A DNA stretch of 64,000 nucleotides, from positions 267,777 to 331,776 of the IMG/VR virus record IMGVR_UViG_3300047445_000186. One strand, written 5' to 3'. Below the pieces are notes generated by a model. The model was not told where the DNA came from. It was given only the letters and a program-made list of their open reading frames with translations, and ran no database searches. Positions 1-64,000 of this stretch are shown here, piece by piece. The translations under genes were made by a program, and so were the position numbers. Every line of letters begins with the position of its first letter. Within the stretch, counting starts at the first letter, position 1.

Positions 1-903
1 GGATCCGGAGGATACAAGTACGCACAAGACCTCGAGTACAAGACGCCTCGCAAGGTTAAGACGCTCGACTTGCCAAAGCAAGAGTTCAAACCAAAACACG
101 CCGAGAACGCGATCAATGCGGAAATGGACGGCGATAAGGTCAAGCTCAGCATTGACGTGAAGGTCGGTCCTCTGATGTCTGCATTCATCACGACGGTTTA
201 TAACGTCGGCGATAAAATGAAGGCAAAGATTCTTAACGTTAAGGGCAAGGTCCTTGACTATGATGATCTCTATCGCTCACGCCCACAGAAAGTTTGGGTG
301 ACCACTACTGATCTGGATCGTGTGAAGGCGATCATCGCGAAGAAGCATGCTGACCGCGTTGAGGATGAGAAGGCAGATCACGACAAACTGCAGAACGCTT
401 TGACTGACCGCAAAGAAACCAGCAAATGGCGAGCTGACGATCAGAAGCAGCGAAAGGCTAAACTCCACGCAACATACGGTAAGGAAATCGTCGATCGTGT
501 GAAGATCAAGTCTATGAGCATGGAAGGTGATGATGGTTATCAATGGGCTCTGTTCGTTGATGGACGGCGCAAGAAGTCAGGTCTGACTAAGTATCAAGCA
601 GAGGGTGAGCAGCGTATCATGTGGCGCTGGCTGAAAGAGTACGAGGACATGACTCCTGAGCAGCGGCTGCAGCACGCTCAAGAACTTGAAGGTATTCGCC
701 TGTACTTCATGATGGACGCGATTGAGAAGTCAGTTGGCGCGCAACTTCCACAGTATCTGAACGCGATCAAGAAGAATGCGAAGGACTTCGTTGATGCGAA
801 GCAGGCAACTAAGGACGCGATCGAAACTTCGAAGGTCTCTGACGCTCAAGCAAAGAGCATCTTTAATGACCTGATGAAGCGCATGGGCGACAAGCTGGAC
901 TGA
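1..903 (+). CDS. Hypothetical charged protein, 5'-truncated (frame is open from base 1); possibly an internal head protein
   Basis: Frame 1 reads GSGGYKYAQDLEYK... without a stop into the 70..903 ORF; Lys/Asp/Glu rich; phage-typical codon usage. Confidence 0.7.
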   Translation, partial: GSGGYKYAQDLEYKTPRKVKTLDLPKQEFKPKHAENAINAEMDGDKVKLSIDVKVGPLMSAFITTVYNVGDKMKAKILNVKGKVLDYDDLYRSRPQKVWVTTTDLDRVKAIIAKKHADRVEDEKADHDKLQNALTDRKETSKWRADDQKQRKAKLHATYGKEIVDRVKIKSMSMEGDDGYQWALFVDGRRKKSGLTKYQAEGEQRIMWRWLKEYEDMTPEQRLQHAQELEGIRLYFMMDAIEKSVGAQLPQYLNAIKKNAKDFVDAKQATKDAIETSKVSDAQAKSIFNDLMKRMGDKLD

Positions 904-911
904 TCCCGAAA

Positions 912-927
912 TCCGAGTGCACTCGGA
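912..927 (+). other. Hairpin after stop codon (TCCGAG-TGCA-CTCGGA)
   Basis: Perfect palindrome just downstream of the ORF 1..903 stop; no U-tract. Confidence 0.4.
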
Positions 928-1021
928 CTCCTCCGTGATTAAATAAGAACTGGTGCTGATGAGGCACCTTTTCTTTTACCTGCGAACAGTGGGTACCTAT
1001 CACAACCTCGGAGTACGAGAC

Positions 1022-1837
1022 ATGTCAGACCGCACCACCATCGGTGATCGGATGAAGAGCTACGAAGCGCCTTCAACGACCCGCAAAGCTTTCAAGGGCC
1101 AGCCCCTCATTGTCCGCCTGGACGGAAGCTCATTCCACAAATTCACCAAGGGCATGAAGCGCCCATTCGATCTGGTTCTGAGCCAGCTCATGATCGACAC
1201 CATGAAGTCCATGGTCGAGCGATACAACGCGAACATCGGGTACACGCAATCGGACGAGATCACGCTCGCCTGGTACATGGAGCCATTCGAATCTCGCGAG
1301 CTCGAGTTCGGTGGCCGCTTCCAGAAGTTCGAAAGCGAACTTGCTGCATGGTGTTCTGTGAAGTTCAACTCGCTCCTTCGCGAAACCGAGTACGCCAAGA
1401 AGGCAGAGATGCTGCCGTACTTCGATGCTCGCGCGTTCGTCGTGCCGAACTTGACCGAAGCGATGCACTGCTTCCTGTGGCGCCAGCAAGATTGCACGAA
1501 GAACGCGATCAGCATGGCCGCTCAGTCGATGTTCTCGCACAAGGAACTGCAAGGGAAACATGGGCCTGAGATGCAGGAGATGATGTTCCAGAAGTTCAAC
1601 GTGAACTTCAACGACTACCCTTCGCACTTCAAGCGTGGCACGTTCGCTCGACGCGTGAAGCGCGAGTGGTTCCCGTCCGATGCAGAGATCGAAGCGATTC
1701 CGGAGAAATACCGGCCAAGTGGGCCAATCCTCCGCTCGTTCGTGCAGACCGAAGACATCTGGCTATCGAAGCAACCGAGCGGAACGCAAGCTCTGTTCGG
1801 TGACGCACCGATCGTTACAAATGTTACGGTGTCATGA
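1022..1837 (+). CDS. thg1: tRNA(His) guanylyltransferase Thg1-like 3'-5' polymerase
   Basis: GDRMKSYE, RLDGSSFHKFT, GYTQSDEITL, FDARAF, WRQQDCTKNAI and FKRG are Thg1/TLP motifs; start moved to ATG 1022 (GGAG upstream). Confidence 0.92.
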   Translation: MSDRTTIGDRMKSYEAPSTTRKAFKGQPLIVRLDGSSFHKFTKGMKRPFDLVLSQLMIDTMKSMVERYNANIGYTQSDEITLAWYMEPFESRELEFGGRFQKFESELAAWCSVKFNSLLRETEYAKKAEMLPYFDARAFVVPNLTEAMHCFLWRQQDCTKNAISMAAQSMFSHKELQGKHGPEMQEMMFQKFNVNFNDYPSHFKRGTFARRVKREWFPSDAEIEAIPEKYRPSGPILRSFVQTEDIWLSKQPSGTQALFGDAPIVTNVTVS

Positions 1838-1963
1838 GATACAATCTGAGCATGAACACCCACAAGGAAACTTCATGCTCAACATTGCACGCCTTGCAGG
1901 CGAGCTGCTAGCCATCAAGGCAAAGCTCGCCTGGAATTCGGTCCAGATCTGTTGGTACTCGTG

Positions 1964-2107
1964 ATGGACGACCCAGACATCCTGTTCGCGATCGTGATCC
2001 TCGTGATCGTGGCGATCGTGAACAGTTTGCACTTGGATCACTGCGATCAGGACCGCCGCGGCTCAGATGGTCCGCTGTGTACAAAAGACGAGAACGGGTT
2101 AGAATAG
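1964..2107 (+). CDS. Small membrane protein (47 aa, not in ORF track)
   Basis: MDDPDILFAIVILVIVAIVNSLH...; one hydrophobic helix; TGATG overlap with upstream ORF. Confidence 0.45.
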   Translation: MDDPDILFAIVILVIVAIVNSLHLDHCDQDRRGSDGPLCTKDENGLE

Positions 2108-2143
2108 CTCTGTCCACACGGACACGTCGGGCAATTTCGCCTG

Positions 2144-2521
2144 ATGAAACGGAGCACATCCATGTCAGCATCAACTGCCCCTATTCGCGGGCGCATCTTC
2201 ACGTTCTTAATTCGCAAAGCAGTGCTACGTGAAACCGCAACCTACGAGGAAATCGCACTTCGGTTCGATCTTCCGAGTTCTGGAAGCCAACTCGCCGTCG
2301 TACTCTCGCCGCTTCTCGGCGATCTGTTCAAGTGGTGTGAACGTTCCGGTCTGCCAAAAATCACCTCGCTCGTCGTGCGCAAATCCGGCGCCGAAGAAGG
2401 CCTGCCTGGCCGAGGGTTCTGGACTCTGCTCGATCTCGATCTGCTCGACACGAGCGCGAAGCGCGTTGTGCTGAAGACACTCCAGAACGAAGTGTACACA
2501 TTCTACTCGGCCCTTCGATGA
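2144..2521 (+). CDS. Putative winged-helix DNA-binding protein
   Basis: TYEEIA...LGDLFKWC..GLPKITSLVVRK..GLPGRGFW resembles a phage/bacterial wHTH-type family. Confidence 0.5.
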   Translation: MKRSTSMSASTAPIRGRIFTFLIRKAVLRETATYEEIALRFDLPSSGSQLAVVLSPLLGDLFKWCERSGLPKITSLVVRKSGAEEGLPGRGFWTLLDLDLLDTSAKRVVLKTLQNEVYTFYSALR

Positions 2522-2763
2522 AATTCTTCTGTGACGATGGACGGCACTTGATCTGCGTGCCGTACTCGATCGAGAATCTGCACGCGATGGCCGAGGAACT
2601 TGGTATCAAGCGCTGCTGGTTCCACAACATGAAGTACCATCATTACGACATTCCGAAACGTCGTATCGCCGAAATCCAGGCGAAGTGCACCGTCGTCTCG
2701 GATCGTGAGATTCTGACGATCATCAAGGCAGCTCAACAGGAGCTCGCAGAGACCACCGAATAG
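2518..2763 (+). CDS. DUF4031-like protein
   Basis: ENLHAMAEELGIKRCWFH...HYDIP matches the DUF4031 pattern. Confidence 0.75.
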   Translation: MKFFCDDGRHLICVPYSIENLHAMAEELGIKRCWFHNMKYHHYDIPKRRIAEIQAKCTVVSDREILTIIKAAQQELAETTE

Positions 2764-2784
2764 CACGGTGTAGCGCTAACCAAA

Positions 2785-2806
2785 CGAGGGACCCTAGGGT
2801 CCCTCG
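2785..2806. terminator. Hairpin terminator between convergent genes
   Basis: CGAGGGACC-CTAG-GGTCCCTCG between stops at 2763(+) and 2829(-). Confidence 0.7.
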
Positions 2807-2828
2807 GCTGTTTCTGGTGGTCCGAGCC

Positions 2829-3485
2829 TTAGCCGCGGCTGATATCGATGATTGCGTCCTTCGCTGCATCGGCACCGAGCGTGGTACGGATGAACGAGCG
2901 GATTGCCGAGTCTTGCAGAGCACCCTTGGTCGGGAGCAGAACTGCGTGGACTGAAGAGCCCATGCCAGCAGAACCCTTCTTGACCTTGTTGTGCACGTTG
3001 TTACCGAGCGAGCCGGCGAACTTCTTCTGGATCGCAGCAAGGAGAGCTTGAGCGGCGGTGCGGTCAAGGTTCTGAACTTCGATCGAGAACGATGGACCTT
3101 CGTGGAAAGCTTCTTCCAGAGCTTCGTAAGCGCGGCGGCCAGTCTGATTCTTTGCCTTCAGGTCGTTCACCTTGTCTTGCTTTGCGAGAACCTTGCGATC
3201 GCGCGAATCAAGAACATCATCCCAATCTGCATCGTCGTTCGCACCAGCGGCCTTAGCTGCAGGGGTGACCTTCTTCTTGTCGCCAGCGGCCCAAGCAGCC
3301 AGAGCTGCGTCGAGCTCTTTCTTCTTCTCTGAGCTCATGCCCTTCAGACGTTCGCGTTCCTTCTTGAGCTTGTCAAGCTTGGCGTTATTGCGGAACAACC
3401 CGAAGATTTCGTTGATCTGTTCGTCAGAGAGTTCATCGCCGGTCTCGACGAATTCGTTGAACTTCTTGAAGGAAACTTTTGACAT
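2829..3485 (-). CDS. Late protein, probable internal head protein
   Basis: N-terminus MSKVSFKKFNEFVE resembles T4 internal-protein capsid-targeting sequences; TAAATA upstream on - strand (3520-3525). Confidence 0.65.
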   Translation of the reverse strand: MSKVSFKKFNEFVETGDELSDEQINEIFGLFRNNAKLDKLKKERERLKGMSSEKKKELDAALAAWAAGDKKKVTPAAKAAGANDDADWDDVLDSRDRKVLAKQDKVNDLKAKNQTGRRAYEALEEAFHEGPSFSIEVQNLDRTAAQALLAAIQKKFAGSLGNNVHNKVKKGSAGMGSSVHAVLLPTKGALQDSAIRSFIRTTLGADAAKDAIIDISRG

Positions 3486-3575
3486 ACCCGTGATCCTGTG
3501 ATCGTTGTAATTTGAGATTTATTTAGACCCGGTAGCCAGAAGATCCCAATGTCCAGGTGCATACGAAGGCACGAT

Positions 3576-3585
3576 CGTTACAATT
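3576..3585 (+). promoter_or_regulatory. Middle-type promoter CGTTACAATT
   Basis: Same decamer recurs at 9031, 12454, 27433 and 35058, always intergenic ahead of + strand operons. Confidence 0.7.
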
Positions 3586-3591
3586 GTTCTC

Positions 3592-3957
3592 ATGTTCCAT
3601 CCTGTTCTGTGGCGATGGCACAACCACCAAGGGATCAACATGAGACGTTTTATTCTGGTTACGGCTACGCAGTCGGAACCGGCCGGGGTGAAGACACACT
3701 CTGGCATCAAGAAGCTCAAGCGAGGAGTCGGGATCGTTGACTTCATGAGCGAGTACCTCGAGCAATTCGCAGGTCAAAAGGAAATCTACGCACGTGGCGA
3801 AACGCAGGTCGCGTTCGCTCGCGAAGATAACAAGTCCATTCAATGGGCATTCACCGAGTTCGCAGAAGACGAGCTCATTCGGGCCGTGTCGAACCTGACC
3901 CGTGAAGAACTCCTTCGCGATCTGAAAGAACTGCTCCCGCTGAAGGCTGCGCTGTGA
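3592..3957 (+). CDS. Hypothetical protein (alternative start ~3640)
   Basis: First ORF after promoter; GTGA overlap with next gene. Confidence 0.6.
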   Translation: MFHPVLWRWHNHQGINMRRFILVTATQSEPAGVKTHSGIKKLKRGVGIVDFMSEYLEQFAGQKEIYARGETQVAFAREDNKSIQWAFTEFAEDELIRAVSNLTREELLRDLKELLPLKAAL

Positions 3958-4595
3958 GTACCTTAGTTGGTTTGAGTGGCGCCCAGGGCGGTGGAAAGTC
4001 CAGTCTCCTGAAAGAGCTGGCAAAGCGGGGTTGGCACGTCGATGACTACCGAGTTAGTCGTGCAGTTCAAGATGCTTTGGGATGGGACTCCCTCGATCGA
4101 GTTCTAGATTCATTCGAGACGATGCAGTCCTTCCAAGAAGAAGTGTACAAGCAGAAGTTCAATCGTGAGATGTACTTGAAGCGCCAAGTCGGCGCGATTC
4201 TGACTGAGCGGACATTCGCTGATTTGGCCGCGTACACTCAGTCGTGGACATGGAAGTTCTTTCCTGTCGACTCGATGATTCCGCGCTCAGCACTTCGGTG
4301 GCTGACTGACTACATCAAGAACTGCCAGCTCGCGCAGAATGAACTGTACGATGGTGTGCTTCTTCTGCCACTCATGGATCATGTCGTATTCGAAGATGAT
4401 CCGCATCGCGCAAAGAAGGAAGACGCAGAGGAGGTGTACAACTTCATCGGGGCGCTTTCCGCAATGACTGACATGCCAAAATTGGTGATCACTCAAGAGT
4501 CGATCGAAGACCGCGCGACTGAAGTTGAAGACTTTTTGAAGGACAAGCTGAACACCGTGCTTGTTCGCAGACATTACAACTTGGAAGAAAACTGA
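3954..4595 (+). CDS. P-loop nucleotide kinase-like (AAA_28/NMP kinase)
   Basis: Walker A GAQGGGKSS; ILTERTFADLAAY; EDDPHR lid region. Confidence 0.75.
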   Translation: MSTLVGLSGAQGGGKSSLLKELAKRGWHVDDYRVSRAVQDALGWDSLDRVLDSFETMQSFQEEVYKQKFNREMYLKRQVGAILTERTFADLAAYTQSWTWKFFPVDSMIPRSALRWLTDYIKNCQLAQNELYDGVLLLPLMDHVVFEDDPHRAKKEDAEEVYNFIGALSAMTDMPKLVITQESIEDRATEVEDFLKDKLNTVLVRRHYNLEEN

Positions 4596-5203
4596 TGGCA
4601 TACGTTAAGGGGTATTCAAAGGCCCACCCAGGCTCGAAGGGCTTGCTCCTCGACTGGGAAACAACTGGATCGAATTTCGGCGGTGACAGCTCGATCGATT
4701 ATCAGGGTATCACGTTCGGTGGTGTTGTGTTCGACACGACCACGTACGAAGAACTTGACTCGATCTACTGTGAACTGCAGTTCGACGACACGAAGTACAA
4801 GTGGACCGACGGCGCTGAGAAGATTCACGGGAAATCGCGTGAATACCTTGCTGAGCATGGGATCCCTCGTGAAGAAGGTCTGGCGCAACTGCTTGAGCTC
4901 TTGCTGAAGCACTGGGCTCCAGGCTCGAAAATCCTGATGGCAGGTCACAACGTCGGATTCGACAACGACTTCACCGCTCAGCTCTTCCGCGATCACGACA
5001 TGGAAGGCGAGTTCCGTCCTCATCACGTGGTTGTTGACACGAGCGGTATTGCATTTGTTCTGACTGGCGAGTACAAGTCTGACATCGTGTTCGAGCTGCT
5101 TGGTGGTCTTGGCGAGCGCAAGGAGCATAACGCTCTTGAAGATGCTCGTGCAACTCTGGCTGTTCTTCGGAACGTGCGTCAGATTTTCGAAGGCAATCTG
5201 TGA
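4595..5203 (+). CDS. DEDDh 3'-5' exonuclease (DnaQ/RNase T-like)
   Basis: ExoI DWETTG, ExoII GHNVGFD, ExoIII HNALED. Confidence 0.9.
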   Translation: MAYVKGYSKAHPGSKGLLLDWETTGSNFGGDSSIDYQGITFGGVVFDTTTYEELDSIYCELQFDDTKYKWTDGAEKIHGKSREYLAEHGIPREEGLAQLLELLLKHWAPGSKILMAGHNVGFDNDFTAQLFRDHDMEGEFRPHHVVVDTSGIAFVLTGEYKSDIVFELLGGLGERKEHNALEDARATLAVLRNVRQIFEGNL

Positions 5204-5379
5204 TCTCGTTCGATCGAACTGGGGAAACTTACATCCCCCTTCAATTGACTGGTGAGTTCCAGAAGGACTGTGATGTCACTCTGGAAACCAGGTATGGCAA
5301 GCGCCGCGTCGTCGTTCGCGATTGCAAGATCGTGTTCGAAGAGTATTTCAACAACAAACCAGAGAATTTTCCATCATGA
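5200..5379 (+). CDS. Small hypothetical protein (59 aa, not in ORF track)
   Basis: GTG start overlaps the previous stop and its stop overlaps the next ATG (coupled at both ends). Confidence 0.55.
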   Translation: MISFDRTGETYIPLQLTGEFQKDCDVTLETRYGKRRVVVRDCKIVFEEYFNNKPENFPS

Positions 5380-5744
5380 GCAGAAACGTTTACTACATTG
5401 ATGTCGGCAATTACGGCCGAAAGCAAGTCGAAGAATACATCGCCGCGGTGCGTGAAGGAATCCAAAACCGAGAAGCACCTACTCTCGAAGAACTCGAGCG
5501 CAATGTGTGGGGTCCTGCTGATGAAGCTGAGCACGGCATCAAGCTCACGCCGAAGTCGCACAACATGTACGCGGGCGTGAACCTCGGTCCAGGTAGTGTG
5601 AACTACCGATTCACGTTCCTGATGCGTGAGCTCGAGAATCGCTTCCCGAATCCAGCACCGTACCGCTCTGATCGGATGCCAGAACAGGCATACCTCGAAG
5701 CGATCGACGCGCTCCTCGCTGACACGTACAATCGAACCCGCTAA
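5376..5744 (+). CDS. Hypothetical protein
   Basis: ORF MSRNVYYIDVG...; coupled start at 5376. Confidence 0.6.
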   Translation: MSRNVYYIDVGNYGRKQVEEYIAAVREGIQNREAPTLEELERNVWGPADEAEHGIKLTPKSHNMYAGVNLGPGSVNYRFTFLMRELENRFPNPAPYRSDRMPEQAYLEAIDALLADTYNRTR

Positions 5745-5783
5745 AGTGCAACCCGAGTCTGACCACGTTCTTACAATGTGGTT

Positions 5784-6098
5784 ATGACTTGGAAACTCTT
5801 CCTCGACGACTTGAGAGCGCCGCCCGATCAAACTTGGGTGGTAGCTCGGTCCGTCCCTGCCGCGATTCTGTACATCACAGAGTACGGCTTCCCTTACGAG
5901 ATGAGCCTTGATCACGATCTCGGCACTGGAACAGATGCGCCGCAGCTTCTGCTCTGGATTCTCGAAGAGCTCATGGATGAGCACATCCACCCCTCAGCTT
6001 TGAAGGTCAAATTCGGCGTTCATTCGGCGAATCCTGTCGGGGCGCTCAATCTGAACAATCTCTGGAAACACATTCTCCGATATGACAACATTCTCTGA
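5784..6098 (+). CDS. Cyclic-phosphate-processing receiver (cREC) domain protein
   Basis: WKLFLDDLR.P, SLDHDLG.G and HSANPVG are the family motifs. Confidence 0.8.
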   Translation: MTWKLFLDDLRAPPDQTWVVARSVPAAILYITEYGFPYEMSLDHDLGTGTDAPQLLLWILEELMDEHIHPSALKVKFGVHSANPVGALNLNNLWKHILRYDNIL

Positions 6099-6270
6099 AG
6101 ACAAAACGTACGTGTACGACGGCGCGGAAGTGAAGCTCACGGGCCGGAAAGCCAAGAAGCCGAACATGGCCGGCACGCAGTTCGAACTGGTCGAAGTGAC
6201 GCCAGTTGACGAAGACAACGGCACCTGGAAGAAGTGGGTGCCACGCCAAGGACTGTTCGAGATCCAATGA
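6082..6270 (+). CDS. Small hypothetical protein (SH3-like beta barrel?)
   Basis: EVKLTGRKA...VEVTPVD..WKKWV; coupled in operon. Confidence 0.65.
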   Translation: MTTFSEDKTYVYDGAEVKLTGRKAKKPNMAGTQFELVEVTPVDEDNGTWKKWVPRQGLFEIQ

Positions 6271-6674
6271 AAACTGCTGTCTGTCTCCTCTGCCCTCGCG
6301 GCGACAAGTACCTCTCGATCTCTCGTCGGAATGATCCCACACAGTGGGGAATGCCTGGTGGCAAGGTCGATCCGTACGAATCGAACGTTGAAGCAGTTCA
6401 ACGCGAAGTCGGCGAAGAAACCGGAATCCTGGCAAGCGCAGTCTCGTACGAACCGCTTCTGAGCTCGCACTGCCCAGGTGAAGTCGACTTCTGGGTCACG
6501 ACGTACCTCTGGGTTGACGAGTTCGCGATCAATGACTGCGAGCTGGTCGCCGAAGAAGGGATGACCCTTGACTGGAAGACGGAAGAAGAGCTCTGTGATC
6601 CTGCAGTTTCTCCGTTCGCCGAGTACAACAAGCGAGTGTTCAAGGCGCTCCGTGAATACCGTCAGGAGACCTAA
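6267..6674 (+). CDS. Nudix hydrolase
   Basis: Nudix box GGKVDPYESNVEAVQREVGEETG. Confidence 0.92.
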   Translation: MKTAVCLLCPRGDKYLSISRRNDPTQWGMPGGKVDPYESNVEAVQREVGEETGILASAVSYEPLLSSHCPGEVDFWVTTYLWVDEFAINDCELVAEEGMTLDWKTEEELCDPAVSPFAEYNKRVFKALREYRQET

Positions 6675-6919
6675 TGCGATACTCAATCATCTCGAATTTC
6701 CAACTGTTCTGGATGTCGATCGTGATCGGCTTGATTGCCGGGATCGGTCCAGTCGTCGGGAACATGTACCACGACTATCGGCTGCTTCCAGTTGTCTCAG
6801 TCACACCGAACGATCAGTGTGTGAAGGTCACGAACTACGAGAACGGTCATGCGTTCACTTGTCCTGACGTTGACGTCCTCCTGCGTAGGTACAAAAAGGT
6901 GATCGTCTCGGCTTCGTAA
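6674..6919 (+). CDS. Small membrane-anchored protein
   Basis: N-terminal hydrophobic helix then a two-Cys domain (CVKV...FTCPD). Confidence 0.65.
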   Translation: MRYSIISNFQLFWMSIVIGLIAGIGPVVGNMYHDYRLLPVVSVTPNDQCVKVTNYENGHAFTCPDVDVLLRRYKKVIVSAS

Positions 6920-6944
6920 ATACGACTGTCCTCCACAGGCAGTC
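6917..6944 (+). promoter_or_regulatory. Late promoter TAAATA plus leader hairpin
   Basis: TAAATA 6917-6922; GACTGTC/GGCAGTC stem 6924-6944 before TTG start at 6949. Confidence 0.65.
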
Positions 6945-6948
6945 CAAA

Positions 6949-8124
6949 TTGAAACGATACACGACCCTTCAGTGCAACACTTGCTCCCGCAAGAAAGATG
7001 AACTAATCGATCTGACGCATTACGCGCCGGACCGATGCACAATCACGCTCGGCTGCGAAGGCCGTCTAACTCCTGTTGGGTACACCAGCGAAGGAAGCAC
7101 CATTCTCGGTGTGCCTCCTGCTGGTCTCACGAACTGGGCTCCTCGCGGATCTACCGTCACTGGTACGGTAGCGCTGAAGGCCGACCCGATGTACGACACA
7201 TCGACTGGAACCAAGAAGCAGATCGTTCTTGCTGTGGCGAACGACACACTCGGCTTCGTCCCATCTGACACCGCTGTCGTCACTCTGAATTTTGTCACTG
7301 AGCAACAGTCCGCAAAGGACTACCGCCAGTACACATACCGCCGCTCGAACTCGTTCACGATCGTGAACGGCATCGAAGACAATCAGGCCAAGAAGGTTCT
7401 GCGGTACAACATCTCTGGCGGGTCCGCCGATCAGGTCGATGTGTATGTGAACGGCGTGAAGCGCGAACGCGGCACAGCGGCAGATCAGTACCAGTTGTAC
7501 GACGGTGTTGGCTCGGTGGTTCCGCCCAATTCTGTGTTGTTCAACACAACGATTACCGGTGGGTCCACTCAGGTGGACGTCGTGGTTTCTAAGGCAGCTG
7601 CAGTGTCGACTGCCTCTCTGAATTTCGTCCGAGCAATCGATGACGAAGCTCGTGTGAACACTGGTGCCTGGGAAGGCGTTCACTCAGTGAACTCTCCTGC
7701 GCATGGTGGTTTGTACTCGCTGTTCGTCTGCGATTTCTCTGAGAACCACGCGCTCGCTCTCGATGTGAAACTCCGTGTCGATCCCCAGATCCCATCGATC
7801 GTGGTTGATGTTCCAGGCGGTTCGCCGTTCATCATCACGAACGCAGCGATCCTGCTTTCACGCGCGAAGTCGTTCACTCAGATTGATCGTCAACGAGCAA
7901 AGTGGGTTCCACTTACGAAGCTGAACTCTGAAACAGAGTACATGGTCGTGAAACTTGTTGATAACGCACGTGCACTGTTCATCACTGAAGCTTCGACTGT
8001 GAATCTTTTCCCAGTGATCGAAGCTGTTCGATTCGGTTCGCCAAAGCTGCAAACTCAAAATCTGCTTGGTGATCCTGATGCGGCCGAGTTGGACAACGAT
8101 CTGATCTCTGGGCCTGACGCATGA
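6949..8124 (+). CDS. Late structural protein with Cys-rich N-terminus
   Basis: CNTC..CTITLGCEG; VDVYVNGV beta-rich body; late promoter. Confidence 0.65.
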   Translation: MKRYTTLQCNTCSRKKDELIDLTHYAPDRCTITLGCEGRLTPVGYTSEGSTILGVPPAGLTNWAPRGSTVTGTVALKADPMYDTSTGTKKQIVLAVANDTLGFVPSDTAVVTLNFVTEQQSAKDYRQYTYRRSNSFTIVNGIEDNQAKKVLRYNISGGSADQVDVYVNGVKRERGTAADQYQLYDGVGSVVPPNSVLFNTTITGGSTQVDVVVSKAAAVSTASLNFVRAIDDEARVNTGAWEGVHSVNSPAHGGLYSLFVCDFSENHALALDVKLRVDPQIPSIVVDVPGGSPFIITNAAILLSRAKSFTQIDRQRAKWVPLTKLNSETEYMVVKLVDNARALFITEASTVNLFPVIEAVRFGSPKLQTQNLLGDPDAAELDNDLISGPDA

Positions 8125-8597
8125 TCACTCCTCCGCTGCACGCACCTGTTTTCTACAGCGCAATTCTCGAGGGTGATGCCGCGAATTTCCTCACAAGCCT
8201 GCTCACTGATACGTTCGCAAAGTCAGGCGACATCCAGAAGGTGATGATCACCTCGCAGGATTTCACGTCTGATATCGCGGCTGCGAATGAGCTCCATGAA
8301 GGCACTCGTGAAATCGCTTCGCACATCACTGCGTTCGATGAAGAAGTAGACACCGTCACTCGATACAATCCGATGTTGCTGCCGAAAGAGAATGCGATCT
8401 TCGATCTGGCCGAGCTCGATCATGATGGCGACATTCTGACAGTTGACGGATTCGCCTCGCCGTACGTGATGCTCACTACGAAGATCAGCACAACATCCCA
8501 TCCAGAGGTCATTGACGGTAAAGTCGTGTTCAAGCAGTTCGAAATCTCGGAGCTGAACAAGGGTCTGGAACGAACAACGGGTCACTATCTGTCATGA
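8121..8597 (+). CDS. Hypothetical protein
   Basis: Coupled ORF (ATGA overlaps). Confidence 0.65.
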   Translation: MITPPLHAPVFYSAILEGDAANFLTSLLTDTFAKSGDIQKVMITSQDFTSDIAAANELHEGTREIASHITAFDEEVDTVTRYNPMLLPKENAIFDLAELDHDGDILTVDGFASPYVMLTTKISTTSHPEVIDGKVVFKQFEISELNKGLERTTGHYLS

Positions 8598-8998
8598 GCT
8601 ACTTCACACAACCAAAGAAATTCAAGTACGGGCTGAGTGTAAAGCTGCATCTCTTGAAGGCGAACACTGCGGTGAACTCCGTGTTCCCACGTGTTGAAGA
8701 CTTTGTTCTGAGCTCGAAGCAATTCGATGATCTGGAAACGGCGATTCAGTCAGTGAACATTTTGACAACTGAGCTCACATACACTCTGAACAAGGCGATC
8801 GATCAAGAGAAGTTCGGGATCATTAGTGAAAGTCGGGAGGATGAAACCCCATTGACACATGAATGGGACGAAACTGCCGTCGCAAAGATCTGGATTGTCG
8901 ACAAGGAAGCTCAGGCCGCGAATAAGACGGGCGGTGTCCGAGCAATCGGGATGGCGCAGATTGTTCATGTGCTCGAAGATCCCATATATCTGAACTGA
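8594..8998 (+). CDS. Hypothetical protein
   Basis: Coupled ORF. Confidence 0.65.
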   Translation: MSYFTQPKKFKYGLSVKLHLLKANTAVNSVFPRVEDFVLSSKQFDDLETAIQSVNILTTELTYTLNKAIDQEKFGIISESREDETPLTHEWDETAVAKIWIVDKEAQAANKTGGVRAIGMAQIVHVLEDPIYLN

Positions 8999-9007
8999 CC
9001 CAGTTCA

Positions 9008-9040
9008 GGGACGCTGCTCCCTCCATGAATCGTTACAATT
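9008..9040 (+). promoter_or_regulatory. Middle/replication promoter GGGACGCT-N15-CGTTACAATT
   Basis: Identical two-box architecture at 27410-27442. Confidence 0.7.
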
Positions 9041-9075
9041 GAACATCCAATCGTAACACTCAATGGAGTCAAATT

Positions 9076-9420
9076 TTGAACATGCTTGTAAATGCTGAAG
9101 CAAAGTCCAGCAAATTCCGGAACATCGAAGACATCCTGAAGGACCCCGCCCTGAAGGCGCGTCTGAACAATCTCGTCGATGAAGCCGTCCGCGCTAAGCT
9201 GAAGATTCAGCTCGAGCAAACCACGATCAAGGATCTGCGCGATGTCGCGAAGAATGATCTGAGCCTGAATCCGAAGTTGTTCAACTACTACGTTGGCATG
9301 GTCTTCAACAACGACTACGCGATGCGCAAGGACAATCTCGATCAACTCACGTCTCTGATCGACGCAGTGATGGCCCTTCTGCCGGCCGACAACTCGAACT
9401 TCGTTGGCGACGATGATTGA
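9076..9420 (+). CDS. T4 DsbA-like / GapR-like dsDNA-binding protein
   Basis: EAVRAKLKI...IKDLRDVAKNDLSLNPKLFN resembles T4 DsbA as I recall it (EASDHKLKI...IKDIRIRAKDELGVDGKMFN). Confidence 0.7.
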   Translation: MNMLVNAEAKSSKFRNIEDILKDPALKARLNNLVDEAVRAKLKIQLEQTTIKDLRDVAKNDLSLNPKLFNYYVGMVFNNDYAMRKDNLDQLTSLIDAVMALLPADNSNFVGDDD

Positions 9421-9649
9421 GGAAGTGCACGCCCAAGTTCTTGGCGCGTTGCAAGCTCAGTACGATCTAGCACACGACGCGAACGGGTTCGAATTCCACG
9501 CGCTTGTGCGGAAAGACAAGAAGATCTCGCATGTTCTCAAGGGCGTCGCGGAAACTCCACAAGATGCGTTGTTCATGCTGGCGAGCGCAGGCTCGTTTAT
9601 GTATGAGACGTCACACACTATTTTGCCAATCGTAAATGTCAGCAGCTAA
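9404..9649 (+). CDS. Hypothetical protein
   Basis: Short ORF between DsbA-like gene and polymerase. Confidence 0.55.
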   Translation: MATMIEEVHAQVLGALQAQYDLAHDANGFEFHALVRKDKKISHVLKGVAETPQDALFMLASAGSFMYETSHTILPIVNVSS

Positions 9650-12440
9650 CTCATACATCAGCGCCGTTCAAGACTACGACTCAGATAAGATCCTTATCTG
9701 GGAGCGTCCGATTGAGGGCGGGGATCGAGTTCTGCGGATGATCGATCCACCACGGTACTTCTACGTTCCAGACGAGAACGGGTCGTACACGGGGATCGAT
9801 GGTGTGAAACTGAAGAAGCTCGTGTTCGACTCTGAAGACGAGATGAACGCGGCAATCAAGAGCAATTACAAACGATACGAGAGCGACGTGCGTCCTCTCG
9901 CTCGTGCTCTGATGGACGAGTATTACGGTCGGCCAACGCCGATCATTCACTTCGCGTTCCTCGACATTGAAGTCGATTACTCGTCGAAGCTCGGCTTCAG
10001 CTCACCAGAAAATCCGTACGCACCGATCAACGCAATCACGATCTATCAGTCGTGGACTCAGAAATATCTGACGTACGCGGTCCCTCCAAAGGGTTACAAG
10101 GACCAAGAGAACTTCCAAGCGAAGATCAAGGCGATGTGGGAAGAGCACAAGCTTGGCTTCGAGCCGAACGTGGTGCTCTGCAACAGCGAACGCGATCTGC
10201 TTCTGTACATGCTCGGCGATCTGGAAGATGCCGACATCATCAGCGGTTGGAACTCCGAGTTCTTCGACTTGCCGTACATTGTGAAGCGCCTTGAGCGAGT
10301 CCTCGGCAAGAAGGCGCCTGCGCATCTGTGCTTCAAGGGTGCTGGTGCGCCTAGAGAACGGCAAGTGAATCGTTTCGGTTCGCCTGCGATCGTGTTCCAA
10401 CTGAAGGGCCGCTCGCATCTGGACTACTTGGATCTGTTCAAGAAGTTCACGTTCGAAGGCCGGACCTCGTATTCCTTGGGGAACATTGCAGCAGAAGAAC
10501 TTGACGTTCCGAAGCTGGATTACGACGGCACTCTCGAGCAGTTGTACAACAACGACTTCGTTCACTTCGTCACGTACAACGCACGAGACGTTGAAGTGCT
10601 TGTGAAGCTCGACGTGAAGTACAAATTCATGCAGCTCGTGAATCAGATGGCGCATGAGAACACCGTGCCATTCGAAGCGATTCTCGGCACGGTGCGATAC
10701 GTTGAGACTGGGATCATGAACCGTGCGCACCACGTGCATAATCTGATCGCCACGAACAAGGTGAACGTCCAGAAGGACAATGAGAAGGTCGAAGGAGCGA
10801 TCGTGATGACCCCACTCGCGGGTCTGTGGGAATGGTTGGCATCAGTGGACATCACGTCACTGTACCCGTCCGTTATCCGCGCGCTGAACATGTCGATCGA
10901 AACGTTCATTGGTCAGTTCTACGACGAAGAGCGTGCATGGCGTGGTATCACGAACATGGACGACAACGTCTGGTCGCTCGCGAGTCGAGACGGCGATCTG
11001 GAAATGACTGGTGCCCAGTGGCACGCTCTGATCCGTCAGAAGAACTGGGCGCTCTCGGCGTTCGGCACTGTGTTCGATCAGTCGAAGCCAGGGATGGTCG
11101 CTGATACCCTCACGTTCTGGTTTGCTGAACGTAAGCGTCTCCAAGCAGAGAAGAAGAAGTACGGTAAGCTTGCAAAGGCCGAGACCGATCCAGTGAAGAA
11201 GCTCGAGTACGAGAAGCTCGAGGAACAGTACGACCTGTTGCAGCTCACGAAGAAGATTCAGTTGAACTCGACTTATGGTGCCTTGCTGAACGAAGCATTC
11301 CGCTTTGGCCGGCGAGAAATCGGTGCATCAGTTACGGGTACGGGCCGTCAGATCACTCTGCACATGGCGCAGACTATCGGTGAGTTGATCACTGGCGCTC
11401 CAGTGAAGATGGAGAAGCGGTACGCTGCGACTAAGGCTGGAAAGCACGTCGCTGGTGAACTGATTTCGAGAGCGCGCCGCGATTCGAACTGGGCGTTCCT
11501 TGAGGAACTCTCAGAGAAGCCAGTGACGTTCCTTGACAAGAACGACGAAGATGCTGAAGTGTCGGGTGCAGTGTACTGGACGCAAACGCCAGAGATCATT
11601 TACGGCGACACTGACTCGTGTTACTTCATGACGAACGGCACGGATTACGACTCGGCTGTAGAGCTCGCAGACGCGATCGCATCGGAAACGAATGCGTCGT
11701 TCCCAGAGTTCATGGCTCGCTCGTTCAATTGCACTGATGGTCGTGAAACACTGATCAAGGCAGCTCGTGAAGTCGTCGCTGAGCGTGGAGTGTTCTTGCT
11801 TGCAAAGAAGAAGTACACGTTGAAGGTCGTGAATCTCGAGGGTGCCGATCTGCGCGAGAAGCCGAAGCAGAAGTCGATGGGTTCTGAAATCAAGAAGGCC
11901 GACACACCGAAGCCGGTGCAGGAATTCTTGAAGAACATGATGAACCTTGTGCTTGACGGCAAGGAGTACGCAGAGCTTGAGACGTACGTGAACGCGCATC
12001 GTGGTTCTCTGATCCACAAGACGAATGACCTATTGGCTCTTGGTTCCGCGAAGCAGATCAACAACTTGGATGCGCTGTACGCCGAATGGCAGCGCACAGA
12101 GAAGATCGGTCGCGGTAAGTGCAAGCTTCCAGGTCACGTGCGAGCAGCGGTGAACTACAACGAGCTTATCCTCGCGTACGACGAAGGCGCAAAGAGTCTT
12201 CGAGCTGGTGACAAGGGCGTGATCTTCTATCTGCGGAAGAACCCGTACAACTTCAATTCGATCGCGTTCCCAGCAGATGCGATGCGTCTTCCTGAATGGT
12301 TCGTTGAGAACTTCCAGGTTGACATGAAGAAGACTGAAGAGAAGCTGATTGACAACAAGATCGAGGGTATCTTTGATGCACTTGGTTTTGATCTCCCAAC
12401 CCCGCAGACTGCGTTCTTGAACACGGTTTTCACGTTCTGA
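9636..12440 (+). CDS. Family B DNA polymerase (T4 gp43-like)
   Basis: Exonuclease motifs DIE, GWNSEFFDLPY, YNARDV; polymerase motifs DITSLYPS, KIQLNSTYG, YGDTDS, KKKY. Confidence 0.98.
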   Translation: MSAANSYISAVQDYDSDKILIWERPIEGGDRVLRMIDPPRYFYVPDENGSYTGIDGVKLKKLVFDSEDEMNAAIKSNYKRYESDVRPLARALMDEYYGRPTPIIHFAFLDIEVDYSSKLGFSSPENPYAPINAITIYQSWTQKYLTYAVPPKGYKDQENFQAKIKAMWEEHKLGFEPNVVLCNSERDLLLYMLGDLEDADIISGWNSEFFDLPYIVKRLERVLGKKAPAHLCFKGAGAPRERQVNRFGSPAIVFQLKGRSHLDYLDLFKKFTFEGRTSYSLGNIAAEELDVPKLDYDGTLEQLYNNDFVHFVTYNARDVEVLVKLDVKYKFMQLVNQMAHENTVPFEAILGTVRYVETGIMNRAHHVHNLIATNKVNVQKDNEKVEGAIVMTPLAGLWEWLASVDITSLYPSVIRALNMSIETFIGQFYDEERAWRGITNMDDNVWSLASRDGDLEMTGAQWHALIRQKNWALSAFGTVFDQSKPGMVADTLTFWFAERKRLQAEKKKYGKLAKAETDPVKKLEYEKLEEQYDLLQLTKKIQLNSTYGALLNEAFRFGRREIGASVTGTGRQITLHMAQTIGELITGAPVKMEKRYAATKAGKHVAGELISRARRDSNWAFLEELSEKPVTFLDKNDEDAEVSGAVYWTQTPEIIYGDTDSCYFMTNGTDYDSAVELADAIASETNASFPEFMARSFNCTDGRETLIKAAREVVAERGVFLLAKKKYTLKVVNLEGADLREKPKQKSMGSEIKKADTPKPVQEFLKNMMNLVLDGKEYAELETYVNAHRGSLIHKTNDLLALGSAKQINNLDALYAEWQRTEKIGRGKCKLPGHVRAAVNYNELILAYDEGAKSLRAGDKGVIFYLRKNPYNFNSIAFPADAMRLPEWFVENFQVDMKKTEEKLIDNKIEGIFDALGFDLPTPQTAFLNTVFTF

Positions 12441-12453
12441 TCTGCACAATTTT

Positions 12454-12463
12454 CGTTACAATT
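12454..12463 (+). promoter_or_regulatory. Middle-type promoter CGTTACAATT (leaderless)
   Basis: TACAAT ends 6 nt before ATG 12469; no SD. Confidence 0.65.
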
Positions 12464-12468
12464 AGACT

Positions 12469-12765
12469 ATGAAATTTATTGCCACTTTGTCTGACGGGAC
12501 AACTCACGAGGTTGAGTTCGTGAATGAGCCCGGAATCACGTTCGAGTCGGTCGAAATCGTGACTCCAAACGGAATTGGGTACATCGCAGGTGCCCAGACA
12601 TGGAACAAGCTCCAATCGCTCGTGCCTCTCGACGCGCTGATCAACGGACTGCCATTCACCTTGGCTACCGCTGCTGGCGAGACGAAGCACTTCCTGTTGG
12701 AAGACTGCTATGTTCTCGCTGACAAGCTCACGGTGTACGTGCGGTTCGGTAAGCAGGTGTTCTGA
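12469..12765 (+). CDS. Hypothetical protein
   Basis: ORF after promoter, coupled to next gene. Confidence 0.65.
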   Translation: MKFIATLSDGTTHEVEFVNEPGITFESVEIVTPNGIGYIAGAQTWNKLQSLVPLDALINGLPFTLATAAGETKHFLLEDCYVLADKLTVYVRFGKQVF

Positions 12766-13493
12766 TGCGACTCACAGGAACTGATGTTCAAAAGCTGCGA
12801 TCGGCTATGCAGGCCTGCCGTCTGGCTGACATCGATCTTGCTGTGATCTCCGAAGGGAAGATCCGCGGTCTGAGCGAAAGCAAGAACGCCGCGATCTTCT
12901 CCGAGCTTGAGCTCTCAATCGACGCAGATATCAAGATGGGCATCACCCGTCTGTCTGAGTTCGAGAAGCGGCTCTCGCTGTTCGGCGATGACATCCTGAT
13001 CGAAGGCGAGCTGAACGCCGACAAGAAGGTCAAGAAGCTCACGATCAAGGGCAAGGCCGGCAAGATCGAATTCCGCTGCACCGACATCGCGCTGCTGGAA
13101 CGCAAGTACCCGAAGACGCACAACGAAGAAGTCGGCACGGTCATTACGATCTCGAAGCCTGAAGTCTCGTTGATCTCAAAGGGTGTGAAGACTCTGGGTG
13201 CAGAGCAAGTCACGCTCCAAGTGAAGCGCGATGGACACGTGCACGTTGAAGGTATTGACAGCTCGAACGATCGGTTCGAGACTGAACTGGAAACGGCTGC
13301 TGAGTTCGTCGATGAGGATCCGCTACCGTCTGTGAACTCGTACGCGAGCACGACTTCAGGCGTGTTCCTGAAGGTCCTTGATCACTCTGTTCGCGATGCA
13401 GACAGTGTGCAACTCATGATGATGAAGTCGGGTAACCTTGGCATGAAAGCCTATGGTCACGATCTTCTGATCATTCCACGAATCGAAATTTAA
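12765..13493 (+). CDS. Sliding clamp (gp45/PCNA-like)
   Basis: 242 aa, two-domain alpha/beta pattern with MGITRLSEF and a central proline connector; near polymerase. Confidence 0.65.
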   Translation: MRLTGTDVQKLRSAMQACRLADIDLAVISEGKIRGLSESKNAAIFSELELSIDADIKMGITRLSEFEKRLSLFGDDILIEGELNADKKVKKLTIKGKAGKIEFRCTDIALLERKYPKTHNEEVGTVITISKPEVSLISKGVKTLGAEQVTLQVKRDGHVHVEGIDSSNDRFETELETAAEFVDEDPLPSVNSYASTTSGVFLKVLDHSVRDADSVQLMMMKSGNLGMKAYGHDLLIIPRIEI

Positions 13494-13504
13494 GAGGTAC
13501 ACAA

Positions 13505-13867
13505 ATGGATGATATTGAAAAGGGCCGCGTCTCGTACGTGCAAGAGCTGGAAGTGAAGATGAAGCACCTCCAAGCAGAACACGATCGATTCAAGCGGATC
13601 GCCGACAAGTGGGAACCGCGTCTGACCGTCGTGATCGATCCGAAGACGCAGAAGACCACGTTCGGTCTGGCGTTCGGCGGGAAGAAGATGCAAGCGACTG
13701 TCGGCTCTGACTTCCTTGCGCAGATGGACGCCACCGGTATCACCACGCAACTCGCTGACACGTTCTACGAGAACCTGGTCTCTGAACATCTGAAGACGAT
13801 CATTCGCCCAGAAGTCGAGCGCGTTCAGAAGGGTGCGATCTCGGTTGAAGGTGCAGGCAAATGGTGA
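13505..13867 (+). CDS. Hypothetical protein
   Basis: SD AGAGG upstream. Confidence 0.7.
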   Translation: MDDIEKGRVSYVQELEVKMKHLQAEHDRFKRIADKWEPRLTVVIDPKTQKTTFGLAFGGKKMQATVGSDFLAQMDATGITTQLADTFYENLVSEHLKTIIRPEVERVQKGAISVEGAGKW

Positions 13868-14217
13868 AATGGCTGAAGAGCCTTTTCGGCTCTAAGCCCG
13901 CTGAGGTCGAGGTCTTTGCTGAGCGACACAAGTTCGTCGAAGAGCAACAGGCCTTGAGCACACCGTGGGCGATGTTCGAGGTCACTGGCTTCGAAGATGA
14001 CGGGCGTGTAAAGGTTGAATTCAATTGGAACAAGCCGTTCATCAATGTGATGGACCAGCTCGGCTTCACGGCCGAGACTGAAGAAGACACGGTTCAACTG
14101 TTCTTCTACGCCAGCCAAATGAAGCCGACGTCGCTAGAGCTCGCCGGTGGTGACGAAACTGTTCAGTCAGAAGATCTACCACAGCTCAGCGCGAACACAA
14201 ACCGGATGGTGTCCTGA
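13861..14217 (+). CDS. Hypothetical protein upstream of RNase H
   Basis: VKVEFNWNKPFI..LGF motif; operon context. Confidence 0.65.
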   Translation: MVKWLKSLFGSKPAEVEVFAERHKFVEEQQALSTPWAMFEVTGFEDDGRVKVEFNWNKPFINVMDQLGFTAETEEDTVQLFFYASQMKPTSLELAGGDETVQSEDLPQLSANTNRMVS

Positions 14218-14228
14218 GGACCTGACCT

Positions 14229-15272
14229 ATGAAACAGAAGCGACTCGTCGTAGACATTGGAAATCTTTTCTGGAGGTCCGTCTCTGCTCAGCAGAAATAC
14301 GGTCCAGCAGACGCAAGTGACAGCGCAGGTCTCGGCCTGCACATGAGCCTGATGTCGCTCCGCAAGCACTACAACAACATCAAGCCGCAGAAGATTGCGG
14401 TCGTGTTCGAAGGTAAGGCGAACTGGCGTAAAGAGTACACGAAGTCCGAGGAATGTTACTCGAAGCGTCTGTACAAAGGCAATCGAGTTGCTGACCCGAA
14501 GATGGCTGTTCTGTTCGACGTGATCAAGTCGTTCGAAGACCTGGCCAGGAATCACACGAGCCTGACGACTCTGTCGCATCCAAAGCTCGAAGGCGATGAC
14601 CTGATCAGTGGGTACGCTCGGCACTTTGCCGCTCAAGGCGATGAAGTCGTGATCCTCTCGGGTGACAAGGACTTCGTGCAGGATCTTGACGATCCATTGA
14701 TCACACTCCTGAACCCTGACACTGGCAAGCCACGCACTCTGACTGACGTCTGTGGTGTCGATGATGCAGGGTACTTCATGTTCGAGAAGGCATTCCGCGG
14801 CGACGGTGGTGACAACGTTCTGCCAGCATTCCCTCGCGTTCGAAAGACTCGACTGCACAAGGCGTACGGTGTGAAGGACGGCAAGGTTGACGCAGCTCTG
14901 GCTGATGCGTTCGAACTGAGCAATCTGTTCGGCAGCACTTGGGACTTCCTTGACCCTGACACTGGTGACAAGCGAGTGATGTCGGTCGAGAAGATGTTCG
15001 AAGAGAACAATCTTCTGATGAACCTTCGCATGCAGCCTGATTACGTTCGTGATCTGATCACGGAAACGATCACGCATGAGAGTGAGAATCACGGGCAGTT
15101 CAACTTCTTCAAGTTCAATGCTTTCCTCGGGAAGTACAAGCTGGTTGAGATTGCTGAACGCGCATCTGACTTCGTTGGTCTGTTCAGTGGTAAGGGGTTC
15201 GCAGCTCATGACCCAACTGTTCAGGTAGCAGCACAAAAGCCTGTACGTTCGCTCGGCGGACTGCAGTTCTGA
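14229..15272 (+). CDS. rnh: T4 RNase H-like 5'-3' exonuclease (FEN family)
   Basis: VVD.GN, YKGNR, LEGDDLI, SGDKDFVQ, RGDGGDNV. Confidence 0.93.
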   Translation: MKQKRLVVDIGNLFWRSVSAQQKYGPADASDSAGLGLHMSLMSLRKHYNNIKPQKIAVVFEGKANWRKEYTKSEECYSKRLYKGNRVADPKMAVLFDVIKSFEDLARNHTSLTTLSHPKLEGDDLISGYARHFAAQGDEVVILSGDKDFVQDLDDPLITLLNPDTGKPRTLTDVCGVDDAGYFMFEKAFRGDGGDNVLPAFPRVRKTRLHKAYGVKDGKVDAALADAFELSNLFGSTWDFLDPDTGDKRVMSVEKMFEENNLLMNLRMQPDYVRDLITETITHESENHGQFNFFKFNAFLGKYKLVEIAERASDFVGLFSGKGFAAHDPTVQVAAQKPVRSLGGLQF

Positions 15273-15274
15273 TC

Positions 15275-15535
15275 ATGGAAATCCTAATCGAATCTCTTGG
15301 TTGGTTGGGATCTCTATTCCTTGCGATCTGTGGCTTCCCACAAGCGTGGATGTCATTCAAGCAAGGACACTCGGACGGAGTGAGTAATGGTCTGCTGTTC
15401 TTCTGGGGCGGCGGAGAATTGCTCACTCTGTTCTACGTGCTATCCCTCGGGAACGCACCACTGATCATGAACTACGTTTGCAACATGGTCTCCATGAGTG
15501 TGATTATCTGGTACAAGTTTAGGCCGAGAAAATGA
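15275..15535 (+). CDS. PQ-loop / SemiSWEET-like 3-TM membrane protein
   Basis: LGWLGSLFLAICGFPQ...GVS; three hydrophobic helices in 86 aa. Confidence 0.8.
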   Translation: MEILIESLGWLGSLFLAICGFPQAWMSFKQGHSDGVSNGLLFFWGGGELLTLFYVLSLGNAPLIMNYVCNMVSMSVIIWYKFRPRK

Positions 15536-15909
15536 TTGCAGTTGGCGATAAAGTAATTGCGAAGATCGACATCACGCAAGGTGCTGATGAAGACGGGCCT
15601 GCCCAAGTGTTCGCCACGAAGGGCACGCCTCTCGTGGTCAGGCGAATCGGTCAGCAGTGTCTGCACGTATCGCACGAGGACATTACTGATCAGTCGTTCA
15701 GGGTGTTCGACGGCGAAGTGATTGATTTTCTGCCTGATGGGAAACTTACATACGCAGTCACGGTCCAGAAGTGGGAACGAGTTGCGAAGATCATTCGCGA
15801 ATTCAAGAAGAAGAAACACGTTGGATACTTCCTGGACGTGGAAGAGCTGCCATCATCGGTGTCTCCTGAGTTCGCTTATTACCGGGTCTGGGTGTACAAG
15901 GAAGCGTAA
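15532..15909 (+). CDS. Hypothetical protein
   Basis: Coupled ORF. Confidence 0.6.
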   Translation: MIAVGDKVIAKIDITQGADEDGPAQVFATKGTPLVVRRIGQQCLHVSHEDITDQSFRVFDGEVIDFLPDGKLTYAVTVQKWERVAKIIREFKKKKHVGYFLDVEELPSSVSPEFAYYRVWVYKEA

Positions 15910-15934
15910 ATACAATCTTGAACTGAAGGATTGT
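15907..15934 (+). promoter_or_regulatory. Late promoter TAAATA plus RBS-sequestering hairpin
   Basis: TAAATA 15907-15912; ACAATCTT pairs with AGGATTGT, which contains the SD. Confidence 0.7.
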
Positions 15935-15935
15935 T

Positions 15936-16820
15936 ATGCGTCTCGACGAACTCGCCGGTGTAAAGAAATTCCAGCGACTACAGTGGCATCAAATCACGCG
16001 TCTGCTTGATCGGAAATTCGGCATCAAATACATTGGTGGCGGAAAGTACGGTCAGGTTTTCACGCACCCGGGCTGGGACTACGTCGTGAAGATCATGGAG
16101 CGCGAGGACCCGAACTATCTGGAGTTCGTTGACTTCGCGCTGAAGCATCCAGACAAGCATTATCCGAAGATCATCAAGAAGCCTTTCATGATGCACGCTT
16201 TTCACAAGCGTGAACGCAGCCAGAAGTACCAACGTCTGACTGTCCTGAAGATCGAGAAGCTTCTCCCGATCGAGAAGAACAAGCTTGACTTCATTGTTCA
16301 GAACCTGGATCAATACGCCAGCATCGTCACTCGGTACAAGAACAACGAGTACAAGCACGAGAAGAACCAAGAGGCGTACACGCAAAAGCATCCACACCAC
16401 ACGAAGGTCTTGCCTGACGGCACAAGTGAACAGAACCTGTCGTACAAGGACATCTTCGATCGGTACCCATGGTTCGAGGATCTGTGCTGGGCATTCCGCC
16501 GGATCATGGACAACTCGGAGTACGGGTCGGCCGATATCCATGGTGGGAACTTCATGGAGCGGAAAGACGGCACCGTCGTGATCATCGATCCGCTGTGGGA
16601 AGGATACAACTTCGAAGCTGCTGCATGGCAGGCCGAGATGGCTGAACGCGGCGACTACTGGGGCGACTACGAAGAGCACATCCCAATGGTCAGCGGCCCC
16701 GGGTATGACAGTGCACGCAAGCGTGAAGAACAAGAAGCGCTCGAGAAGAAGGAAGCCGAAAAGGCGGCCAGGATTGCTGGCGTGTTCGCGCACAATTTCG
16801 ACGACGATATTCCGTTCTGA
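15936..16820 (+). CDS. Protein-kinase-like (ePK/APH fold) protein, late, with putative capsid-targeting N-terminus
   Basis: IGGGKYGQVF Gly loop, YVVKI, DIHGGNFM catalytic loop, VIIDP; starts MRLDE. Confidence 0.85.
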   Translation: MRLDELAGVKKFQRLQWHQITRLLDRKFGIKYIGGGKYGQVFTHPGWDYVVKIMEREDPNYLEFVDFALKHPDKHYPKIIKKPFMMHAFHKRERSQKYQRLTVLKIEKLLPIEKNKLDFIVQNLDQYASIVTRYKNNEYKHEKNQEAYTQKHPHHTKVLPDGTSEQNLSYKDIFDRYPWFEDLCWAFRRIMDNSEYGSADIHGGNFMERKDGTVVIIDPLWEGYNFEAAAWQAEMAERGDYWGDYEEHIPMVSGPGYDSARKREEQEALEKKEAEKAARIAGVFAHNFDDDIPF

Positions 16821-16920
16821 CCGGCCGGAACTGCTAAATACTTTGCACGCACCTCTGTGCGTTCTAAAGGGTTCGGAGAAGCATTCAGCTTATCCGGTAA
16901 ATCGTTGAACGATTACCCAC

Positions 16921-17370
16921 ATGCCTAGTAAGGAGATTCACATGGCAGCAGCAAAGATTGAAAAGCGCGGTACCGACCTCAAGCACGTGTTCCTGATTGA
17001 CTGGAACGACGATGGTATCTTGAAGGAAATCGCCGTTGTAAACGAACAGGCAGATGGCACTCTCTTCGGTATCGAAGTTGACCGACTCCATCCAATCGAC
17101 AAAGCCCGCCTGAAGAAGGTCATCACATCCGTTCACGCTGACAAGTACGCCCTCTGGGAACTTCTGTCGCAAGGTCGTCTGAACAACGGCATGAACGCTC
17201 TGGACTTCTTCCACGCGAACTATGTCAAGGTCAAGCGTCCAAAGGGTGCGATGATCGGTGGTGGTCTTGCTTCGATCGAGGTTGATCTCGACGACGGCCG
17301 CATGATTGGCTCCAGCTTCTCGAACCCACTGGGTGCGACGGTAGCTAGCGAAGTGCCAGCAATGCGCTAA
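16921..17370 (+). CDS. Late hypothetical protein (likely start 16942)
   Basis: TAAATA at 16835-16840; strong SD TAAGGAG before MAAAK. Confidence 0.75.
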   Translation: MPSKEIHMAAAKIEKRGTDLKHVFLIDWNDDGILKEIAVVNEQADGTLFGIEVDRLHPIDKARLKKVITSVHADKYALWELLSQGRLNNGMNALDFFHANYVKVKRPKGAMIGGGLASIEVDLDDGRMIGSSFSNPLGATVASEVPAMR

Positions 17371-17393
17371 CCTGATCCCGAAATCAGGCTAAG

Positions 17394-17416
17394 AAGGGGT
17401 CGCTATGCGACCCCTT
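17394..17416 (+). terminator. Rho-independent terminator
   Basis: AAGGGGTCGC-TAT-GCGACCCCTT followed by a T-rich tract. Confidence 0.8.
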
Positions 17417-17530
17417 TGTGTTTTAGAATCACAGTTCTAACAAACTTAGGAGATGCCAGGCAATACACATCGGCTCGTATAATGAGTCACCACCTGAAAC
17501 TACGGTGAGCAATCACCCAACTCTAAAGGA

Positions 17531-18178
17531 GTGCACCACATGTACAAGACCCTTGCGGCGCTCGGCGTCGTTCTAGCTCTTGTTTCCTCAGCCGCCTATC
17601 AAATGGTCGGCCTTCTCCCTGAGCCAAAGGCCAATACGGTCCTGGCTGAGAAGTCATCTGTTATCCTCGGTGGTCAGGCCGCCGTTCTAGTCCCCGACAA
17701 TCTGTCGACGAGTCAGTACCAAGTGCTGAACACGGCGTACCAGATTGCAAAAGCGGATGGACACAAAAACCCTGAACTTGTTCAGGGGATTCTGCTCCAA
17801 GAATCCAAAGCCGGTGCGATGAACTCGTACAAGGTCGCCGGGAATAAAGGCGACGAATACTACGGCCTCGGCCAGATCAAGCTTGCGGCCACACGCGACG
17901 TGATGGCGACCTTCCCCGCTCTGTGGGCGAAATACAAGTTCCAAACGAAAACCGACGACGAGCTGAAAGCGAATCTGATCTTGAACCAGACGTTCAACAT
18001 CGAGATCACGTCGAAGTACCTTAAGATGTTACAGGAGCGATACGGTCTTTCCGGCCGGCAACTCGTGAATGCTTATAATCGTGGTCCAGGCGGCGTGAAG
18101 AACGTGGACTCCTCGTTCCATTACGCCATTGGTGTCGAAAAGAACATCGCGAACATGCGAAAGAAGAAGGACAGTTAA
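17531..18178 (+). CDS. Lytic transglycosylase (SLT/lysozyme-like) with N-terminal signal/SAR-like helix
   Basis: ILLQES catalytic Glu, YGLGQI, AYNRGPG; hydrophobic N-terminus; TATAAT at ~17478. Confidence 0.85.
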   Translation: MHHMYKTLAALGVVLALVSSAAYQMVGLLPEPKANTVLAEKSSVILGGQAAVLVPDNLSTSQYQVLNTAYQIAKADGHKNPELVQGILLQESKAGAMNSYKVAGNKGDEYYGLGQIKLAATRDVMATFPALWAKYKFQTKTDDELKANLILNQTFNIEITSKYLKMLQERYGLSGRQLVNAYNRGPGGVKNVDSSFHYAIGVEKNIANMRKKKDS

Positions 18179-18612
18179 TGCCAGCAAAACTGAGACCGAG
18201 GTTGATCATGCAGGACTCGTGCTGCGTTTGCGGCAGCGAGAACATCGAGACGGTCGTGAGCGATCGCTCGTCATGGGGAAAGGTTCGCCTCGGTTGCCAG
18301 CACACTCGGTGCAACGACTGCGGCTTTGAAGCTACGAGCGGCGAGCAGAGCGCGTACAACGATAAGTGCGAGGTCGTTGAGATCTGCGGACCGTTCAAGC
18401 CGATCGAGATCGGCACCGTGCACAACGCGAACGCGTACTTCGATTGGAGCTGGTTAGGATGCGGCTTCGGCCAGCTCTCGTTCAGCAAGGACAAGGAAAC
18501 TGGCGAGCTAACATGCATGAACGAGTGCATGGGTCGCGAGGCGGTCCGGAAGCTGCTGCACGCGTTCGCTGATCACTTGGCAGACAACGTTCGTCTTCTC
18601 GACGAGCGGTGA
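18178..18612 (+). CDS. Zn-ribbon-containing hypothetical protein
   Basis: CCVC...CNDC; WLGCGFGQLSF..NECMGRE C-terminal domain. Confidence 0.6.
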   Translation: MPAKLRPRLIMQDSCCVCGSENIETVVSDRSSWGKVRLGCQHTRCNDCGFEATSGEQSAYNDKCEVVEICGPFKPIEIGTVHNANAYFDWSWLGCGFGQLSFSKDKETGELTCMNECMGREAVRKLLHAFADHLADNVRLLDER

Positions 18613-18724
18613 ATATAGAGGCATTAGATGGCAAATAGCGCGCACAAAGTTCCTGGGGACGTTCTGACCCGCGTCCTCGTTGCAGTGGTGATCGGTATCT
18701 GGTGCTTCGTGCTCTACCGAGCTT

Positions 18725-18793
18725 TGTAACAGATTCCTGCGCCGTTACAGATTGACCCGGCGGATGTTGTACAATCACCCATCGACAACGAAA
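18725..18793 (+). promoter_or_regulatory. Early promoter module (TGTAAC..GTTACAGATT..GGATGTTGTACAAT..CCATCGAC)
   Basis: Closely related modules at 38989-39062 and 62738-62796, each before a small-ORF cluster. Confidence 0.75.
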
Positions 18794-18804
18794 CGGAGTA
18801 CAGC

Positions 18805-19023
18805 ATGAACGGAACCGCAGCAAAGTTTGTTCGCTTCGAGCGCAAGAACGGGAAGCTCGCCCTCGTGTACGATGTGATGAACAAGACCGGTGAATATGTG
18901 ATGGCACAGTTCACCACGTCCCCGCAGTTCCGCTCGATCGGAGCAGCTCGGAAAGCGATCGTCCGCGTCGATGCAGCGCTCGCCAAGACCGGCGCTTTCC
19001 CGAACTGCTGCGCCTGGTTCTGA
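18805..19023 (+). CDS. Early small hypothetical protein
   Basis: SD GGAG; first gene after early promoter. Confidence 0.7.
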   Translation: MNGTAAKFVRFERKNGKLALVYDVMNKTGEYVMAQFTTSPQFRSIGAARKAIVRVDAALAKTGAFPNCCAWF

Positions 19024-19024
19024 A

Positions 19025-19387
19025 ATGACAGCACGATACGTTGAAGTCGATCGTGCTGCTTTCCGCGCAGCACTCGAATCCGCCGGGTTCACGCCCGACC
19101 CCGAAGCAGTCGGAGAGCTGGTGTACGTTCGCCAGCACCACAAGGATCCGACGATGTTCGTGAAGATCTTCACGTCGCTTCCGCTGAACGCCGGGAACGC
19201 TCGCCCACCGGGTGCCGACGCGATTCGCGTCCTGCTGATCTTCAAGAACAGCCAGACCGGAAAGTCTGGCTGCCTATACAAGACCTCCCGCGTGTACCGG
19301 ACTGGTTCCCAAGAAGCCGTCATTCGTCGCACGATCGATCGCGCTCGCGAAGCGTACGGCGAAGGCAATCGTCGAGCCAATCGCTGA
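19025..19387 (+). CDS. Early hypothetical protein
   Basis: MTARYVEV...KIFTSL...ARPPGADAIRV..RVYRTG; start at 19025. Confidence 0.7.
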   Translation: MTARYVEVDRAAFRAALESAGFTPDPEAVGELVYVRQHHKDPTMFVKIFTSLPLNAGNARPPGADAIRVLLIFKNSQTGKSGCLYKTSRVYRTGSQEAVIRRTIDRAREAYGEGNRRANR

Positions 19388-19409
19388 TCACTCCTCGGCG
19401 ACACCAGAG

Positions 19410-19433
19410 AAGCCCGGTTCATCCGGGCTTTTT
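19410..19433 (+). terminator. Rho-independent terminator
   Basis: AAGCCCGG-TTCAT-CCGGGCTT followed by TTT. Confidence 0.85.
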
Positions 19434-19460
19434 GGGCTTTAGAGTCATACTTCTCGCTGC

Positions 19461-19501
19461 TAAATAGTCCTCAGAGGGCCACGTCGTGGCCGCAGAGGAC
19501 T
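19461..19501 (+). promoter_or_regulatory. Late promoter plus RBS-sequestering hairpin (cassette 1)
   Basis: TAAATA; AGTCCTC pairs with GAGGACT around an inner GGCCAC/GTGGCC stem. Confidence 0.75.
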
Positions 19502-19503
19502 CC

Positions 19504-20727
19504 ATGACATCTCCGGTCGATACATCCGTCAAATCTTTCGATAGCACCATGCTCGGTGCTCCAGCCCTGAGTGGTACTGCTGGCACCACAATTGGCGTGC
19601 TTGATGCTTGCTTGGTGAACGGGTTCGACACACGTGCTGCTTCATCTATCGTTGTTTCAGGTGGTGTGGCTACGGTGAGCTACTCGGGTGCAGTGCACTC
19701 AGCTCGGTTGAACAGCGTTATTCTCGTGTCTGGCGTGACTGACATCACGTCGTTGAATGGTGAACAGAAGATCACGGCAGTCGGTTCTGGCTTCGTGAAG
19801 TTCGCGACAGCGGCCTCGCCAGGTACCGCAACCGGCACGATCTCGTTTAAGATGGCTCCACTCGGATGGGTGAAGCCCTTCAATGGTACCAATATCGGCG
19901 TGTACCAGTCGAGTGACATCACGTCAACAAAGTGCTACCTTCGCGTTGACGATACTGGTACCCAGACATGCCGCGTTATGGGGTACGAAACCATGACTGA
20001 CGTGAACACTGGACTTGGTGGATTCCCGCTGTCTGGTCAGATTCTTGGTCCTGTCACAGGTGGTGGTTGGTGGTACAAGAGCGCTCAGGTCAACTCGACC
20101 CCAGTTGTGTGGTCTATTCACGGTGACGGCAAGATCTTCTACATCAACATTCAGATGGGAACTAGCACGAACGCCTCGTATCAAATGACGTCTGGGCGTG
20201 TGTTCGGTGATCCAATTCCGTACAGACCTGGCGGCGATCCATACTGCTGCATTTTGAACTATGCCACTGCATCTGGTGGTATGGCCGGTGGTGTTGGAAA
20301 TACGTACAGCTCATCTGCAAATTGCTCATTCGCGACACCTCGCGATTTCACTGGAATTGGATCCGCAGTTGGGAACTTCTTGATGCAGTTCGGAATCCCA
20401 GTAGGCTCTAACTCAAATTCAGGAATTACGAACTTGGCTGGGGCATTCCCATCGTACATCGATGGAAGTCTTTGGTTGTTCCAGAAATTTCTTGCCGCAA
20501 CTTCAACTGGCATGCCGCGGGCGCTCATGCCAGGTCTTTATATTTGCGGGCAGTCTAGCATCTATAACAACTTTAAGCAGGGCGATACGACCCCAGGCAC
20601 AGGTGCTCTTGCTGGTCGATGGCTACGTGCAGCAACGTCAAATGATGATGCAACCGTGCCGAACACGGCAAGCACAACGGCGAACACAGGTATCATTTTC
20701 TTTGATGACACTGGGCCGTGGAGATAA
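19504..20727 (+). CDS. Tail-fibre-associated protein, paralog A1
   Basis: MTSPVDTSVK...LDACLVNGF...APLGW...LRVDD...FFDDTGPWR; paralogous to 22994 and 37160. Confidence 0.75.
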   Translation: MTSPVDTSVKSFDSTMLGAPALSGTAGTTIGVLDACLVNGFDTRAASSIVVSGGVATVSYSGAVHSARLNSVILVSGVTDITSLNGEQKITAVGSGFVKFATAASPGTATGTISFKMAPLGWVKPFNGTNIGVYQSSDITSTKCYLRVDDTGTQTCRVMGYETMTDVNTGLGGFPLSGQILGPVTGGGWWYKSAQVNSTPVVWSIHGDGKIFYINIQMGTSTNASYQMTSGRVFGDPIPYRPGGDPYCCILNYATASGGMAGGVGNTYSSSANCSFATPRDFTGIGSAVGNFLMQFGIPVGSNSNSGITNLAGAFPSYIDGSLWLFQKFLAATSTGMPRALMPGLYICGQSSIYNNFKQGDTTPGTGALAGRWLRAATSNDDATVPNTASTTANTGIIFFDDTGPWR

Positions 20728-20730
20728 ACA

Positions 20731-22944
20731 ATGGCTGCGCATCGATACTGGCGCATCACTGGTCTTGAGGCCTTTGCAGGTGCAGATCTTGAACTGAGTG
20801 AATTTCAGCTCCTGAACGGTGCCACTCGCGTTGATGCGTCTGCAACGCTCACATGCTCAAACTCACCAGCAATTGGCGCAGTTGCGAACATCCAAGATAA
20901 CAATCTGAGCACGTCTGCGTACTGGCAAAAGGCATCTCTTGTCGGGCTTACGCTGAACTGGGACTTTGGTGGATCGCCGACTCAGGTGAATGATATTCGG
21001 ATTGCTGGTGGTGACAGCGCACTGACGTTCCCGCTGTATGCTCGGCTAGAGTACTCGGACGATAACGTTGCGTGGATCGTGCAGTACACGTACGGTGGTA
21101 TCACCTGGCCAGGCCCGCGCACGCTGACTTCATCTGGGACATTCTTGACTAATGGCGGGGTATGCACCTGCTTGTTGCACTTCGACGGTGTGAACGGTGC
21201 TACCACAACAACTGACAGCAGCTCAATCGGGGCGACCGTCACGTTCAACGCGATGGCAATTTCCACGACCTTGTCGATCTATGGTGGCTCTTCACTGTCT
21301 CAAACTGGAGCTCGCGGGTACATTAGTCTACCAGCTAATACTGCGTACGTGCCAGCGGGCGATTTCTGTATCCAGGGCTGGTTCCGAAATGCTGCAGCGG
21401 GTGGCGGCAGTACCCTTGTTTTGTACGTCAAGGGATCAATTTCGGTCTATTCTTACTTGGTATTTGTGAATGGCAACGGGTATCTGCAGGCCAACATCTT
21501 CGGCACCGGCGGCAGCGTTGCGCTGCTCGCCCCTTCACTATGGGCAACAAATACCTGGTGTCATGTTGCGGTGACTAGACAAGGTAACGTTTTTAGACTG
21601 TTCGTGAATGGTTTAATTGTAAGCATAATCACGGCGCCGAGTTCATTTGGCGCCTTAGTCGCTAGCGCAGGTCCCCTCAGTCTCGCTAATGACACGGCGG
21701 GGACATATGGTTGGGGCGCTGTTCCTGGCTATATCGACGAATTTCAAATCATTAATGGCGCGGCAATTTACACGCAGGCCTTTACTCCGCCAGCCGCCCC
21801 CTCAACTGCTACCGCAATTGACCAAGTTCAAGGTATTCTTCAGAACCTCGGCGGTGGCCGCGTAGCGAGCGGGAACAATCTCGTTCTCCCAAGCGTGATT
21901 GGGAGTTCCCTGGCGTCATATGGCGCGAGCAGTCAACCGCCGAGCGCGTTCATTCGTGGTCGAAGAGACTACGTGTACAACGCGAATGGATACCAAGGTC
22001 TCATTGACGGGATCGTCGATTACAAGGCGACCCCGTTTAATGTGCCTGTCTCGCGGCGCGTCCGGCTTCACCGACAGGCAGATGGTTTGTTGATCCGCGA
22101 AGTGTTCAGTGATCCAATCACTGGCGAGTACAAGTTTGATTACATTGACGAGACACAGAAATACTTTGTGTGCAGTCTCGATCACACTGGCGCTTTCCGT
22201 GCCGTGATCAGCGATAATCTGACACCGACAATTATGAGTGGTGCACCGATCGCGTATCCACCTGCGCACTACAGAAGCGTCGGTCCTGTGGCAACGTACC
22301 AGGCCGGGCCGGGCACTACAGTTGTCCCTAGCACTCCTACTGGGATGACTGTTGGTGATCTCATGATTGCCAGCATTGCGAACATGATCTGTACCGTGAC
22401 GCCTCCAGTAGGATGGACATTGGTGAATTCGTACAGCATGAATAATGGCGCAAACACCCAACAGGTTATGCTAAGTGTGTACAGCAAGTATGCGACCTCT
22501 GCAGACGTTGCTATTGCGGCGCATACTTTCAGTTTCAGCGCCACGAGTACACAGGGCGCAACTGGAGTTATCACCGCGTTCTACAACCCAGCAGGGCTTC
22601 CAGTTGTTGTTGACACGTCTGCAGTGAACGGGTATTTGGTCGGGAATGCATCCACCCCACCACAGCAGTCGCAGACGATGATTTTCACGCCAATGCGAGT
22701 AACGAACAATAATTCGCACATCATGCTCGTTACCGCTCAAGCGTTCATGGGTACAACGTTCAATGCAGGCACAGGTCTGATTCTCAGAGCAGGAAGTACA
22801 GCAGGCGGGATCGGTGTCTGCACAGGTACCAGCAATCTGCAAAGCGGGTATGAGAACGGCGTTGGGTACAATGGGTACATGATGACATGGAATAACGTCG
22901 CGACGCAGCCGGCGATCGGCATTGGTCTGATTTTGACGACATAA
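20731..22944 (+). CDS. Tail fibre / receptor-binding protein B1 (discoidin-like HRYWR + LamG + variable C-terminus)
   Basis: HRYWRI; LLHFDG..DFCIQGW..WCHVAVTR..GYIDEF LamG; VSRRVRLHRQ module. Confidence 0.78.
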   Translation: MAAHRYWRITGLEAFAGADLELSEFQLLNGATRVDASATLTCSNSPAIGAVANIQDNNLSTSAYWQKASLVGLTLNWDFGGSPTQVNDIRIAGGDSALTFPLYARLEYSDDNVAWIVQYTYGGITWPGPRTLTSSGTFLTNGGVCTCLLHFDGVNGATTTTDSSSIGATVTFNAMAISTTLSIYGGSSLSQTGARGYISLPANTAYVPAGDFCIQGWFRNAAAGGGSTLVLYVKGSISVYSYLVFVNGNGYLQANIFGTGGSVALLAPSLWATNTWCHVAVTRQGNVFRLFVNGLIVSIITAPSSFGALVASAGPLSLANDTAGTYGWGAVPGYIDEFQIINGAAIYTQAFTPPAAPSTATAIDQVQGILQNLGGGRVASGNNLVLPSVIGSSLASYGASSQPPSAFIRGRRDYVYNANGYQGLIDGIVDYKATPFNVPVSRRVRLHRQADGLLIREVFSDPITGEYKFDYIDETQKYFVCSLDHTGAFRAVISDNLTPTIMSGAPIAYPPAHYRSVGPVATYQAGPGTTVVPSTPTGMTVGDLMIASIANMICTVTPPVGWTLVNSYSMNNGANTQQVMLSVYSKYATSADVAIAAHTFSFSATSTQGATGVITAFYNPAGLPVVVDTSAVNGYLVGNASTPPQQSQTMIFTPMRVTNNNSHIMLVTAQAFMGTTFNAGTGLILRAGSTAGGIGVCTGTSNLQSGYENGVGYNGYMMTWNNVATQPAIGIGLILTT

Positions 22945-22953
22945 CGGGAGGGC

Positions 22954-22992
22954 TAAATAGTCCTCAGAGACCACTGCAGGTCTGAGGCTATT
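22954..22992 (+). promoter_or_regulatory. Late promoter plus RBS-sequestering hairpin (cassette 2)
   Basis: GCTAAATAGTCCTCAGAG identical to cassette 1; AATAG(T)CCTCAGA pairs with TCTGAGGCTATT. Confidence 0.75.
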
Positions 22993-22993
22993 C

Positions 22994-24199
22994 ATGACAT
23001 CTCCAGTAGATACATCCGTAAAATCATTCGACTACTCAATGTTGGGAGCGGCTGCCCTGAGCGGCACGGTCGGCTCGTTGTTGCCAATTCTTGACCAATG
23101 CCTGGTGAATGGGTTTGACACTCGAGCAGCGTCAAGCATTGTCGTTTTTGGCGGGATCGCGACAGTAAGCTACACCGGCATTACGCACTCTGCGCGTTTG
23201 AACTCGGTTATTCTCGTGACTGGTGTGACTGACCTTACGGCCCTGAACGGAGAACAGAAGGTCACCGCCGTCGGCTTCGGTTTCATTAAGTTCGCAACCA
23301 GTGTTGCGAACGGTACCGCGACCGGTACGATCTCGTTCAAGATGGCTCCACTTGGATGGGCGATTGCGCAGACAGGTACTAATCTTCGCGCGTACAAATC
23401 GACCGATGTTACATCGACCGGCTGCATTCTTCGTGTCGACGACACCGTTGCCACGTCGTGCCGTGTCGTTGGATACGAAAGTATGACCGACATCAATACT
23501 GGTCTTGGCGCATTCCCGACTGCTTCGCAACAGCCTGGCGGCGGGTACTGGGTGAAGAGCATTACGGCCTCGGCGGGTACTGTCCTCTGGTCTATCCATG
23601 GGGATGGGAAGGTGTTCTACCTGAATGTTCAGCCTGGTAGCGTTTCTGGCGCAGGTTTTCAGATCACTTCTAATCGTATGTTCGGAGACATTATTCCGTT
23701 CAAACCGGGTGGTGATCCTTATGCGTGCGTAATGAACTACTCGATCACGTCAACGATTGGCGCGATGCACGACGCCGGTGTTGGTGGGTCGGCTGTCACT
23801 CAGTTCGCTCAACCACGCGACTTCACGGGGCTTGGATCAGCGGTGATCTCGTTTATCTACCCGTACAACGGCACGACTCTGAACACAATTTCCGGCATTA
23901 CCTCGATTGCAGGTCCATTCCCATCTCAGGTAGATGGTGGCATTTGGTTGAGCTCAAAGTATCTGAACACCACCACCAGCGTTGGCATGCGTGGTCAGCT
24001 TCCAGGCGTATTGCACTGTGGTCAGAGCGGGGTATGGGCCTCGTTTAAAATGGGTGACACGACGCCCGGCTCTGGCCCCCTCGCCGGGCGTTCGCTGCGC
24101 GCTACAACAGCAGGGCACGATACGACAGGTAGTAACACCACCTCGTCAACTGCAAACACCGGGATCATGTTCTTCGACGACACTGGGCCTTGGCGATAA
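22994..24199 (+). CDS. Tail-fibre-associated protein, paralog A2
   Basis: Same termini and core motifs as A1. Confidence 0.75.
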   Translation: MTSPVDTSVKSFDYSMLGAAALSGTVGSLLPILDQCLVNGFDTRAASSIVVFGGIATVSYTGITHSARLNSVILVTGVTDLTALNGEQKVTAVGFGFIKFATSVANGTATGTISFKMAPLGWAIAQTGTNLRAYKSTDVTSTGCILRVDDTVATSCRVVGYESMTDINTGLGAFPTASQQPGGGYWVKSITASAGTVLWSIHGDGKVFYLNVQPGSVSGAGFQITSNRMFGDIIPFKPGGDPYACVMNYSITSTIGAMHDAGVGGSAVTQFAQPRDFTGLGSAVISFIYPYNGTTLNTISGITSIAGPFPSQVDGGIWLSSKYLNTTTSVGMRGQLPGVLHCGQSGVWASFKMGDTTPGSGPLAGRSLRATTAGHDTTGSNTTSSTANTGIMFFDDTGPWR

Positions 24200-24202
24200 G
24201 CA

Positions 24203-27200
24203 ATGGCTACGCACAGATATTGGCGCGCTAAAAATCTTCAGGCGTACGGCGCAACCGGCCTAGACATCACTGAGTACCAGCTTTTTGTTGGCAGCACACG
24301 TGTTGACGGCCCGGCGACGCTCACCTCCAACATCGCGCCATCAACTGGTTCATTGTCATATCTGCAGGACGGGCTAGCTACGAACAGCGCAATCTGGCTA
24401 GCAGCTGATGTTCCCAAACTCGTGCTCTCGTGGGACTTTGGTTCGACATCCGGTAACTGGGTTGATGTGAATGACATTCAGCTCGGTGGTGGCGCGCTTC
24501 GGCAGAATTTTCTGGCGTTCTCCACTCTTCAGTACTCGGATGATGCCAGCACTTGGACAGATGCATTCATTAGCACTACGAACGGCTATGTTGCGGGTGC
24601 GTACGCGTGGCCTGGAAGTTTTACGGCCACCACGAGTAGACCATTCTCGTACAATAGTCTGACAGTGTTGCTTCACGGTGATGGTACTGACGGTGGGACC
24701 ACGTTCACGGATAGCTCAACGAACGCATTCACGGTCACCCCCACAGCTACAACAACAAGTGCAACGCAGAAAAAGTTTGGTACGACTGCGCTTTCGTTCA
24801 ATGGCGCGACCTGTAAGCTGTTGATCGCGCACAACAATGCGTTGGTTCCGAGTGGAGATTTCTGCATTCAGTGTTACGTATGGGTTGCTTCTGCGACGGC
24901 TGCGACTCATCGATTCATCGTGAACAAATCGATCTCAAGTGGAGTCTGTCCATACGCATTTGCTGTGATGTCGACAGGTGTGTTGTCTGCTAATTCATAC
25001 AACGCGGCTGGCACGTCGATGGTGAACTTCACCGCGACTCAGTTAATCACAGCTCAGACTTGGACACACGTAGCGTTCACACGTCAGGGCTTGATTTACC
25101 GTATTTTCATGAATGGTCAAATCGTTGCGCAGGCAACGGCGCCATCAACTGGCGCGCTGTACAACAACAATACGCACCCGATGTGTATTGGGAACGTGTC
25201 AGACAGCATTTACCCTATGTTTGGAACAGGTGGTACCGGGTACATTGACGAGTTCTCATTTGATGCGAACAACGCTGTGTACACTGCGCCATTCATTCCA
25301 CCTGCGGCTCCAGGCTCAGGTGGTGGAATCGTGCTTACGAACAATTTCGCGATCTCATCTCCGACTGAGCCGTCTACGGTAGGAAATGGTGTATCATCGT
25401 ATGGCGTATCAGCGGTGTCAATTGCGCCGGAAACGGTCGCAGATGTTATCGCCATGTCAGCGCCAACAGTGTACGGTGTAGCTCCACCTCCAGTTTTCTT
25501 TGGTGTCAGCACGACATTGATGCTCTCATATGGTGCTGGACTGCGAGCGCCTAATAACACGCGTGGTCGAAATGATTTCGTCACTGGTGTTCTCGGCTCT
25601 GGCGTCGGACGAATCGACGGTGTTGTGCAAGTTCCTGGTACGCCAAATCAGCCAGTGAAGCGTCGTGTTCGTCTGTACAGGCAAGAAGACGGATACCTTG
25701 TGCGCGAGGCCTGGAGTGATTCAAGCACTGGGGCGTTCTCATTTGACTACGTTGACGAGAAACAGCTGTACTACATCTGCGCATTTGACCACACGAATGC
25801 GTTCGTTGGGCTGATCGCTGACAACTTAACGCCATCCCTGCTTGAAACTTCTACTGTTGACGCATACGCAGGTGCTCTGAAGAGACTGATCACGATCACT
25901 GGCGCAGGTGGTGCAGGTACAGGATACGCTATGTTGTTCAAGATTGGGGAGAGCAGCGGTTCTGCCGGCTCCGATTTCAACCTTGAAGCTGTTACAACGA
26001 CGTTCCCACTTGATAAGAACATCCCTGGCGATGTGCAGTTCACTGACGTCAGTGGAAGCCCGCTTCCACAGTGGGTCGAGCAAGTCACCGGGACGGCACC
26101 GAATCGTGTTGCATGGTTCTGGGTTAAAGTTTCGGCCGATCTGAGTACAACGCAGTCGATTTACTGCACGTACCGGAATGGTATGAGCACCGCAAGCAAT
26201 GGCAATACCGTGTTCCTGTTGTTCGATGACTTCGATGACGGCACGCTCGATACTGGAAAGTGGTCGAACGTCACTGGATCAGGCAGTTATGTAATCTCCG
26301 GTTCTGAATTCGTACTCACCGGTACTGGTGTTGGTCGCGCGCTTTATTCGGCCACGACGTTCGGTGATGGAATGGAAGTGGTTGGTAAGGTCGGACCATC
26401 GGCTACCTCGCTGAGCTACAACGGTAAGTTCGGTTTCGAAACGCAGTACATCTTCCAAAATGACTGGGACAGCCAAGGATCATCGGAAGTTGTAGTTGGC
26501 CCATCGACTAAGACACAACTTGACGCGCGCTATCAGACCACGTATTACAGAATGCGAATCCGGCGTGCGGGTGGCGCAGGTAGCATGTTGGTCAATGACG
26601 TGGTGAAGCATACACAAGGTTCTGGGATTGGGACTTCATCTGTGCCAGTTTGGCTGATGAACGTGTATGACGCCACTGTTGCCGGTAAGGTTGATTGGAT
26701 CGCAGTCAAGAAGTACATGCTCACCGAGCCTACGTACTACTCGGCCGACACCTCCATTCCTGCGGCGACTACCGTGATCAACATGACTTTCGATACCGGG
26801 AACGGTTCGACTACGTTCACGGATACTGGTTCACAAGCATCAAGTTGGCAGATCGGTACGGGCGCGGTTCAGTGTTCGACGACAGCGGTTCTTGAAGGCG
26901 TTTCATCGCTCTTTGTTCCTGGTGGTGGCTTCGCCTATCTGTACACTACAGCGTACTCCGCGAACATGCTTCCAGCTACCTCAGACTTCTCGCTGAAATT
27001 CAAGGCGCGTTCGTCGTCATGGCTGCGCTTTGACGCTTCTGGGTGCTATTTGATCTCGATTCAGGGCGCGGTAGGAAATGGAGCAGACACGCAATTCGCG
27101 ATCGCAACGAATCTGAATACATATCTGGCATTCGCGTATAGTGACGGCACGACGCGTTCAGCAGTGACTGGGACTACTCCTGTCCCGGTGAATGTGACCG

Positions 27201-27394
27201 TGTCATTCGAGTTCAAGCGAGTAGGCAGTACACTCTCATTGCTGATGAACGGCGTGCTTCAATGTTCTGCTACTCTGTCTGGCGCGTTGAACGTGCCGTC
27301 TGGTCAGCAGTGGCGAATCGGTGCACCGGCCGGTGCACAAGGCGGTGCATTTAACGGGATGTATTTCGACTCGCTCTCGCTTACTGTTGGTTAA
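24203..27394 (+). CDS. Tail fibre / receptor-binding protein B2 (HRYWR + LamG + RRVRL module + DUF2341-like + LamG-like)
   Basis: MATHRYWR; LLHGDG LamG; VQFTD..LPQWVEQ..FWVKV..SNGNTVFLLFDDF is DUF2341-like. Confidence 0.78.
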   Translation: MATHRYWRAKNLQAYGATGLDITEYQLFVGSTRVDGPATLTSNIAPSTGSLSYLQDGLATNSAIWLAADVPKLVLSWDFGSTSGNWVDVNDIQLGGGALRQNFLAFSTLQYSDDASTWTDAFISTTNGYVAGAYAWPGSFTATTSRPFSYNSLTVLLHGDGTDGGTTFTDSSTNAFTVTPTATTTSATQKKFGTTALSFNGATCKLLIAHNNALVPSGDFCIQCYVWVASATAATHRFIVNKSISSGVCPYAFAVMSTGVLSANSYNAAGTSMVNFTATQLITAQTWTHVAFTRQGLIYRIFMNGQIVAQATAPSTGALYNNNTHPMCIGNVSDSIYPMFGTGGTGYIDEFSFDANNAVYTAPFIPPAAPGSGGGIVLTNNFAISSPTEPSTVGNGVSSYGVSAVSIAPETVADVIAMSAPTVYGVAPPPVFFGVSTTLMLSYGAGLRAPNNTRGRNDFVTGVLGSGVGRIDGVVQVPGTPNQPVKRRVRLYRQEDGYLVREAWSDSSTGAFSFDYVDEKQLYYICAFDHTNAFVGLIADNLTPSLLETSTVDAYAGALKRLITITGAGGAGTGYAMLFKIGESSGSAGSDFNLEAVTTTFPLDKNIPGDVQFTDVSGSPLPQWVEQVTGTAPNRVAWFWVKVSADLSTTQSIYCTYRNGMSTASNGNTVFLLFDDFDDGTLDTGKWSNVTGSGSYVISGSEFVLTGTGVGRALYSATTFGDGMEVVGKVGPSATSLSYNGKFGFETQYIFQNDWDSQGSSEVVVGPSTKTQLDARYQTTYYRMRIRRAGGAGSMLVNDVVKHTQGSGIGTSSVPVWLMNVYDATVAGKVDWIAVKKYMLTEPTYYSADTSIPAATTVINMTFDTGNGSTTFTDTGSQASSWQIGTGAVQCSTTAVLEGVSSLFVPGGGFAYLYTTAYSANMLPATSDFSLKFKARSSSWLRFDASGCYLISIQGAVGNGADTQFAIATNLNTYLAFAYSDGTTRSAVTGTTPVPVNVTVSFEFKRVGSTLSLLMNGVLQCSATLSGALNVPSGQQWRIGAPAGAQGGAFNGMYFDSLSLTVG

Positions 27395-27409
27395 CCCGAG
27401 CCCATTGCT

Positions 27410-27442
27410 GGGACGCTCTGCAGTTGTACACTCGTTACAATT
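27410..27442 (+). promoter_or_regulatory. Middle/replication promoter GGGACGCT-N15-CGTTACAATT (leaderless)
   Basis: Same as 9008-9040; TACAAT ends 6 nt before primase ATG. Confidence 0.7.
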
Positions 27443-27447
27443 GACAG

Positions 27448-28482
27448 ATGCAGCAGAAGCTACTTCGGGATCTCATTGAAACGCAAGTCCATCTCGGTCA
27501 GGAATCCTCGACCGGGTTCAGGGCCGTGCGATGCGCGAGCTGCAATGACCACAGTGAAAGAGCGGGGTTCAAGTTCGACGGTGAGACTGTCGGGTACTCT
27601 TGCTTCAACTGCGCGGCAAAGTTCAGGTACGAGGAAGGGAGTGGCAAGCTCGGGCGATCAGCGAAGCGGATCCTTGAGGCGTTCGGTATCTCTCAGAATC
27701 AACTGAATGAAGTCACTGGCTCAAGCTTCTTCAACAAGAGTCAAGAGCCGAAAGAGATCACTTTGGAGTCAATGGCTCCGAAAGTCAGGCTGTTCACGCC
27801 TGAAGTCGCGCTCCCTCCGAAATCGCATCCGCTAGGTTCACCATTCGCTGATGAGCTTCAGGCTCCGATCATTGAGTACCTGATGAAGCGAAAGATCGAT
27901 CCACTGGAGGTCCAAGCACATTTCAGTCTCGATCCGAAATTCCTGTACCGAGTGATCATGCCTTGCATGAGAGAAGGTAAGGTCATTTACTGGCAGGCTC
28001 GGACGATTCTGGATGGCGTGAAGCCGCGGTACATGTCGCCTGGGATCAACAAAGACGCGGTTCTCTGGGGGTACGACAATCTCTGGCGCGATCACGATCA
28101 GCCGCTGTTCTGCACTGAAGGTATCTTCGATGCAGCAGCCCTGAACGGTGTTGCGTTACTGGGATCGAAGTTGAACGAATCGAAGCTCGAGGTTCTGAAT
28201 CGGTGCAGGCGACGGAAGATCGTTGTAGTCGATCGCGATGATAATGGTGGAGAGCTTGCGCAACTCGCGCTTGAGAACAAGTGGGAGATTACGTTCCCAC
28301 CCGCTGGTGTCGATGACGTGAACAAGAGTGTCCAGAAGTACGGACGACTGCTGACAATCTGGACCCTACTAAAGAACGCTACAGTCCCACAAGGGCTGAA
28401 GGCCGCCGATGGTCTGGCCGTACAATCAAAGCTTGCTCTCGGAATGGAGCTAGCACTCGCAAAATTATCTAGAAGGAAATAA
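27448..28482 (+). CDS. DNA primase (T4 gp61-like)
   Basis: Zn finger CASC..CFNC; YWQAR; TOPRIM TEGIFD and DRD. Confidence 0.92.
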   Translation: MQQKLLRDLIETQVHLGQESSTGFRAVRCASCNDHSERAGFKFDGETVGYSCFNCAAKFRYEEGSGKLGRSAKRILEAFGISQNQLNEVTGSSFFNKSQEPKEITLESMAPKVRLFTPEVALPPKSHPLGSPFADELQAPIIEYLMKRKIDPLEVQAHFSLDPKFLYRVIMPCMREGKVIYWQARTILDGVKPRYMSPGINKDAVLWGYDNLWRDHDQPLFCTEGIFDAAALNGVALLGSKLNESKLEVLNRCRRRKIVVVDRDDNGGELAQLALENKWEITFPPAGVDDVNKSVQKYGRLLTIWTLLKNATVPQGLKAADGLAVQSKLALGMELALAKLSRRK

Positions 28483-28649
28483 TGGCAACATTCAACATTG
28501 CAATCAGCTTCGAAGTCGAAGTTGGAACCTATGACGCGGCCCATGAGATGGCGGCCACGATCTTGGAAGAAGTGGATCACTTCAGCGCAGGCACAATTAC
28601 TGGCGTCGTGATCGATGTCGAACACGCAAGCGGAGACCTGGATGAGTGA
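28482..28649 (+). CDS. Small acidic protein (55 aa, not in ORF track)
   Basis: MATFNIAISFEVEVG...; SD AAGGA; overlaps primase stop and helicase start. Confidence 0.6.
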   Translation: MATFNIAISFEVEVGTYDAAHEMAATILEEVDHFSAGTITGVVIDVEHASGDLDE

Positions 28650-30030
28650 TGTCATGATCGACGACATGGCGCAGAAGCTATATGTCTCGAGCATGCTGGG
28701 GAATCCCGCGCTGTTCGCGCGTGTTCAACATCTTCTGAAGCCGTCGTACTTCGACGCGCACTTGCAGGACGGAGTTTCGTTCATGCAAGAGTTCTATCAA
28801 AAGCATCGCGGTGTGCCGAGTCAACCAGTTTTTCACGCCAGTACAAAGCTCGTAATTGAGCCAACAAGCTTGCCCGCGCAAGACCTGCAGTTCGTGGCTG
28901 AACAGATCGCATCGTTCTGCCAGATCAGAGCCGTCACTGAGGCTGTTCTGCAGTCTCCAGCTCTGATCGAGAAAGGCGATTTCGGTAAGATGGTTCAACA
29001 GATCAAGCTCGCAGCTCAGGTGCAGCTTCACAGCGATCTGGGTGTCGAGTACTTTGCAGACCCGGTTGGTCGACTCGAAGAGAGCGAATCGTCTGAAGTG
29101 CTGATCCCTACGGGTTGGGATACGGTCGATGAGATGATCGGTGGCGGTGTTGGCCGACAGGAGCTCGTGCTGTTCACTGCGAACTCTGGTGGTGGTAAGT
29201 CTGTTGCGATGCTGAACATGGGGTACAACCTCCTGAAGTCAGGTCTGCACGGCGTGTACATCTCGCTGGAAATGCGTGACAAGGTCGTGGCAAAGCGTCT
29301 TGACTCGATGATCTCTCGGATCGCGGGTAAGAACATCTTCGCGAACAAGCTCAAGGTCGGACAAGAAGTTGAGCTCGCTCGTGAAAAGGGTTTCGGCCGG
29401 TTCTTCATCAAGCGAATGCGCGAAGGTTCGACCACAGCCGATCACATCATCTCGTACCTCCGAGAGCTCGAAGCAGTTCATGGCTTCAAGCCAGACTTCG
29501 TGATCGTGGACTACATCGACTTGATGGCCTCGGTGCAGAAGACGAGTGGAGACAACATGTTCACGAAGGACAAGTACGTCACTGAAGAAGTTCGAGCGAT
29601 CGGCTTTGACTTTGATTGCTTGATGATCTCGGCTTCTCAGCTTGGACGTGGCGCGATCGAAGCGACTCAAGAGCAGAAGAGCATCGGCCAGAACCACATT
29701 CAAGGTGGTATCTCGAAGATCAACACTTCGGACTTGGTGATTGCACTGGTGAAGGACGAAGCGATGGACGCGGCTGGTGAATACCGGTTCGAGTTCCTGA
29801 AGTCGCGGAACTCGAACGCCGTGAACAAGAAGCTCACGATGCGGTGGAACCACGAGGCTCTGCTGATCACCGATGCTGGTCTGAATTTCGTGTCAGCGGC
29901 GGTTCGCCCGGCTCTCGGCAAGACACCAGACAAGAAGGGTCCGCGTCAAGTGCTTCAGATGGGTGATGCAGTTCCAGGTCAGTCAGCAGGCGGATTGGAT
30001 GACCTGATCCGGAACATCAGAAAACCGTGA
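28642..30030 (+). CDS. Replicative helicase (DnaB/T4 gp41-like)
   Basis: Walker A ANSGGGKS, YISLEM, VIVDYIDL, SASQLGR, LKSRN; start probably 28642 (GGAG upstream). Confidence 0.95.
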   Translation: MSDVMIDDMAQKLYVSSMLGNPALFARVQHLLKPSYFDAHLQDGVSFMQEFYQKHRGVPSQPVFHASTKLVIEPTSLPAQDLQFVAEQIASFCQIRAVTEAVLQSPALIEKGDFGKMVQQIKLAAQVQLHSDLGVEYFADPVGRLEESESSEVLIPTGWDTVDEMIGGGVGRQELVLFTANSGGGKSVAMLNMGYNLLKSGLHGVYISLEMRDKVVAKRLDSMISRIAGKNIFANKLKVGQEVELAREKGFGRFFIKRMREGSTTADHIISYLRELEAVHGFKPDFVIVDYIDLMASVQKTSGDNMFTKDKYVTEEVRAIGFDFDCLMISASQLGRGAIEATQEQKSIGQNHIQGGISKINTSDLVIALVKDEAMDAAGEYRFEFLKSRNSNAVNKKLTMRWNHEALLITDAGLNFVSAAVRPALGKTPDKKGPRQVLQMGDAVPGQSAGGLDDLIRNIRKP

Positions 30031-30077
30031 CAACCTGCCCCCGTAAATAGTCAGTTCATACACATAGGAGAATCCTC

Positions 30078-30332
30078 ATGGATCAAGCCCGTTCAATCAC
30101 GATTGACGGCATCAGCTACGATGCCGGTCAGTTCAGCCCCGCAGTTCAACAAGCCGTTCAGATCTACAACGTGTTCAGCGCCGATCTTCAAAAGGCACAA
30201 CTCGACGTGATCAAGAACCAAGCCGCTATTCAGTCTGTTGGCGCTCAGATCGGCGAAGCCGTGAAGAAGGAACTTGCTGATAAGCAAGCCGAAGCGAACG
30301 CACTTCCTGAAGCAGCGAACGACCAGGTCTAA
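30078..30332 (+). CDS. Late small coiled-coil protein
   Basis: TAAATA 30044-30049; SD AGGAG; SITIDGISY followed by heptads. Confidence 0.75.
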   Translation: MDQARSITIDGISYDAGQFSPAVQQAVQIYNVFSADLQKAQLDVIKNQAAIQSVGAQIGEAVKKELADKQAEANALPEAANDQV

Positions 30333-30350
30333 GCCAAGATGCTTGACCCT

Positions 30351-30384
30351 CCGAAGCCGTCCTCGTGGCGGCTTCGGTTGTTTC
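30351..30384 (+). terminator. Rho-independent terminator
   Basis: CCGAAGCCG..CGGCTTCGG followed by TTGTTT. Confidence 0.7.
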
Positions 30385-30429
30385 CGGATCAGGATGACCT
30401 AAATAGAGACTTCTAGTCAGAGAATTCAA

Positions 30430-32754
30430 ATGCGAATTATTAGCGAAGGTGCTGGGATTACCCACATCGAAGACCTCCCTGTTGGCGAGTTCATCCGAGT
30501 CCTGCGGAACATGCCACTCATGACTGCGCAGGAAAAGCTCGATGGTGCTCAGCTCTGGGTCGGTGTCGACGAGGCCGGGAAGCTCTTCGCTTCCCGTGAA
30601 GGTAAGCGTTCCGGTTCGGACCGTAAGTACTCACCGGACGACTGGAACCTGGTCTCCGCGAACAATCAATTCCGCGCTGCTCATGCTGCTCTCGTAGCAG
30701 TGCAAGACAAGATCCTTTCGGTACTGCAGCCTGGCGACACGGTTGAGGCCGAGGTGTTGTTCGGGCGCCAACCTAATAGTGTCACTTACGGTGCTGGTGG
30801 AAAGTCCTACATCGCGTTCCTGCGTGGTGTCCTCGAGACCGAAGACTCGGTCGCTGAACGGCTCGGTGCCGCGCTGAAGGGGCAGGAAGCCGAAGCGAAG
30901 GTTCAAGTGGTTGACACCGAAGACGGCGAGACCCTGAACGACGTCGAAGAATCGTACCCGTTCATGTTCACGACACCCCAGCGCGTCGATCCAGAGAAGC
31001 TGAAGCAAGCGGCTCAAGTTGAGAAGCTCCTGAAGAAGCTCGAAGCTTTCCTGCAAGAGCCAAGTGGTACCGAAGGTCTGTCGAACAACGAACTGCTGAA
31101 CACCAATCTGCAAAAGATTCCGACTGATAAGCGACCAGCAGTGAAGGAAGCACGGAAGGCTCTGATGGAACTCGTGATGAACGAGTACAAGATGCCAATC
31201 AAGAACGCGCTCCTTGACAATGTGGTTCGCAAGATCCGCTCTGGCCTGAGTGATGAGGACAAAGGCACCGGGGCCGACATTGGCATCGAAGGAATTGTGC
31301 TGCGTGATCAGCAAACCGGTGAACAGATCAAGATTGTCGACAAGGACATCTTCACGGCGATCAACACGTTCAATCAGTCCATTCGTCAGACTGTTCAATC
31401 ATCTCTGACTACCGTCGATCCAGACTCTCCGCTCGAGCAGCGTGGTGGTCTCGTTGGTGAGCTCCGTATTCGGATCGCTGAGCTGTTCGGTAATCGCGAA
31501 ATGGCGAAAGCTTCGAACACCCGCAAGGTTCTTGAGCCACTGAAGGGCAAGTCGCCTGAAGAAGCAATTGAGAACATGGCGAAGTCGATGGGCGCAATTG
31601 AGGACCACGAAGCGATCAAGAAGAAGATTCTCGCAATGGTCTCTGATACGGCCAGCCAGTTGAAGTCGAAGCTTGAAGAGTTCAAGGCGAATCAGAAGAA
31701 CTACAAGCTTCAGCTTACGAACGGCAAGGAAATCAGCCTGAGCGACGACACGATCAAGCGTACTCTGTTGACGTTCGCTGAAGCCCGCAAGAACCTGTTG
31801 ATTATGTTCGAGCACCTGAAGGCAACAACGACTCTGGCGCAGATCCTCGCGGTCCTGTATGGCGGTCAGGCAAAGGCTGTTCACGCACCGAAGATCGACG
31901 AAGGCTTGCTCCTTGAGAAGAAGGTGAAGCGGAAGACGACACAGGCTCAGGACGTTGATCGTCATGAGTACGACAAGCGTGATGTGTTCCAGCTCGTGAA
32001 CTCGTACCTCGCTACGGTGTTCATGACGATGTTGGTCTGGCACGAAGATGACAAGCCAGGTATGCGGATCCTTCGTGACCGTAAGAACATGGGTCTGAAG
32101 AATTGGTCGAGCGACATGAGCCCGTTCAATCACTGGGGCTATGTCATCTGGCGAAATAACAAGCCTGACTTGAAGAAGCAACTGTCGAAGAAGGTTCAGC
32201 ACGAGCTGTTCGCTACTACCCGTCAGATCCAAGCTCCACGCTGGCGCTTCCTGCACATTGACTTCTCGACGAATCGGGATGTGAAGGTTGACTGGGCCGA
32301 TCACCGGAAGACTCTGCAACGCCTGATTGATCTTACCCGGCTGCGTTCAGATCGACTAAATACGCTACTCGACAAACTGATCCGTTTCCCTGATCTGTCG
32401 CATGATGAGAAGCTCTCGGCCGTGAAGAAGCTGCATACGTTCGCGATGCAATTTGTTCCACGCTCGGTTATGCTCTCTCGGCTGAAGATCATTGAACGGG
32501 CACTCACGAACGGAAAAGACGACCAAATGGTGACTGAAAGTAAACTGCTGAAGTCAATCAGTGCTCTCGCTGAAGACGAAGGTGGCGAAGGCGTGTACAC
32601 ACAGCCTGTCAGCGTTGCCGGAACCACATCTGCCGCAATTGCGCCAGTTCAATCACGCGTAGCCCGGGAAGCAACGATCATCAAGCGTAAACGGAATCCT
32701 TCCGTGAAGCGTCTGACGATGAAGTTCCCTGATCCACGCAAGGAAAACGAATGA
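30430..32754 (+). CDS. Late protein with ATP-dependent ligase-like nucleotidyltransferase N-terminal domain
   Basis: EKLDG (I), ASR (Ia), EAEV (III), IAF (IIIa), IEGIVLR (IV), KIVDK (V); TAAATA 30400-30405; starts MRIISE. Confidence 0.7.
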   Translation: MRIISEGAGITHIEDLPVGEFIRVLRNMPLMTAQEKLDGAQLWVGVDEAGKLFASREGKRSGSDRKYSPDDWNLVSANNQFRAAHAALVAVQDKILSVLQPGDTVEAEVLFGRQPNSVTYGAGGKSYIAFLRGVLETEDSVAERLGAALKGQEAEAKVQVVDTEDGETLNDVEESYPFMFTTPQRVDPEKLKQAAQVEKLLKKLEAFLQEPSGTEGLSNNELLNTNLQKIPTDKRPAVKEARKALMELVMNEYKMPIKNALLDNVVRKIRSGLSDEDKGTGADIGIEGIVLRDQQTGEQIKIVDKDIFTAINTFNQSIRQTVQSSLTTVDPDSPLEQRGGLVGELRIRIAELFGNREMAKASNTRKVLEPLKGKSPEEAIENMAKSMGAIEDHEAIKKKILAMVSDTASQLKSKLEEFKANQKNYKLQLTNGKEISLSDDTIKRTLLTFAEARKNLLIMFEHLKATTTLAQILAVLYGGQAKAVHAPKIDEGLLLEKKVKRKTTQAQDVDRHEYDKRDVFQLVNSYLATVFMTMLVWHEDDKPGMRILRDRKNMGLKNWSSDMSPFNHWGYVIWRNNKPDLKKQLSKKVQHELFATTRQIQAPRWRFLHIDFSTNRDVKVDWADHRKTLQRLIDLTRLRSDRLNTLLDKLIRFPDLSHDEKLSAVKKLHTFAMQFVPRSVMLSRLKIIERALTNGKDDQMVTESKLLKSISALAEDEGGEGVYTQPVSVAGTTSAAIAPVQSRVAREATIIKRKRNPSVKRLTMKFPDPRKENE

Positions 32755-35018
32755 ACCTCCTCAAAGAATTCTCCAAGGGCGACGTCCAGCAGAATCTGAA
32801 AACCAGCGATCAGTCCGATGCTGGTACGACTGACACTGCAGCGAAAGCTGTTGACGTGAAGTTCTCGCTTATGCGGAACGCGATCAACACCGACAATAAT
32901 GAAATCACCGGTTCCGACGTGAACGATTACCTTGAGCGTGCTCAGGATCTGAACGACGAAGTTGAATCCGTTGGTTTCGCGATCGAGACCGATGACGGTT
33001 CCTTGATCAAAATCTACGTGAACGCTGAACAAGCCGACGCGTTCAGCGAAGAGCTCGCAAAGGTGCTCGGCCTTGACGATGACGCTGAAGTAGCGATCAA
33101 CAATCTTGCTCAGAAGTACGACATTGTTGACGTGGTATGGCCAGACTCTGGTGATGTAAATGCACTCGGCTCGGGTGATGAAGATGAATTCCAATTGGAC
33201 GGACCAGGAGAGCCTGGAGACAATGACGGAGACGTTTCTATTGACGACGATCTGTCTGACTTTATGGGTGGTGATGATCACGCTGCTGAACCAACCGCAA
33301 CTGACGCTGCGTCTGATGAGACTGCTGATGCCCTTCCAGCCGATGACGAATCTGCTGACGGTGATGTACCTCCGGAATCGGGTGAAGACGATGGTGATCT
33401 GTCCAAGGATGATTCCGATGGCGATAAGGCTGATGGCGATAAGCCTAAGAAGAAGCCTAAGAAGTCTCTGATGAAAGACGTCGCTGGTGGCGACGATGCT
33501 GAAGACGACAAGGGCGAAGAAGAAGGTGGCAAGCCTGAAGGCGCTGATGGTGAAGAAGGCGGCCCAGAAACAATCGATGACGGTGAAGATGAAGGCGACG
33601 CTGATGTCGATCCAGATGCTGAGCCAGACGCCGGCGAAGAATCCGATGAGCTTGACGATGAAGGCAAGCCAAAGAAGAAGTCGAAGAAGAAAGACAAAGA
33701 AGTAACGGAAGAAGGTATGAAACTTAGCAAACTCGAATCGATGGCGAAGGCCCTCACAGAAGACCAGCTCGACGAAGCTGGTGGCACTGATCTGAAACTC
33801 GACACGCAGTGGACTGGCCTTCGTAGCCGTCTGAAGCGCCCGTACGAGAAGAAGATTGTTGAGCTGTTCTCAATGCTCGGCGTTCCAGGTCGTTATGTTG
33901 TCGCTGAAGAAGGTGTTGAAGACCTGATTCGCGGTGCAGCAGACGTTATCCGTCGCCCAGGTCGTAAGCAAACGACGTTCAATGAGTTCTATTCGCAAGT
34001 GAAGGCAAGCACAGCTACCACGAACGAAAAGAAGCGTGGTGGTCGTCTGCAAAAGGTTCTCGAAACCGTGATGATTGAACTCGGCTTCCCAGCATCGCTG
34101 GTCAGCACTGAGTCTGGTCCAGGCGCTCTTGGTACCGTTCTTGGCCGTGCAGCGAACAAGATCGAAGCAAGCCAATCGCTTGAATCCGCTCTGATCGCAT
34201 TCGCTAAGGCAATGGGTATCACGTCCGCTCAAGTGAACGAAGCAAAGACGATCAAGGTCAAGGAACCAGGTTGGTACGTTGTTGACCACATGGACAAGGC
34301 AGTTGCTGGTCCAATGCAAGAACGTGGTGCACACGAACTCTGCGATGAGATGAATGCTGGCAAGACTGGTGGCGACATCAAGGCTTTTGACGTTACGTAC
34401 TTCACGGATTACGAAATCCGCCGCATGAACGAAGCTGTTGTTACCGAAGCAGTTGACGTTGGGAACGACGAGTTCTTCCAGAAGGTTGTTCAACTTGCGG
34501 TGTCCCTCGGTATTCCAGAACGCAATCTGCAGTACGGTCGCCCAGCACTGGTGAAGTCCCTGCGCGACAAGAAGATGTCCCTCTCGAACCGTGGCATGAT
34601 CGAAGCACGTGTTGATCAACTGCTCGCTATCATCGAGAAGGCAACTCGCCAAGCTCCAGCGACTGCACAAGCTACGAATGAAGGCATGCTTGCTGAAGCA
34701 TTCGACGCGCTTGAAGCTATCCCACAAGAGATGTACCAACGTTTCAATGTGCAAGAACCTTCGACCGGTCCAGTGATGATGGCTGGTTACGTTGGTGACA
34801 CTGACGCGCATTCTGAGACTGTTCTGGTTCTTGGCGTTGACCCAGAAGCAGAAGGTCGGAACACTCTCCGCGTTGGCGTTGACAACCCATGGAGCGGCTC
34901 TGTTCAATCGAAGTATTTCCCAGACACGCGCGAAGGTTACCGTGACGCACTGCGTTACGCGAAGATGCTCCGCACGCTGAACCTGAAGACTGGCGGTCGT
35001 CCAGCTGAAGTGAAGTAA
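32751..35018 (+). CDS. Acidic prohead core/scaffold-like or internal head protein
   Basis: Long D/E-rich disordered tract; repeated (L/V/M)xE-A sites (LDEA, VNEA, MNEA, VTEA, LAEA); strongly biased codons. Confidence 0.65.
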   Translation: MNLLKEFSKGDVQQNLKTSDQSDAGTTDTAAKAVDVKFSLMRNAINTDNNEITGSDVNDYLERAQDLNDEVESVGFAIETDDGSLIKIYVNAEQADAFSEELAKVLGLDDDAEVAINNLAQKYDIVDVVWPDSGDVNALGSGDEDEFQLDGPGEPGDNDGDVSIDDDLSDFMGGDDHAAEPTATDAASDETADALPADDESADGDVPPESGEDDGDLSKDDSDGDKADGDKPKKKPKKSLMKDVAGGDDAEDDKGEEEGGKPEGADGEEGGPETIDDGEDEGDADVDPDAEPDAGEESDELDDEGKPKKKSKKKDKEVTEEGMKLSKLESMAKALTEDQLDEAGGTDLKLDTQWTGLRSRLKRPYEKKIVELFSMLGVPGRYVVAEEGVEDLIRGAADVIRRPGRKQTTFNEFYSQVKASTATTNEKKRGGRLQKVLETVMIELGFPASLVSTESGPGALGTVLGRAANKIEASQSLESALIAFAKAMGITSAQVNEAKTIKVKEPGWYVVDHMDKAVAGPMQERGAHELCDEMNAGKTGGDIKAFDVTYFTDYEIRRMNEAVVTEAVDVGNDEFFQKVVQLAVSLGIPERNLQYGRPALVKSLRDKKMSLSNRGMIEARVDQLLAIIEKATRQAPATAQATNEGMLAEAFDALEAIPQEMYQRFNVQEPSTGPVMMAGYVGDTDAHSETVLVLGVDPEAEGRNTLRVGVDNPWSGSVQSKYFPDTREGYRDALRYAKMLRTLNLKTGGRPAEVK

Positions 35019-35033
35019 ACGTGAACCTAGTTT

Positions 35034-35055
35034 GAAAGGGCCTTCGGGCCCTTTC
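35034..35055 (+). terminator. Terminator with cUUCGg tetraloop
   Basis: GAAAGGGCC-TTCG-GGCCCTTTC. Confidence 0.85.
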
Positions 35056-35057
35056 TT

Positions 35058-35067
35058 CGTTACAATT
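35058..35067 (+). promoter_or_regulatory. Middle-type promoter CGTTACAATT
   Basis: Directly after the terminator; TACAAT ends 10 nt before ATG 35077. Confidence 0.65.
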
Positions 35068-35076
35068 GAAACTTCT

Positions 35077-35751
35077 ATGAAATTCAACTACCAAGACTAT
35101 CAGACGACGAGTGAGCTCGGCCTTCGGTGGTATCACACACCAGATGGCGCGTTCCCCTCGATCACGACAGTCCTTGGTGTGTCTGAACCTCCAGAGAAGA
35201 AGGCTTCCCTTGTTGCGTGGCAACAATCTCTCGGTGCTGTAAAGGCTGCTGAAAAATCGAAGGAAGCGACTGATCACGGCACGATGGTTCACCTTTTGGC
35301 CGAGCGATTTCTGAAGGGTGAAGAGGTCTTTGCTCCTGTTGACGGGAAGCCAGTCTCTGATGTTAGCAAAGCCGGGTTCAACGGCTTGAAGCTGAAGCTT
35401 CGTCAGATCAACGAGGTCTGGGGTCAGGAAGAATCGATCTACTCGCCGACCCTCGAGGTTGCTGGTCGCTTTGACTGCATCGGCCTGTACAAGAACAAGC
35501 CATCCGTGATTGACTTCAAGACCGCTGGCCGTCTGAAGTCGCGGAAGGACATTGAAGATTACGAACTGCAGCTCGCGTTCTACGCTGCTGCGCACAATGA
35601 ATTGTTCGGCACCGAGATCACTCAAGGTGTCGTGCTGATGAGCTCTGCCGGTGGAATGCCACAGGAGTTCGTTGTTGATGTCGACTCGAAGCTCGAAGAG
35701 CTGGTCGGCCGAATCCAGATCTTCTGGGAAAAGACTCTCTCCAAAGTATGA
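35077..35751 (+). CDS. PD-(D/E)XK (Cas4/RecB/MGME1-like) exonuclease
   Basis: FPSITTVL, GTMVH, AGRFDCI, VIDFKT, QLAFYA. Confidence 0.88.
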   Translation: MKFNYQDYQTTSELGLRWYHTPDGAFPSITTVLGVSEPPEKKASLVAWQQSLGAVKAAEKSKEATDHGTMVHLLAERFLKGEEVFAPVDGKPVSDVSKAGFNGLKLKLRQINEVWGQEESIYSPTLEVAGRFDCIGLYKNKPSVIDFKTAGRLKSRKDIEDYELQLAFYAAAHNELFGTEITQGVVLMSSAGGMPQEFVVDVDSKLEELVGRIQIFWEKTLSKV

Positions 35752-35924
35752 ACACCGCTCCGCTGACCGAAGAAGAGAAGGCCCTAATCATCGCTGGTGG
35801 TTGGAAGTTCCTGAGTGACGATCACATCTACATTCCGGAAGATTACGACGGATGCATGGCGTCCGGAATCGAGCAGATTCGTAAAGTGCTGTTCGCCATA
35901 AATAGGTCTCGCAATCGAGACTGA
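35748..35924 (+). CDS. Small hypothetical protein (not in ORF track)
   Basis: MNTAPLTEEEKALIIAGGWKF...; ATGA overlap with nuclease stop. Confidence 0.5.
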   Translation: MNTAPLTEEEKALIIAGGWKFLSDDHIYIPEDYDGCMASGIEQIRKVLFAINRSRNRD

Positions 35925-35926
35925 AC

Positions 35927-36340
35927 ATGCTCCTGAATGAAATCAAACTTGGTACCAAATCTGACCCTGAAGCCCTGAAGGCTTTCATGGCTGACATGCG
36001 CGCGAACACTGAAGCGCATCCATTCGCTCGTGGAATGGTAATTCATAATGACTCCGTCGGGGTTGAGGTATCAATCTTTGACGGCAAGATTCACCTGAGC
36101 TCGATCATGAGCTTTGTTCAGAAGAACGCTGGTGAAGCTTCGAAGACTCTGAAATTCCTGACTGATCTTGCTGACAAGCACCAGGTGATCATGGATCTGG
36201 CCGTTTCGCCGATCAAGAACGCCGGCGCTCGTGAAGGTAAGAGCCTTACGAAGGCGCAGCTCACGGCCTGGTACGGTAGGTACGGTTTCAAGAAGGCACG
36301 TGGCGATTACATGGAGCGCCCACCTGGCGCCGCTGCGTAA
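35927..36340 (+). CDS. GNAT-fold acetyltransferase-like protein, late
   Basis: IHLSSI..QKNAGEASKTL (motif A-like), LADKH, LTAWYGRYGF; TAAATA 35899-35904; starts MLLNE. Confidence 0.65.
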   Translation: MLLNEIKLGTKSDPEALKAFMADMRANTEAHPFARGMVIHNDSVGVEVSIFDGKIHLSSIMSFVQKNAGEASKTLKFLTDLADKHQVIMDLAVSPIKNAGAREGKSLTKAQLTAWYGRYGFKKARGDYMERPPGAAA

Positions 36341-36368
36341 ATAGAGCTGCACAATTAGGAAATTTCAA

Positions 36369-36953
36369 ATGCATCCAGTAGTCATCATGGCTTACGAGCC
36401 ATCCGACGCGATCGACGCGGCCGTTGCTGCTCTCGGTGAAGCGGGTCTGACAGCCATCGTCCTGAGCACCGCGAAGGCGAAGCTCGTCGATTTTCTCGGC
36501 GCTCTCGCCGCTGACGAAAAACCGGCAGACGACGAAAATATCGATAATTCCGGCGCCGAAGAAACCGGCGGTGGAGAACCCGCAGCTGATCTGCCTCCTG
36601 AGCCAAAGGGCAAGACTGACCCAAAGGTCGAAGAATCCGTGATCGTTGACGGCGAGAAGATCGCAGTCAAGATCGTTGAAGGCATGACTGCTGAACTCTT
36701 CCCAAGCGGCCTGATGGTCGGTACGAAGACCGCGTACGCTCTGAACGAATCGCACTTCGCTTTCTGGCCGGCCGGTTCCGAAGGCATGTTCGATCTGACG
36801 CATGACATCCAAATCGAGCGCAATGGCCGTGCTATGTTCACGGCTGCTACGATCAAGGAAGCGGTCGCAGTACCATTCCTGAACCTTGGCATCGAGCTCT
36901 GGAAGAAGCTCAATGAGGTCGAACAAGAAACTGAACTCACAACGGACGTCTAA
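36369..36953 (+). CDS. Late acidic hypothetical protein
   Basis: TAAATA 36338-36343; SD AGGA. Confidence 0.7.
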   Translation: MHPVVIMAYEPSDAIDAAVAALGEAGLTAIVLSTAKAKLVDFLGALAADEKPADDENIDNSGAEETGGGEPAADLPPEPKGKTDPKVEESVIVDGEKIAVKIVEGMTAELFPSGLMVGTKTAYALNESHFAFWPAGSEGMFDLTHDIQIERNGRAMFTAATIKEAVAVPFLNLGIELWKKLNEVEQETELTTDV

Positions 36954-37156
36954 TGCTCGTTCAATATACACAGATCAGTGCTCTCACGCCTGACCAGAAG
37001 CAACGTCTGAAGGCGACTTTCCGAGGCGCCGTGCTTGAAGGTATGCCGCACGTTCAGTTCGAAGGCCTGACTCTCAGCGTTGCTGAGCTGGCCTCTTTCC
37101 AACGCATGTGGGAAGCTGAACAGCGCCAAGGTGGTCGTCAGACCTTGTTCGGATAA
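36953..37156 (+). CDS. Small hypothetical protein
   Basis: TAATG coupling. Confidence 0.6.
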   Translation: MLVQYTQISALTPDQKQRLKATFRGAVLEGMPHVQFEGLTLSVAELASFQRMWEAEQRQGGRQTLFG

Positions 37157-37159
37157 TAA

Positions 37160-38362
37160 ATGACATCTCCAGTCGATACCTCAGTTAAGTATTTCAGCTC
37201 GAATATGCCGAACGCTCCAGTGCTGAGCGGCACTGCCGGCGCGCTGATTGCATTGCTGGACGCTTGTCTCAAGGACGGCTTCAACTCGATTACACCGACA
37301 TCGATTGTGGTCGCTGGAGGTATCGCTACTTTGAGCTGGGCCTCTGGTACGTTCGCGGCACTGCCAGACTCGGTAGTGCTGATTGCTGGCGTGACCGACA
37401 AGACCGGCCTGAACGGTGAGCAGAAAGTGCTCACCAAGAGCGCGCTGTCAATCACGTTCGCAACTGCTGAGACTGCTGGCACTGCAACGCTCTCCGCTGC
37501 CACGGTGAAGATCGCGCCGCTTGGATGGCTGAAGCCTCAATCAGGTACCAACCTTGCAGCGTACCAATCAAGTGATTCACTGTCTACCAAGATGCTACTG
37601 CGTGTTGATGACACCGGAACCACGATGGCCCGCGTTGTCGGATACGAGTCCATGACCGATGTGAACACTGGAGTGAACCCATTCCCTTCAGCGGCTCAGA
37701 TGTCAGGTGGCGGTTATTGGTCGAAGAGCGTGAATGCGAGCGCCGCTACCGTGAATTGGTCCTTGCATGGCGATGGAAGAATCTTCTATCTTAACGTTCA
37801 GCCAGGATCGTCGAACGCTTTGGTGAATCAAATTTGTTCAGGCAAGGTCTTTGGAGACGTGATTCCGACCAAGCCGGGCGGAGACCCTTATGCCTGCTGC
37901 CTGAACTACGCCCAGACCGCAACGATTGGTAACCAGACCGATGGCGCGTTCGGCGCGTCTGGCGACTTCAAGTTCGCCATGCCTCGCGATTTCACAGGAT
38001 TGGGGTCTTCAGTGATGTACGGCGCGTGGACTTTGACTGGAAATGGCGGAGTTTCAGGTCTAGCGAACGCCCTTGGCTCGTTCCCTTCCCCAATTGACGG
38101 CGGCCTTTGGCTGTGCAAGAAGTTCCTGTACACTTCTATTCTCAGTTCCCCTCGTGCCATTTTCCCAGGCCTCCTGAACGTCGTCCAGTCTGGCGTTTGG
38201 AATTCCTTCAAGCAAGGAGACTCAGTGCCGGGGTCTGGGATTTACGCGGGTAAGAACCTGATGGCGGCAACGACATCTGACAACTCGACGGCGTTCACCA
38301 CAGCTTCTACTGCAGCTAACACTGGCATCATCTTTTTCGACGTCACAGGCCCTTGGAGATAA
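37160..38362 (+). CDS. Tail-fibre-associated protein, paralog A3 (no HRYWR partner)
   Basis: MTSPVDTSVK...FFDVTGPWR. Confidence 0.75.
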   Translation: MTSPVDTSVKYFSSNMPNAPVLSGTAGALIALLDACLKDGFNSITPTSIVVAGGIATLSWASGTFAALPDSVVLIAGVTDKTGLNGEQKVLTKSALSITFATAETAGTATLSAATVKIAPLGWLKPQSGTNLAAYQSSDSLSTKMLLRVDDTGTTMARVVGYESMTDVNTGVNPFPSAAQMSGGGYWSKSVNASAATVNWSLHGDGRIFYLNVQPGSSNALVNQICSGKVFGDVIPTKPGGDPYACCLNYAQTATIGNQTDGAFGASGDFKFAMPRDFTGLGSSVMYGAWTLTGNGGVSGLANALGSFPSPIDGGLWLCKKFLYTSILSSPRAIFPGLLNVVQSGVWNSFKQGDSVPGSGIYAGKNLMAATTSDNSTAFTTASTAANTGIIFFDVTGPWR

Positions 38363-38363
38363 G

Positions 38364-38990
38364 TTGATCCACAGTCCGTTCCATACCGTTGAGAACTTCA
38401 TCTCTCCACTGCAATGTGAAATCATTGCAGATCGCCTGAAGCTGAATGTTCCAAGCTACGCTGAAGATGGTCAGCCTCTGAAGTACGAATGCCGTGTTCC
38501 CGTTGAACTGGCAGGAAATATCGCATCAGAGCTGGACGCCCTGTCACCGCTGCTTGAGCGACGTTATGGTGCTCAGATTTCCGCTGAACCAGCGCTGTTG
38601 TTCCAGCAGTACTGGGAGAACGCGAAAGCTCCAGCAGAACAGATCGGCTGCGAGAACTCAAAGTTCTCACGGAAGAAGTGGATCAAGACGAAGGACGTCG
38701 ATCTGGTCGGATTTATCTGGCTGAAGTCGTTCCACAACTCGGTTCCGCTCGATCCTCGCCACGAGGTCTATGGCGGCAAGCTCGAATTTCCTGGGTACAA
38801 CTTCAGCCTGACGCCGGTCCGCGGCACGCTGGTAATCTTCCCAGCTACTCCGCACTTCATCACGGCCACGTCGCACGTGATGCTCGGTTCTCTTGAGCAA
38901 ATCAAGCTGAACATCAAGCTCAAGGACTGGCAGTACCAGCCTGAGAGTTTTCCAGGCACGTACCAAGAGTGGTTCTTCCCTGAAGAGTAA
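38364..38990 (+). CDS. Divergent 2OG-Fe(II) oxygenase-like protein
   Basis: ENFISP..C, YGGKLEF, GTLVIFP; canonical HxD not evident. Confidence 0.6.
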   Translation: MIHSPFHTVENFISPLQCEIIADRLKLNVPSYAEDGQPLKYECRVPVELAGNIASELDALSPLLERRYGAQISAEPALLFQQYWENAKAPAEQIGCENSKFSRKKWIKTKDVDLVGFIWLKSFHNSVPLDPRHEVYGGKLEFPGYNFSLTPVRGTLVIFPATPHFITATSHVMLGSLEQIKLNIKLKDWQYQPESFPGTYQEWFFPEE

Positions 38991-39062
38991 TCTGTAACGG
39001 CGTTACAGATTCGTTTACACGCATTCCCAGGATGCTGTACAATTCACCATCGACACTGAAAC
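38989..39062 (+). promoter_or_regulatory. Early sigma70-like promoter with upstream palindrome
   Basis: AATCTGTAAC-GGC-GTTACAGATT perfect inverted repeat; TTTACA-N18-TACAAT. Confidence 0.8.
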
Positions 39063-39063
39063 G

Positions 39064-39390
39064 ATGATGAACATGAAAAATCCCGCCCTCGCAAATCTCA
39101 CGCCGGTCAGCTCCGAATCGCTGAGCTGCTCGATGGCGCGGAAACTGCTCCTGGGCGATATCAGCGATCTGAACGTCCGTCGCTTCGAACACATCTACAA
39201 CGACCCCCGCCCGCACGTCGGTCTTGCTCTGAAGGGCAAGGAAGGGAACGTCACGGTCTGGGCCCTCACGAAGGAACTCCGCGACGAACGCGAGAACGAG
39301 CTGATCGGTTGGGAACTCACGCCGATTCGCGAAACCATCGAAGCTCAGCCGTCGCTCGCCGGCTGGACCCTCCGTTTGCTGAACGACTAA
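39064..39390 (+). CDS. Early hypothetical protein
   Basis: First ORF after early promoter. Confidence 0.7.
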   Translation: MMNMKNPALANLTPVSSESLSCSMARKLLLGDISDLNVRRFEHIYNDPRPHVGLALKGKEGNVTVWALTKELRDERENELIGWELTPIRETIEAQPSLAGWTLRLLND

Positions 39391-39402
39391 GAAGGAAAAA
39401 TC

Positions 39403-39681
39403 ATGGCAAGCTTCAACGACTTCCCGGCGAACTGGCGCGAAATCACGCAAGAGGTGTTCGCCAAGAGCCGGCACTTCACGTTCGCGCCGGTGAACATCGA
39501 GTTCCGGCAGATGATCGATCGGAATGATCGCTCCAAGCCGCCGCTGAATGCCAGGCTCGAGTGGCAAGCCGACGGCACCGGGTACTCGATCGTGAACGAC
39601 TACTGGGCCGGGACCGTGAAGCTCTTCGCGTTCGGCGAGCGTACGCCCGGTCTGGTCGAAAACTTCGATTCTTCGGACTGA
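39403..39681 (+). CDS. Early hypothetical protein
   Basis: SD AAGGA. Confidence 0.7.
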   Translation: MASFNDFPANWREITQEVFAKSRHFTFAPVNIEFRQMIDRNDRSKPPLNARLEWQADGTGYSIVNDYWAGTVKLFAFGERTPGLVENFDSSD

Positions 39682-39683
39682 TC

Positions 39684-39989
39684 ATGTCGATCTCCATCGT
39701 CGCCGGCGGCGACCTGTACAAGCGGCTCCAGCAGGAGATGCTGATCAACGTTCCGCGCCAGACCACCCTGACCGGGTTTCAAGAGCGGATTGCTGACCGC
39801 GGCTTTCGCGGCGCTGAGCTGATCGAAGGTGCGCATGGTTGGTGCCTTCGGTACGACTCTGGTCTGCAGGGTTTCGACATCATCAAGGTCGACGGTCTTC
39901 CGGGCACGTTCTTCACGGCATGCAAGAAGGCCACGGCCTGGGTCGCCGAAGACCCACTTCATCGGTACGCTTTTGTGAGGACAGTATGA
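39684..39989 (+). CDS. Early hypothetical protein
   Basis: MSISIVAGG...; in operon. Confidence 0.6.
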   Translation: MSISIVAGGDLYKRLQQEMLINVPRQTTLTGFQERIADRGFRGAELIEGAHGWCLRYDSGLQGFDIIKVDGLPGTFFTACKKATAWVAEDPLHRYAFVRTV

Positions 39990-40300
39990 GAGCACATCTC
40001 TGTTTCATCGGTGGCGGCGATCGCATCGAACGGTACTGCCCGGGCTGCATCGACGAAAGGCGAGCCATGAAAATGAACATCGTGTACTGCCATGTCGGGT
40101 ACGACCAAGCGTCGGCCCACTCCAGAATCAAGCCGAACATGCCTGACAACATGAGGCTCACGTTCAATGACGCTGGCGTGCTGATCCGCGCCGATGTCCT
40201 GTCGCCGATCGAGCGGCGGGTGAAAGCCATGCGCGCGGCCGATGTGGAACAATCCGATCGCGAATACATTCTGTCTACTCAACGTAAGGGGAAAATCTGA
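39986..40300 (+). CDS. Early hypothetical protein
   Basis: MRAHLC..CPGC; SD GAGGA; coupled. Confidence 0.55.
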   Translation: MRAHLCFIGGGDRIERYCPGCIDERRAMKMNIVYCHVGYDQASAHSRIKPNMPDNMRLTFNDAGVLIRADVLSPIERRVKAMRAADVEQSDREYILSTQRKGKI

Positions 40301-40539
40301 TGTGGGAAAACCGTCGCAATGCTGGCTCGGCGAGCTGGACCGGAGTTGACAAGAAGAAGGTCGACGCGGCCAAGAAGAAGGAATGGCTCCAGAAGCTGAA
40401 CCAAGGCAAGCGCGGCCAGAAGGGGTTCACGCTGATCGAGCTCATGATCGTGCTCGCGATGGTCACGATCGTTCTCGCCATGGTCGGCCCCGGCATGTGG
40501 GGTTACCTTGGTGAACTTTTCGCGGTCGTGTCGAAATGA
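40300..40539 (+). CDS. Type IV prepilin-like peptide (class III signal, N-methylation motif, no globular head)
   Basis: Basic leader ..GKRGQKG|FTLIELMIVLAMVTIVLAMVGP with E at +5; SD AAGGGG. Confidence 0.8.
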   Translation: MWENRRNAGSASWTGVDKKKVDAAKKKEWLQKLNQGKRGQKGFTLIELMIVLAMVTIVLAMVGPGMWGYLGELFAVVSK

Positions 40540-40787
40540 GCGACGCAATGAATGAGCTGTTCGCAGCGACTGAAAAGCGGCGCGCTGAAATCCAACTCGA
40601 GCACATCGAGAAGATGATCGAGATGTCAAATCAGATCGCCAAAGATCTGCTGAACGGAATCGGCTTTGAGGAGCGGCCGAAGCTCAGCGATCATAAGATG
40701 CAGCTCATCTTGCTGAACAACATGGCGAACAAGCTTCAGCGCCGTGTGATCATGATGCTGGCTGCGGCCGGTCAAGACGGCACGTAA
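40536..40787 (+). CDS. Early hypothetical helical protein
   Basis: Coupled; 3' end overlaps the convergent gene. Confidence 0.6.
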   Translation: MSDAMNELFAATEKRRAEIQLEHIEKMIEMSNQIAKDLLNGIGFEERPKLSDHKMQLILLNNMANKLQRRVIMMLAAAGQDGT

Positions 40788-43186
40788 TCCTGCCAAGACC
40801 CGATGTTCTGACTTGGTCCTACCCAGTGGTAGACCTTGTTCAGAACGCCTAGATCGCCAGTGTCGAGCTCGGCGTAATTCATGTGAATCAAGACTCGCTT
40901 CGGTCCAGTGTTCAGGACTGCAGGCGAGATTGGCAGGCCATCGCCTCCCGTGAGAGTCATTGGCTCGAACGCTGACAGAAGCTTCTCGTCTCCCTTGTCG
41001 TCTTGCGAGTCCTCGTTCTTTTTGGACGAGGACGGTCCGCTTCCGGAATCCCCACCAGCACTTGTTCCAACAATCGCGCCTGGAGTACCTTCAGGTCGAT
41101 CTGGCATGTACACCCACGTGTCGCCATTCAGGGAGGCCCGGAGCTCTCCAATGTCCCAGCCTGTTGTACTACTTGTACTGCCAGAGCCGGTGTCTCCGGT
41201 GTCGCCTGAAGAGCCCGAGTCGCCTCCTGCCGAGGTGTCTCCACCAGCAGAAGTATCTTCTGGCGTGATCGTCTTCAGGACGAGATCGTATGTGCGAACC
41301 CGAGGGCGAATGTACAGGACCCCGTTCGTCGGCCACACGACGGACCCGAGCTTGAACGAGACTGCAGGGTTGCTGAACAATTTGCCTGGGGTGACAGTTC
41401 CGAGATCCTTCACAAGGGTCCCGACGTCGTCGGCTATTTGCCAACTAATGCCGTATAAACTCGCCCCTAACGAGCCATTCGGCGCCTTTTGAATTCTGAT
41501 CTCTTGGTCCCAGTCGAGTTTCAAGCTAAGCAGATCAATGTCGGGGATCGACATATTCTGCACGCTCAATGACTCGTCTGGAGCGAGAGCTGTGTGCTGG
41601 ATTACGCAGAGACCTTCACTGAGATCGTCGTTCTCGACGACACTGATCCTAATCAAATTGGCTGCTTGACCACGTTCAACTGATCTAAAATAGGTACCAC
41701 CTGCCCACAGTCGCGCGCGGGTGCTTGATGACGTCTTCAGGAACACTGGCCCCTGCATCGTCGGCTTGAACTCGCCCTTAACCGGCGCTTGTTGCGCAGC
41801 AATCTTAACGACATCCAGTGTCGCGGGTCTGCCAGTGATCTTGAACGTGCCAGCCGTCGCCCGTACAATCGGAGCAATCTTAGCGGTCGATGGGTAACCA
41901 GTGACAGTGAACGCGCCTGTTCCAAGGAACATTGGCCGATCAATGAGCCGCCAGACCGTGAAGTTCGCGCCATTGCTGCCGATCGTGAACGCACCAATAC
42001 TTGGTGAGAGCTTGTACGAGAGCTTGCTCTCAATCGACGTGCTGCCGATAATGAAGTTCGCCGTTCCAGCATTGATCTTCCGCTGGAACAGGTACTTGGT
42101 GTCGCGACCCTGAACGGCGTACGCACCTGTCGCTCCAGCTGGAACGTGGTTGTACACCCAGCGCATGCTTGGCGCACTGATTGTGAACGTACCCGCCAAG
42201 AACCCAGCGCCAGTAGACGAAATTAGCGCTGTAGATCCGTCAATCGAGAATGCGCCAACGGCTGGCGACCACTGATGTCCGCGCCAGATCTTTGCCGAGC
42301 GGGTCCCAATGCTGAACGAACCTGTTCCTGCTCGAATCGCGCGACCAAGCGATGTCGTGGAAAGAACACCGGTGATGTTGAACGCAGCGGGATCAACTCG
42401 CCAGGCGGTGTTGTTCTTCGTGAACGCAGCTGGAGGCGTATCAATCGTGAATGCCTGCGGAACAGGCACGTTGATACGACGGGATCTAATGTAAGACGCC
42501 GCTGGGTAATCAATCGTGAACGTGCTGGTCGATGTGAACCACTTACGTCCAGTGAACTTGAACAGGACATCGCGACCAGTGATCGTGTACGCACCAGTCG
42601 TCTCACCCCATGCTCGCGTTCTTGCAATTCGGCCATTTGATCCAACGACCGTGAATGACGATGGTGGCAGGAACCACTCAAGATCTGCGCGTTGGAAGAA
42701 CGCCAGATAGCTGTTGTCGATCGTAAAGACGCCTGGCTGCGTTCTAAGCTTGTGCGCTACCGACGGCTGAACAGTTGCCCCAGTGTACGTGAATACGCCA
42801 GGTGATACAGGGAACTTATGGGCGAACGTGATTTTGGCTGGGAAGCCAACTACGTTGAACGCGCCAGTCGGCGCTGGCATTGTGCGCGTGAGCGATTGCC
42901 GTGCCGAATTTCCAGAGTAATTGAACGTGCCTGGTGCTAGCGACCAGAACACCGATGTCGAAATCGCCGCCGACGACGGCGTGATCGAGAACGCCCCTGG
43001 CGTTGCATCGAAGGAATATGAGTTCGCGGTTCCAACAGAACCGAATAGCAGGGTAACCGAGGACGCCCCTGCAGTAGGAACGCCCGCGAACGTCAGGTGG
43101 GCCGCAGACGACATCGGCGTCAACGACCCAGAGACGGTACTTACGGCGAAAGAGCTAGGTGTACAACTGAGGAGATAGTCAGCCAC
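40772..43186 (-). CDS. Virion structural protein with ~25-aa beta repeats (GxFTITG)
   Basis: Many PG(A/T/V)F(S/T)I(T/D)G-like units followed by a globular C-terminus. Confidence 0.7.
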   Translation of the reverse strand: MADYLLSCTPSSFAVSTVSGSLTPMSSAAHLTFAGVPTAGASSVTLLFGSVGTANSYSFDATPGAFSITPSSAAISTSVFWSLAPGTFNYSGNSARQSLTRTMPAPTGAFNVVGFPAKITFAHKFPVSPGVFTYTGATVQPSVAHKLRTQPGVFTIDNSYLAFFQRADLEWFLPPSSFTVVGSNGRIARTRAWGETTGAYTITGRDVLFKFTGRKWFTSTSTFTIDYPAASYIRSRRINVPVPQAFTIDTPPAAFTKNNTAWRVDPAAFNITGVLSTTSLGRAIRAGTGSFSIGTRSAKIWRGHQWSPAVGAFSIDGSTALISSTGAGFLAGTFTISAPSMRWVYNHVPAGATGAYAVQGRDTKYLFQRKINAGTANFIIGSTSIESKLSYKLSPSIGAFTIGSNGANFTVWRLIDRPMFLGTGAFTVTGYPSTAKIAPIVRATAGTFKITGRPATLDVVKIAAQQAPVKGEFKPTMQGPVFLKTSSSTRARLWAGGTYFRSVERGQAANLIRISVVENDDLSEGLCVIQHTALAPDESLSVQNMSIPDIDLLSLKLDWDQEIRIQKAPNGSLGASLYGISWQIADDVGTLVKDLGTVTPGKLFSNPAVSFKLGSVVWPTNGVLYIRPRVRTYDLVLKTITPEDTSAGGDTSAGGDSGSSGDTGDTGSGSTSSTTGWDIGELRASLNGDTWVYMPDRPEGTPGAIVGTSAGGDSGSGPSSSKKNEDSQDDKGDEKLLSAFEPMTLTGGDGLPISPAVLNTGPKRVLIHMNYAELDTGDLGVLNKVYHWVGPSQNIGSWQDYVPS

Positions 43187-43207
43187 GTAACGGCACCGTT
43201 AGGCCGA

Positions 43208-43651
43208 TTACGTCAGCGTCAGAATCGTACCTGGCGTAGCCGAGTTGAACTGAATCGTGACCGTTTCCGTATCGCCCAGCGTAATGCTGGTACCGTAGTC
43301 GTACCAGCCAACAACAGCGTCGGCTGGCGACGTTGCGGTGTCATTGTACAGGACAGCGTACCGGAATGGACCGATCGAACCACCAGTTGCGGTGAACACA
43401 ACCTGCGTACCGAGCACCGAGGTAACGCCCGAAGAGACGCTCAGTGTGATCGTTGTTGCCGAACCACCAGTTGGGTAACCGACGGCCGAAGTTGGCGGCG
43501 CGTGTGCGCTGACCAGGTCAAGCGTTGTTTGCGAAGCAATAGGCGCAACGTTCGTCAGGCAGACCTTGTAAACGTCGGTAGCAAAGTGATGCACACCCTT
43601 GATGACCTGCTGCGAGAAGTCATTGAACTTGTTGAATGCTGAAACAGCCAT
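43208..43651 (-). CDS. Phage tail/structural protein (ORF track lists +, but it is on the - strand)
   Basis: CAT at 43649-43651 and TTA at 43208-43210; YKVCLTN..GYPTGG..FTATGGSIGPFRYAVLYNDT; TAAATA on - strand at 43684-43689. Confidence 0.8.
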   Translation of the reverse strand: MAVSAFNKFNDFSQQVIKGVHHFATDVYKVCLTNVAPIASQTTLDLVSAHAPPTSAVGYPTGGSATTITLSVSSGVTSVLGTQVVFTATGGSIGPFRYAVLYNDTATSPADAVVGWYDYGTSITLGDTETVTIQFNSATPGTILTLT

Positions 43652-43713
43652 GATTATCCTTAAGAGGGACTGGAGATACCGGCTATTTACACGCTATCTA
43701 CGCGGTCCAAAAA

Positions 43714-44010
43714 TCACTCTTCGATTGAAACGTCAGGTGAGCCCTGGATCGCGACACCATCGTGCCAGCGCTTTCCACAGATGTGGAGCATGATCCGCGT
43801 CTTGTTCTTCAGAGCGACAGGCTGCTTGTTCACAAAGACCGTGTTCGAAAAGTTCGAAATGAACACGGACGGTGGGAAGCAGTAATGTCCAGTCGTCATT
43901 CGCTGACCCATGTGCGTGATCGGCATTCCGTTCGCGAACACGTTATCAGATCCCTGAGCACTGAAGTCACCACAGGAAACGCCATCACCGATCCGGACTA
44001 CGTTCCCCAT
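43714..44010 (-). CDS. PAAR spike-tip protein (T4 gp5.4-like)
   Basis: RIGD..CG..AQGSDNVFANG; H.CFPP; VFVN; QGSPDV. Confidence 0.88.
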   Translation of the reverse strand: MGNVVRIGDGVSCGDFSAQGSDNVFANGMPITHMGQRMTTGHYCFPPSVFISNFSNTVFVNKQPVALKNKTRIMLHICGKRWHDGVAIQGSPDVSIEE

Positions 44011-45617
44011 TATGTCAGGCTCTGCACGTACGACATCGACTTCGAAGCACGATCAAGCCAACCGTTCTGATACTTCGGATTTCCGATGTTCTTGATGAAC
44101 TGTACTCGAGCAGCGTTCAGCTTCCGGCAATCTTCAAGTGCCTTATCGGCCGAGTCACTTGTCGCGCTTGTGATCCCGGCATTCGCGTAGATCGTCCGAG
44201 CATTACCACAGCCATGGTGATAATTGATGTCGAACAACATCACCCCAACCTTCTTTGCCTTGTTCGCACAGGACGAAGAGCTGATCTTCCAGTAGTTGTT
44301 GAACCCCATCTGCTTCGCAGCAGCGTAGTCCATTGTCGTGACCTTCACGCTAGGATTCGGCTTCTGAGCAATCCCGAACTTCGTTTCTCCACCTGGGAAA
44401 TTCTGCGTGTTCACGTACCCGACCTTGTAGCGTTGCTGCTTCGTCTCAATCAGACCAGCATCGAGCTCAGAGTCGCCTGGAGAGAATTGCGGAGACGTCA
44501 TCCAGTGTGGACCGACCTCGCTTTGCATCGTGAACTTCCAAGCCTTTTCGAATGGATCGTCTGACTCTGGCGTAGGGTCTGTCGTCTCTGGAGGATCTGC
44601 AGCCGGGTATGTTGGGCCGTACGGCTCGCAGCTGTTCTGCTTTGCTTCGGCTTCCTTCTCGGACATCGAAGCATTCGAATTCTTGGTGCTCAGTGACGAT
44701 TGATCTGCGTCACCATTCGGCAGAGTCTTATCTGCAACAGTGAGCGAACCATTGATCAGCGGTTCTGGATCGACGAACTTGCCGTCAGGGAGCTTCACTT
44801 CAAAGTGCAAGTGATTGCCAGTGCTGGAACCAGTCGTACCTTCAAGCGCGATCTTTTGGCCAGCCATAACCTTCTGGCCTTGAGTGACGTAGATCTTGTT
44901 CAAGTGATTGTACGTGGTCGTACAAAGGTGCTTACCAGACGAAGTGGTGTGCTTCACCCAGACACGAATGCCGTACCCAGTGCTTGGATTACCGCCGCAC
45001 ATTTGAACTTCACCGTCAGCTGCAGCAACGACGTCCTTCACTGAACGATCAGAGTACTTCATGTCGATCCCAGTGTGCATCTTCTGCACCTTCTGGATTG
45101 GGTGCATCCGCAGTCCGAACTTAGAGTTCACGATTGCGCCAGGCAGTGGAGAGATCAAACGAATCTCGTCACTCTCACCGCCCTTTGTAGGAGCGATCAC
45201 GAATGCACGATTGTCAATTGTGCCGTCTGGATCAGAGGCTTCAACTTGGACGTTGTACGTCTTACCGATTGCTTCATCACTGAACGTGCCAGAGAGCAGA
45301 CCTTCAGTCGTCATTGTCAGACCTGGAGGAGTCTCAGAGATCGTCCATGACGTTGCTGTCCGATCAGAGCCAGCAGTAAGCTTGAACTGAGTGTTCGTGC
45401 TCACTGCACTGGAAGAACGAGTAAGAGGAACAGAGTTGTTCTCGATCTTGTTCTTCACGTTATCAGTTGCGTCATCATGCTTGCCAGAGGTGTTCCCACC
45501 ACGCGCCATGTAGCACTCGATACTTTCGCCTGGACGAATATCGGATTCAGCACCGTTCGCTTCATTGAAAGCTCCGCCGACTGATACCGCAGCCGGAGCG
45601 CCTGGGCAGCATGACAT
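44010..45617 (-). CDS. Ig-like + M23 peptidase + GH108-like muramidase protein
   Basis: PPGLTM..GLLSGT Ig; HTGID, YNHL, STGNHLHFEV (M23); GGETKFGI, NYW, FDINYHHG, YQNGWLDR (GH108/PG-binding). Confidence 0.85.
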   Translation of the reverse strand: MSCCPGAPAAVSVGGAFNEANGAESDIRPGESIECYMARGGNTSGKHDDATDNVKNKIENNSVPLTRSSSAVSTNTQFKLTAGSDRTATSWTISETPPGLTMTTEGLLSGTFSDEAIGKTYNVQVEASDPDGTIDNRAFVIAPTKGGESDEIRLISPLPGAIVNSKFGLRMHPIQKVQKMHTGIDMKYSDRSVKDVVAAADGEVQMCGGNPSTGYGIRVWVKHTTSSGKHLCTTTYNHLNKIYVTQGQKVMAGQKIALEGTTGSSTGNHLHFEVKLPDGKFVDPEPLINGSLTVADKTLPNGDADQSSLSTKNSNASMSEKEAEAKQNSCEPYGPTYPAADPPETTDPTPESDDPFEKAWKFTMQSEVGPHWMTSPQFSPGDSELDAGLIETKQQRYKVGYVNTQNFPGGETKFGIAQKPNPSVKVTTMDYAAAKQMGFNNYWKISSSSCANKAKKVGVMLFDINYHHGCGNARTIYANAGITSATSDSADKALEDCRKLNAARVQFIKNIGNPKYQNGWLDRASKSMSYVQSLT

Positions 45618-45907
45618 TACTTCTTCTCTTCCTTAGTGACTGGTTGCTCGTAGAACGAGATCAACTCTTTGATCAGCGACTCGAGGTCCATCTGACGCTT
45701 CTCATTCGCGATGATCCACTGAGCGAGCTCAAGCTGATTTGCCGTTTGAACGTCAATCGGAGCTGGGTAAACGGGGATCTGCTTCTGAGCAGCCGAGGCA
45801 GTACGGACGACGTACTTCGTTTCAGTCACGACGTCTCGCTTTGTCTCGAACGTGCCAAAGCAGCCAGTCAACATCAGCGCTGCGATAATTGCAACAAGGT
45901 ATTTCAT
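45617..45907 (-). CDS. o-spanin (Rz1-like lipoprotein)
   Basis: Lipobox LTGC after signal peptide; downstream of i-spanin. Confidence 0.75.
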   Translation of the reverse strand: MKYLVAIIAALMLTGCFGTFETKRDVVTETKYVVRTASAAQKQIPVYPAPIDVQTANQLELAQWIIANEKRQMDLESLIKELISFYEQPVTKEEKK

Positions 45908-46311
45908 TTCACGACCTTTGGAGTGCGTTGAGCCTGAATCCGAGCGATAACTTCCTGCAGAACAGGGCTGAGCTTCACTTGATTCTCTGGGTTCGAGGCT
46001 TGGTTCTTGATCACATCACCGAGAGCGGTGATCACCTTTGCATCACGTTGACGAGCAGCTTCCAGATTTGCGAGAGACACTTCAATGTCTTTCTTTTCTT
46101 TCTTCATCGCGTCAATCGTCTCGGTGCTGGTCTTGTTCGCAGTGATTGCCGTATCAAGAGCGCGTTCAGCAGATTCCTTGGCAGCAACTGCCTCGACCCG
46201 AGCCGTGTTCGCTCTTTGGAGCTTCACGTACTGTAGTCCGCCCCAAGCACCAACGCTTGCGATCGCGATCGCTGCGAAAATCGCAATGATCTTAGTTGAG
46301 ATACCGAACAT
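45904..46311 (-). CDS. i-spanin (Rz-like)
   Basis: N-terminal TM helix plus coiled coil. Confidence 0.72.
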   Translation of the reverse strand: MFGISTKIIAIFAAIAIASVGAWGGLQYVKLQRANTARVEAVAAKESAERALDTAITANKTSTETIDAMKKEKKDIEVSLANLEAARQRDAKVITALGDVIKNQASNPENQVKLSPVLQEVIARIQAQRTPKVVK

Positions 46312-46331
46312 GGGAGTTATCCTCTAGTATG

Positions 46332-47993
46332 TTAAACACCCATGACCACAACTTTGCAGGCGATCGAGGCGTTGAAGGTTACAGTCAATTGGTTCGCGCT
46401 ATCGAACTTGATCGACTGTGGAATGACTACTTCGTCAATGCTGTCGACGACCGTCACGTTGCAGTACTTCTGTCCGAGATTATGTGTCACGGTGTGGGTC
46501 GTTCCTGCTGTGCTGCCGTTGTACAGGAAGTAGATCTTCTTGTTCACGAAGTTCGTGCCATTGAACACGAACAGATCACCTGCAGTAGGCGCAGTTACCG
46601 AGACGTCTGACAGAGAGTCAGCGTTCTTCGCCACTGCAGAAACGCTTCCGGCAGTGACTGAGAAATCAGATGAGTTGAATGAAGCAATACCCTTCACGAC
46701 TGTCGTAGCATCGACACCGCTGAAGGTTACGCTAGATCCAGTAGCCTGAACAGTGAGACCATTCAGTGCTTCAAAATTTAGATTGCCGCCAAGACCAAGT
46801 GACCAAGTCTGAGCGCCAGAGTTCGAACGGATATTGACTGCACCGCTTGAAGCCAGCATCGTATTCGTAATACCACCAGCTTTGACGCGAAGAATATCAG
46901 AGGAAATCTCAATCGATGAGCTATCCACGTTCACGTTCAGCACCAAACCGGCGTAAGACAGACCCAAGCCCGCTTGCGCTGGTTGAACACCGGCGAACTG
47001 CACCCAGGTGATTACGTCTGAACCAACCGTTACTACTTCAGCAGTCTGTGTCCAACCAGTATCAGCGTTCACTGATCCTTCGCGAACGAACACCGAAGCA
47101 CTTGCGAATTCATCTGCAGAATCTAGATCCTCAGCCCGCGTAAGCGTGCCGCTGTTCAGAACGTAAACGCCGTTCTGTGATGCTGTAGTCTGGTTCTTTA
47201 CAAGAACACGATCACCGCTGAGCAGAATAACACCGTCAATTACGGTGACTGAACTGAAGCTCGCAAGATTGACGATCGTCGCTGCGCGAACCGATGCCTT
47301 CCAGGCAAGACCATTCAGCGCAGCATCGAACTGAGCTTTGTTGATCGCATCAGTTCCCGCCGTACCTGGCAACAGACCTGTAAGCTTGTGCGAACCAAGT
47401 GAAATGTTCGCAGTAACTGAAGAGGTACCATCGGTCTTGATGTAATCAGTACCGATCGACCCGAGGCCGAGAGCAGCTCGCGCTGCACTTGCATCAACAG
47501 TATTCAGCAGCGTTCGTGCATAGCTCGTGAGCGGTGTCGTTTGAACAGTCGTTGGGCTTGTGAAGTACGGGAACGTGTCCGCTGAAGGTGTTAGGGCTGC
47601 GATCGCAGTGAGCTTCACATTCAGCGGGACGATCGCTGAATTGATCTGCTGCAGGACATTCGTCAGACTTGTAGGAGCCGTGACGTTCGCCCAACCAGTG
47701 AACGTACCCGGTACGAATACGCCAAGTGAACTGACGGCTGCGCCAATGGAGGTTTCAAGAGCATCCAGTTCAGCCTGATCAGCACCACCGCTTCCACCAC
47801 CGCCAGTGCCGCCTTGAATCGTTGTCCAGCCAGAGCTAGCACCGACGTAGATCAAATCTTCAGTGGTGTTCCAAAGGAGACGGCCAAGATCAGGCGTTCC
47901 GAATGTAGGCAGTGACGCCACCTTTTCAATCCGAAGGTTCTTTGCCTCAGATGAACTGGAAGTGTCAAAAATCAGACTGCCCTTGATTCTCAT
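46332..47993 (-). CDS. Fibre / decoration protein
   Basis: WKASVRAAT..IDGV..GDRVLVKNQ..QNGVY domain; C-terminal HTVTHNLG domain. Confidence 0.75.
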   Translation of the reverse strand: MRIKGSLIFDTSSSSEAKNLRIEKVASLPTFGTPDLGRLLWNTTEDLIYVGASSGWTTIQGGTGGGGSGGADQAELDALETSIGAAVSSLGVFVPGTFTGWANVTAPTSLTNVLQQINSAIVPLNVKLTAIAALTPSADTFPYFTSPTTVQTTPLTSYARTLLNTVDASAARAALGLGSIGTDYIKTDGTSSVTANISLGSHKLTGLLPGTAGTDAINKAQFDAALNGLAWKASVRAATIVNLASFSSVTVIDGVILLSGDRVLVKNQTTASQNGVYVLNSGTLTRAEDLDSADEFASASVFVREGSVNADTGWTQTAEVVTVGSDVITWVQFAGVQPAQAGLGLSYAGLVLNVNVDSSSIEISSDILRVKAGGITNTMLASSGAVNIRSNSGAQTWSLGLGGNLNFEALNGLTVQATGSSVTFSGVDATTVVKGIASFNSSDFSVTAGSVSAVAKNADSLSDVSVTAPTAGDLFVFNGTNFVNKKIYFLYNGSTAGTTHTVTHNLGQKYCNVTVVDSIDEVVIPQSIKFDSANQLTVTFNASIACKVVVMGV

Positions 47994-48002
47994 GACAAGC
48001 CT

Positions 48003-48230
48003 TTAGAGGATGCGCTTTGTTGCCGTGGTCAGGGCCTTGATCGCGTTATTCAGAGCGACTGGTTCGACCAACGATTGGCCGAGATTGAATTCGGTTAGAA
48101 CTGACGCATCCACTTCAACGAAGCAGAAGATGCCCCGCTTACCGTCTTTCTCGATGCGATCGAGTCGAAACCCCTTGACCTTAAGGGTCGCAGCGAGCAC
48201 GATGTCGCTGGTATTTGTCGTCTGGTTCAT
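48003..48230 (-). CDS. DUF5659-like small protein
   Basis: TSDIVLAATL..GF..IE..FCF..VEP; TAAATA on - strand at 48257-48262. Confidence 0.65.
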   Translation of the reverse strand: MNQTTNTSDIVLAATLKVKGFRLDRIEKDGKRGIFCFVEVDASVLTEFNLGQSLVEPVALNNAIKALTTATKRIL

Positions 48231-48316
48231 TTTGCACTACTTAACTTGGGACAGTGTATTTAGTGCAGGATGGTCGCGTTGGGGCACAACCTTTATCGGC
48301 AGTGCCCCACGAAACA

Positions 48317-48955
48317 TTAGGTCACGGTGATCGTGAGCGTGTAAACCACGGTCAGTTCACGATTGCCAGTGTGCTCGATTGGCGAGAAGATCAGGTGCGA
48401 GAGCATCAGTTCATCGGTTTCGTTCAGCAGATCTGGAGCGCCAGTACCGTGCGTGAACAGGCCGAGTTCGTCAAAGAAGTACAGACCTTCGGTTGGAGTC
48501 GTGTCAACGCCGTCCAGACCACCACCTTCGTCTGTTTCACCGTCAGCACCGTCAGTAGGACGATTCACGGCTTCATTCGCTGCGACAACGCAGGTAACGA
48601 TCACGCGAGTGCTCGTCGAAGAAGGAATGTTCGTGTACGTCACGCTGTTACCAACGCCAACGACTGAGTCGCTGTCATCCACAACTTCAACGTACGTTGG
48701 GTTGTACAAGTCAGCGGTCACACCAGTGGTGTTCGGCGGACGGAACACGATCTGCTGCGACGAGTCAACGTACGTGCCTTGGTTGCCGAGCTTGAGCTTG
48801 AAGATCTGGAAGTTGTTCCCGTTCGACAGACCACGAGCAATCGCTGTTGCCATATTGCCTGGGTGAATCGCGTTCTTCTTCTCCATGAGCACGTTCCCGA
48901 GGCTGTCCTTAACCTGGACGGTGCCTACGATGTGAGTGTTCAGAGTTGCTTTCAT
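48317..48955 (-). CDS. Baseplate/tail structural protein
   Basis: KKNAIH, FDELGLF, MLSHLIFSPIEH..VYTLTI; late promoter on - strand at 48986-48991. Confidence 0.75.
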   Translation of the reverse strand: MKATLNTHIVGTVQVKDSLGNVLMEKKNAIHPGNMATAIARGLSNGNNFQIFKLKLGNQGTYVDSSQQIVFRPPNTTGVTADLYNPTYVEVVDDSDSVVGVGNSVTYTNIPSSTSTRVIVTCVVAANEAVNRPTDGADGETDEGGGLDGVDTTPTEGLYFFDELGLFTHGTGAPDLLNETDELMLSHLIFSPIEHTGNRELTVVYTLTITVT

Positions 48956-48988
48956 TTCTTTTCCTATTGGAAGGGTTGTACCCGGTAT

Positions 48989-51900
48989 TTAGATAACGAT
49001 CAGTTTGAGTTCCGAGGCTTGCGCCTGACGGAACCTGAATACGCGATTGTTCACGCGTTCAACGACTGGAACTTGTTGTGGTGCTGCATCAGTTGGACGC
49101 CACAGGTAGATGGTCGGGATCACAGCAGTCGGTTGGCTGAACGAGATTTCGATCAGCTGCGAACCTGGAGCATCAATGACCATTGGAGTGACGAAGTCAG
49201 CGTACAGCACGCCACCACCTGGCAATGCGCCGAACGGTCCAGTACCAACCGGGTACATCATCGTGACGGTGTCTGGAGGAGTGTCCAGGCCGTCAGCATC
49301 GTACCCGTACATGCTGTACCCGTTAGTGTCTACTGCTCGAGCCGTGAACGCCTCAACGATTGCCGTAGCAGCCGAGGCTGTTGGCTCATCCTTCACGCTG
49401 ATACCCAAGCCAATTGCTGGAATACCGAAGCCGAACCCGGTCGGCGTGTAATTGATTGCATCATCGTCAGAGAGACGCTGAACGAATTCTTCCAGCGTCG
49501 TTCCGGTGATGTCGCCGTCTGTCAGGTAAGGATTAACCAAACTCGACAGATCGAGCATCGTGGCTTGCTCTTGCGGAGTCAGATCCACTGGATCCTTCAG
49601 CGCGAGCATCTTCGCGGTGATGAAGTGATCAGTCAGAGCTTGGCCAGCATCGTAGTAGCCGTCTACACCGTCTTCACCATCGTACGGCATGTTGTCGTAA
49701 CCTGGCAAGAATCCGGTGAATGGGCCGTCGCTCATCACGACGTCCATGACGTTCGAGTAGTTCGCCTTGATGTAGAACTTGTACGAATCAGTGACCGAGA
49801 CATGCAGCACGTCTTGGTACATCGAGTCTTCATCCAGACCACCGCCACTGATCATGAACGCGATACCTTCGGTCATGTTCACGTGGATGTTCTCGTTCAT
49901 GCCATTGCCGTACGTGACGATCGTGGCTTCTGCGTTCAGCGGCAGGTACTTCGACGCGAACACCGAGTCCCAGCTGAAGATCACAGGTTCGTTCAGCGAC
50001 GTGCCGATCGAGCGAACAGTACCGACCAACTCACCTGTAGTAGCGGCTCGGACCACGACGTGCGTCGCAGGGTCACTGAACTCGGCCTGTGTAGTACCAT
50101 CAAGCTTAGTGATCAGCGTTGGAATCCAGCCTCTCAGGACCCCTGTCTCAGGGCTCGTGTTCACCAATGGAACGCCAGAACCTGTGGTGTGATCGACGAC
50201 GCGGAGGTCAGTCGTCTGCAGACCGAGCGGAGCGAACGACGCGAGCTGAACGGGGTCACGGGAATTGATCGAGATTCGGATGTCGTCTGAGCGAGTCCGG
50301 GAGAACAGAACGAAGTCTTCGTTCGTTGGAGCACGACCTGCAGAGGTGCGAACGATCGCAAGATCATGCCCCATCGCCAGGTTGTAGTCATCGGAAACGA
50401 GATCGACAACGAACGTCTTACCAGCCTCAGCGATTGGCAGACCGAACTGAACGAACTTGTCAGAGACGGAGAATTCTCCACCACCAACAACCGCACCGTT
50501 CCGGTACAGCGTCCACCAATTGTCGTTCAGCGCCTTGATCGTGTACACGCACGAAGTCGTGTCATCACGGAGACGCTGGAGCGTGATCAGACCGATGCTC
50601 GATGTCCATGGAGAACCTGCGCCGAGGAGCAGACCATCTTCGAACACGGCCACTTCTGGCGTGACGAACTTGAAACCAATCTTGCCGTTCCAGTACCACT
50701 CGTTGATCGATGCTGGCTTGTTCCAGCCAGAGACCGAACCGTGCACCAAGAACATTGGACGCTTTTCGTACGTCTCGAACAGGAACGCATCAGGAGCGAG
50801 CAATCCGGACATGCCTTCATGGATCGTCCAGTGGATGTTCAGCTCAGTGTTGTAGTACGAGCGACCGTCTGTCGCCATGTTCACGGTGATCGGGGTGCTC
50901 AGAACAGGAGAACCGTTGTGAACGCCAGTCGTGTGAACACCTTGAATGGAGTACGTACGTGGACCAATCATTTGAACTGTCCACTTTGCAGGAACAGTTT
51001 CAAAGAAGTTATCAGCGCGTGGAACCAGGCGTGGAACGCGGTGCGAGACGATGCCAGCTGGAGTCGTTTGAACTGGTGGCTGATTCAGAACAGTCCAGCC
51101 AATCACGTCACCGCCGTCAGTCACGTCAGTCATGACTTCACCAGCTTCACCGAGGAGCTGAACGTCTGCGTACGATGTCGGGCACGTTGGGTTCCCCGAG
51201 TCAACATTGATGTTCAGCCAACTGATAGTCGCTGGCGGATGATCGCCTGTGAACGCTGTTTCTTCGAATACTCCGTTGCTCAGGCGAGTCAAACGAACTG
51301 TCGTGTTCCCTGCACCCGCAGCCAGCGTGAACATGGCTTCGTACCATTCACCATCGACGAGAGTGTCGGTCGAGATGAATTTTGATTCGGTGCCAATGTA
51401 TGCTACTGGGCGGCGAGCAGAGTCGAATGCTGCTTCACGGCGTGGATTGATCGCGATCGTGTCGCCATCAGTCAGGAATTCGAACACCGCAGCATCGTCA
51501 AGAAGGGCTTCATCGACCTTGAATTTGATCTTGATCGTCTCAGCGAAGAACGGATCATCGAGCTCCTTTACGAGAACGGCGTGGATTTCATTGTCTTGTG
51601 AATCAACGTTCACACCCTGGCCGTATGGAGTGCTCACGAACGTGAACAGATCTGGTCCAGATTCGCGAGTCCAAGAAGTGAAGTCCTCAGTGTACAGTGC
51701 AGTCGCTGTCTCGCTCCAAGTTGAGCGAGCACGGGCTGCAATGAATGGCTTACCAGCTTCTACGAGCTTGAACGAGATACCTTCCTCTTCATTCGAGTAC
51801 GAATCGCCTACATTGATCGTGTCAACGAGCATCCAAGACGTTTCGTCTTCCGAGTAGAACTCGAGAGCGAATGAGCTCGAGTACCAAAGTTCCAAGTCAG

Positions 51901-53794
51901 CGTTCACATCGGTCGATGACTCGTCCATGTGGAACTTCGTAGCGGCATCTGGATTCGTTGGATCCAGCGAAGCAATCAAGTTCACCTTGTTCGTTGGCGT
52001 GCTGTTCTGGAGCAGGAGTGGACGCGATTCATCAGCGATCGCACGGAGACGCCATTGACGACCGTCAACCGCAGATTGCGTGATCTGCAGACCGAATTCG
52101 TACAGATCGTACGCAGTGAACCGCGAGTCGTATCCGAAATCCAGCGTTGTGAGGTAATCCTGAACTGCGTCATTCACGGTGTTGTACACCCACTCAGCAC
52201 CATCGTACGGATCCATGTCAAAGCCGTACGACAGATCCAGATCCTTTGCCGTTGGTTCTTCGTTCAGAACATCGATGTAGAATCGATCACCTGGCTCGAA
52301 TGTGTACGATGTACCTTGGCGAATGCTGAAGATAAGGCGTCCATCATTGAACGTCGTATTCACTTCCGCAACTTCTTGGTAGAACGGTTCAGCAGTGTTC
52401 GTGACCGAGAATGTTGTCGCGGTCAAGGCAGTCAGAACGATCGTGCTCGTTGGGAACGTCAGATCCACGATGTTGATCATGTTCACGACGCCAGCATCGT
52501 CTTGTACGTACCCGTACCGAGTCGACGTCAGCACTGGGCGTGAGTACGCCATTGGGTTCACTTTGATGATCGACCAGGTCTCACTCGAGGAGTCCTTGTG
52601 GATCGTGACCTTTGCTTGAGGCGTAAGCTGAATCTCGGTGCCAACAACCATTGGTGATGTGCCAGCCGAGAGGGTGAATCGAATTTGCGGCGCGTTGAAA
52701 ACGCCTGGCATTGAAGCAACACCGATCACACCAGAACTCGAACCAGTTACAAAGAACGTGTTCGAAGTCGCTGCACGGAGAGTCCACTCTTCGTACTCAG
52801 GGCGATTAATGTTCGGAATGATGTTCGTGACCTTGATGTCATCACGATCGAGCTCAGTGATAGAGCTGTAGTACAGCATACCGGTTTCACGGCCAATACC
52901 CGAACCGTCTGAACGTGGTGTCAGATCGTTGTACGAGTTCCGGAACATCGAGGTTGTGCACGCCCCAAGTGCCTTGTGCACCTCAGCCCACGTAAAATAA
53001 CCACCAGACGGAATCACTGGTACATCAGCTGCAGCGAGTGCGTTCGTGAGAGCTTCGTACGTGTGCGGCAGATCGCCGTCATTAACGATCAGTTGAGTAG
53101 CATCAAGAGCTGCCTGTGAATCCGTGTCAGGAGTAATTGCAAGTTGAGCAGCGATCTGCGTCAGGATAAGCTGAACGCGGCTGATAGCTGAACTTGGATT
53201 CGTCTTGTCCAGAGCCTGGGCTTGAACAACCGCCGTAGCATGAGCGAGAACACCTTCAGTGCGGCGCTCAGCGAACAACGGCAAGTACTGACCTTCCATC
53301 GTCTGCGCTTGCTTCACTTGGAAGACGTACGCACCGTGCGACAGGAAGACGTCATGACCCTCAAGCAATGGCTCAGAGGTAGCGCCATCACCCTTGCGCT
53401 GCAGGAAAGCATCAGCAAGACCGATACCTTCGAGAGCCGTTGGATCGTATGCGAATGGAACGAGAGGCAGATCGGTATTCTCATCGCGACCGACCTTGAA
53501 TGCGCCACGATTCTCAGCGATCACGCTGTTCTTCGTGAACCCGCGGAAGAGCGGAGACACTACGCGGTGAATTGGCGTTTGCGGAGCAGGAGTCGAAACA
53601 CCGTTCGCAAAATGGCTGTACATCCAGGCGCCCTTGGCCGTGACATTCGTGAACAGACGTTCCTTGATGTCTACAGTCATGTCATCGCTGAAGCGATACT
53701 CCTCGATGATTTCAGTCAGCTTGGAGTGATAGGGCTTGGTATCATTCAGGAACGATACCAGCGAGCCTACATATGTGGAATTTTTGTTCGCCAT
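48989..53794 (-). CDS. Large virion structural (baseplate-like) protein, 1601 aa
   Basis: KPYHSKL N-terminal motif; repeated W..V.GS.SG / F.PGD.F units. Confidence 0.75.
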   Translation of the reverse strand: MANKNSTYVGSLVSFLNDTKPYHSKLTEIIEEYRFSDDMTVDIKERLFTNVTAKGAWMYSHFANGVSTPAPQTPIHRVVSPLFRGFTKNSVIAENRGAFKVGRDENTDLPLVPFAYDPTALEGIGLADAFLQRKGDGATSEPLLEGHDVFLSHGAYVFQVKQAQTMEGQYLPLFAERRTEGVLAHATAVVQAQALDKTNPSSAISRVQLILTQIAAQLAITPDTDSQAALDATQLIVNDGDLPHTYEALTNALAAADVPVIPSGGYFTWAEVHKALGACTTSMFRNSYNDLTPRSDGSGIGRETGMLYYSSITELDRDDIKVTNIIPNINRPEYEEWTLRAATSNTFFVTGSSSGVIGVASMPGVFNAPQIRFTLSAGTSPMVVGTEIQLTPQAKVTIHKDSSSETWSIIKVNPMAYSRPVLTSTRYGYVQDDAGVVNMINIVDLTFPTSTIVLTALTATTFSVTNTAEPFYQEVAEVNTTFNDGRLIFSIRQGTSYTFEPGDRFYIDVLNEEPTAKDLDLSYGFDMDPYDGAEWVYNTVNDAVQDYLTTLDFGYDSRFTAYDLYEFGLQITQSAVDGRQWRLRAIADESRPLLLQNSTPTNKVNLIASLDPTNPDAATKFHMDESSTDVNADLELWYSSSFALEFYSEDETSWMLVDTINVGDSYSNEEEGISFKLVEAGKPFIAARARSTWSETATALYTEDFTSWTRESGPDLFTFVSTPYGQGVNVDSQDNEIHAVLVKELDDPFFAETIKIKFKVDEALLDDAAVFEFLTDGDTIAINPRREAAFDSARRPVAYIGTESKFISTDTLVDGEWYEAMFTLAAGAGNTTVRLTRLSNGVFEETAFTGDHPPATISWLNINVDSGNPTCPTSYADVQLLGEAGEVMTDVTDGGDVIGWTVLNQPPVQTTPAGIVSHRVPRLVPRADNFFETVPAKWTVQMIGPRTYSIQGVHTTGVHNGSPVLSTPITVNMATDGRSYYNTELNIHWTIHEGMSGLLAPDAFLFETYEKRPMFLVHGSVSGWNKPASINEWYWNGKIGFKFVTPEVAVFEDGLLLGAGSPWTSSIGLITLQRLRDDTTSCVYTIKALNDNWWTLYRNGAVVGGGEFSVSDKFVQFGLPIAEAGKTFVVDLVSDDYNLAMGHDLAIVRTSAGRAPTNEDFVLFSRTRSDDIRISINSRDPVQLASFAPLGLQTTDLRVVDHTTGSGVPLVNTSPETGVLRGWIPTLITKLDGTTQAEFSDPATHVVVRAATTGELVGTVRSIGTSLNEPVIFSWDSVFASKYLPLNAEATIVTYGNGMNENIHVNMTEGIAFMISGGGLDEDSMYQDVLHVSVTDSYKFYIKANYSNVMDVVMSDGPFTGFLPGYDNMPYDGEDGVDGYYDAGQALTDHFITAKMLALKDPVDLTPQEQATMLDLSSLVNPYLTDGDITGTTLEEFVQRLSDDDAINYTPTGFGFGIPAIGLGISVKDEPTASAATAIVEAFTARAVDTNGYSMYGYDADGLDTPPDTVTMMYPVGTGPFGALPGGGVLYADFVTPMVIDAPGSQLIEISFSQPTAVIPTIYLWRPTDAAPQQVPVVERVNNRVFRFRQAQASELKLIVI

Positions 53795-53812
53795 TACTTA
53801 TTCGATCAAAGC

Positions 53813-56800
53813 TTATTCGTACGCTGGCGCAATTGGGCTAGGGCGAACAACCTTGATCGAGTAAGCACTCAATCTAGACGTCTTGAAAACATCAGTCATC
53901 TCGTAGTTTGCTGCGCAAATGTCTTCCAACACCGCGAAGAACAACTCATTGATCTGACTGACCTTGCCTTCGTTCCAAATACGTGTCAACGTACCACGTG
54001 TGCTTTCAACCGTCTCGAACCATGTGTCGCTTCCATTGAAATCAAGGAAGTTCATGTAGTCAGGGATCGGAATCTGCCCACTGTCATCAACTAGTTTCGT
54101 ATTTAGGATCGTGAACAAGAGTGTCCCGCGCACCATTTCCGTCGGAGCAAGAACCTGATCCGAGCCGAAGCCGAACTGGGTCCGAGTGCCGTTCCGTTCA
54201 TCATATGAAACGCGGCGAGCTGACGGGATCGTCGAACCAGCACTGTCCTTGCCACATGCCGTATTCACCATCTTCTGCCACAGAACTTCAGGCACCTTCG
54301 TGCGCTGACCTGGGCGAATGAGCGACCATTCGACGTGCGTGTTCTTCAGATCGAGCTGGTTCGGATCATCACGGAGAGTGAAGTTCCGAGTGAAGCGGAG
54401 CTTGAACGCGTCGTCCTTCGTGACGATGTACGACAGGCCAGAGATCGTGATCGCGTCGTAGAAGAACGGAGCCGAGTTGCTGATGTGTTGGAACGTCAGA
54501 TAGTTCGACGGACCATTGATCAGGAGCTGCGAAACTGCCTTCACCGAGAGGTTCTTGCCGTGCGCAGCCGTCGAGCGGTTCTTCACCCAGAAGTAGTACT
54601 TCGTGGTGCTGATCTGGCCGTTCTCGTTCCGGATCGGAACTGCAACGTACTGGTAGTCCAGCTTGTACTGGCGCTGAATCAGGAGATTGTCAGCGATTGC
54701 TGGATCGAATGCGAGGTCAGCAGCCGATGGGTTCACCGCGCGAACAATCAGAACGACTTCAGAGCCGCTCTGGACCGACAGAACTGTCAGAGTTCTACCA
54801 ACAAGCTTGTACGTACCGCTCAGCTGCGAAACACCATTCACGTACACAGAGACGCGATCGTTCGTCACACCTGCTGGAAGTGTGAATACCATTTGACCAG
54901 TAGATGTCGCGACCTCGTGAGTCATCGTGCTCTTCAGCTCGGACCATGCAGCCCAAGTCGTCTTGTACCGATCGATCTGTGTGCCGTCGTTCAACATGTA
55001 CGGAGTCGTGCTTGCAGCATCCTGAACGATGTTCACTGGAGCCGATGGGAACGCGTACCATGGACCGACGTATGGGAACCACGAACTGTTCGGTACACGG
55101 GCGTCAGCATCAAGCTGAGCCTGAGTTGGAACAGCCCAAGCACGCCAGCCAACACCGTTATTCAGCGTGTACAGAGGATCTGTTGGGTCGTTCGACAGAG
55201 TCGAGCCATCCATGACAAGATCGTTCTCAACCATTGGAACAACCAGTTCGACCTTTGCAGCATCATTCAGCTTCACGGAACCGGCAAGCGCTTCAGCGAT
55301 CAGACGAACCAGCAAGTCAGAAGGGAATGTGCCGGAGTTCAGAACCTTCACGGTGATTTGCAGACCGAACGAAGGGACTTCGAACGTGTACTGCTCACCC
55401 GCAACTGCGTCGAATGTAGCAAAGTGCAGTGGAGAGTCGGCGTTGCTTGGATCAACACCGCGATCCTTGCGAATCAGGATGTGATCTGTTTGGCCGCTGT
55501 CGACTTCCATGACACGGAGGTACGTCGAAACATCCCAGTCAGAACCGGTCGAGCCAGTCAGAACAATAGCGTGACCATCAGTGTTCGAGCTGAACGTGAC
55601 AATCACGGTGTTCAGATCCACGACAGTGATCTCATCAGGCAGAACGACTTGGTTCATGCCGTCATAGAGCGACACTTGAACTGCAGTCGAACCCATGTCG
55701 TGCACGATAGTCCATGTGCTAGCTGGAACAGCCTGCAAATGGGTGTAAACGGTCTGTGCGCCATTCGATGCTGGCACGAGGCTTTCAACGACTGGCTCAG
55801 CGGTGAACAGGAGTTCGCCGACAGCTTCAGTGTGTTCAAGCACGGACAGATCAACGACAGCCTGGAGCGTATCCAGGCTGTGCACCACTGGAGTGAACAG
55901 ATCACCTTCGTACGAGACGAACTTCGTGAACTCACCGATCACGTTGTACTCAGACAGAGGACGCAGAACAGTTTCGTCTTCTTGCCATGCGCCAACTCGC
56001 ATACCACCAGTAATACCGTACTGAGCGAACGTACCGGACTCGAGCATGATCAAGCCGTCGTTCGTGAACGTCAGATTCGACTGGAAGCTCGAGTTGAACG
56101 ATGGGTGCGCTGCTTCGATTGCAACACCAGCCTTCGACCAAGCGATCGCACGGGTGTTCCAGACACGTTCACGGGAATATGTCTTTGCACCGTACACTTG
56201 ACCGTCCGCCTTCGTGCGAACATCAAGATCCGCGTTACCAGCATCGATCAGAGCTTGAGCGTTGTACTCAGCAGGTGGAACATTCGACTCAACCCATTCC
56301 ACGACATCCATCGTGGCAAAGTCAGTCATTGTGCCCCAACGGCTCAGGCGTTCGTCAACAGTCTGGAAGATCATCGTGTCGTAGTACGGCACGTAGTCCA
56401 GATTCGTCGTATCCCACCAGACACGGCCAACTTCCTTCGCACCCCACATGTGCAGCGGGTCGTAGTTGTTATTTCCAACAACCTGCGTCGACACATTGTA
56501 TCGAGCTGGATCCAGAGTCGAGATGATGTTCACGCTTTCCAGAGCAACTGGGGTGTGCTGATCGTACGCTGGGTGCCAGACTGGAATTTCTTCGATCAGC
56601 TCGGCAGCAACATAGTTGAACAGCTTAACAGGATTGAACTTCGGAGTAGCTGGACCGTAACCTGTCACGGTGATTTCACCGTCTTCAGATGCAATCAACG
56701 TCGTCATGTTCACACGATCAGCAGCAATACCAGCAGTCGTGAGCTCATCCGCAATGAACGGCAGCTTGATCAGATCACCAGCTTGAACGACCTTCGTGAA

Positions 56801-59800
56801 CGTGCCGACGACCTGCGCATTGAAGTGCACATCGGTGTTCAAGTCGTCAATGCTGAACCAACGGTTTTCATCAGTCGAGTCGATCACGGTGAACGCATTG
56901 AAGTCTGTTGGGATCGACACTGGGTCGAAAATCAGCTTCGTGAACTGCGTCAGAGTGTCATCAACCGAGAGGCGGAGCTCTGGGAAGATCTTCGAACGGC
57001 TGTCACCGTACTCAGCAACCTTGTACGCCCAGTACTCGTCGAGCTTGGCGTCTTGGAAGCGATCATTGTTCAGGAATGCGTCGATCGATGCGTTCGTACC
57101 CTTCATCTGGATCAGACCACGCCAGAAGTTGAACTGCGAACGATCAGTCAGATCGAGATCGGCCATGTACTGCTTTGGCGTGAAGCCGAGAAGCGCGAGC
57201 GCGTGACGTGTCGACAGTTCATCTTCGAACGCATGATCTGGATCGTAGTACTGAGCGATCTTGTCAGCGCTGGACTGCAGATTGCGCTTCACTTCGTTAC
57301 CAACGAGGTAGTGACCGCCGAATTCTGGACGCAGCGAGTTCGATCCTTGACGACGGCCGTTCAGCTTGATCGTCACGATGCGAGCACCAGAGAACGGATC
57401 GTAAATCAGGCCTTCACCAGTGGATGGCGACATCAGATTGCTGAACACGAACAGGTGCTCGTACTCATCAACTTGTGCGTGCACCGAGAACATCGGAACC
57501 TTTGCGCTGATCATCGACTTACCACGTGAACGCAGGATCGTCAGATCATCGGTGTTCATCTTCGCGCCAAGCACGTCGAACACGCCTGGATTTGCACGGA
57601 CGTCGAACAGAGCGGTGTCAAAGTACTGGCTGAGCAGACCGACGTCTTGCTCGACCCAGAGCTTGTCCATGAATGGAACAAGCACGTGACCTTGGTTCAG
57701 CTGAATACCCGTGTAAACGGCGTCGACGAACTTTTCAATTTCGAGCTGCCAATTGCGGATACGGCCAGTCGCCTTATCGGTGTTACCACCTTCTTCGTCT
57801 TGGAAGCGCCAGCCATCAGCCTCGAGCTTCTGCGAGTAACCGAACAGGAAGTCAACGACGTTCTGCAGACCAGTGATCGTCAGTGGAAGCTGAGTGCTTG
57901 TCGTTCCAGCGATCTTTGTTGGCTGTGTCCAAGTACGATCGGTGTGCGCCGAGCTCAAGGCCTTGAACGTGACTTCGTCGCCAGAAGTGAACGTGAAGTA
58001 CTCGATGCCGAGGAAGCGTGGGTTGTATCCTTCAACGCGGAAGATCCAGTCTTGACCAGCGTTCGATGGGACACGACCAGCAGGTGTCGTGTTCTCTGGG
58101 AGAGCCGAGCCGAGCTGAACAACCGTGATACGCAGACCTTGGACCCAGATGTCGCGAGCGAATGGCGAGCGCTTGAAGCGGAGCTCATAAGCCGACTCTG
58201 GGATTGCGTCTACGTCAGTGAACACGCGCAGATCGTCTGTCGAAACAAGACCACCAGCGCGGTAACCGAGATTCACATCCCAGCCGCGGTAAGCTTGGAT
58301 CGCGTAACCTTGAGCGGTGTCAACAGATGAACCACGCAGAGCTTGCGTGAAGATCTGACCGAACCCGTGGAACTGCGCGTACGAAGCTTGATCGAACGTG
58401 ACCAGCAGACCAGAGCCATCGGCATTCGCCGTGATGTTGAACGTGTCACCGATCCGGAAAGGCTTGCCTTCGTCTTCAATCAGAACGTCGTTCAGCGTGT
58501 ATCCAGCACCAGTGATAGTACCAAGTTCGCCTTCATTCACGTACCCAATCACGGTGCCGTCCTTAGCACGGACCGTGAACGAGAACTTACGACCTTCAGC
58601 GTATCCAGAGTGCTTGATCGTCAGATCAATTGCCTTTGGACCAGACAGCGAAGACATCGTGAACGGTGTCTTGCGAGCGACTGAGCGGATCGCATCACCT
58701 TGCAGGCGGAAACGTGGGTGTCCTGGAACAGCGATGTCAAAACCATCGTACAGGATACCATCAACTTCAACCCACTCAAAGCCCCAGCAGTGACCAAGCC
58801 ATGCCATTGGATCTTTGCGGAACAGAGCACGAGTCAGGGCGTACCGGAACTCGATCGAGCGGAGCCAGACCGTTTCAACTGGAGAACCTTCGCCGAACAG
58901 GTATGGATCGGCTGGGCTGAGCGGCAGACTGTTCGTCAGAGCGTTCGCCGCTTGTGGCGAGGAAGCATTCACGTACGGCGACAGGAGCGCGTCGTTCACA
59001 GTGTTCACTGAGAGCTTCAGACCTGGACGAGCTGCCTTGATGTCGTTCCACATCGAGAGCTTCCACGAGCGGACCTGTTCGAACAGAACATCTTCGAACG
59101 GCGAGTTCACGTCCTGCATCAGGACCCACTGTGTACCGCTGAATTGCTGACCAGTACCGATCGTGACGACCGTCTTGGCGACCAGCGGAGTCGCAGCACG
59201 GCTCCAGGCACCAGAGGAAACGATCCACAGACCATTGTTCGAAGCAGCAGCTTCGGAGGCAAGCAGAAGAACATCACCGTTCAAGAGGTTCTTGCCATCA
59301 ACCGTTGGCAGACCATTCAGTGGCGTGCCAGTTGGAGCTTCGGACCAGAGGACTGCCTTTGCGGTCACACCGATGTAACCAAGCGAAGGGTTCTGAACCA
59401 TTGCCTGAGTGACGTTCGCCTTGTACAGAGTGTTCCAGTCCGTTGGCTTCACTGCGAAACCAAGGAGCTTCCATGGCTCGAGATTCGGACGGGAAGTAGG
59501 AATCACACCAGCGATCGAAGCTTGGTGCGCCTTCAGTGCGTCGAACCAGCGAGCTGGCATACCGAGCGAGCTGTAGTTCCACGTGAACGCGTCAGTGGAA
59601 ACGTAGTTCGGTGCTGTTGGATCGTACTTGTTCGCAGCTGCCCATGAAGCGAGCTCACGCTGGAGCTCATCCTTCAGAGGACCAGTCAGGGCCGTTTGAA
59701 CTTCTTGTTCATTGAAGTACGTTCTGTGCTGAGCATTGATCCCAGTGTACAGACGGTTCTCAACTTCAAGGAGAACGCCGTTCAGCAGGATCGCTGGATC

Positions 59801-62695
59801 GAGAGCGACCCATGGTGCAAGCAGATTCGACTCTGGCTGCCACAGAGCGCCGTCCCAGACGTTCAGCTCGTTCGTTGCACGATTGTACCAGTGTTGACCA
59901 ACTGCCGAAGCAACTGGAGCGATCATACCGTCGCTCAGAACGTTGAACGCACGGAGCTCATTGCCGTTCGCTGCTGGGTAAATCCAGAGCTCACCACGGT
60001 GCGGTGCCGTTGGAGGAACAGTCGTGAATGAACCAACGGCTGGAGTGAACGTGCCATCTGCGCGTTTGATCAGCATTCCTGGCGACAGCATACGGTCACG
60101 GAATTCTTGCGTGAATCGGTAGATCGGCGACAGGTGACCGTCATGGTGACGGAAGAGTTCAGTGCCGAGCTCGTTGTCGAACACGACGCCTGGCTTGACC
60201 AGTGGAGTCACGCCAAGCATTGGGAGCGTAGCTGGGAAACCGATCACTGGTGATGTGCTGTCGAACAGAACAGTGCGGACATCATTGTCCTTTGCACGAA
60301 CGGAGAGCAGGTAGTCAGCGAGCTTTGAAGGCGAAGTCAGAACACCTTCATTACCGAAGAACTGCACGAGCTCCTTCAGGTAAAGATCAACAACCGAGTT
60401 CAGAGCCGATTCGTACTTGCGCTGAGCGAAGTCAACGATCGACAGTGGTGTGTTGTCACGCTGCATCAGCAGAGCGGCAAGCAGATTTTGTTGCTCGGAC
60501 CAGAGCTTGATCGAACCACCGAACGCGTTGTCCTGGGTCTGACCGATCTGATTCACGAGGATACCACGGAAGTGGCTGTACAGCGTACCTTCTGGGATTG
60601 CATCGCCATTATCCGCAGCGACGTTGTTGTACAACATCCGCGGAATCTGCCATGCACCAATGCCTGCTGCGTCACCATTCGCACCTTCGAACAGGTCATA
60701 GATCTGTTCGTCAGTATCACGGTAAACGTACCGAGCGCTCTCGAAATTACCAACCGCAAATTGGAACTTGTCGCCAGTCTTGAATGGAATCGAACCAGAC
60801 AGGATCATCGCGGAGAACAGACCATTGCTGTACGGTGTGTTCACGCCGATCGTAGAAAGATTGTCAGGCAAGCTCTTCATCTTCGAGCCAGTCACAGAGA
60901 ACGTGGTCGCGCTCGTTGCTTCGAGCGTCCAGATCTGCTGCGCGCTGAATGGATCAATCACTTGAACATCGAACAGACCATTCCCGTCGCCAGTGAATGA
61001 CTGAGAAGTGATCTCGGCGGACGAGTGGCCTGGATGCCAGATCGAGTGCAGTGCACCGTCGATCGTCTTGTAGAACAGGAGATTGTTTCCTTCTTCGATC
61101 AGACCGTGTCCGAACAAGAAGTCAGAGGATGCGTTCGAGGCATGAGCGACGCGGCGCTGCAGAGCAGGATCGATATCAGCCGTTGGGTCTTCCATGTAGA
61201 AGAAGATTGGCGACACGAGCGATGCATGCGAACCATCGTACCGGTACAAGTCGAACTGTGGAGCCTGATTGAAATCAGTCTTCTGTTGTTCGTACTCAGT
61301 GCCACCGACATCAGTTGGCGTACCCACTGCTTCAGCGTGCGGCTGAGTTGGAGCGGCCATGCGACCAACGATACCCGAGTTCTCAATGAAGAACCGAGTG
61401 TTCAGCTTCAGGTTCGAGTTGTACTCAATGATCGGACGCGTAGCTTGGATGATCTTCGACAGATCGAGACCAGCGGCAGTCGCTTCATCACGGTGCATCC
61501 AGAAGTTCGACTCTTGCCAGTCGTTCGTGTTCGACACAGAGGTCGAGCCGTCAGCGACCCAGATGCCGGATGCTTGCGCAACGTACAGAGTTTCACGATT
61601 ACGATCAAAAACGCGCGCACCATCAGTTGTGCTTGGGTAATCAGCAGCGCGAACGAACGCACCTGGTTTCACAACATAAATGCCGTTATCGACAGAGGCG
61701 CCTTGGTTCTTTACAAGGATACGATCGTTCTCTTTGATCTGAACGCCATCAATCACTTGGTACAGATCGAGCGAGTCGACTGCATTGATCTTGCCCTTCA
61801 CACCCGGGCCGACGTTCGGCGTCACACCGTACGTGCTCGACAGGAATGGGGCTGCGATCGTGAAGCTATCGCCAGCAGCGAAGCTTTCGTTACCGATCCA
61901 AACACCGTCACCGTCATAGATTGGATCGCGAATGATCTTGAACGTCAGGAGAGCTTCACCAGCGCCAGACGCCATGAAGTTCACGGTGTACGTCGAGGAT
62001 TGCTCAGCTACGATCGTTGGGAGAGTGTATGACTGAACGATTTCGTCTGGAGCCAGGCCAGCACCCGAAGCCGTCACAGTGAAGTGTGTGCTGTCAGAGA
62101 AAGCGACGACCCACGACTGTGCGTAGAAACCAGTGCCAGTCAGAACGATCGCGCGTGTCGTTCCTGCAACAACGTTCAGCTTGTCGAGATCGGTCGCCTT
62201 TGGGGCCGAGATCGTGTAGTATTCTGGCGCGAGCGATGGATTCCATGCGAGCGCTGGCGTATTAGGCAGCGACTTCGCGACCCAGTAGTAGTTGAAGAAG
62301 TTCGTGAACCGATCGAAGTTGATCGGTGGCGCGTAGTTGTTCCCTTGGGAGTACAACCACGAGGACTGATCTTCCGAGATCCCAAGGACTTCAGCCTTGC
62401 GGATCAGATCCTGTGCAGTGAACGAGTACGTCTCATTTCCGACCTTGAACGAGAACACAGGCACAAGGGCGTTCACGTCACGCTCTGGATTCGACTGCGG
62501 AACCTTTGGGGTACGGTCGTCTGGGGCCGATGGCTTGCGACCAACGTAACCGTACAGAGGTACCGCTTCATCCTTCGTCAGGAAGCGATTGAACAGATTA
62601 TCAATCAGCGACGTGATCATCGGGTTCCGAAGGTTCTTCGGAACGAGATTCGTCATATCCTGGAAGGGGAGGGAGTAGTCTTTCATGAGCTTCAT
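53813..62695 (-). CDS. Giant baseplate wedge-like virion protein, 2960 aa
   Basis: PPINFDRF.N..NYYW, QATRPIIEY, PWKLLGF, MKGT, EYWA..EYG, WG..EVG.VWWD, YYFWVKN, VFKTS; late promoter on - strand at 62717-62722. Confidence 0.8.
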   Translation of the reverse strand: MKLMKDYSLPFQDMTNLVPKNLRNPMITSLIDNLFNRFLTKDEAVPLYGYVGRKPSAPDDRTPKVPQSNPERDVNALVPVFSFKVGNETYSFTAQDLIRKAEVLGISEDQSSWLYSQGNNYAPPINFDRFTNFFNYYWVAKSLPNTPALAWNPSLAPEYYTISAPKATDLDKLNVVAGTTRAIVLTGTGFYAQSWVVAFSDSTHFTVTASGAGLAPDEIVQSYTLPTIVAEQSSTYTVNFMASGAGEALLTFKIIRDPIYDGDGVWIGNESFAAGDSFTIAAPFLSSTYGVTPNVGPGVKGKINAVDSLDLYQVIDGVQIKENDRILVKNQGASVDNGIYVVKPGAFVRAADYPSTTDGARVFDRNRETLYVAQASGIWVADGSTSVSNTNDWQESNFWMHRDEATAAGLDLSKIIQATRPIIEYNSNLKLNTRFFIENSGIVGRMAAPTQPHAEAVGTPTDVGGTEYEQQKTDFNQAPQFDLYRYDGSHASLVSPIFFYMEDPTADIDPALQRRVAHASNASSDFLFGHGLIEEGNNLLFYKTIDGALHSIWHPGHSSAEITSQSFTGDGNGLFDVQVIDPFSAQQIWTLEATSATTFSVTGSKMKSLPDNLSTIGVNTPYSNGLFSAMILSGSIPFKTGDKFQFAVGNFESARYVYRDTDEQIYDLFEGANGDAAGIGAWQIPRMLYNNVAADNGDAIPEGTLYSHFRGILVNQIGQTQDNAFGGSIKLWSEQQNLLAALLMQRDNTPLSIVDFAQRKYESALNSVVDLYLKELVQFFGNEGVLTSPSKLADYLLSVRAKDNDVRTVLFDSTSPVIGFPATLPMLGVTPLVKPGVVFDNELGTELFRHHDGHLSPIYRFTQEFRDRMLSPGMLIKRADGTFTPAVGSFTTVPPTAPHRGELWIYPAANGNELRAFNVLSDGMIAPVASAVGQHWYNRATNELNVWDGALWQPESNLLAPWVALDPAILLNGVLLEVENRLYTGINAQHRTYFNEQEVQTALTGPLKDELQRELASWAAANKYDPTAPNYVSTDAFTWNYSSLGMPARWFDALKAHQASIAGVIPTSRPNLEPWKLLGFAVKPTDWNTLYKANVTQAMVQNPSLGYIGVTAKAVLWSEAPTGTPLNGLPTVDGKNLLNGDVLLLASEAAASNNGLWIVSSGAWSRAATPLVAKTVVTIGTGQQFSGTQWVLMQDVNSPFEDVLFEQVRSWKLSMWNDIKAARPGLKLSVNTVNDALLSPYVNASSPQAANALTNSLPLSPADPYLFGEGSPVETVWLRSIEFRYALTRALFRKDPMAWLGHCWGFEWVEVDGILYDGFDIAVPGHPRFRLQGDAIRSVARKTPFTMSSLSGPKAIDLTIKHSGYAEGRKFSFTVRAKDGTVIGYVNEGELGTITGAGYTLNDVLIEDEGKPFRIGDTFNITANADGSGLLVTFDQASYAQFHGFGQIFTQALRGSSVDTAQGYAIQAYRGWDVNLGYRAGGLVSTDDLRVFTDVDAIPESAYELRFKRSPFARDIWVQGLRITVVQLGSALPENTTPAGRVPSNAGQDWIFRVEGYNPRFLGIEYFTFTSGDEVTFKALSSAHTDRTWTQPTKIAGTTSTQLPLTITGLQNVVDFLFGYSQKLEADGWRFQDEEGGNTDKATGRIRNWQLEIEKFVDAVYTGIQLNQGHVLVPFMDKLWVEQDVGLLSQYFDTALFDVRANPGVFDVLGAKMNTDDLTILRSRGKSMISAKVPMFSVHAQVDEYEHLFVFSNLMSPSTGEGLIYDPFSGARIVTIKLNGRRQGSNSLRPEFGGHYLVGNEVKRNLQSSADKIAQYYDPDHAFEDELSTRHALALLGFTPKQYMADLDLTDRSQFNFWRGLIQMKGTNASIDAFLNNDRFQDAKLDEYWAYKVAEYGDSRSKIFPELRLSVDDTLTQFTKLIFDPVSIPTDFNAFTVIDSTDENRWFSIDDLNTDVHFNAQVVGTFTKVVQAGDLIKLPFIADELTTAGIAADRVNMTTLIASEDGEITVTGYGPATPKFNPVKLFNYVAAELIEEIPVWHPAYDQHTPVALESVNIISTLDPARYNVSTQVVGNNNYDPLHMWGAKEVGRVWWDTTNLDYVPYYDTMIFQTVDERLSRWGTMTDFATMDVVEWVESNVPPAEYNAQALIDAGNADLDVRTKADGQVYGAKTYSRERVWNTRAIAWSKAGVAIEAAHPSFNSSFQSNLTFTNDGLIMLESGTFAQYGITGGMRVGAWQEDETVLRPLSEYNVIGEFTKFVSYEGDLFTPVVHSLDTLQAVVDLSVLEHTEAVGELLFTAEPVVESLVPASNGAQTVYTHLQAVPASTWTIVHDMGSTAVQVSLYDGMNQVVLPDEITVVDLNTVIVTFSSNTDGHAIVLTGSTGSDWDVSTYLRVMEVDSGQTDHILIRKDRGVDPSNADSPLHFATFDAVAGEQYTFEVPSFGLQITVKVLNSGTFPSDLLVRLIAEALAGSVKLNDAAKVELVVPMVENDLVMDGSTLSNDPTDPLYTLNNGVGWRAWAVPTQAQLDADARVPNSSWFPYVGPWYAFPSAPVNIVQDAASTTPYMLNDGTQIDRYKTTWAAWSELKSTMTHEVATSTGQMVFTLPAGVTNDRVSVYVNGVSQLSGTYKLVGRTLTVLSVQSGSEVVLIVRAVNPSAADLAFDPAIADNLLIQRQYKLDYQYVAVPIRNENGQISTTKYYFWVKNRSTAAHGKNLSVKAVSQLLINGPSNYLTFQHISNSAPFFYDAITISGLSYIVTKDDAFKLRFTRNFTLRDDPNQLDLKNTHVEWSLIRPGQRTKVPEVLWQKMVNTACGKDSAGSTIPSARRVSYDERNGTRTQFGFGSDQVLAPTEMVRGTLLFTILNTKLVDDSGQIPIPDYMNFLDFNGSDTWFETVESTRGTLTRIWNEGKVSQINELFFAVLEDICAANYEMTDVFKTSRLSAYSIKVVRPSPIAPAYE

Positions 62696-62737
62696 GCGCG
62701 TGTAATCACAGTTCGGTATTTAGACCCGTGGCAAAAG

Positions 62738-62796
62738 TGTAAAAATTCACATCCCGTTACAGATTGGAGTTCGGGATGTAGTACAATTCATCCATA
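62738..62796 (+). promoter_or_regulatory. Early promoter module, divergent from late promoter
   Basis: GTTACAGATT 62756-62765; GGATGTAGTACAATTCATCC. Confidence 0.75.
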
Positions 62797-62810
62797 CCAC
62801 GGAGCTGAAC

Positions 62811-63137
62811 ATGCAAATAACCAAGGAATTCCAAGTTCGATACACAACCCCGCGTGGTTCGAGCTGCTCTTGGCGAGACCTGCCGCTGCCGGCCCGGGAC
62901 ACCGATGACCTCGCTGCCAAGGTGAAGAGCGGCGAAGCAACCGAGATCATGCGCAGCCTGGTCGAAACGGAAATCTCCGGCACCACGGCCCTCGCAATCC
63001 GAACGCTGAGCTACGAGTTCGTGTCGTATGACGTCGGCATCCTGAAGGTCAAGATCGAGTACCTGCTCTGGGACATCCAGATGGACCGACCGCACGGCTG
63101 CATCGATCAATCCGCAACTTTCAGCTTCATGGACTAA
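62811..63137 (+). CDS. Early hypothetical protein
   Basis: SD GGAG. Confidence 0.7.
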   Translation: MQITKEFQVRYTTPRGSSCSWRDLPLPARDTDDLAAKVKSGEATEIMRSLVETEISGTTALAIRTLSYEFVSYDVGILKVKIEYLLWDIQMDRPHGCIDQSATFSFMD

Positions 63138-63146
63138 GGAGAAGAA

Positions 63147-63392
63147 ATGGCAACTGAATTCATCCGCTACGGCACCGGCTCCAAAGGTGGCGCGCACTTC
63201 GTGACAGTCGTCTTCCGTGAAGACGGTAAGGAAATCACGCGCAGACTGACGGGTTCCACCGGCGACGCTATGGAATTCGACAATCCAACGACGGCTGCCT
63301 GCGTCGCCACCCATCTGACATGGGCTCGCGAAGCCGAACGAAAAGAAGTGCAGAACCAGTTTCGCCGAGCGCTCGGCATCGTGGATCTGTGA
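63147..63392 (+). CDS. Early hypothetical protein
   Basis: SD TAAGGAG. Confidence 0.7.
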   Translation: MATEFIRYGTGSKGGAHFVTVVFREDGKEITRRLTGSTGDAMEFDNPTTAACVATHLTWAREAERKEVQNQFRRALGIVDL

Positions 63393-63415
63393 CATCAAAA
63401 CAAGAGGAGAACATC

Positions 63416-63790
63416 ATGAACGACAAACGTGAAGTGACGGAGTTCGATCTCCGTGCCGAAGAGTTCAAGCACCCGCAAGTGAAGCCGGAAGACTTCGAGT
63501 TCCGCGGCGATGGCAAGATCGTCCGCAAGGATCGCTGGGAGGTAGGCATCCGCACGATCGCTGGCCTGTTCGGCTGCTCTCGCGAGTTCGAGATCGATGA
63601 CCTCGTCGAGAAGGTCGAGCGGCTCACGAACCTCGATCTGGAGGAGCTGCACGAGAAGCTGGCCGAAACCCAGCGCGTGTTGATGGACCAAGGCCTAACT
63701 GAAGCCGGCATCAAGCACGCGACCGATAATCTGGACGAAAGCATTCAGGCCGTGTGGGTCGCCCGCGGCATCGTCGACGTGGCAGACTGA
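63416..63790 (+). CDS. Early hypothetical protein
   Basis: SD GAGGAG; EFRGDGKIVRKDRWE motif. Confidence 0.7.
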   Translation: MNDKREVTEFDLRAEEFKHPQVKPEDFEFRGDGKIVRKDRWEVGIRTIAGLFGCSREFEIDDLVEKVERLTNLDLEELHEKLAETQRVLMDQGLTEAGIKHATDNLDESIQAVWVARGIVDVAD

Positions 63791-64000
63791 TGGCACTCCC
63801 GACCAAGACAGCGAAGGAGCTGTCGAATCTGATCAATCAGATGCTGTGCGGGATGGATGCACTCGCGCGAGCCGAGGCCCGGGACCCGCAGGTTCCAGGC
63901 GACATTCGGTACTGGTACGAGTACCGACTGAAGGCCGAGCGCGATCTTCAAGCGCTCGGAATCCATCTGGCTGCCCCACTGGAGTTAATAGAGAATTCAA
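63790..64000 (+). CDS. Hypothetical protein, 3'-truncated by window end
   Basis: TGATG coupling; MALPTKTAKE... open to the end of the window. Confidence 0.55.
   Translation, partial: MALPTKTAKELSNLINQMLCGMDALARAEARDPQVPGDIRYWYEYRLKAERDLQALGIHLAAPLELIENS

What the first reader, a model, noticed from the sequence alone, without database searches (positions are those of the whole stretch)
940..62722. Late promoters (TAAATA) repeatedly coupled to leader hairpins that occlude the RBS
Seen: TAAATA at 940, 6917, 15907, 16835, 19461, 22954, 30044, 30400, 35899 and 36338 on +, and at 3520, 43684, 48257, 48986 and 62717 on -, mostly ahead of structural-type genes. At 6917, 15907, 19461, 22954, 35899 and 48257(-) a stem starts in or beside the hexamer and pairs with the SD/start-proximal region. 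The two fibre cassettes keep the pairing with different sequences. Known: T4 uses TATAAATA with gp55, and a few T4 late genes are silenced on early read-through RNA by such hairpins. Inference: here this is a general design, in which late initiation removes the 5' arm and unlocks translation.
Basis: partly seen in the sequence, partly recalled or inferred. Interest (0 to 1): 0.62.

Follow-up and report, generated by a model that had tools for sequence, protein, structure and literature searches.

The report
Late promoters split RBS-masking hairpins
A giant T4-related phage uses the short motif TAAATA as its late promoter, and at roughly a fifth of these promoters an RNA hairpin hides the ribosome site on longer read-through RNA: the trick already known from T4 lysozyme, reused here (again on the lysis enzyme), not a universal rule.

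Summary
The window is the last 64 kb of a 332-kb IMG/VR record of an uncultured jumbo T4-superfamily phage. Its true size is about 360 kb, and its nearest cultured relative is Ralstonia phage RsoM2USA.

**Promoter:** TAAATA is real and far above chance. There are 17 in the window against 4 expected. It is the most enriched hexamer upstream of gene starts in this phage and two relatives, and it is conserved at orthologous genes. The gp55-like late sigma factor lies in the 28.7 kb missing from this record, found in a near-identical sister contig. A gp45-like clamp lies in the window.

**Hairpins:** All six named hairpins fold as described. Four are clearly non-random (15907, 48257-, 19461, 35899) and two are weak (6917, 22954).

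**Genome-wide:** 25-30% of TAAATA leaders have an occluded ribosome binding site (RBS) in long RNA, no more than other intergenic leaders. A cut at the predicted late start relieves two thirds of them, against 30% for mock cuts (pooled p 2e-5). The strongest clean case is the endolysin, mirroring T4 gene e.

**Verdict:** This is a known T4 mechanism in a new, distant clade, at about 20% of late promoters. It is not a general design. No transcript 5' ends or expression data could be obtained.

The parts
15907..15912 (+). TAAATA late-promoter-like box. Its TAA is the stop codon of gene 15532-15909. It precedes gene 15936-16820 (294 aa, weak kinase-like PHROG hit).
15904..15941 (+). RBS-masking helix. 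The inner stem 15912-15919 / 15927-15934 covers the SD AAGGA. The outer stem 15904-15908 / 15937-15941 pairs the first two promoter bases with the UG of the AUG.
   Evidence: -13.7 kcal/mol, z -3.46, 1 of 200 shuffles fold as well; opening energy 13.3 long, 3.3 short; native top-ranked among 47 chimeras.
48257..48262 (-). TAAATA box ahead of the 75-aa gene 48003-48230(-), which is 78% identical to its orthologue in relative G002.
48233..48267 (-). A 7-bp helix. The 5' arm overlaps the first two promoter bases. The 3' arm ends 3 nt before the AUG.
   Evidence: z -3.38, 1 of 200; opening energy 11.2 long, 1.3 short.
19461..19466 (+). TAAATA box of fibre cassette A (genes 19504-20727 and 20731-22944).
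19466..19501 (+). Bipartite helix. AGUCCUC pairs with GAGGACU (the SD) around an inner GGCCAC/GUGGCC stem.
   Evidence: -21.7 kcal/mol, z -2.16; opening energy 15.9 long but still 9.8 short, so relief is only partial.
19411..19434 (+). Intrinsic-terminator-like hairpin (6-bp GC stem followed by UUUUU), 27 nt upstream of the 19461 box. It would already limit read-through.
   Evidence: sequence read directly. The scan did not list it.
22954..22959 (+). TAAATA box of fibre cassette B (genes 22994-24199 and 24203-27394).
22956..22990 (+). Candidate helix pairing AAUAG(U)CCUCAG with CUGAGGCUAUU over the SD. Weak: an alternative pairing of the same 5' arm with upstream GAGGGC frees the SD.
   Evidence: z -1.31, 21 of 200; opening energy 8.6 long, 7.1 short.
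35899..35904 (+). TAAATA box ahead of gene 35927-36340 (137 aa, no family). It lies inside the weakly scored ORF 35748-35924.
35888..35930 (+). Helix bridging the promoter. UGUUC upstream of the box pairs with GAACA just before the AUG, around an inner 7-bp stem that starts right after the box.
   Evidence: z -2.02; opening energy 13.7 long, 6.1 short; top-ranked.
6917..6922 (+). TAAATA box. Its TAA is the stop codon of gene 6674-6919. The downstream gene probably starts at TTG 6949, the only start upstream of a CxxC motif, but this is unverified.
6924..6944 (+). Hairpin starting 2 nt after the box. Not better than shuffles on its own.
   Evidence: z -1.2, 25 of 200; opening energy 10.2 long, 3.1 short, if TTG 6949 is the start.
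43684..43689 (-). TAAATA box ahead of gene 43208-43651(-) (phrog_644). The box's 3' half plus GCCG pairs with the AUG and the first codons.
   Evidence: -15.9 kcal/mol against -4.5 for the short form; footprint -18..+10 needs 12.0 long, 6.8 short.
3520..3525 (-). TAAATA box ahead of gene 2829-3485(-), in a divergent intergenic region. Moderate long-range occlusion.
   Evidence: opening energy 10.8 long, 4.7 short.
16835..16840 (+). TAAATA box with a long (101-nt) structured leader before gene 16942-17370. No RBS gating.
30044..30049 (+). TAAATA box ahead of gene 30078-30332. No RBS helix.
30400..30405 (+). TAAATA box ahead of genes 30430-32754 and 32751-35018. It is insulated by a strong terminator-like hairpin at 30351-30377 rather than gated by an RBS helix.
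36338..36343 (+). TAAATA box whose TAA is the stop codon of gene 35927-36340. It heads the operon 36369-38990, which includes fibre cassette C. No RBS helix.
48986..48991 (-). TAAATA box whose TAA is the stop codon of the 1601-aa gene 48989-53794(-). It precedes gene 48317-48955(-). No RBS helix.
62717..62722 (-). TAAATA box ahead of the 2960-aa virion structural protein gene 53813-62695(-). No RBS helix.
940..945 (+). TAAATA that is probably not a promoter. It is part of the A-tract of a terminator-like hairpin plus U-run that follows the gene ending at 903.
12765..13493 (+). gp45-like sliding clamp, the activator of T4-type late transcription. It lies directly after the DNA polymerase gene 9636-12440.
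   Evidence: phrog_223, E 2.9e-7..

Best explanation
(C/G)TAAATA is the -10-type late promoter of this roughly 360-kb T4-superfamily jumbo phage.

**Machinery.** Host RNA polymerase would read the promoter carrying a gp55-like sigma factor. That factor is encoded in the 28.7 kb absent from this record and is present in a near-identical sister contig. The gp45-like clamp encoded in the window would assist.

**Spacing.** The promoters sit a median of 26 nt before start codons.

**The gated subset.** At about one promoter in five, the promoter lies inside or directly beside the 5' arm of an RNA helix whose 3' arm contains the Shine-Dalgarno sequence and/or the AUG. RNA that reads through from upstream forms the helix and is poorly translated. 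RNA that starts about 6-9 nt after the box lacks the 5' arm and has an open ribosome site.

This is the mechanism established for T4 genes e, soc, 49 and I-TevI. As in T4, the strongest case here is the endolysin.

**Shown here:**
- motif enrichment, placement and conservation;
- presence of gp55 and gp45 homologues;
- predicted helices and their specific complementarity;
- the positional bias of the helices relative to the promoter, replicated in three genomes.

**Inferred:** the start-site position, late timing, the existence of read-through RNA, and the effect on translation.
For: **Motif**
- 17 sites against 4.2 expected in the window.
- TAAATA is the top-enriched hexamer at -50..-12 of gene starts in all three genomes: 51 against 2.3 expected in this phage, 59 against 2.3 in G002, 81 against 4.8 in RsoM2USA.
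- 79 of 95 sites are intergenic.
- Presence is conserved at orthologues: 19 both, 4 and 8 one only, 94 neither; odds ratio 56, p 1e-12.
- In the window the motif precedes none of the replication genes and does precede virion genes.

**Machinery**
- phrog_234 (gp55) matches at G001:77303-77677, E 2e-31. The protein is 31% identical to T4 gp55.
- G001 bridges the end of this record to its start.
- A clamp homologue lies at window 12765-13493.

**Helices: chimera tests**
- This phage: ddG 4.14 against 2.06 kcal/mol, 18 of 51 above 5 kcal/mol against 10% expected, p about 5e-5.
- G002: 3.76 against 1.66, 15 of 58 against 7.5%, p 5e-5.
- RsoM2USA: 27 of 80 against 11%; 18 of 80 rank top, p 3e-8.

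**Relief at the predicted start**
- 69%, 71% and 60% of occluded leaders are relieved, against 26%, 34% and 33% for mock cuts.
- Pooled: 33 of 50 against 41 of 136, p 1.7e-5.
- The result holds for start offsets from +4 to +10.

**Validation and examples**
- The same method ranks the known T4 genes e and 49 at the top.
- The endolysin (PF11860, E 9e-58) has a ddG of 17 kcal/mol, with the promoter inside the 5' arm and both SD and AUG paired.
- Two orthologue groups keep a promoter-bridging helix with unrelated sequences.
Against: - No 5'-end or expression data were available.
- RBS occlusion in long RNA is not more common at TAAATA genes (25-34%) than at other intergenic leaders (36-44%). Junction-spanning complementarity is equally common in controls: 21.6% against 18.6%.
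- Hairpin status is weakly conserved between orthologues: 1 pair both, 5 and 3 one only, Spearman 0.18.
- There is no clear enrichment where the upstream gene is co-directional.
- Some gated promoters are already preceded by a terminator, as at 19411-19434.
- No gp33 homologue was found.
- The full T4 octamer TATAAATA never occurs in the genome.
- Two of the top-scoring helices, at G000 177135 and 15157, look like ordinary terminators.
Confidence: 0.62

Rival explanations
1. The helices are generic intergenic RNA structures that happen to overlap promoter and RBS. Candidates are terminators, 3'-end stabilisers or processing sites of the upstream gene. Spacers in this 90%-coding genome are only about 30-60 nt, so overlap would be common. 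On this view they are not a late-specific translational switch.
For: - Occlusion and junction-spanning complementarity are as frequent at non-TAAATA intergenic leaders.
- Two top cases carry U-runs (G000 177135 and 15157).
- The site at 940 is part of a terminator.
- Orthologue conservation is weak.
Against: - Most of the helices lack a U-run.
- The 3' arms are SD or AUG sequences paired with anti-SD motifs such as CCUC or CUCC.
- Predicted late starts split the helices far more often than mock cuts do. This holds in three genomes, pooled p 1.7e-5.
- Late leaders are unusually open once cut: 3.8 against 5.3 kcal/mol, p 0.0016.
Confidence: 0.2
2. The helices are translational-coupling devices. 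A ribosome terminating at the upstream stop codon, often the TAA of the box itself, melts the 5' arm. This allows initiation on the next gene, so long RNAs are coupled rather than silenced.
For: - In 11 of 95 sites the TAA of the box is the stop codon of the upstream gene. This includes 6917, 15907, 36338 and 48986(-).
- At 6917 and 15907 the 5' arm begins 1-5 nt after that stop.
Against: - Several of the best cases have the upstream stop far away. It is about 55 nt upstream of the box at 48257(-) and 74 nt at 19461.
- Other cases lie in divergent spacers, as at 3520(-).
- In many cases the 5' arm lies upstream of the box, as for the endolysin and G000 249603.
Confidence: 0.1
3. The inverted repeats act in DNA, as operators for a dimeric regulator or as cruciforms that modulate the late promoter. 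They would not act in RNA.
For: The repeats overlap or flank the promoter box. In T4, I-TevI binds an operator that overlaps its own late promoter (PMC2988022).
Against: - The repeat sequences are all different, so there is no shared operator.
- G-U pairs and bulges fit RNA rather than DNA.
- The 3' arms coincide with the SD or AUG.
Confidence: 0.04

Closest known systems
T4 late promoters (TATAAATA, read by gp55 with gp33 and the gp45 clamp)
   Same: - An AT-rich -10-only box with no conserved -35 element (logo).
- gp55 and gp45 homologues are present.
- The box lies in front of virion and lysis genes.
   Different: - The conserved core is the hexamer TAAATA. Position -1 is C or G in this phage and A in relatives G002 and RsoM2USA. 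This resembles the CTAAATA recalled from memory for T4-like cyanophages, which was not checked here.
- The T4 octamer occurs zero times in the genome.
- The four bases after the box are GC-rich, not AT-rich.
- No gp33 homologue was detected.
T4 RBS-sequestering leaders of genes e, soc, 49 and I-TevI (also I-TevII, I-TevIII, segB, Aeh1 mobE)
   Same: - The late promoter is embedded in or beside the 5' arm of a helix that pairs the SD or AUG.
- Late RNA lacks the arm (PMC3014915 and PMC2988022).
- The lysis enzyme is the strongest case.
- My metric recovers T4 genes e and 49 as the top hits.
   Different: - The phage clade is distant: the DNA polymerase is below 35% identical to T4-like ones.
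- The endolysin belongs to a different family, PF11860 muramidase.
- The excess over the chimera baseline is larger and significant in three jumbo genomes: 18-25 percentage points, against about 9 points and not significant in T4.
- No experimental support exists here.
Ralstonia phage RsoM2USA (MG752970), nearest cultured relative
   Same: - The DNA polymerase is 46.8% identical.
- It has a gp55 homologue, E 6e-33.
- TAAATA is its top upstream hexamer.
- 18-27 of its 80 leaders show the same helix design.
   Different: - GC content is 41% against 54%.
- Position -1 of the box is mostly A.
- Its genome paper does not mention promoters, sigma or gp55.

Membership tests
T4-type late promoter system | A conserved AT-rich -10 box (TATAAATA in T4) about one helical turn upstream of the start site, with no -35 element. 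| tested here: inconclusive
   The core TAAATA is strongly enriched, correctly oriented and conserved. There is no upstream conservation beyond position -1. The full octamer is absent, and the distance to the start site is unmeasured.
T4-type late promoter system | A phage-encoded gp55-family sigma factor. | tested here: met
   It is absent from the 332-kb record. It is present in the 99-100% identical sister contig, which fills the record's 28.7-kb gap. The protein is 31% identical to T4 gp55, E 2e-12.
T4-type late promoter system | A gp45-type sliding clamp available as activator. | tested here: met
   phrog_223 matches at window 12849-13280, E 2.9e-7, inside gene 12765-13493 next to the DNA polymerase.
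T4-type late promoter system | The gp33 co-activator. | tested here: not met
   phrog_254 finds nothing in G000, G001 or G002, and only E 0.04 in RsoM2USA. gp33 is short and poorly conserved, so absence is not proven.
T4-type late promoter system | Late, replication-coupled transcription starting at the box. | not testable with these tools
   No RNA data were available.
T4 e/soc/49/I-TevI-type promoter-split RBS hairpin | A helix sequesters the SD and/or AUG on RNA that starts upstream. | tested here: met
   By prediction only. 13 of 51 leaders need at least 9 kcal/mol to open in this phage, 17 of 58 in G002 and 20 of 80 in RsoM2USA. In the window: 15907, 48257(-), 19461, 35899, with weaker cases at 6917, 22954, 3520(-) and 43684(-).
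T4 e/soc/49/I-TevI-type promoter-split RBS hairpin | The late promoter lies in or beside the 5' arm, so late RNA lacks it and the RBS opens. | tested here: met
   This assumes a start 4-10 nt after the box. 33 of 50 occluded leaders are relieved, against 41 of 136 mock cuts, p 1.7e-5.
T4 e/soc/49/I-TevI-type promoter-split RBS hairpin | Early or middle transcripts really read through into the gene. | not testable with these tools
   The evidence is indirect. No terminator-like site lies between the replication genes and 15907. A terminator precedes 19461. Tandem and divergent contexts do not differ clearly.
T4 e/soc/49/I-TevI-type promoter-split RBS hairpin | Translation is lower from the long leader than from the short one. 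| not testable with these tools
   This needs toeprinting, reporter fusions or ribosome profiling.

The most novel reading that the evidence does not exclude
In this clade of jumbo T4-like phages (this phage, G002, RsoM2USA), RNA structure at ribosome sites may be a genome-wide layer of control. About a third of all leaders are occluded. Late promoters would then be one of several devices that license translation by setting the 5' end, alongside processing, coupling or a phage helicase or RNase. On this reading promoter-split hairpins are used far more systematically than in T4, and they arise and decay quickly at individual genes.
Probability: 0.15. Interest if true: 0.55.

Novelty: new member of a known kind. 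Interest (0 to 1): 0.35.

Why it matters
- **Conservation of the T4 solution.** The T4 way of keeping late proteins, notably the lysis enzyme, silent on early read-through RNA is retained or re-invented in very distant, uncultured jumbo relatives.
- **A usable regulatory map.** The work yields a late-promoter motif, a gp55 homologue and about 50-80 promoters per genome for a clade whose only genome paper mentions no promoters or sigma factor.
- **A route to experiment.** RsoM2USA is cultured, so the prediction can be tested directly.
- **A caution for readers of raw sequence.** Hairpins over ribosome sites are common in this genome's leaders whether or not a TAAATA box is present. The meaningful signal is where the promoter cuts them, not that they exist.

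Tried and rejected
- **Close DNA relatives.** Megablast of 22 kb against the phage collection found nothing.
- **gp55 in the record itself.** T4 gp55, phrog_234, phrog_12791, RsoM2USA gp55 and a local phmmer search over six frames all failed. The cause is the record's 28.7-kb gap, not absence of the gene.
- **gp33.** Not found.
- **Endolysin homologues.** None were found in G002, RsoM2USA, XacN1 or GAP32, so conservation of the endolysin helix could not be tested.
- **Fibre-gene relatives.** Hits in IMG/VR lie mostly in unrelated contigs of 30-50 kb at 35-50% identity. They are useless for leader covariation.
- **Read-through context.** I expected gated promoters to be enriched where the upstream gene is co-directional. 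This was not supported: 13 of 37 against 5 of 14 in this phage, 14 of 42 against 1 of 16 in G002.
- **Occlusion frequency.** I expected occlusion to be more common at TAAATA genes. This is rejected.
- **Consensus scans.** Sigma-70 promoter and terminator scans of the window are at or below shuffle expectation and add little.
- **Timeouts.** Only the parts they printed are used.
Full report
**What the window is.** The window is bases 267,777-331,776, the last 64 kb, of a 331,776-bp IMG/VR virus record estimated at 94% complete. GC content is about 53-54%.

It encodes:
- a family-B DNA polymerase of the T4 type. The best match is Ralstonia jumbo phage RsoM2USA at 46.8% identity, followed by XacN1, Xoo-sp13 and the Rak2/GAP32 group at about 32%;
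- a clamp, an exonuclease, a primase and a DnaB-like helicase;
- virion genes interleaved with these: three paralogous fibre or baseplate cassettes, a PAAR protein, a peptidase/lysin, and virion proteins of 1601 and 2960 aa.

My own gene caller gives 486 genes and 90% coding density for the record.

**The motif.** TAAATA occurs 17 times in the window against 4.2 expected, and no shuffle reached 17. The two it missed, 32357+ and 54100-, are intragenic.
- In the whole record, 71 of 89 sites lie within 80 nt upstream of a same-strand start.
- In the 360-kb reconstruction, 79 of 95 sites lie in the 10% of DNA that is intergenic. The median distance to the start codon is 26 nt.
- An unbiased hexamer count at -50..-12 of all starts puts TAAATA first in three genomes. 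This phage has 51 observed against 2.3 expected. Relative G002, whose DNA polymerase is 63% identical, has 59 against 2.3. RsoM2USA has 81 against 4.8.
- Among 125 reciprocal-best orthologues between this phage and G002, presence of the box is conserved: 19 both, 4 and 8 one only, 94 neither; odds ratio 56, p 1e-12.
- The flank differs from T4. Position -1 is C or G here and A in G002. TATAAATA never occurs. There is no -35-like conservation. Positions +5 to +11 are T-rich then A-rich and poor in G.
- In the window the box precedes none of the replication genes.
- The site at 940 is the exception. It forms the A-tract of a terminator-like hairpin and is probably not a promoter.

**The sigma factor.** No gp55 homologue is found in the record.
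- A sister contig, G001 (IMGVR_UViG_3300046615_000261), is 99-100% identical over shared parts. It runs across the record's end into its start and carries 28,695 extra bases.
- In that gap lies a 162-aa protein matching the late-sigma family at E 2e-31. It is 31% identical to T4 gp55 over the sigma-region-2-like part.
- gp55 homologues are also present in RsoM2USA, XacN1, GAP32 and G002.
- The gp45-like clamp is window 12765-13493.
- gp33 was not detected.

**The hairpins in the window.** All six claimed stems appear in minimum-free-energy folds, with the 5' arm in or next to the box and the 3' arm on the SD or AUG. "Opening energy" below is the energy to open positions -14 to +3. "Short" means RNA starting at the sixth base after the box.

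| Site | Shuffle z | Opening energy long / short, kcal/mol | Comment |
|---|---|---|---|
| 15907 | -3.5 | 13.3 / 3.3 | strong |
| 48257(-) | -3.4 | 11.2 / 1.3 | strong |
| 19461 | -2.2 | 15.9 / 9.8 | relief only partial |
| 35899 | -2.0 | 13.7 / 6.1 | moderate |
| 22954 | -1.3 | 8.6 / 7.1 | a competing fold frees the SD |
| 6917 | -1.2 | 10.2 / 3.1 | only if the unverified TTG 6949 is the start |

- 43684(-) masks its AUG, and 3520(-) is moderate. The other five promoter-like sites have no RBS helix.
- The two fibre leaders share an identical 5' arm and the same CCUC:GAGG core. "Different sequences" therefore holds for the loop and 3' flank only.
- A terminator-like hairpin at 19411-19434 already precedes the 19461 promoter. 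Another at 30351-30377 precedes the 30400 promoter.

**Is it more than chance, and is it general?** For each TAAATA leader I swapped the 60 nt upstream of the predicted start among promoters (chimeras). I then asked how much the native upstream part raises the energy needed to open the RBS.

| Genome | Leaders | Native / chimera mean, kcal/mol | Above 5 kcal/mol | Chimera expectation | p |
|---|---|---|---|---|---|
| This phage | 51 | 4.14 / 2.06 | 18 | 10% | about 5e-5 |
| G002 | 58 | 3.76 / 1.66 | 15 | 7.5% | 5e-5 |
| RsoM2USA | 80 | 4.14 / 2.03 | 27 | 11% | 3e-8 for 18 top-ranked |
| T4 (TATAAATA) | 21 | 4.69 / 3.28 | 6 | 19.5% | 0.07 |

In T4 the two top-ranked leaders are the known genes e and 49. 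This validates the measure.

The key control cuts the other way. Non-TAAATA genes with an intergenic spacer are occluded just as often in the long form, 36-44% against 25-34%. They show the same rate of specific junction-spanning complementarity, 18.6% against 21.6%.

What is special at TAAATA is position.
- Among occluded leaders, a cut at the predicted late start relieves 69%, 71% and 60% in this phage, G002 and RsoM2USA. Mock cuts at matched distances relieve 26%, 34% and 33%.
- Pooled, that is 33 of 50 against 41 of 136, odds ratio 4.5, p 1.7e-5.
- Cut leaders are unusually open: 3.8 against 5.3 kcal/mol, p 0.0016.
- The result does not depend on the assumed start offset between +4 and +10.

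So about one late promoter in five shows the full design, and the rest do not.

**Which genes are gated.** Genome-wide, the strongest clean case is the endolysin at G000:56926-57495 (PF11860 muramidase, E 9e-58).
- An 11-nt arm ending in the first three bases of the box pairs with the stretch that contains the AUG.
- An inner CUCC:GGAG stem pairs the SD.
- The opening energy falls from about 20 to 2.6 kcal/mol in the short form.
- This mirrors T4 gene e, although the enzyme family is different.

Other gated genes include an adaptor-like 624-aa protein, a virion protein, a small membrane protein and several genes of unknown function.

**Conservation.** Across 19 orthologue pairs that carry the box in both genomes, hairpin strength is not correlated (Spearman 0.18). 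One pair is strong in both, five only here and three only in G002. Two groups do keep a promoter-bridging helix with unrelated sequences:
- G000 249633 and G002 139247, which have roughly 20-bp helices with the box in the loop;
- the adaptor-like gene, in all three genomes.

The design therefore looks selected at some genes but labile overall.

**Context.** Gated promoters are not clearly enriched where the upstream gene is co-directional. In 11 of 95 sites the TAA of the box is the stop codon of the upstream gene. That leaves room for translational coupling at sites such as 6917 and 15907.

**Comparison with what is known.**
- T4 reviews describe this mechanism for genes e, soc, 49 and I-TevI (PMC3014915). 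They also describe it for I-TevII, I-TevIII, segB, Aeh1 mobE and further T4 genes (PMC2988022).
- The T4 late promoter is an 8-bp box about one helical turn upstream of the start (PMC2988020).
- The RsoM2USA genome paper mentions no promoter, sigma factor or gp55.

The present case is therefore a new member of a known kind, in a distant jumbo clade. Its frequency is of the same order as in T4, and it is not a general design.

**Limits.**
- Start sites, timing, read-through and effects on translation are all inferred.
- Folding energies are predictions for isolated RNA at 37 C.
- Gene starts come from my own simple caller.

Noticed in passing
G000 ends; G001:C1:61285-89979 (loci L028, L029): The record holding the window is incomplete. 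A 99-100% identical sister contig joins its end to its start through 28,695 extra bases. The genome is therefore about 360.5 kb and circularly permuted or terminally redundant. The gp55-like gene lies in that gap.
   Followed up: yes
window 6917, 15907, 36338, 48986(-); 11 of 95 sites genome-wide: The TAA of the promoter box doubles as the stop codon of the upstream gene. Promoter, stop codon and the hairpin's 5' arm are packed within about 15 nt. This could allow translational coupling.
   Followed up: partly
genome-wide (G000 plus gap), -50..-12 of gene starts: After TAAATA, the next enriched hexamers are TACAAT (27 observed, 2.7 expected) and TAGAAT (13 observed, 1.1 expected). G002 shows TATAAT and GTATAA instead. 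These are probably host sigma-70-type -10 boxes of early promoters.
   Followed up: no
promoter position -1: this phage against G002 and RsoM2USA: The base before TAAATA is C or G in 86% of sites here. It is A in 68% of G002 sites and mostly A in RsoM2USA. This is a clade-internal shift in promoter flank that might track gp55 differences.
   Followed up: no
non-TAAATA intergenic leaders genome-wide: About 36-44% of other leaders with an intergenic spacer also have a strongly occluded RBS, needing at least 8-9 kcal/mol to open. Mock truncation mostly does not relieve them. How these genes are translated is unexplained.
   Followed up: partly
window 19504-27394 and 37160-38990: There are three paralogous cassettes. 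Each has a roughly 400-aa phrog_9998 protein followed by a variable fibre or baseplate-wedge-like protein of 737, 1063 or 208 aa. Relatives of the first gene occur in unrelated 30-50-kb viral contigs, which suggests a mobile receptor-binding module.
   Followed up: partly
window 1022-1837: A gene for a tRNA-His guanylyltransferase (Thg1-like) protein, phrog_4717, E 3.5e-71. It is preceded by a strong terminator at about 950-975.
   Followed up: no
window 43714-45617(-) and 48989-62695(-): A PAAR-motif protein sits next to a 535-aa peptidase/lysin-domain protein, probably the cell-puncturing tip. Two giant virion proteins of 1601 and 2960 aa follow. The larger one is driven by the TAAATA at 62717(-).
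   Followed up: no
RsoM2USA MG752970: 246650-247105: The cultured relative encodes a gp55-family late sigma factor (E 6e-33) in a gene annotated only as hypothetical. It has about 80 TAAATA leaders. [quoted passage not shown]
   Followed up: partly

Follow-up and report, generated by a model that had tools for sequence, protein, structure and literature searches.

T4-like leaders on about 30 late proteins of a soil jumbo phage, including a kinase, an RNA-ligase-like enzyme and a small acetyltransferase, which are probably carried in the virion

About 31 proteins encoded by an uncultured soil phage share leaders of the T4 capsid-targeting type in two interchangeable forms, and on a balance tipped slightly in its favor we read them as cargo that would be made late, loaded into the prohead, cut by the prohead protease and ejected. 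As such T4-like leaders stand on roughly 30 late proteins, among them a kinase, an RNA-ligase-like enzyme and a small acetyltransferase, the tagged enzymes are probably virion borne. The phage is a jumbo myophage from rhizosphere metagenomes whose genome record comprises 331,776 bp (completeness 94%); the window analyzed here is the final 64 kb (64,000 nucleotides) of that record. Its relatives are XacN1, RsoM2USA and Rak2, not phiKZ, and the sequencing runs that contain it are DNA only.

In the proposed mechanism, the leader would draw a protein into the prohead's scaffolding core during assembly and the S77 (gp21-family) prohead protease would cut it off after Glu. The mature enzyme would remain in the head with the DNA, exit with it at the next infection and there may act on the host. 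Cargo from the window would include a kinase with an SSB (single-stranded DNA-binding protein) tip, an RNA-ligase-like adenylyltransferase with an acidic partner, a mini-GNAT resembling AcrVA5 and one or two small, basic proteins of the internal-protein type. A sequence-only reading of the window had already proposed packaged, injected effector enzymes, a proposal that is partly supported here.

Leader classes and their frequency

That reading singled out five open reading frames by their N-termini, all of which are present as described:

2829-3485, minus strand: basic protein, 218 aa, pI 9.2; N-terminus MSKVSFKKFNEFVE, with the internal-protein-like leader SFKKFNEFVE
15936-16820, plus strand: protein-kinase-like enzyme, 294 aa; phrog_15752, E = 2e-10; N-terminus MRLDE
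30430-32754, plus strand: ligase-like protein, 774 aa; N-terminus MRIISE; AF2 pLDDT 90.7
32751-35018, plus strand: acidic protein, 755 aa, pI 4.3; N-terminus MNLLKE; translationally coupled to the ligase-like gene
35927-36340, plus strand: minimal GNAT-fold protein, 137 aa; N-terminus MLLNE; AF2 pLDDT 85.5

The tags are real and T4-like, but the loose (I/L/F)xE rule that had defined them is too permissive and barely exceeds chance. The pattern [ILFMV]-x-E occurs in the first 7 residues of 15% of N-termini and in 10.6% of internal windows, and five such genes among the approximately 70 of the window are, taken alone, not significant. These figures are what speaks for a chance pattern chosen by eye. 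Against it, the stricter M-x-[LIVMF]-x-E-[LIVMF] was found in 19 genes, with 2 to 2.8 (about 2 to 3) expected (7-fold; P = 1.7e-10), and in 48 genes of RsoM2USA, with 3 expected (16-fold); the strict patterns were drawn up post hoc from the data, and one of them replicates in RsoM2USA. Scored against seven T4 leaders, five N-termini exceeded the 99.9th internal percentile (0.5 expected). Together with the promoter statistics and the ligase-like and GNAT leader comparisons given below, and with class-level conservation of the leaders in hundreds of orthologues from metagenomes, the strict patterns refute a chance origin, which we regard as extremely improbable.

The five tagged genes thus belong to a far larger set, about 31 genome-wide and at least one more in the window. 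The leaders fall into two classes. The first is short, M-(K/R/L)-Φ-x-E-Φ, often continued by another Φ-x-E ahead of A, S or G. The second, M-x-(S/T)-F-x-x-F-Φ-x-E, is almost the same as the T4 internal-protein targeting sequence. The T4 leaders were taken from NC_000866 (ipII/III MKTYQEFIAE, ipI MKTFKEF, gp24 MAKINELLRE and Alt MELITELFDE, as well as gp22, gp67 and gp68); comparable phage N-termini are MISFKQFLAE, MLSFIDFLAE, MEKFEQFLAE, MKVNELFEA and MLITELFSKDTTL. Tagged proteins encoded outside the window include two ADP-ribosyltransferase (ART)-like paralogues (sub-threshold ART-PolyVal matches), an amidoligase (Amidoligase_2, 5e-10), an ATPase of the AAA type, a protein with HD and polynucleotide-kinase-like parts (HD+AAA_33) and a second kinase.

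The leaders could instead be a shared N-terminal trait of late cytoplasmic proteins, such as translation-start context or an N-terminal helix, rather than packaging signals; we hold this to be possible but clearly the less likely case. It would accommodate the approximately 40 tandem 200-aa paralogues of RsoM2USA, which all begin MKLxEI and are more numerous than packaging seems likely to take. However, the motif is retained at the amino acid level across genomes of 33%, 41%, 44% and 54% GC. Furthermore, orthologues exchange two leader classes of unrelated sequence, each imitating T4 targeting sequences defined by experiment; for three tagged proteins, the RsoM2USA orthologue bears the opposite class. 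The tag is also absent from the tail sheath, tube, portal, polymerase, clamp, primase and helicase of the phage. Overall, the comparative data favor what appears to be a modular, removable leader.

Late-type promoters and a T4-type head module

Of the 89 TAAATA copies, 70 are found 0 to 70 nt upstream of a start on the same strand, where 4.7 would be expected (P = 2e-71), and the motif appears to be a real late-type promoter element that behaves like a T4-type late promoter. The element precedes four of the five genes, as previously noted:

3520-3525, minus strand: TAAATA, 34 nt upstream of the 218-aa protein gene
15907-15912, plus strand: TAAATA, 23 nt upstream of the kinase gene
30400-30405, plus strand: TAAATA, 24 nt upstream of the ligase-like gene
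35899-35904, plus strand: TAAATA, 22 nt upstream of the GNAT gene

The fifth (32751-35018) overlaps the preceding stop codon (ATGA) and is without a promoter of its own. Genome-wide, TAAATA operons contain 24 of the 31 tagged genes, compared with 135 of 464 untagged genes (odds ratio, 8.4; P = 1e-7). Lateness itself rests on this motif. Tagged genes would be transcribed late from S-TAAATA-S promoters, a trimmed form of the T4 late promoter TATAAATA. A late sigma factor of the gp55 type was looked for in the 94%-complete record and not found; the place where synteny with RsoM2USA would put it coincides with the contig break of this record, which keeps the result from counting as negative evidence.

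As judged by homology, the head module is of the T4 type. It comprises an S77 prohead protease (PF03420, E = 2e-27), whose His and Ser motifs align with those of T4 gp21, together with a capsid protein of the gp23 type (PF07068, E = 5e-84). Opposite the gp23 cleavage site of T4, L-T-E65|A, the alignment places L-L-E|T-A-G in the phage capsid protein, I-A-E|T-A-A in RsoM2USA and L-A-E|T-A-S in XacN1, so that Φ-x-E is retained at this position. The leaders finish with this same protease P3-P1 motif, which argues against a role unrelated to packaging.

Among proteins of assigned role, tag-like N-termini also occur on the protease, a core protein encoded next to it and the capsid protein, and the T4 core proteins gp22, gp67 and gp68 and the T4 protease bear the same kind of leader. 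Tagged proteins might accordingly reach the prohead core as assembly components (core, scaffold or inner-body-like) that are degraded or structural, with no ejected effectors among them. We consider this rather unlikely, as no scaffolding role is apparent for an intact-motif kinase, a KxDG adenylyltransferase, a GNAT or ART-like proteins, and the T4 precedent for a tagged enzyme, Alt, is ejected and modifies the host (PMC5512222).

Tagged proteins in the window

The three enzyme folds proposed earlier (kinase, ligase-like and GNAT) were confirmed by the phrog_15752 match, AF2 models and structure matches. Beyond the five genes, three further features of the window are relevant:

1-903, plus strand: C-terminal two thirds of a basic protein (429 aa) whose start lies 386 nt ahead of the window
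16800-16817, plus strand: DDDIPF, the hexapeptide that closes the kinase; it matches exactly the C-terminal protein-docking tip of bacterial SSB
43208-43651, minus strand: 147-aa protein, a candidate overlooked earlier; N-terminus MAVSAFNKFNDF

The kinase leader, MRLDEL, fits the strict tag, and nine homologues from other metagenomes start M-(L/K)-(L/I)-x-E-(L/I). Their alignment shows no variation in the Gly-rich loop, Lys52, D200..N205 or D218, and the DDDIPF tip, a known bacterial SSB motif (PMC5872125), is retained in eight of the nine. As the leader and the following GVKKF are conserved family-wide, this leader is not modular and may belong to the fold. The kinase gene lies inside the replication module, and the SSB tip suits an intracellular replication or repair role equally well. 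If the leaders are not packaging signals, the enzymes would act late in the infected cell: the kinase via its SSB tip on proteins of replication or repair, the ligase-like enzyme in the repair of RNA or DNA and the GNAT on a protein of the host or the phage. The position of the kinase and the ligase-like/acidic pair in or beside this module (polymerase, clamp, exonuclease, primase and helicase), with synteny kept in RsoM2USA and L053, supports such a role. However, the genome already encodes canonical ligases (one DNA ligase and two RNA ligases).

Residues ~8 to 310 of the ligase-like protein form an RNA-ligase-type adenylyltransferase fold (VIA Z, 10.6 to TbREL1 and 9.7 to T4 Rnl2) in which KxDG is invariant family-wide; the C-terminal 310 aa are without assignment. 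The MRIISE leader is followed by a conserved domain starting G-x-G-I-T-H-I-E-D-L, and residues 1 to 7 are disordered in the AF2 models of both this protein and the GNAT. Among 120 homologues the leaders span 0 to 20 aa and end (L/I/V)-x-E right before [GS]-I-x-H-[IL]-E-D. Leaderless orthologues begin M-[SG]-I-x-H, so cleavage after Glu would yield an identical mature N-terminus. Such orthologues are common, a point for a non-packaging trait, yet ATAAATA still stands ahead of the gene.

The MNLLKEF leader of the acidic partner is conserved through its family; in ~20 homologues the two are joined into one polypeptide, the acidic protein following the ligase-like one, and the leader motif lies internally at the junction. 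Its long acidic runs resemble T4 gp67, as would suit an assembly component.

For the GNAT, the best Foldseek match was AcrVA5 (6iuf; TM 0.74 over 96 residues, rmsd 2.3 Å), followed by many GNATs. Its orthologues carry either MKΦxE-type leaders (e.g., MKLFE) or T4 internal-protein-like ones (MKFKEFLAEA and similar), switching class within a gap-rich stretch preceding the conserved core.

The 218-aa protein resembles the T4 internal proteins in size, charge and leader (compared with the ipI, ipII and ipIII N-termini). No recognizable domain was found in it, which would also fit an assembly component without enzymatic function. The 147-aa protein has the same leader type, with TAAATA 32 nt upstream (43684-43689). 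The 429-aa protein carries the leader MKVNELFEA, like that of T4 gp24, and TAAATA before its gene; just upstream lie genes for a kinase paralogue and a 121-aa protein, both tagged.

Virion proteomes of relatives and known packaging systems

Partial experimental support for packaging comes from the virion proteomes of two relatives. RsoM2USA ORF438, a homologue of the ligase-like protein (34% identity, E = 5e-68, same synteny), is among the ten virion bands listed for that phage by mass spectrometry, as are ORF89 and ORF132, which both start MKTFKQFL. The ORF438 identification is not clean, because its mass is given as 51.69 kDa in the RsoM2USA paper, compared with 62.4 kDa predicted from the ORF. 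In PA5oct, 6 of 12 strictly tagged genes have the GenBank note ESI-MS/MS, compared with 93 of 461 overall (P = 0.02), an enrichment that counts against a non-packaging trait. In contrast, the other half of the tagged proteins, two of them in the early region, were not seen in PA5oct virions, nor was the ligase-like homologue. The XacN1 virion enzymes chitinase and lipase have no tag.

The kinase matches a PHROG family annotated as T7 gp0.7 protein kinase, but differs in its late-type promoter, targeting-type leader and SSB tip. T7 gp0.7 is an early, nonpackaged protein. AcrVA5, a minimal GNAT anti-CRISPR that acetylates Cas12a, is the nearest structural match of the modeled 137-aa protein, and both appear to be very small GNATs of mobile elements, although sequence identity is only 15 to 16%. 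AcrVA5 is not known to be virion packaged.

The polyvalent proteins, which phages and conjugative elements encode and which are predicted to enter the virion and be injected along with the DNA, contain the same conflict domains (ART, protein kinase, GNAT and nucleotidyltransferases), matching the cargo types found here (Iyer et al. 2017, PMC5512222). Those are single giant polypeptides, often MuF or portal fusions, whereas the phage uses separate genes with their own leaders; fusion is confined to the ligase-like and acidic pair, and to some relatives. As proposed for this giant myophage, phiKZ-like phages (phiKZ, 201phi2-1 and SPN3US) have heads that hold many internal proteins, cut after Glu by a gp21-related protease and ejected into the host. 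However, their motif is (A/S/G)-x-E and their propeptides often exceed 100 residues (PMC5694885), while the phage has short T4-like leaders with a hydrophobic P3.

The likeness to T4 extends to the homologous S77 protease and gp23-type capsid protein, near-identical leader sequence classes with a Glu closing the leader, a late -10-only promoter resembling TATAAATA and, like Alt, an ART-like enzyme in the cargo. Diverse cargo with only the leader in common likewise has its T4 precedent in defense proteins that share only their targeting sequence (PMC3012670, PMC5694885). The phage differs in that its promoter is without the first TA and many leaders have 4 to 6 residues, compared with 10 to 20 for T4 targeting sequences (PMC5694885). 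Its set, known from sequence, numbers ~31 proteins rather than ~5 and consists mostly of enzymes (kinases, ligase-like nucleotidyltransferase, GNAT, amidoligase, ATPase and Pnk-like). Overall, the phage looks like a member of the T4 capsid-targeting system with a much larger enzymatic cargo.

Tagged genes, leader classes, and the TAAATA element

The five genes singled out by the sequence-only reading as a candidate set of virion-packaged, injected effector enzymes were recovered with exactly the open reading frames and N termini it had described:

2829-3485, minus strand, 218-aa protein
15936-16820, 294-aa kinase
30430-32754, 774-aa ligase-like protein
32751-35018, 755-aa acidic protein
35927-36340, 137-aa GNAT protein

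All five proteins carry a short leader ending in (L/I)-x-E. The genes hold as a set, but as the visible part of a probable T4-type capsid-targeting system of about 31 tagged genes genome-wide. Likewise, the (I/L/F)xE tag proposed to mark them survives only in a sharper form: the loose rule is barely enriched, while two well-defined leader classes stand out across the genome.

Class A leaders read M-x-Φ-x-E-Φ (Φ, hydrophobic residue), or one residue more (MKLQEL, MKVNELFEA, MKIQELLSE, MLLTEL), and often continue with a second Φ-x-E followed by a small residue. They were found in 19 genes compared with 2 to 2.8 expected (p 1.7e-10), and in 48 compared with 3 in Ralstonia phage RsoM2USA. Class B leaders read M-x-(S/T)-F-x-x-F-Φ-x-E (MISFKQFLAE, MLSFIDFLAE, MEKFEQFLAE) and are represented within the window by MSKVSFKKFNEFVE and MAVSAFNKFNDF. 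When set beside leaders taken from the T4 record (ipII/III MKTYQEFIAE, ipI MKTFKEF, gp24 MAKINELLRE, Alt MELITELFDE, gp22 MLKEQLIAE, gp67 MEGLIEAIK), class B corresponds to the T4 internal-protein leader and class A to the gp24/Alt type. In an ungapped score against these seven T4 leaders, five N termini exceeded the 99.9th internal percentile where 0.5 were expected (8 versus 0.5 in RsoM2USA). The strict patterns were chosen after inspection of the data, a concern limited by their recurrence in RsoM2USA and by the score built on T4 leaders.

Tag-like N termini are also present in proteins of known role, namely the prohead protease (MQLLKEY), the adjacent core protein (MKLLQEM), and the capsid protein (MQLNENW...ALLEG), and the tail, portal, and replication proteins begin without a tag. 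In AlphaFold2 (AF2) models of the ligase-like protein (residues 1-460) and the GNAT protein, residues 1-7 are the sole segment with pLDDT below 50. A T4 ipII query weakly matched a tagged 121-aa protein encoded just upstream of the window; this match, of 14.7 bits, was not relied on.

Two small proteins encoded outside the window (genome 246428-246847 and 253317-253799) begin with MLITELFSKDTTLTVV and MKIFEILNTNTTLTVV, which match the first 16 residues of T4 Alt (MELITELFDEDTTLPI) and nothing further. An Alt-type ADP-ribosyltransferase (ART) was rejected for both, as about 16 residues are all that they share with Alt, with no homology in the ART domain. In both genes TAAATA lies only 5 nt before the ATG, and in one of them it overlaps the stop codon upstream; with such spacing, either the mRNA would be nearly leaderless or the start has been called wrongly. 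In RsoM2USA (W01), about 40 tandem paralogues of approximately 190 to 215 aa at 171-214 kb all begin with MKLxEI or MRLxEI, reflecting either a hyper-expanded tagged family or another role of the leader. No homologues of these paralogues were found in the present genome.

The late-type promoter element TAAATA was confirmed ahead of four of the five candidates, at 34, 23, 24, and 22 nt upstream; the exception, the 755-aa gene, overlaps the stop codon of the 774-aa gene and is without its own promoter. The genome holds 89 copies on both strands, an overall count that is not over-represented; 70 of the 89 lie 0 to 70 nt upstream of a same-strand start codon compared with 4.7 expected (p 2e-71), with distances peaking at 20 to 39 nt. 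The element is flanked on both sides by G or C, and the -35 region shows no conservation. The T4 late promoter is likewise a -10-only element, TATAAATA, and TAAATA shares this architecture. It precedes the protease gene and the orthologues of RsoM2USA sheath, tube-like, neck, baseplate, and giant virion protein genes, and is missing before the polymerase, clamp, exonuclease, primase, helicase, and ribonucleotide reductase genes. ATAAATA occurs at corresponding places in RsoM2USA and a 373-kb relative. Operons headed by TAAATA contain 24 of the 31 tagged genes compared with 135 of the 464 untagged ones (odds ratio, 8.4; p 1e-7).

No homologue of the late sigma factor gp55 was found in the 94%-complete record by phmmer or tblastn with T4 gp55 and the RsoM2USA gp55-like protein as queries. 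RsoM2USA encodes a gp55 homologue (E 7e-8 to T4 gp55), and synteny would place the gene at the contig break; therefore, late expression of the TAAATA genes is taken as probable but inferred. Between the giant virion protein gene and the baseplate/head module, about 1.7 kb is present at the contig ends (genome 330.5-331.8 kb and 1-0.4 kb), while the same interval in RsoM2USA spans about 16 kb including the gp55-like gene. These ends are the probable site of the missing 6% of the genome. The PA5oct paper reports only sigma70-like promoters and gives no cleavage data.

The head module and leader variation among orthologues

The linear record (331,776 bp, with the window at 267,777-331,776; 94% complete by CheckV; GC content, 54%) yielded 495 genes with a self-trained caller. 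A public sequencing-run search found near-identical DNA in eight rhizosphere metagenome runs, all of DNA, and 20 kb of the window gave no megablast match among phage records. The major capsid protein is closest to those of RsoM2USA (51%), the Xanthomonas phages Xoo-sp13 and XacN1, and the Stenotrophomonas phages CM1/RAS14, followed by the Rak2/121Q group. These similarities place the phage among T4-related jumbo myophages and not with phiKZ-like phages.

A T4-type head module opens the record, with a gp20-like portal gene, a prohead protease gene, two core/scaffold-like genes, and a gp23-like capsid protein gene (PF07068, E 5e-84; also recovered by phmmer against T4 proteins). The protease is encoded at

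genome 5877-6485, S77 (gp21-family) prohead protease (PF03420, E 2e-27)

and keeps the catalytic His and Ser in GELNHP and GVSSRG motifs aligned with T4 gp21. The cleavage site of T4 gp23, L-T-E65 before A, aligns with L-L-E before T-A-G in this phage, with I-A-E before T-A-A in RsoM2USA, and with L-A-E before T-A-S in XacN1. This alignment argues that the hydrophobic-x-Glu specificity of the protease is very probably retained. A 124-aa protease paralogue encoded outside the window (genome 55738-56112) reads GSIGYP and HFRPAG in place of the motifs that carry the catalytic His and Ser and is probably an inactive protease-like protein.

We consider the behavior of the leaders among orthologues to be the strongest computational evidence. 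A separable module, in which the leader varies or is swapped while the core is conserved, was found for the ligase-like protein, the GNAT protein, and three RsoM2USA orthologue pairs, but not for the kinase. In 249 metagenomic homologues of the ligase-like protein, the conserved domain starts with [GS]-I-x-H-[IL]-E-D-L and is preceded by a leader of 0 to about 20 residues that, if present, places (L/I/V)-x-E immediately before the G or S. Many orthologues are leaderless and start with M-S-I-T-H or M-G-I-Q-H; thus, cleavage after Glu would match the leaderless N terminus after Met removal. The RsoM2USA orthologue most likely starts with a class B leader, MLTFKQYAQPILTE, followed by GISHLEDL, and the protein of this phage with MRIISE followed by GAGITHIEDL. 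Among 22 GNAT homologues, the leaders fall in a gap-rich region and alternate between MKLFE, MLVTE, or MRIFE and MKFKEFLAEA, MKFKQYLLET, or MVTFKQFLQES.

The acidic protein family has a conserved start, M-(S/K/N)-L-(L/I)-K-E-(F/I/L). In about 20 metagenomic relatives (P0226, P0235, P0300, and others), the ligase-like and acidic proteins are fused, the acidic part behind, into polypeptides of 1,000 to 1,300 aa whose junction carries (F/Y)-S-L-(L/I)-K-x-Φ-(N/S)-E-(D/E). This tag-like motif would be a natural internal protease site, at which the head protease may cut such a polyprotein to free the two proteins.

All nine kinase homologues start with M-(L/K)-(L/I)-x-E-(L/I)-(T/A)-G-V-K, and as this leader is conserved jointly with the residues after it, it could be part of the fold. 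The kinase is also the protein best suited to the main rival explanation, in which the leaders have no packaging role and the enzymes work in the cytoplasm at a late stage of infection: its gene lies in the replication module, its leader is conserved, and it ends in an SSB-type tip. We judge this explanation unlikely for the set as a whole and favor, with moderate confidence, packaging of at least most of the five. The tagged genes would be expressed late, the leader would recruit their products to the prohead core, the S77 protease would remove it, and the mature proteins would be carried in the head. Ejection and early action on the host would then be expected from the T4 precedent.

Predicted enzymes and neighboring genes

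The enzyme folds named by the sequence-only reading were borne out by profile or structural evidence, while Pfam gave nothing above cut-off for the five proteins (RNA_ligase on the 774-aa protein, E 0.011, fell below it). The kinase belongs to the protein kinase-like superfamily (T7 gp0.7-like) by its match to phrog_15752 (E 2e-10) and its catalytic motifs; residues invariant among homologues are G36 and G39 of the Gly-rich loop, K52, D200 and N205 (D-x4-N), and metal-binding D218. A tblastn search against phages gave no match. Its C terminus, DDDIPF (window 16800-16817), is an exact bacterial SSB docking hexapeptide, the SSB C-terminal tip (SSB-Ct) as defined previously (PMC5872125), and occurs in 8 of 9 metagenomic homologues. 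This ending suggests that SSB-tip-binding proteins may recruit the kinase. A second DDDIPF-ending protein (205 aa; genome 160766-161383, outside the window) has a weak DUF669/SSB-like lead.

The 774-aa protein is a ligase-like nucleotidyltransferase with an adenylyltransferase fold, motif I KxDG, and motifs IV and V (invariant K36-x-D38-G39, E287-G288, and K301). The AF2 model of residues 1-460 (pLDDT, 90.7; pTM, 0.85) has covalent nucleotidyltransferases throughout its top structural matches, with Z scores of 10.6 for Trypanosoma brucei RNA-editing ligase 1 (TbREL1), 9.7 for T4 Rnl2, 9.3 for tRNA ligase, and 8.6 for DNA ligase I. No ligase turned up when PDB sequences were searched with a profile of the ligase-like alignment; the likeness comes from structure comparison only. 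Canonical ligases, one for DNA and two for RNA, are also encoded in the genome; therefore, a simply replicative ligase was ruled out, and the modeled protein appears to be an extra, specialized enzyme. Its neighbor, the 755-aa protein, is very acidic (pI 4.3).

The 137-aa protein is predicted to adopt a GNAT fold with a putative acyl-CoA-binding beta-alpha-beta core (AF2 pLDDT, 85.5). Its best match is the anti-CRISPR acetyltransferase AcrVA5 (TM 0.74; rmsd, 2.3 Å), followed by Naa50, RimI, and Gcn5, with Foldseek probabilities of 0.99 to 1.0 for these matches. Between the acidic protein and GNAT genes, in one putative late operon, lies an untagged PD-(D/E)XK/Cas4-like exonuclease gene (window 35077-35751; phrog_298, E 2e-48). 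The 218-aa protein has a basic pI of 9.2, is partly disordered, and shows no recognizable domain, much like a T4 internal protein; Atlas look-ups of this protein and of the second DDDIPF protein returned weak leads.

Tagged proteins encoded outside the window include an Amidoligase_2 protein (5e-10), an AAA ATPase, an HD plus AAA_33/polynucleotide kinase protein, and a second kinase paralogue; two tagged paralogues have a sub-threshold ART-PolyVal match. Among the protein-modifying domains of polyvalent proteins, whose injection along with phage DNA has been predicted, ART, kinase, and GNAT are the chief ones (PMC5512222).

Three paralogous cassettes lie in the window (19504-22944, 22994-27394, and 37160-38990), two of them preceded by TAAATA. 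Each opens with a protein of about 400 aa starting with MTSPVDTSVK (phrog_9998/9600, tail-assembly-like), followed in the first two by a baseplate-wedge/fiber-like protein (737 and 1063 aa) and in the third by a 208-aa protein that matches no family. Judging from this arrangement, they look like multiple alternative receptor-binding sets. On the minus strand at window 48989-62695, two giant genes encode proteins of 1,601 aa, with no family match, and 2,960 aa. The latter (phrog_10938, virion structural protein; N terminus MKLMKDY) is an orthologue of the >288 kDa RsoM2USA virion protein ORF361, and TAAATA lies ahead of its gene.

Virion proteomes of relatives and comparison with T4

Ten RsoM2USA virion bands have been assigned by LC-MS/MS, to ORFs 38, 86, 89, 132, 257, 356, 359, 361, 383, and 438 (PMC8504454); ORF numbers in that paper match the GenBank locus tags. 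The 774-aa protein has its orthologue in ORF438 (E 5e-68), which adjoins ORF437, the acidic-protein orthologue; ORF89 and ORF132 both start with MKTFKQFL. The published mass of ORF438 is 51.69 kDa (PMC8504454), compared with 62.4 kDa predicted from the annotated ORF, and no RsoM2USA ORF predicts exactly 51.69 kDa (ORF429, 51.58). This gap reflects either heavy processing or an error or mislabeled band.

For PA5oct, 93 of 461 proteins are marked ESI-MS/MS in the GenBank notes, including 6 of the 12 strictly tagged genes with concordant starts (p 0.02). The class B protein encoded immediately upstream of the ligase homologue is among those marked; the ligase homologue itself is not. The virion chitinase and lipase of Xanthomonas phage XacN1, checked for the rule that a tag predicts packaging, have no tag; thus, further routes into the virion exist.

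A broader reading is possible but doubtful. Across the whole clade of uncultured XacN1/RsoM2USA/PA5oct-like jumbo phages, the short leader would be an address label listing the injected proteome, here a pre-made enzyme set acting before any phage gene expression: kinases homing on SSB-client proteins via a mimicked SSB tip, an RNA heal-and-seal pair, ADP-ribosyltransferases, an amidoligase, and an AcrVA5-like acetyltransferase. The heal-and-seal pair would be the Pnk-like protein and the RNA-ligase-like protein with its acidic partner, which in some relatives the head protease would cut out of a fusion.

If the leaders act as in T4, the carried-in proteins of jumbo phages would be predictable from metagenomic sequence alone, which would provide a shortlist of first-minute takeover and anti-defense enzymes for unculturable phages. 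Biocontrol use is under consideration for relatives such as RsoM2USA and XacN1. The kinase with its SSB-type tail offers a concrete, testable idea of how a phage enzyme might find host DNA repair and restart proteins.

The capsid-targeting mechanism itself is known from T4 (PMC3012670, PMC5694885). A search of the literature on capsid-targeting sequences found no paper describing such a system for XacN1-, RsoM2USA-, PA5oct-, or Rak2-like phages. What we propose as new is that the system reaches this jumbo-phage clade, that its leaders are very short (4 to 6 residues in four of the five candidates, compared with 10 to 20 in T4), that the tagged set is so large, and that its cargo is enzymatic. 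If true, the T4 capsid-targeting principle, already used for loading foreign proteins into heads, would extend to a large soil- and plant-associated clade.

What the first reader, a model, noticed from the sequence alone, without database searches (positions are those of the whole stretch)
19459..27394. Tandem duplicated promoter-A-B tail-fibre cassettes with swappable receptor-binding domains
Seen: two units, each made of the identical 18-nt GCTAAATAGTCCTCAGAG promoter, a hairpin, a ~400-aa A gene (MTSPVDTSVK...TGPWR), a 3-nt gap and a B gene (MAxHRYWR, LamG, RRVRL module). The B genes then diverge completely: B1 has a ~230-aa C-terminal domain, B2 has DUF2341-like and LamG-like domains. Conserved blocks alternate with variable ones. 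Inference: a modular multi-receptor system in which recombination between conserved blocks can reshuffle host range, with no invertase or reverse transcriptase visible in this window.
Basis: partly seen in the sequence, partly recalled or inferred. Interest (0 to 1): 0.65.

Follow-up and report, generated by a model that had tools for sequence, protein, structure and literature searches.

The report
Duplicated tail-fibre gene pair, jumbo phage
A 332-kb soil (rhizosphere) jumbo phage carries two diverged side-by-side copies of a two-gene host-adhesion module also found in small temperate phages, probably giving it several receptor specificities; nothing suggests that the copies recombine or switch.

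Summary
Two units lie in tandem: an identical 18-nt motif, a hairpin, an A gene, a 3-nt gap and a B gene. A1/A2 are 61% identical. B1/B2 are 38% identical over about 515 residues, then unrelated.

The window is the end of a 331,776-bp jumbo myovirus from rhizosphere metagenomes, related to Ralstonia phage RsoM2USA.

- **A** is homologous to AXL1 gp46, a virion protein of a type-IV-pilus-dependent siphophage. It has the fold of the JBD30 tail-fibre-forming proteins gp47/gp48 (Z 18.3).
- **B** is a chain of lectin-like domains: discoidin-like, LamG, a beta-sandwich (RRVRL), then optional extra domains.
- **The A-B pair** is a conserved single-copy unit in the tail-tip module of many Comamonadaceae/Burkholderiales siphoprophages. 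Here it sits as a lineage-specific insertion inside the replication gene block, and its base composition matches the phage.
- **The 18-mer** starts with (C/G)TAAATA(G/C), a motif enriched upstream of about 50 genes genome-wide, so a T4-late-like promoter is plausible.
- **Domain shuffling** is visible across the B family.

In-genome recombination between the two cassettes is not supported. The longest shared exact match is the 18-mer, nucleotide identity is 35-74%, and the genome has no reverse transcriptase or serine invertase. Contigs from four runs and a second assembly show no variants. A third A copy (37160-38362) was missed.

The parts
19410..19436 (+). Terminator-like GC hairpin plus T-run (GAAGCCCGG-ttcat-CCGGGCTTTTT) that closes the upstream genes just before cassette 1
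   Evidence: Read directly from the sequence. The simple terminator scan did not list it.
19459..19476 (+). 18-nt motif, copy 1. The first half, GCTAAATAG, matches the genome-wide (C/G)TAAATA(G/C) promoter-like motif. The second half, TCCTCAGAG, forms the 5' arm of the hairpin.
19466..19501 (+). Hairpin 1. The outer stem AGUCCUC/GAGGACU covers the Shine-Dalgarno sequence of A1; the inner stem is GGCCAC/GUGGCC.
   Evidence: -25.2 kcal/mol, z -1.0: present but not exceptional
19504..20727 (+). A1, 407 aa. An AXL1-gp46-like / JBD30-gp47/48-like fibre-forming protein with an inserted beta-barrel (residues 41-120).
20731..22944 (+). B1, 737 aa. Domains: discoidin-like N-domain (residues 1-135), LamG (about 145-345), disordered linker (374-419), RRVRL beta-sandwich (about 420-505), and a rare C-terminal domain (about 510-737).
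22952..22969 (+). 18-nt motif, copy 2, in the 49-nt B1-A2 spacer
22956..22992 (+). Hairpin 2. The inner stem sequence differs from hairpin 1, but CCUCA again pairs with UGAGG, the Shine-Dalgarno sequence of A2.
   Evidence: -22.3 kcal/mol, z -1.7
22994..24199 (+). A2, 401 aa, sister paralogue of A1
24203..27394 (+). B2, 1063 aa. It has the same scaffold as B1 (N-domain, LamG 209-352, RRVRL about 470-560), then DUF2341 (609-689) and a C-terminal LamG-like domain.
37160..38362 (+). A3, 400 aa, a third A paralogue. It has no B partner and no 18-mer, and lies in another operon about 10 kb downstream.

Best explanation
The region holds two old, diverged tandem paralogues of a portable two-gene host-adhesion module.

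**What the proteins are.** A is a fibre- or arm-forming baseplate protein. B is a multi-lectin adhesin that follows A after 3 nt.

**Origin.** The module is typical of the tail-tip region of temperate siphophages of Comamonadaceae/Burkholderiales. An ancestor of this rhizosphere jumbo myovirus captured it into a variable cargo spot between a 215-aa gene and the primase gene. It was then duplicated there. A third A copy lies 10 kb further on.

**Expression.** Each unit has its own copy of the phage's (C/G)TAAATA(G/C) promoter-like motif. The same motif precedes the tail-sheath gene, so the units are probably expressed with virion genes even though they sit among replication genes.

**Most likely function (inferred, not shown).** Two sets of accessory fibres are made in parallel. 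They share the A scaffold and the B core but end in different carbohydrate- or surface-binding domains. This would widen or secure adsorption (multivalent host recognition).

**What it is not.** It is not a switching or shuffling device. Diversity arose by domain exchange on evolutionary time scales across the family, not by recombination between the two copies in this genome.
For: **Anatomy and paralogy:**

**Genome type**
- The genome is one 331,776-bp virus contig with a tail-sheath gene.
- Its polymerase is 47% identical to that of jumbo phage RsoM2USA.

**Insertion**
- RsoM2USA has the 215-aa-gene homologue directly followed by primase.
- Two closer relatives (63% polymerase identity) carry a different gene there, a GH1+RmlD fusion.
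- None of these relatives has A.

**A**
- It hits phrog_9998 (E 6e-63) and phrog_9600 'tail assembly protein' (E 1e-25).
- hhalign to AXL1 gp46 gives 99.8% probability over 287 columns. gp46 was found in purified virions of a pilus-dependent phage (PMC9206674).
- The AF2 model has pLDDT 91. Its best solved match is the JBD30 baseplate fibre proteins: Foldseek E 7e-7; VIA Z 18.3, 263 residues, rmsd 3.5 A.
- The role of gp47/gp48 is described in PMC11445458.

**A-B as a unit**
- In 78 other IMG/VR phage contigs A is single-copy within 6 kb either side of each A gene.
- 73 of the 80 loci carry the RRVRL module.
- The commonest A-B gap is 3 nt, and median B length is 486 aa.
- Only A and B of the siphophage tail-tip genes occur in the jumbo genome and in a satellite-like island.

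**Promoter:** 51 of 89 TAAATA sites lie within 80 nt upstream of gene starts, against 5% expected. These include the sheath gene and the 2960-aa gene.

**Age and selection**
- Cassette GC3 is 0.51-0.61, against 0.63 for the genome and 0.74-0.83 for prophage homologues.
- In A1/A2 alignment columns 1-120, amino-acid identity (76-83%) exceeds nucleotide identity (66-74%).
- A1 and A2 are sisters (SH-aLRT 99).
Against: - No data show that A or B is in virions of this phage.
- The genes lie in the replication block, not in a structural block.
- The phage is a myovirus and lacks detectable homologues of the other siphophage tail-tip proteins that flank A-B in the prophages. How A-B would dock is therefore unknown.
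- The link to JBD30 gp47/gp48 is by fold only. The PHROG differs (phrog_687), and hhalign gives 21% and 1%.
- The quick B tree does not place B1 and B2 as sisters. Support is weak and one origin is not excluded, so the history of the B halves is unresolved.
- The promoter call rests on motif enrichment alone.
Confidence: 0.62

Rival explanations
1. A recombination-driven host-range shuffling system. On this view, exchange between the conserved blocks of cassettes 1 and 2, or with A3, regularly creates new A/B combinations within phage populations.
For: - Conserved and variable blocks alternate in the proteins.
- Modules have clearly been exchanged across the family.
Against: - Between the cassettes, DNA identity is 44-74% in A and 18-63% in the shared B core (lower still in the unrelated C-terminal parts). 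The longest exact match is 18 nt and the next is 14 nt. From general knowledge of homologous recombination, this is likely too short for efficient exchange.
- There are no long inverted repeats.
- The genome has no reverse transcriptase or serine recombinase.
- Contigs from four rhizosphere runs are identical, with no joints.
- A second assembly has the same three A copies at the same spacing.
- Contigs cannot show rare variants, so low-frequency events are not excluded.
Confidence: 0.06
2. The cassettes specifically bind type IV pili. On this view A forms lateral arms that grip the pilus, as in JBD30. B adds secondary cell-surface binding once pilus retraction has brought the phage to the cell.
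For: - A has the fold of JBD30 gp47/gp48, whose arms embrace the pilus.
- The sequence relatives of A (phrog_9600) include proteins of pilus-dependent phages: AXL1 and DLP3/DLP4, and Xylella Sano and Salvo.
Against: - Fold similarity does not carry receptor specificity.
- The pilus-contact residues were not compared.
- A carries an extra barrel domain absent from AXL1 gp46.
- The host of this phage is unknown.
- In JBD30 the arm is a heterodimer of two paralogues, not A plus a lectin protein.
Confidence: 0.22
3. The cassettes are non-structural cargo, not virion parts. Possibilities are a remnant of a mobile element or satellite that landed in a cargo hot spot, or lectin-like proteins used inside or on the infected cell, for example for superinfection exclusion.
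For: - They lie among replication genes at a spot that holds unrelated cargo in relatives.
- The other siphophage tail-tip partners are absent.
- The closest outside A homologue sits in a small integrase/primase/capsid island.
Against: - All five genes are intact and compositionally ameliorated.
- They are preceded by the motif that also precedes the sheath gene.
- Every characterised relative of A is a virion or tail protein.
- A 160-kb Variovorax phage has the same pairing of an A-like gene with a lectin-rich gene, also at a 3-nt gap.
- No integrase or repeats flank the insertion.
Confidence: 0.1

Closest known systems
Stenotrophomonas phage AXL1 gp46 ('tail assembly protein', phrog_9600) followed by gp47 ('tail fiber protein')
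   Same: - gp46 aligns with A over 287 columns (hhalign 99.8%, E 5e-30).
- It is directly followed by a fibre gene after a 2-nt gap.
- gp46 is virion-associated by mass spectrometry, and the phage needs type IV pili (PMC9206674).
- gp47 shows a faint RRVRL-like stretch (hhalign 22%).
   Different: - gp46 lacks the roughly 80-residue barrel that A carries at residues 41-120.
- gp47 lacks the discoidin-like and LamG domains of B.
- The pair is single-copy, in a 64-kb siphophage, and sits in the tail module.
Pseudomonas phage JBD30 tail-fibre-forming proteins gp47/gp48 (PDB 8rk3, phrog_687)
   Same: - The fold matches over nearly the whole protein (Z 18.3, 263 of 317 residues, rmsd 3.5 A).
- They form lateral baseplate arms used for the first contact with the host (PMC11445458).
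   Different: - There is no usable sequence similarity.
- JBD30 uses two paralogues as a heterodimer, encoded straight after the tape measure gene.
- Here one A-type protein is paired with an unrelated lectin-domain protein.
A-B pair of Comamonadaceae/Burkholderiales temperate siphophages (Acidovorax ACF1/ACPWH, Curvibacter PCA1, Ralstonia RS138, many Variovorax and Polaromonas prophages)
   Same: - They have the same two genes in the same order, usually with the 3-nt gap.
- A is 35-57% identical, and B has the same scaffold.
   Different: - There they are single-copy and part of the operon tape measure - 131 aa - about 1190 aa - A - B - 134 aa - 630 aa.
- B usually ends right after the RRVRL module (median 486 aa).
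- GC3 is 0.74-0.83.
- Here the pair is duplicated, has its own promoter motif, carries long C-terminal additions, and sits in a jumbo myovirus.
Phages with several receptor-binding proteins in parallel (general knowledge, not tested here: for example phi92, CBA120, SP6, K1-5)
   Same: Several adhesins with a shared attachment part and different distal domains are encoded side by side.
   Different: Those systems use trimeric tailspikes or fibres with conserved N-terminal adaptor domains. Here the unit is a two-gene pair of another fold family.
Invertible or diversity-generating tail-fibre systems (Mu Gin / P1 Cin, Bordetella BPP-1 DGR)
   Same: They provide alternative C-terminal receptor-binding parts for one fibre scaffold.
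   Different: The genome has no recombinase or reverse transcriptase, no inverted repeats, and no template repeat.

Membership tests
phrog_9998 / phrog_9600 (AXL1 gp46-like 'tail assembly protein') | Full-length sequence match to the family profile | tested here: met
   - A1 hits phrog_9998 at E 5.7e-63 (residues 6-406 against profile positions 3-401 of 401) and phrog_9600 at E 1.3e-25. A2 is similar.
- hhalign to AXL1 gp46 gives 99.8%.
phrog_9998 / phrog_9600 (AXL1 gp46-like 'tail assembly protein') | Encoded in the tail-tip module downstream of the tape measure gene and followed by a fibre-like gene | tested here: not met
   - In the window the genes lie between replication genes. The second half of the feature is met: a B gene follows each of A1 and A2.
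- The whole feature is met in the prophage and phage relatives.
phrog_9998 / phrog_9600 (AXL1 gp46-like 'tail assembly protein') | Protein present in virions | not testable with these tools
   This is known only for AXL1 gp46 (PMC9206674). No proteome exists for this metagenomic phage.
JBD30 gp47/gp48 tail-fibre-forming proteins (phrog_687) | Shared fold over the whole protein | tested here: met
   - Foldseek E 7.4e-7 and 4.7e-5.
- VIA Z 18.3, rmsd 3.5 A, 263 residues aligned, well above the next rows.
JBD30 gp47/gp48 tail-fibre-forming proteins (phrog_687) | Sequence-family membership | tested here: not met
   - gp47/gp48 fall in phrog_687, which A does not hit.
- hhalign probabilities are 21% and 1%.
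JBD30 gp47/gp48 tail-fibre-forming proteins (phrog_687) | Two adjacent paralogues that form a heterodimer | tested here: not met
   The gene after A is B, which is unrelated in fold and sequence.
JBD30 gp47/gp48 tail-fibre-forming proteins (phrog_687) | Binds the type IV pilus | not testable with these tools
   This needs a host and binding assays.
LamG / concanavalin-A-like lectin domain (PF13385) in B | Match above Pfam's gathering score | tested here: met
   B1 scores 62 bits and B2 63.5 bits, against a cut-off of 27.6. Foldseek matches to solved lectin-like jelly rolls reflect this generic fold only.
DUF2341 (PF10102) in B2 | Match above Pfam's gathering score | tested here: met
   60 bits against a cut-off of 23.4, at residues 609-689.
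F5/8 type C (discoidin) domain for the B N-terminal domain | Match above Pfam's gathering score | tested here: inconclusive
   - B1 scores 18.6 bits against a cut-off of 28.2.
- 22 of 34 family members match below threshold (best E 6.7e-5).
- A profile search against PDB hits lactadherin C2 domains at E 0.01.
Invertase-switched tail fibres (Gin/Cin type) | Serine recombinase gene and flanking inverted repeats | tested here: not met
   - The 331,776-bp genome has no PF00239 match.
- The longest inverted repeat in the region has 24-nt arms at 75% complementarity.
- Tyrosine recombinases were not searched.
Diversity-generating retroelement | Reverse transcriptase plus template and variable repeat | tested here: not met
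   - No PF00078 match in the genome.
- No near-identical repeat pair in the B genes.
T4-type late promoter (TATAAATA) | Short A/T-rich -10-like element enriched just upstream of late (virion) genes | tested here: met
   - TAAATA: 51 of 89 sites lie within 80 nt upstream of gene starts. TAAATAG: 20 of 28. The expected share is 5%.
- The motif lies mostly 20-35 nt before the start codon (60 nt for the sheath gene). It precedes the sheath gene and the 2960-aa gene.
- The exact TATAAATA is absent from the genome.
T4-type late promoter (TATAAATA) | A gp55-like late sigma factor, and a mapped transcription start | not tested
   No accession for the factor was at hand, and no RNA run holds this phage.

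The most novel reading that the evidence does not exclude
A-B may be a self-contained 'plug-in' adhesion module that can dock on unrelated virions. Only these two genes of the siphophage tail-tip set travel together. They are found in temperate siphophages, a 160-kb Variovorax phage, a 332-kb jumbo myovirus, and a small integrase/primase/capsid island that looks like a phage satellite. If so, phages and satellites of soil Burkholderiales would exchange host range as a two-gene unit regardless of tail type.
Probability: 0.15. Interest if true: 0.7.

Novelty: new variant of a known kind. Interest (0 to 1): 0.4.

Why it matters
**Scale of the family.** A has more than 900 uncharacterised relatives, and a family of B partners goes with it. 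Both get a concrete, testable role here: an accessory fibre or arm plus a lectin adhesin of Burkholderiales phages.

**Movement between phage types.** The region documents transfer of a host-recognition module from small temperate siphophages into a jumbo myovirus, at a cargo hot spot inside the replication block.

**Practical use.**
- For phage biology and biocontrol of plant-associated Burkholderiales, it points to which genes to swap or delete when testing host range.
- The (C/G)TAAATA(G/C) motif gives a handle on gene regulation in an uncultured jumbo-phage lineage.

**Limit.** This is not a new kind of diversity-generating mechanism.

Tried and rejected
1. **Nucleotide search.** Megablast of the 8.2-kb region against 50,697 phage records found no match.
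2. **A-B complex prediction** (A1 with B1 residues 1-515, using my own alignments). It scored 0.00 and gave no verdict. This is not evidence for or against binding.
3. **B1 C-terminal domain.**
   - No Pfam or PHROG hit.
   - tblastn found only a weak Rhodococcus phage hit.
   - The word search found nothing beyond the phage's own fragment.
   - The exhaustive HMMER search found 68 weak relatives, only one of them below E 1e-10 apart from the phage's own fragment, mostly 230-300-aa proteins without names.
   - Atlas structure neighbours are unnamed viral proteins and domains of bacterial surface proteins.
   - AF2 confidence for this domain is low, so its fold stays open.
4. **P0124 (507 aa, 100% identical to B1).** It looked like a truncated B1 variant. 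It is an identical 1,710-bp contig fragment covering window 21415-23124, read from an internal Met.
5. **PDB sequence search with the A profile** gave nothing meaningful.
6. **Reverse transcriptase and serine recombinase:** absent.
7. **Contigs of four runs laid on 19459-25458:** no differences and no joints. Contigs cannot show rare variants, and coverage in three of the runs was patchy.
8. **Hairpin significance.** There are only two copies, and the z-scores are -1.0 and -1.7. The structure is noted but not claimed as proven.
9. **Careful maximum-likelihood tree of A.** It did not finish in the time allowed, so the quick tree is reported.

Full report
**1. The observation**

The 18-mer GCTAAATAGTCCTCAGAG occurs exactly twice in the window, at 19459 and 22952. 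Allowing up to four mismatches, it occurs nowhere else in the whole genome. Each copy is followed by a hairpin and then a gene pair:
- A1 at 19504-20727 (407 aa) and B1 at 20731-22944 (737 aa).
- A2 at 22994-24199 (401 aa) and B2 at 24203-27394 (1063 aa).

Both A-B gaps are 3 nt. A1 and A2 are 61% identical over their full length. B1 and B2 are 38% identical over the first 515/561 residues and unrelated after that. Pfam finds LamG in both B proteins, and DUF2341 plus a second LamG-like stretch in B2. The description is therefore correct.

Two points were missed:
- A third A paralogue, A3 (37160-38362), is 51-53% identical. It lies in another operon, without a B gene and without the 18-mer.
- The conserved blocks are conserved as protein only. 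Nucleotide identity between the cassettes is 44-74% in A and 18-63% in the shared part of B. The longest exact match is the 18-mer itself, followed by 14 nt.

**2. Where it lies**

The window is the last 64 kb of a single 331,776-bp virus contig. IMG/VR classes the record as linear, and CheckV estimates it 94% complete. A tail-sheath gene is present, so this is a myovirus. The family B DNA polymerase at 9636-12440 is 47% identical to that of Ralstonia jumbo phage RsoM2USA, and 32-34% identical to those of XacN1, Xoo-sp13 and the Stenotrophomonas jumbo phages. The stretch occurs in nine rhizosphere metagenome runs.

The cassettes sit inside a replication block. Upstream are the polymerase, clamp, exonuclease and kinase genes. 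Downstream are primase (27448), DnaB helicase (28615) and an exonuclease (35032).

Synteny shows that the cassettes are an insertion:
- In RsoM2USA the homologue of the 215-aa gene (17531-18178) is directly followed by primase.
- Two closer IMG/VR relatives (63% polymerase identity) carry a different 3.7-kb insert at that spot. It includes a 750-aa GH1+RmlD fusion ORF.
- None of these relatives has an A homologue in the sequence held.

A terminator-like hairpin at 19410-19436 closes the upstream genes.

**3. What A is**

A has no Pfam family. It hits phrog_9998 (E 6e-63) and phrog_9600 'tail assembly protein' (E 1e-25). The word search found more than 900 relatives. The named ones are mostly Variovorax and Polaromonas proteins annotated as hypothetical.

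In isolated phages, tblastn finds A in Acidovorax ACF1/ACPWH, Curvibacter PCA1 and Ralstonia RS138. The C-terminal two thirds also match 'tail assembly proteins' of Stenotrophomonas, Xylella, Xanthomonas and Pseudomonas siphophages.

One of these relatives is characterised:
- AXL1 gp46 aligns with A over 287 columns (hhalign 99.8%). A carries an extra roughly 80-residue insert.
- gp46 was detected in purified virions, and AXL1 needs type IV pili (PMC9206674).

The AlphaFold model of A1 is confident (pLDDT 91.3, pTM 0.92). Its only strong solved match is the JBD30 baseplate structure, PDB 8rk3:
- Foldseek gives E 7e-7 for chain G and 5e-5 for chain K.
- VIA-align gives Z 18.3, rmsd 3.5 A and 263 aligned residues for chain K. 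The next rows reach about Z 11 and cover only the 80-residue barrel at residues 41-120.
- By length, chains K and G correspond to gp47 (318 aa) and gp48 (307 aa).
- These are the 'tail fibre forming proteins' whose heterodimers build three lateral arms that embrace the type IV pilus (PMC11445458).

The link is by fold only. gp47/gp48 belong to phrog_687, and hhalign gives 21% and 1%.

**4. What B is**

The AF2 model (mean pLDDT 70) and the family alignment give this layout:
- A well-predicted N-terminal domain at residues 1-135. It is discoidin-like below threshold. 22 of 34 members touch PF00754, and a profile search hits lactadherin C2 domains at E 0.01.
- LamG at about 145-345.
- A disordered linker at 374-419.
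- A beta-sandwich holding the RRVRL motif at about 420-505.
- In B1, a poorly predicted, rare C-terminal domain at 510-737.

Foldseek matches of the model to solved lectin-like jelly-roll domains reflect the generic LamG/ConA fold and nothing more.

**5. The A-B pair as a unit**

In prophages and phages the order is: major tail protein, tape measure, a 131-aa gene, an approximately 1190-aa gene (or two genes in its place), A, B, a 134-aa gene, a 630-aa 'tail protein', then lysis genes.

Eighty IMG/VR loci were found with the A profile:
- 78 come from contigs of about 7-57 kb, and each holds a single A copy within 6 kb either side.
- 73 of the 80 loci carry the RRVRL module.
- The commonest A-B gap is 3 nt, in 25 of 49 measurable cases.
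- Median B length is 486 aa. Typical B proteins therefore end right after the RRVRL module.
- Only the jumbo phage has more than one copy.

Of the siphophage tail-tip genes, only A and B have homologues in the jumbo genome. The same holds for the closest outside A homologue (55-57% identical). It sits in an island of about 11 kb with integrase, primase and a capsid gene, which looks like a satellite.

A 160-kb Variovorax phage, V45v66, shows a similar arrangement. It has an A-like gene followed after 3 nt by a 726-aa protein. That protein has CarboxypepD_reg-like, discoidin-like and LamG parts, and more LamG proteins flank it.

**6. Modularity**

Across the B family the central slot holds LamG, SPRY, or, in P0137, a domain related to the B1 C-terminal domain. 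The B1-type domain also occurs as a C-terminal add-on behind an SPRY centre, in P0131 of Acidovorax cavernicola and in P0142.

In a quick tree of the scaffold blocks, LamG and SPRY types are intermixed, and B1 and B2 are not sisters. Support is weak and a single origin is not excluded. A1 and A2 are sisters (SH-aLRT 99). A3 branches apart from them within the same clade (this too is a quick tree, because the careful search did not finish).

'Swappable domains' therefore holds on the scale of the family.

**7. Is it a shuffling system in this genome?**

The evidence says no:
- DNA identity between the cassettes is probably too low for homologous exchange.
- There are no long inverted repeats.
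- The genome has no reverse transcriptase or serine recombinase.
- A second assembly of the same phage from another sample has the same three A copies at the same spacing.
- Contigs of four runs laid on 19459-25458 are identical, with no joints or indels. Contigs cannot show rare variants.
- Cassette GC3 is 0.51-0.61. That is close to the genome's 0.63 and far from the 0.74-0.83 of prophage homologues, so the genes have resided here for a long time.

**8. The 18-mer**

Its first half contains (C/G)TAAATA(G/C). Genome-wide, 51 of 89 TAAATA sites lie within 80 nt upstream of a called gene start in the sense orientation, against 5% expected. For TAAATAG the count is 20 of 28. The sites lie mostly 20-35 nt before the start codon. 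They precede the sheath gene and the 2960-aa gene, among others. This resembles the T4 late promoter TATAAATA (established knowledge). The exact octamer is absent from the genome.

At about 70% background identity, 18 identical bases in a row would be expected with a probability of roughly 0.002. The motif is therefore under constraint.

Its second half provides the CCUC that pairs with the Shine-Dalgarno GAGG in both hairpins, even though the inner stems differ. With T4-like spacing, transcription would start at about 19472. The CCUC arm would then be left out of the promoter-proximal mRNA. On that inference the full hairpin would form only in read-through transcripts. The hairpin energies are not exceptional, and with two copies no covariation test is possible.

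**9. Verdict**

The feature is real and is best read as two (plus one) old paralogues of a portable fibre/adhesin gene pair. A jumbo myovirus acquired the pair from the siphophage gene pool of soil Burkholderiales, and the copies are probably expressed late and in parallel (confidence about 0.6).

- Shown: the anatomy, the homologies, the insertion, the family-wide modularity and the motif enrichment.
- Inferred: virion location in this phage, A-B contact, receptor specificity and timing of expression.

The complex prediction returned no verdict and is listed only among the things tried. No step had to be referred.

Noticed in passing
window 35927-38990: A3 sits in a tightly packed operon:
- 35927-36340, preceded by ATAAATAG.
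- 36369-36953.
- A 67-aa ORF at 36953-37156, whose start overlaps the previous stop (TAATG) and which joins A3 as TAATAAATG.
- A3 itself.
- After a 1-nt gap, a 208-aa ORF (38364-38990) with no Pfam or PHROG hit.

That 208-aa ORF occupies the place that B has in the cassettes.
   Followed up: partly
L004:2210-13161 (Logan contig of SRR29775028): A small island carries an integrase, a RepB-primase/DUF3987 gene, a capsid (Phage_cap_E) gene, several small genes, and then A (407 aa, 55-57% identical to A1-A3) and an SPRY-type B. It looks like a phage satellite carrying its own adhesion pair. No other tail gene of the prophage set is present.
   Followed up: partly
L015:17884-20136 and L016 (IMG/VR relatives, 63% polymerase identity): At the same spot between the 215-aa gene and primase, these relatives carry a 750-aa ORF that fuses a GH1-like part with an RmlD (dTDP-4-dehydrorhamnose reductase) domain. 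The site is a cargo hot spot.
   Followed up: partly
whole genome G000; in the window for example 15905, 30398, 35897, 43690 (-), 62723 (-): A (C/G)TAAATA(G/C) motif lies mostly 20-35 nt upstream of about 50 genes. It is probably the late promoter of this phage lineage. Two sites elsewhere in the genome (about 9,960 and 191,010) share a near-identical 30-nt context.
   Followed up: partly
L102:6166-12425 (Variovorax phage V45v66, PV558790): An A-like gene (431 aa) is followed after 3 nt by a 726-aa protein with CarboxypepD_reg-like, discoidin-like and LamG parts. The pair is flanked by a 596-aa and a 316-aa LamG protein, making a lectin-rich fibre cluster in a 160-kb phage.
   Followed up: partly
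window 40772-62695, minus strand: A run of large genes:
- An 804-aa protein built of short repeats (no family hit).
- A 147-aa protein (phrog_644).
- A 535-aa M23-peptidase/endolysin-like protein.
- A 553-aa fibre/decoration-like protein.
- A 1601-aa protein (no hit).
- A 2960-aa ORF (not scanned against the libraries).

These are probably virion or ejection proteins.
   Followed up: no
G000:C1:204734-205594, minus strand (outside the window): Another LamG-containing gene, 28-29% identical to the LamG part of B1/B2 and of prophage B proteins.
   Followed up: no
window 18178-19387: Two small ORFs (144 aa, cysteine-rich; 138 aa) lie between the conserved 215-aa gene and cassette 1. They have no family hit and no homologue in RsoM2USA or the IMG/VR relatives, so they may belong to the inserted segment.
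   Followed up: partly
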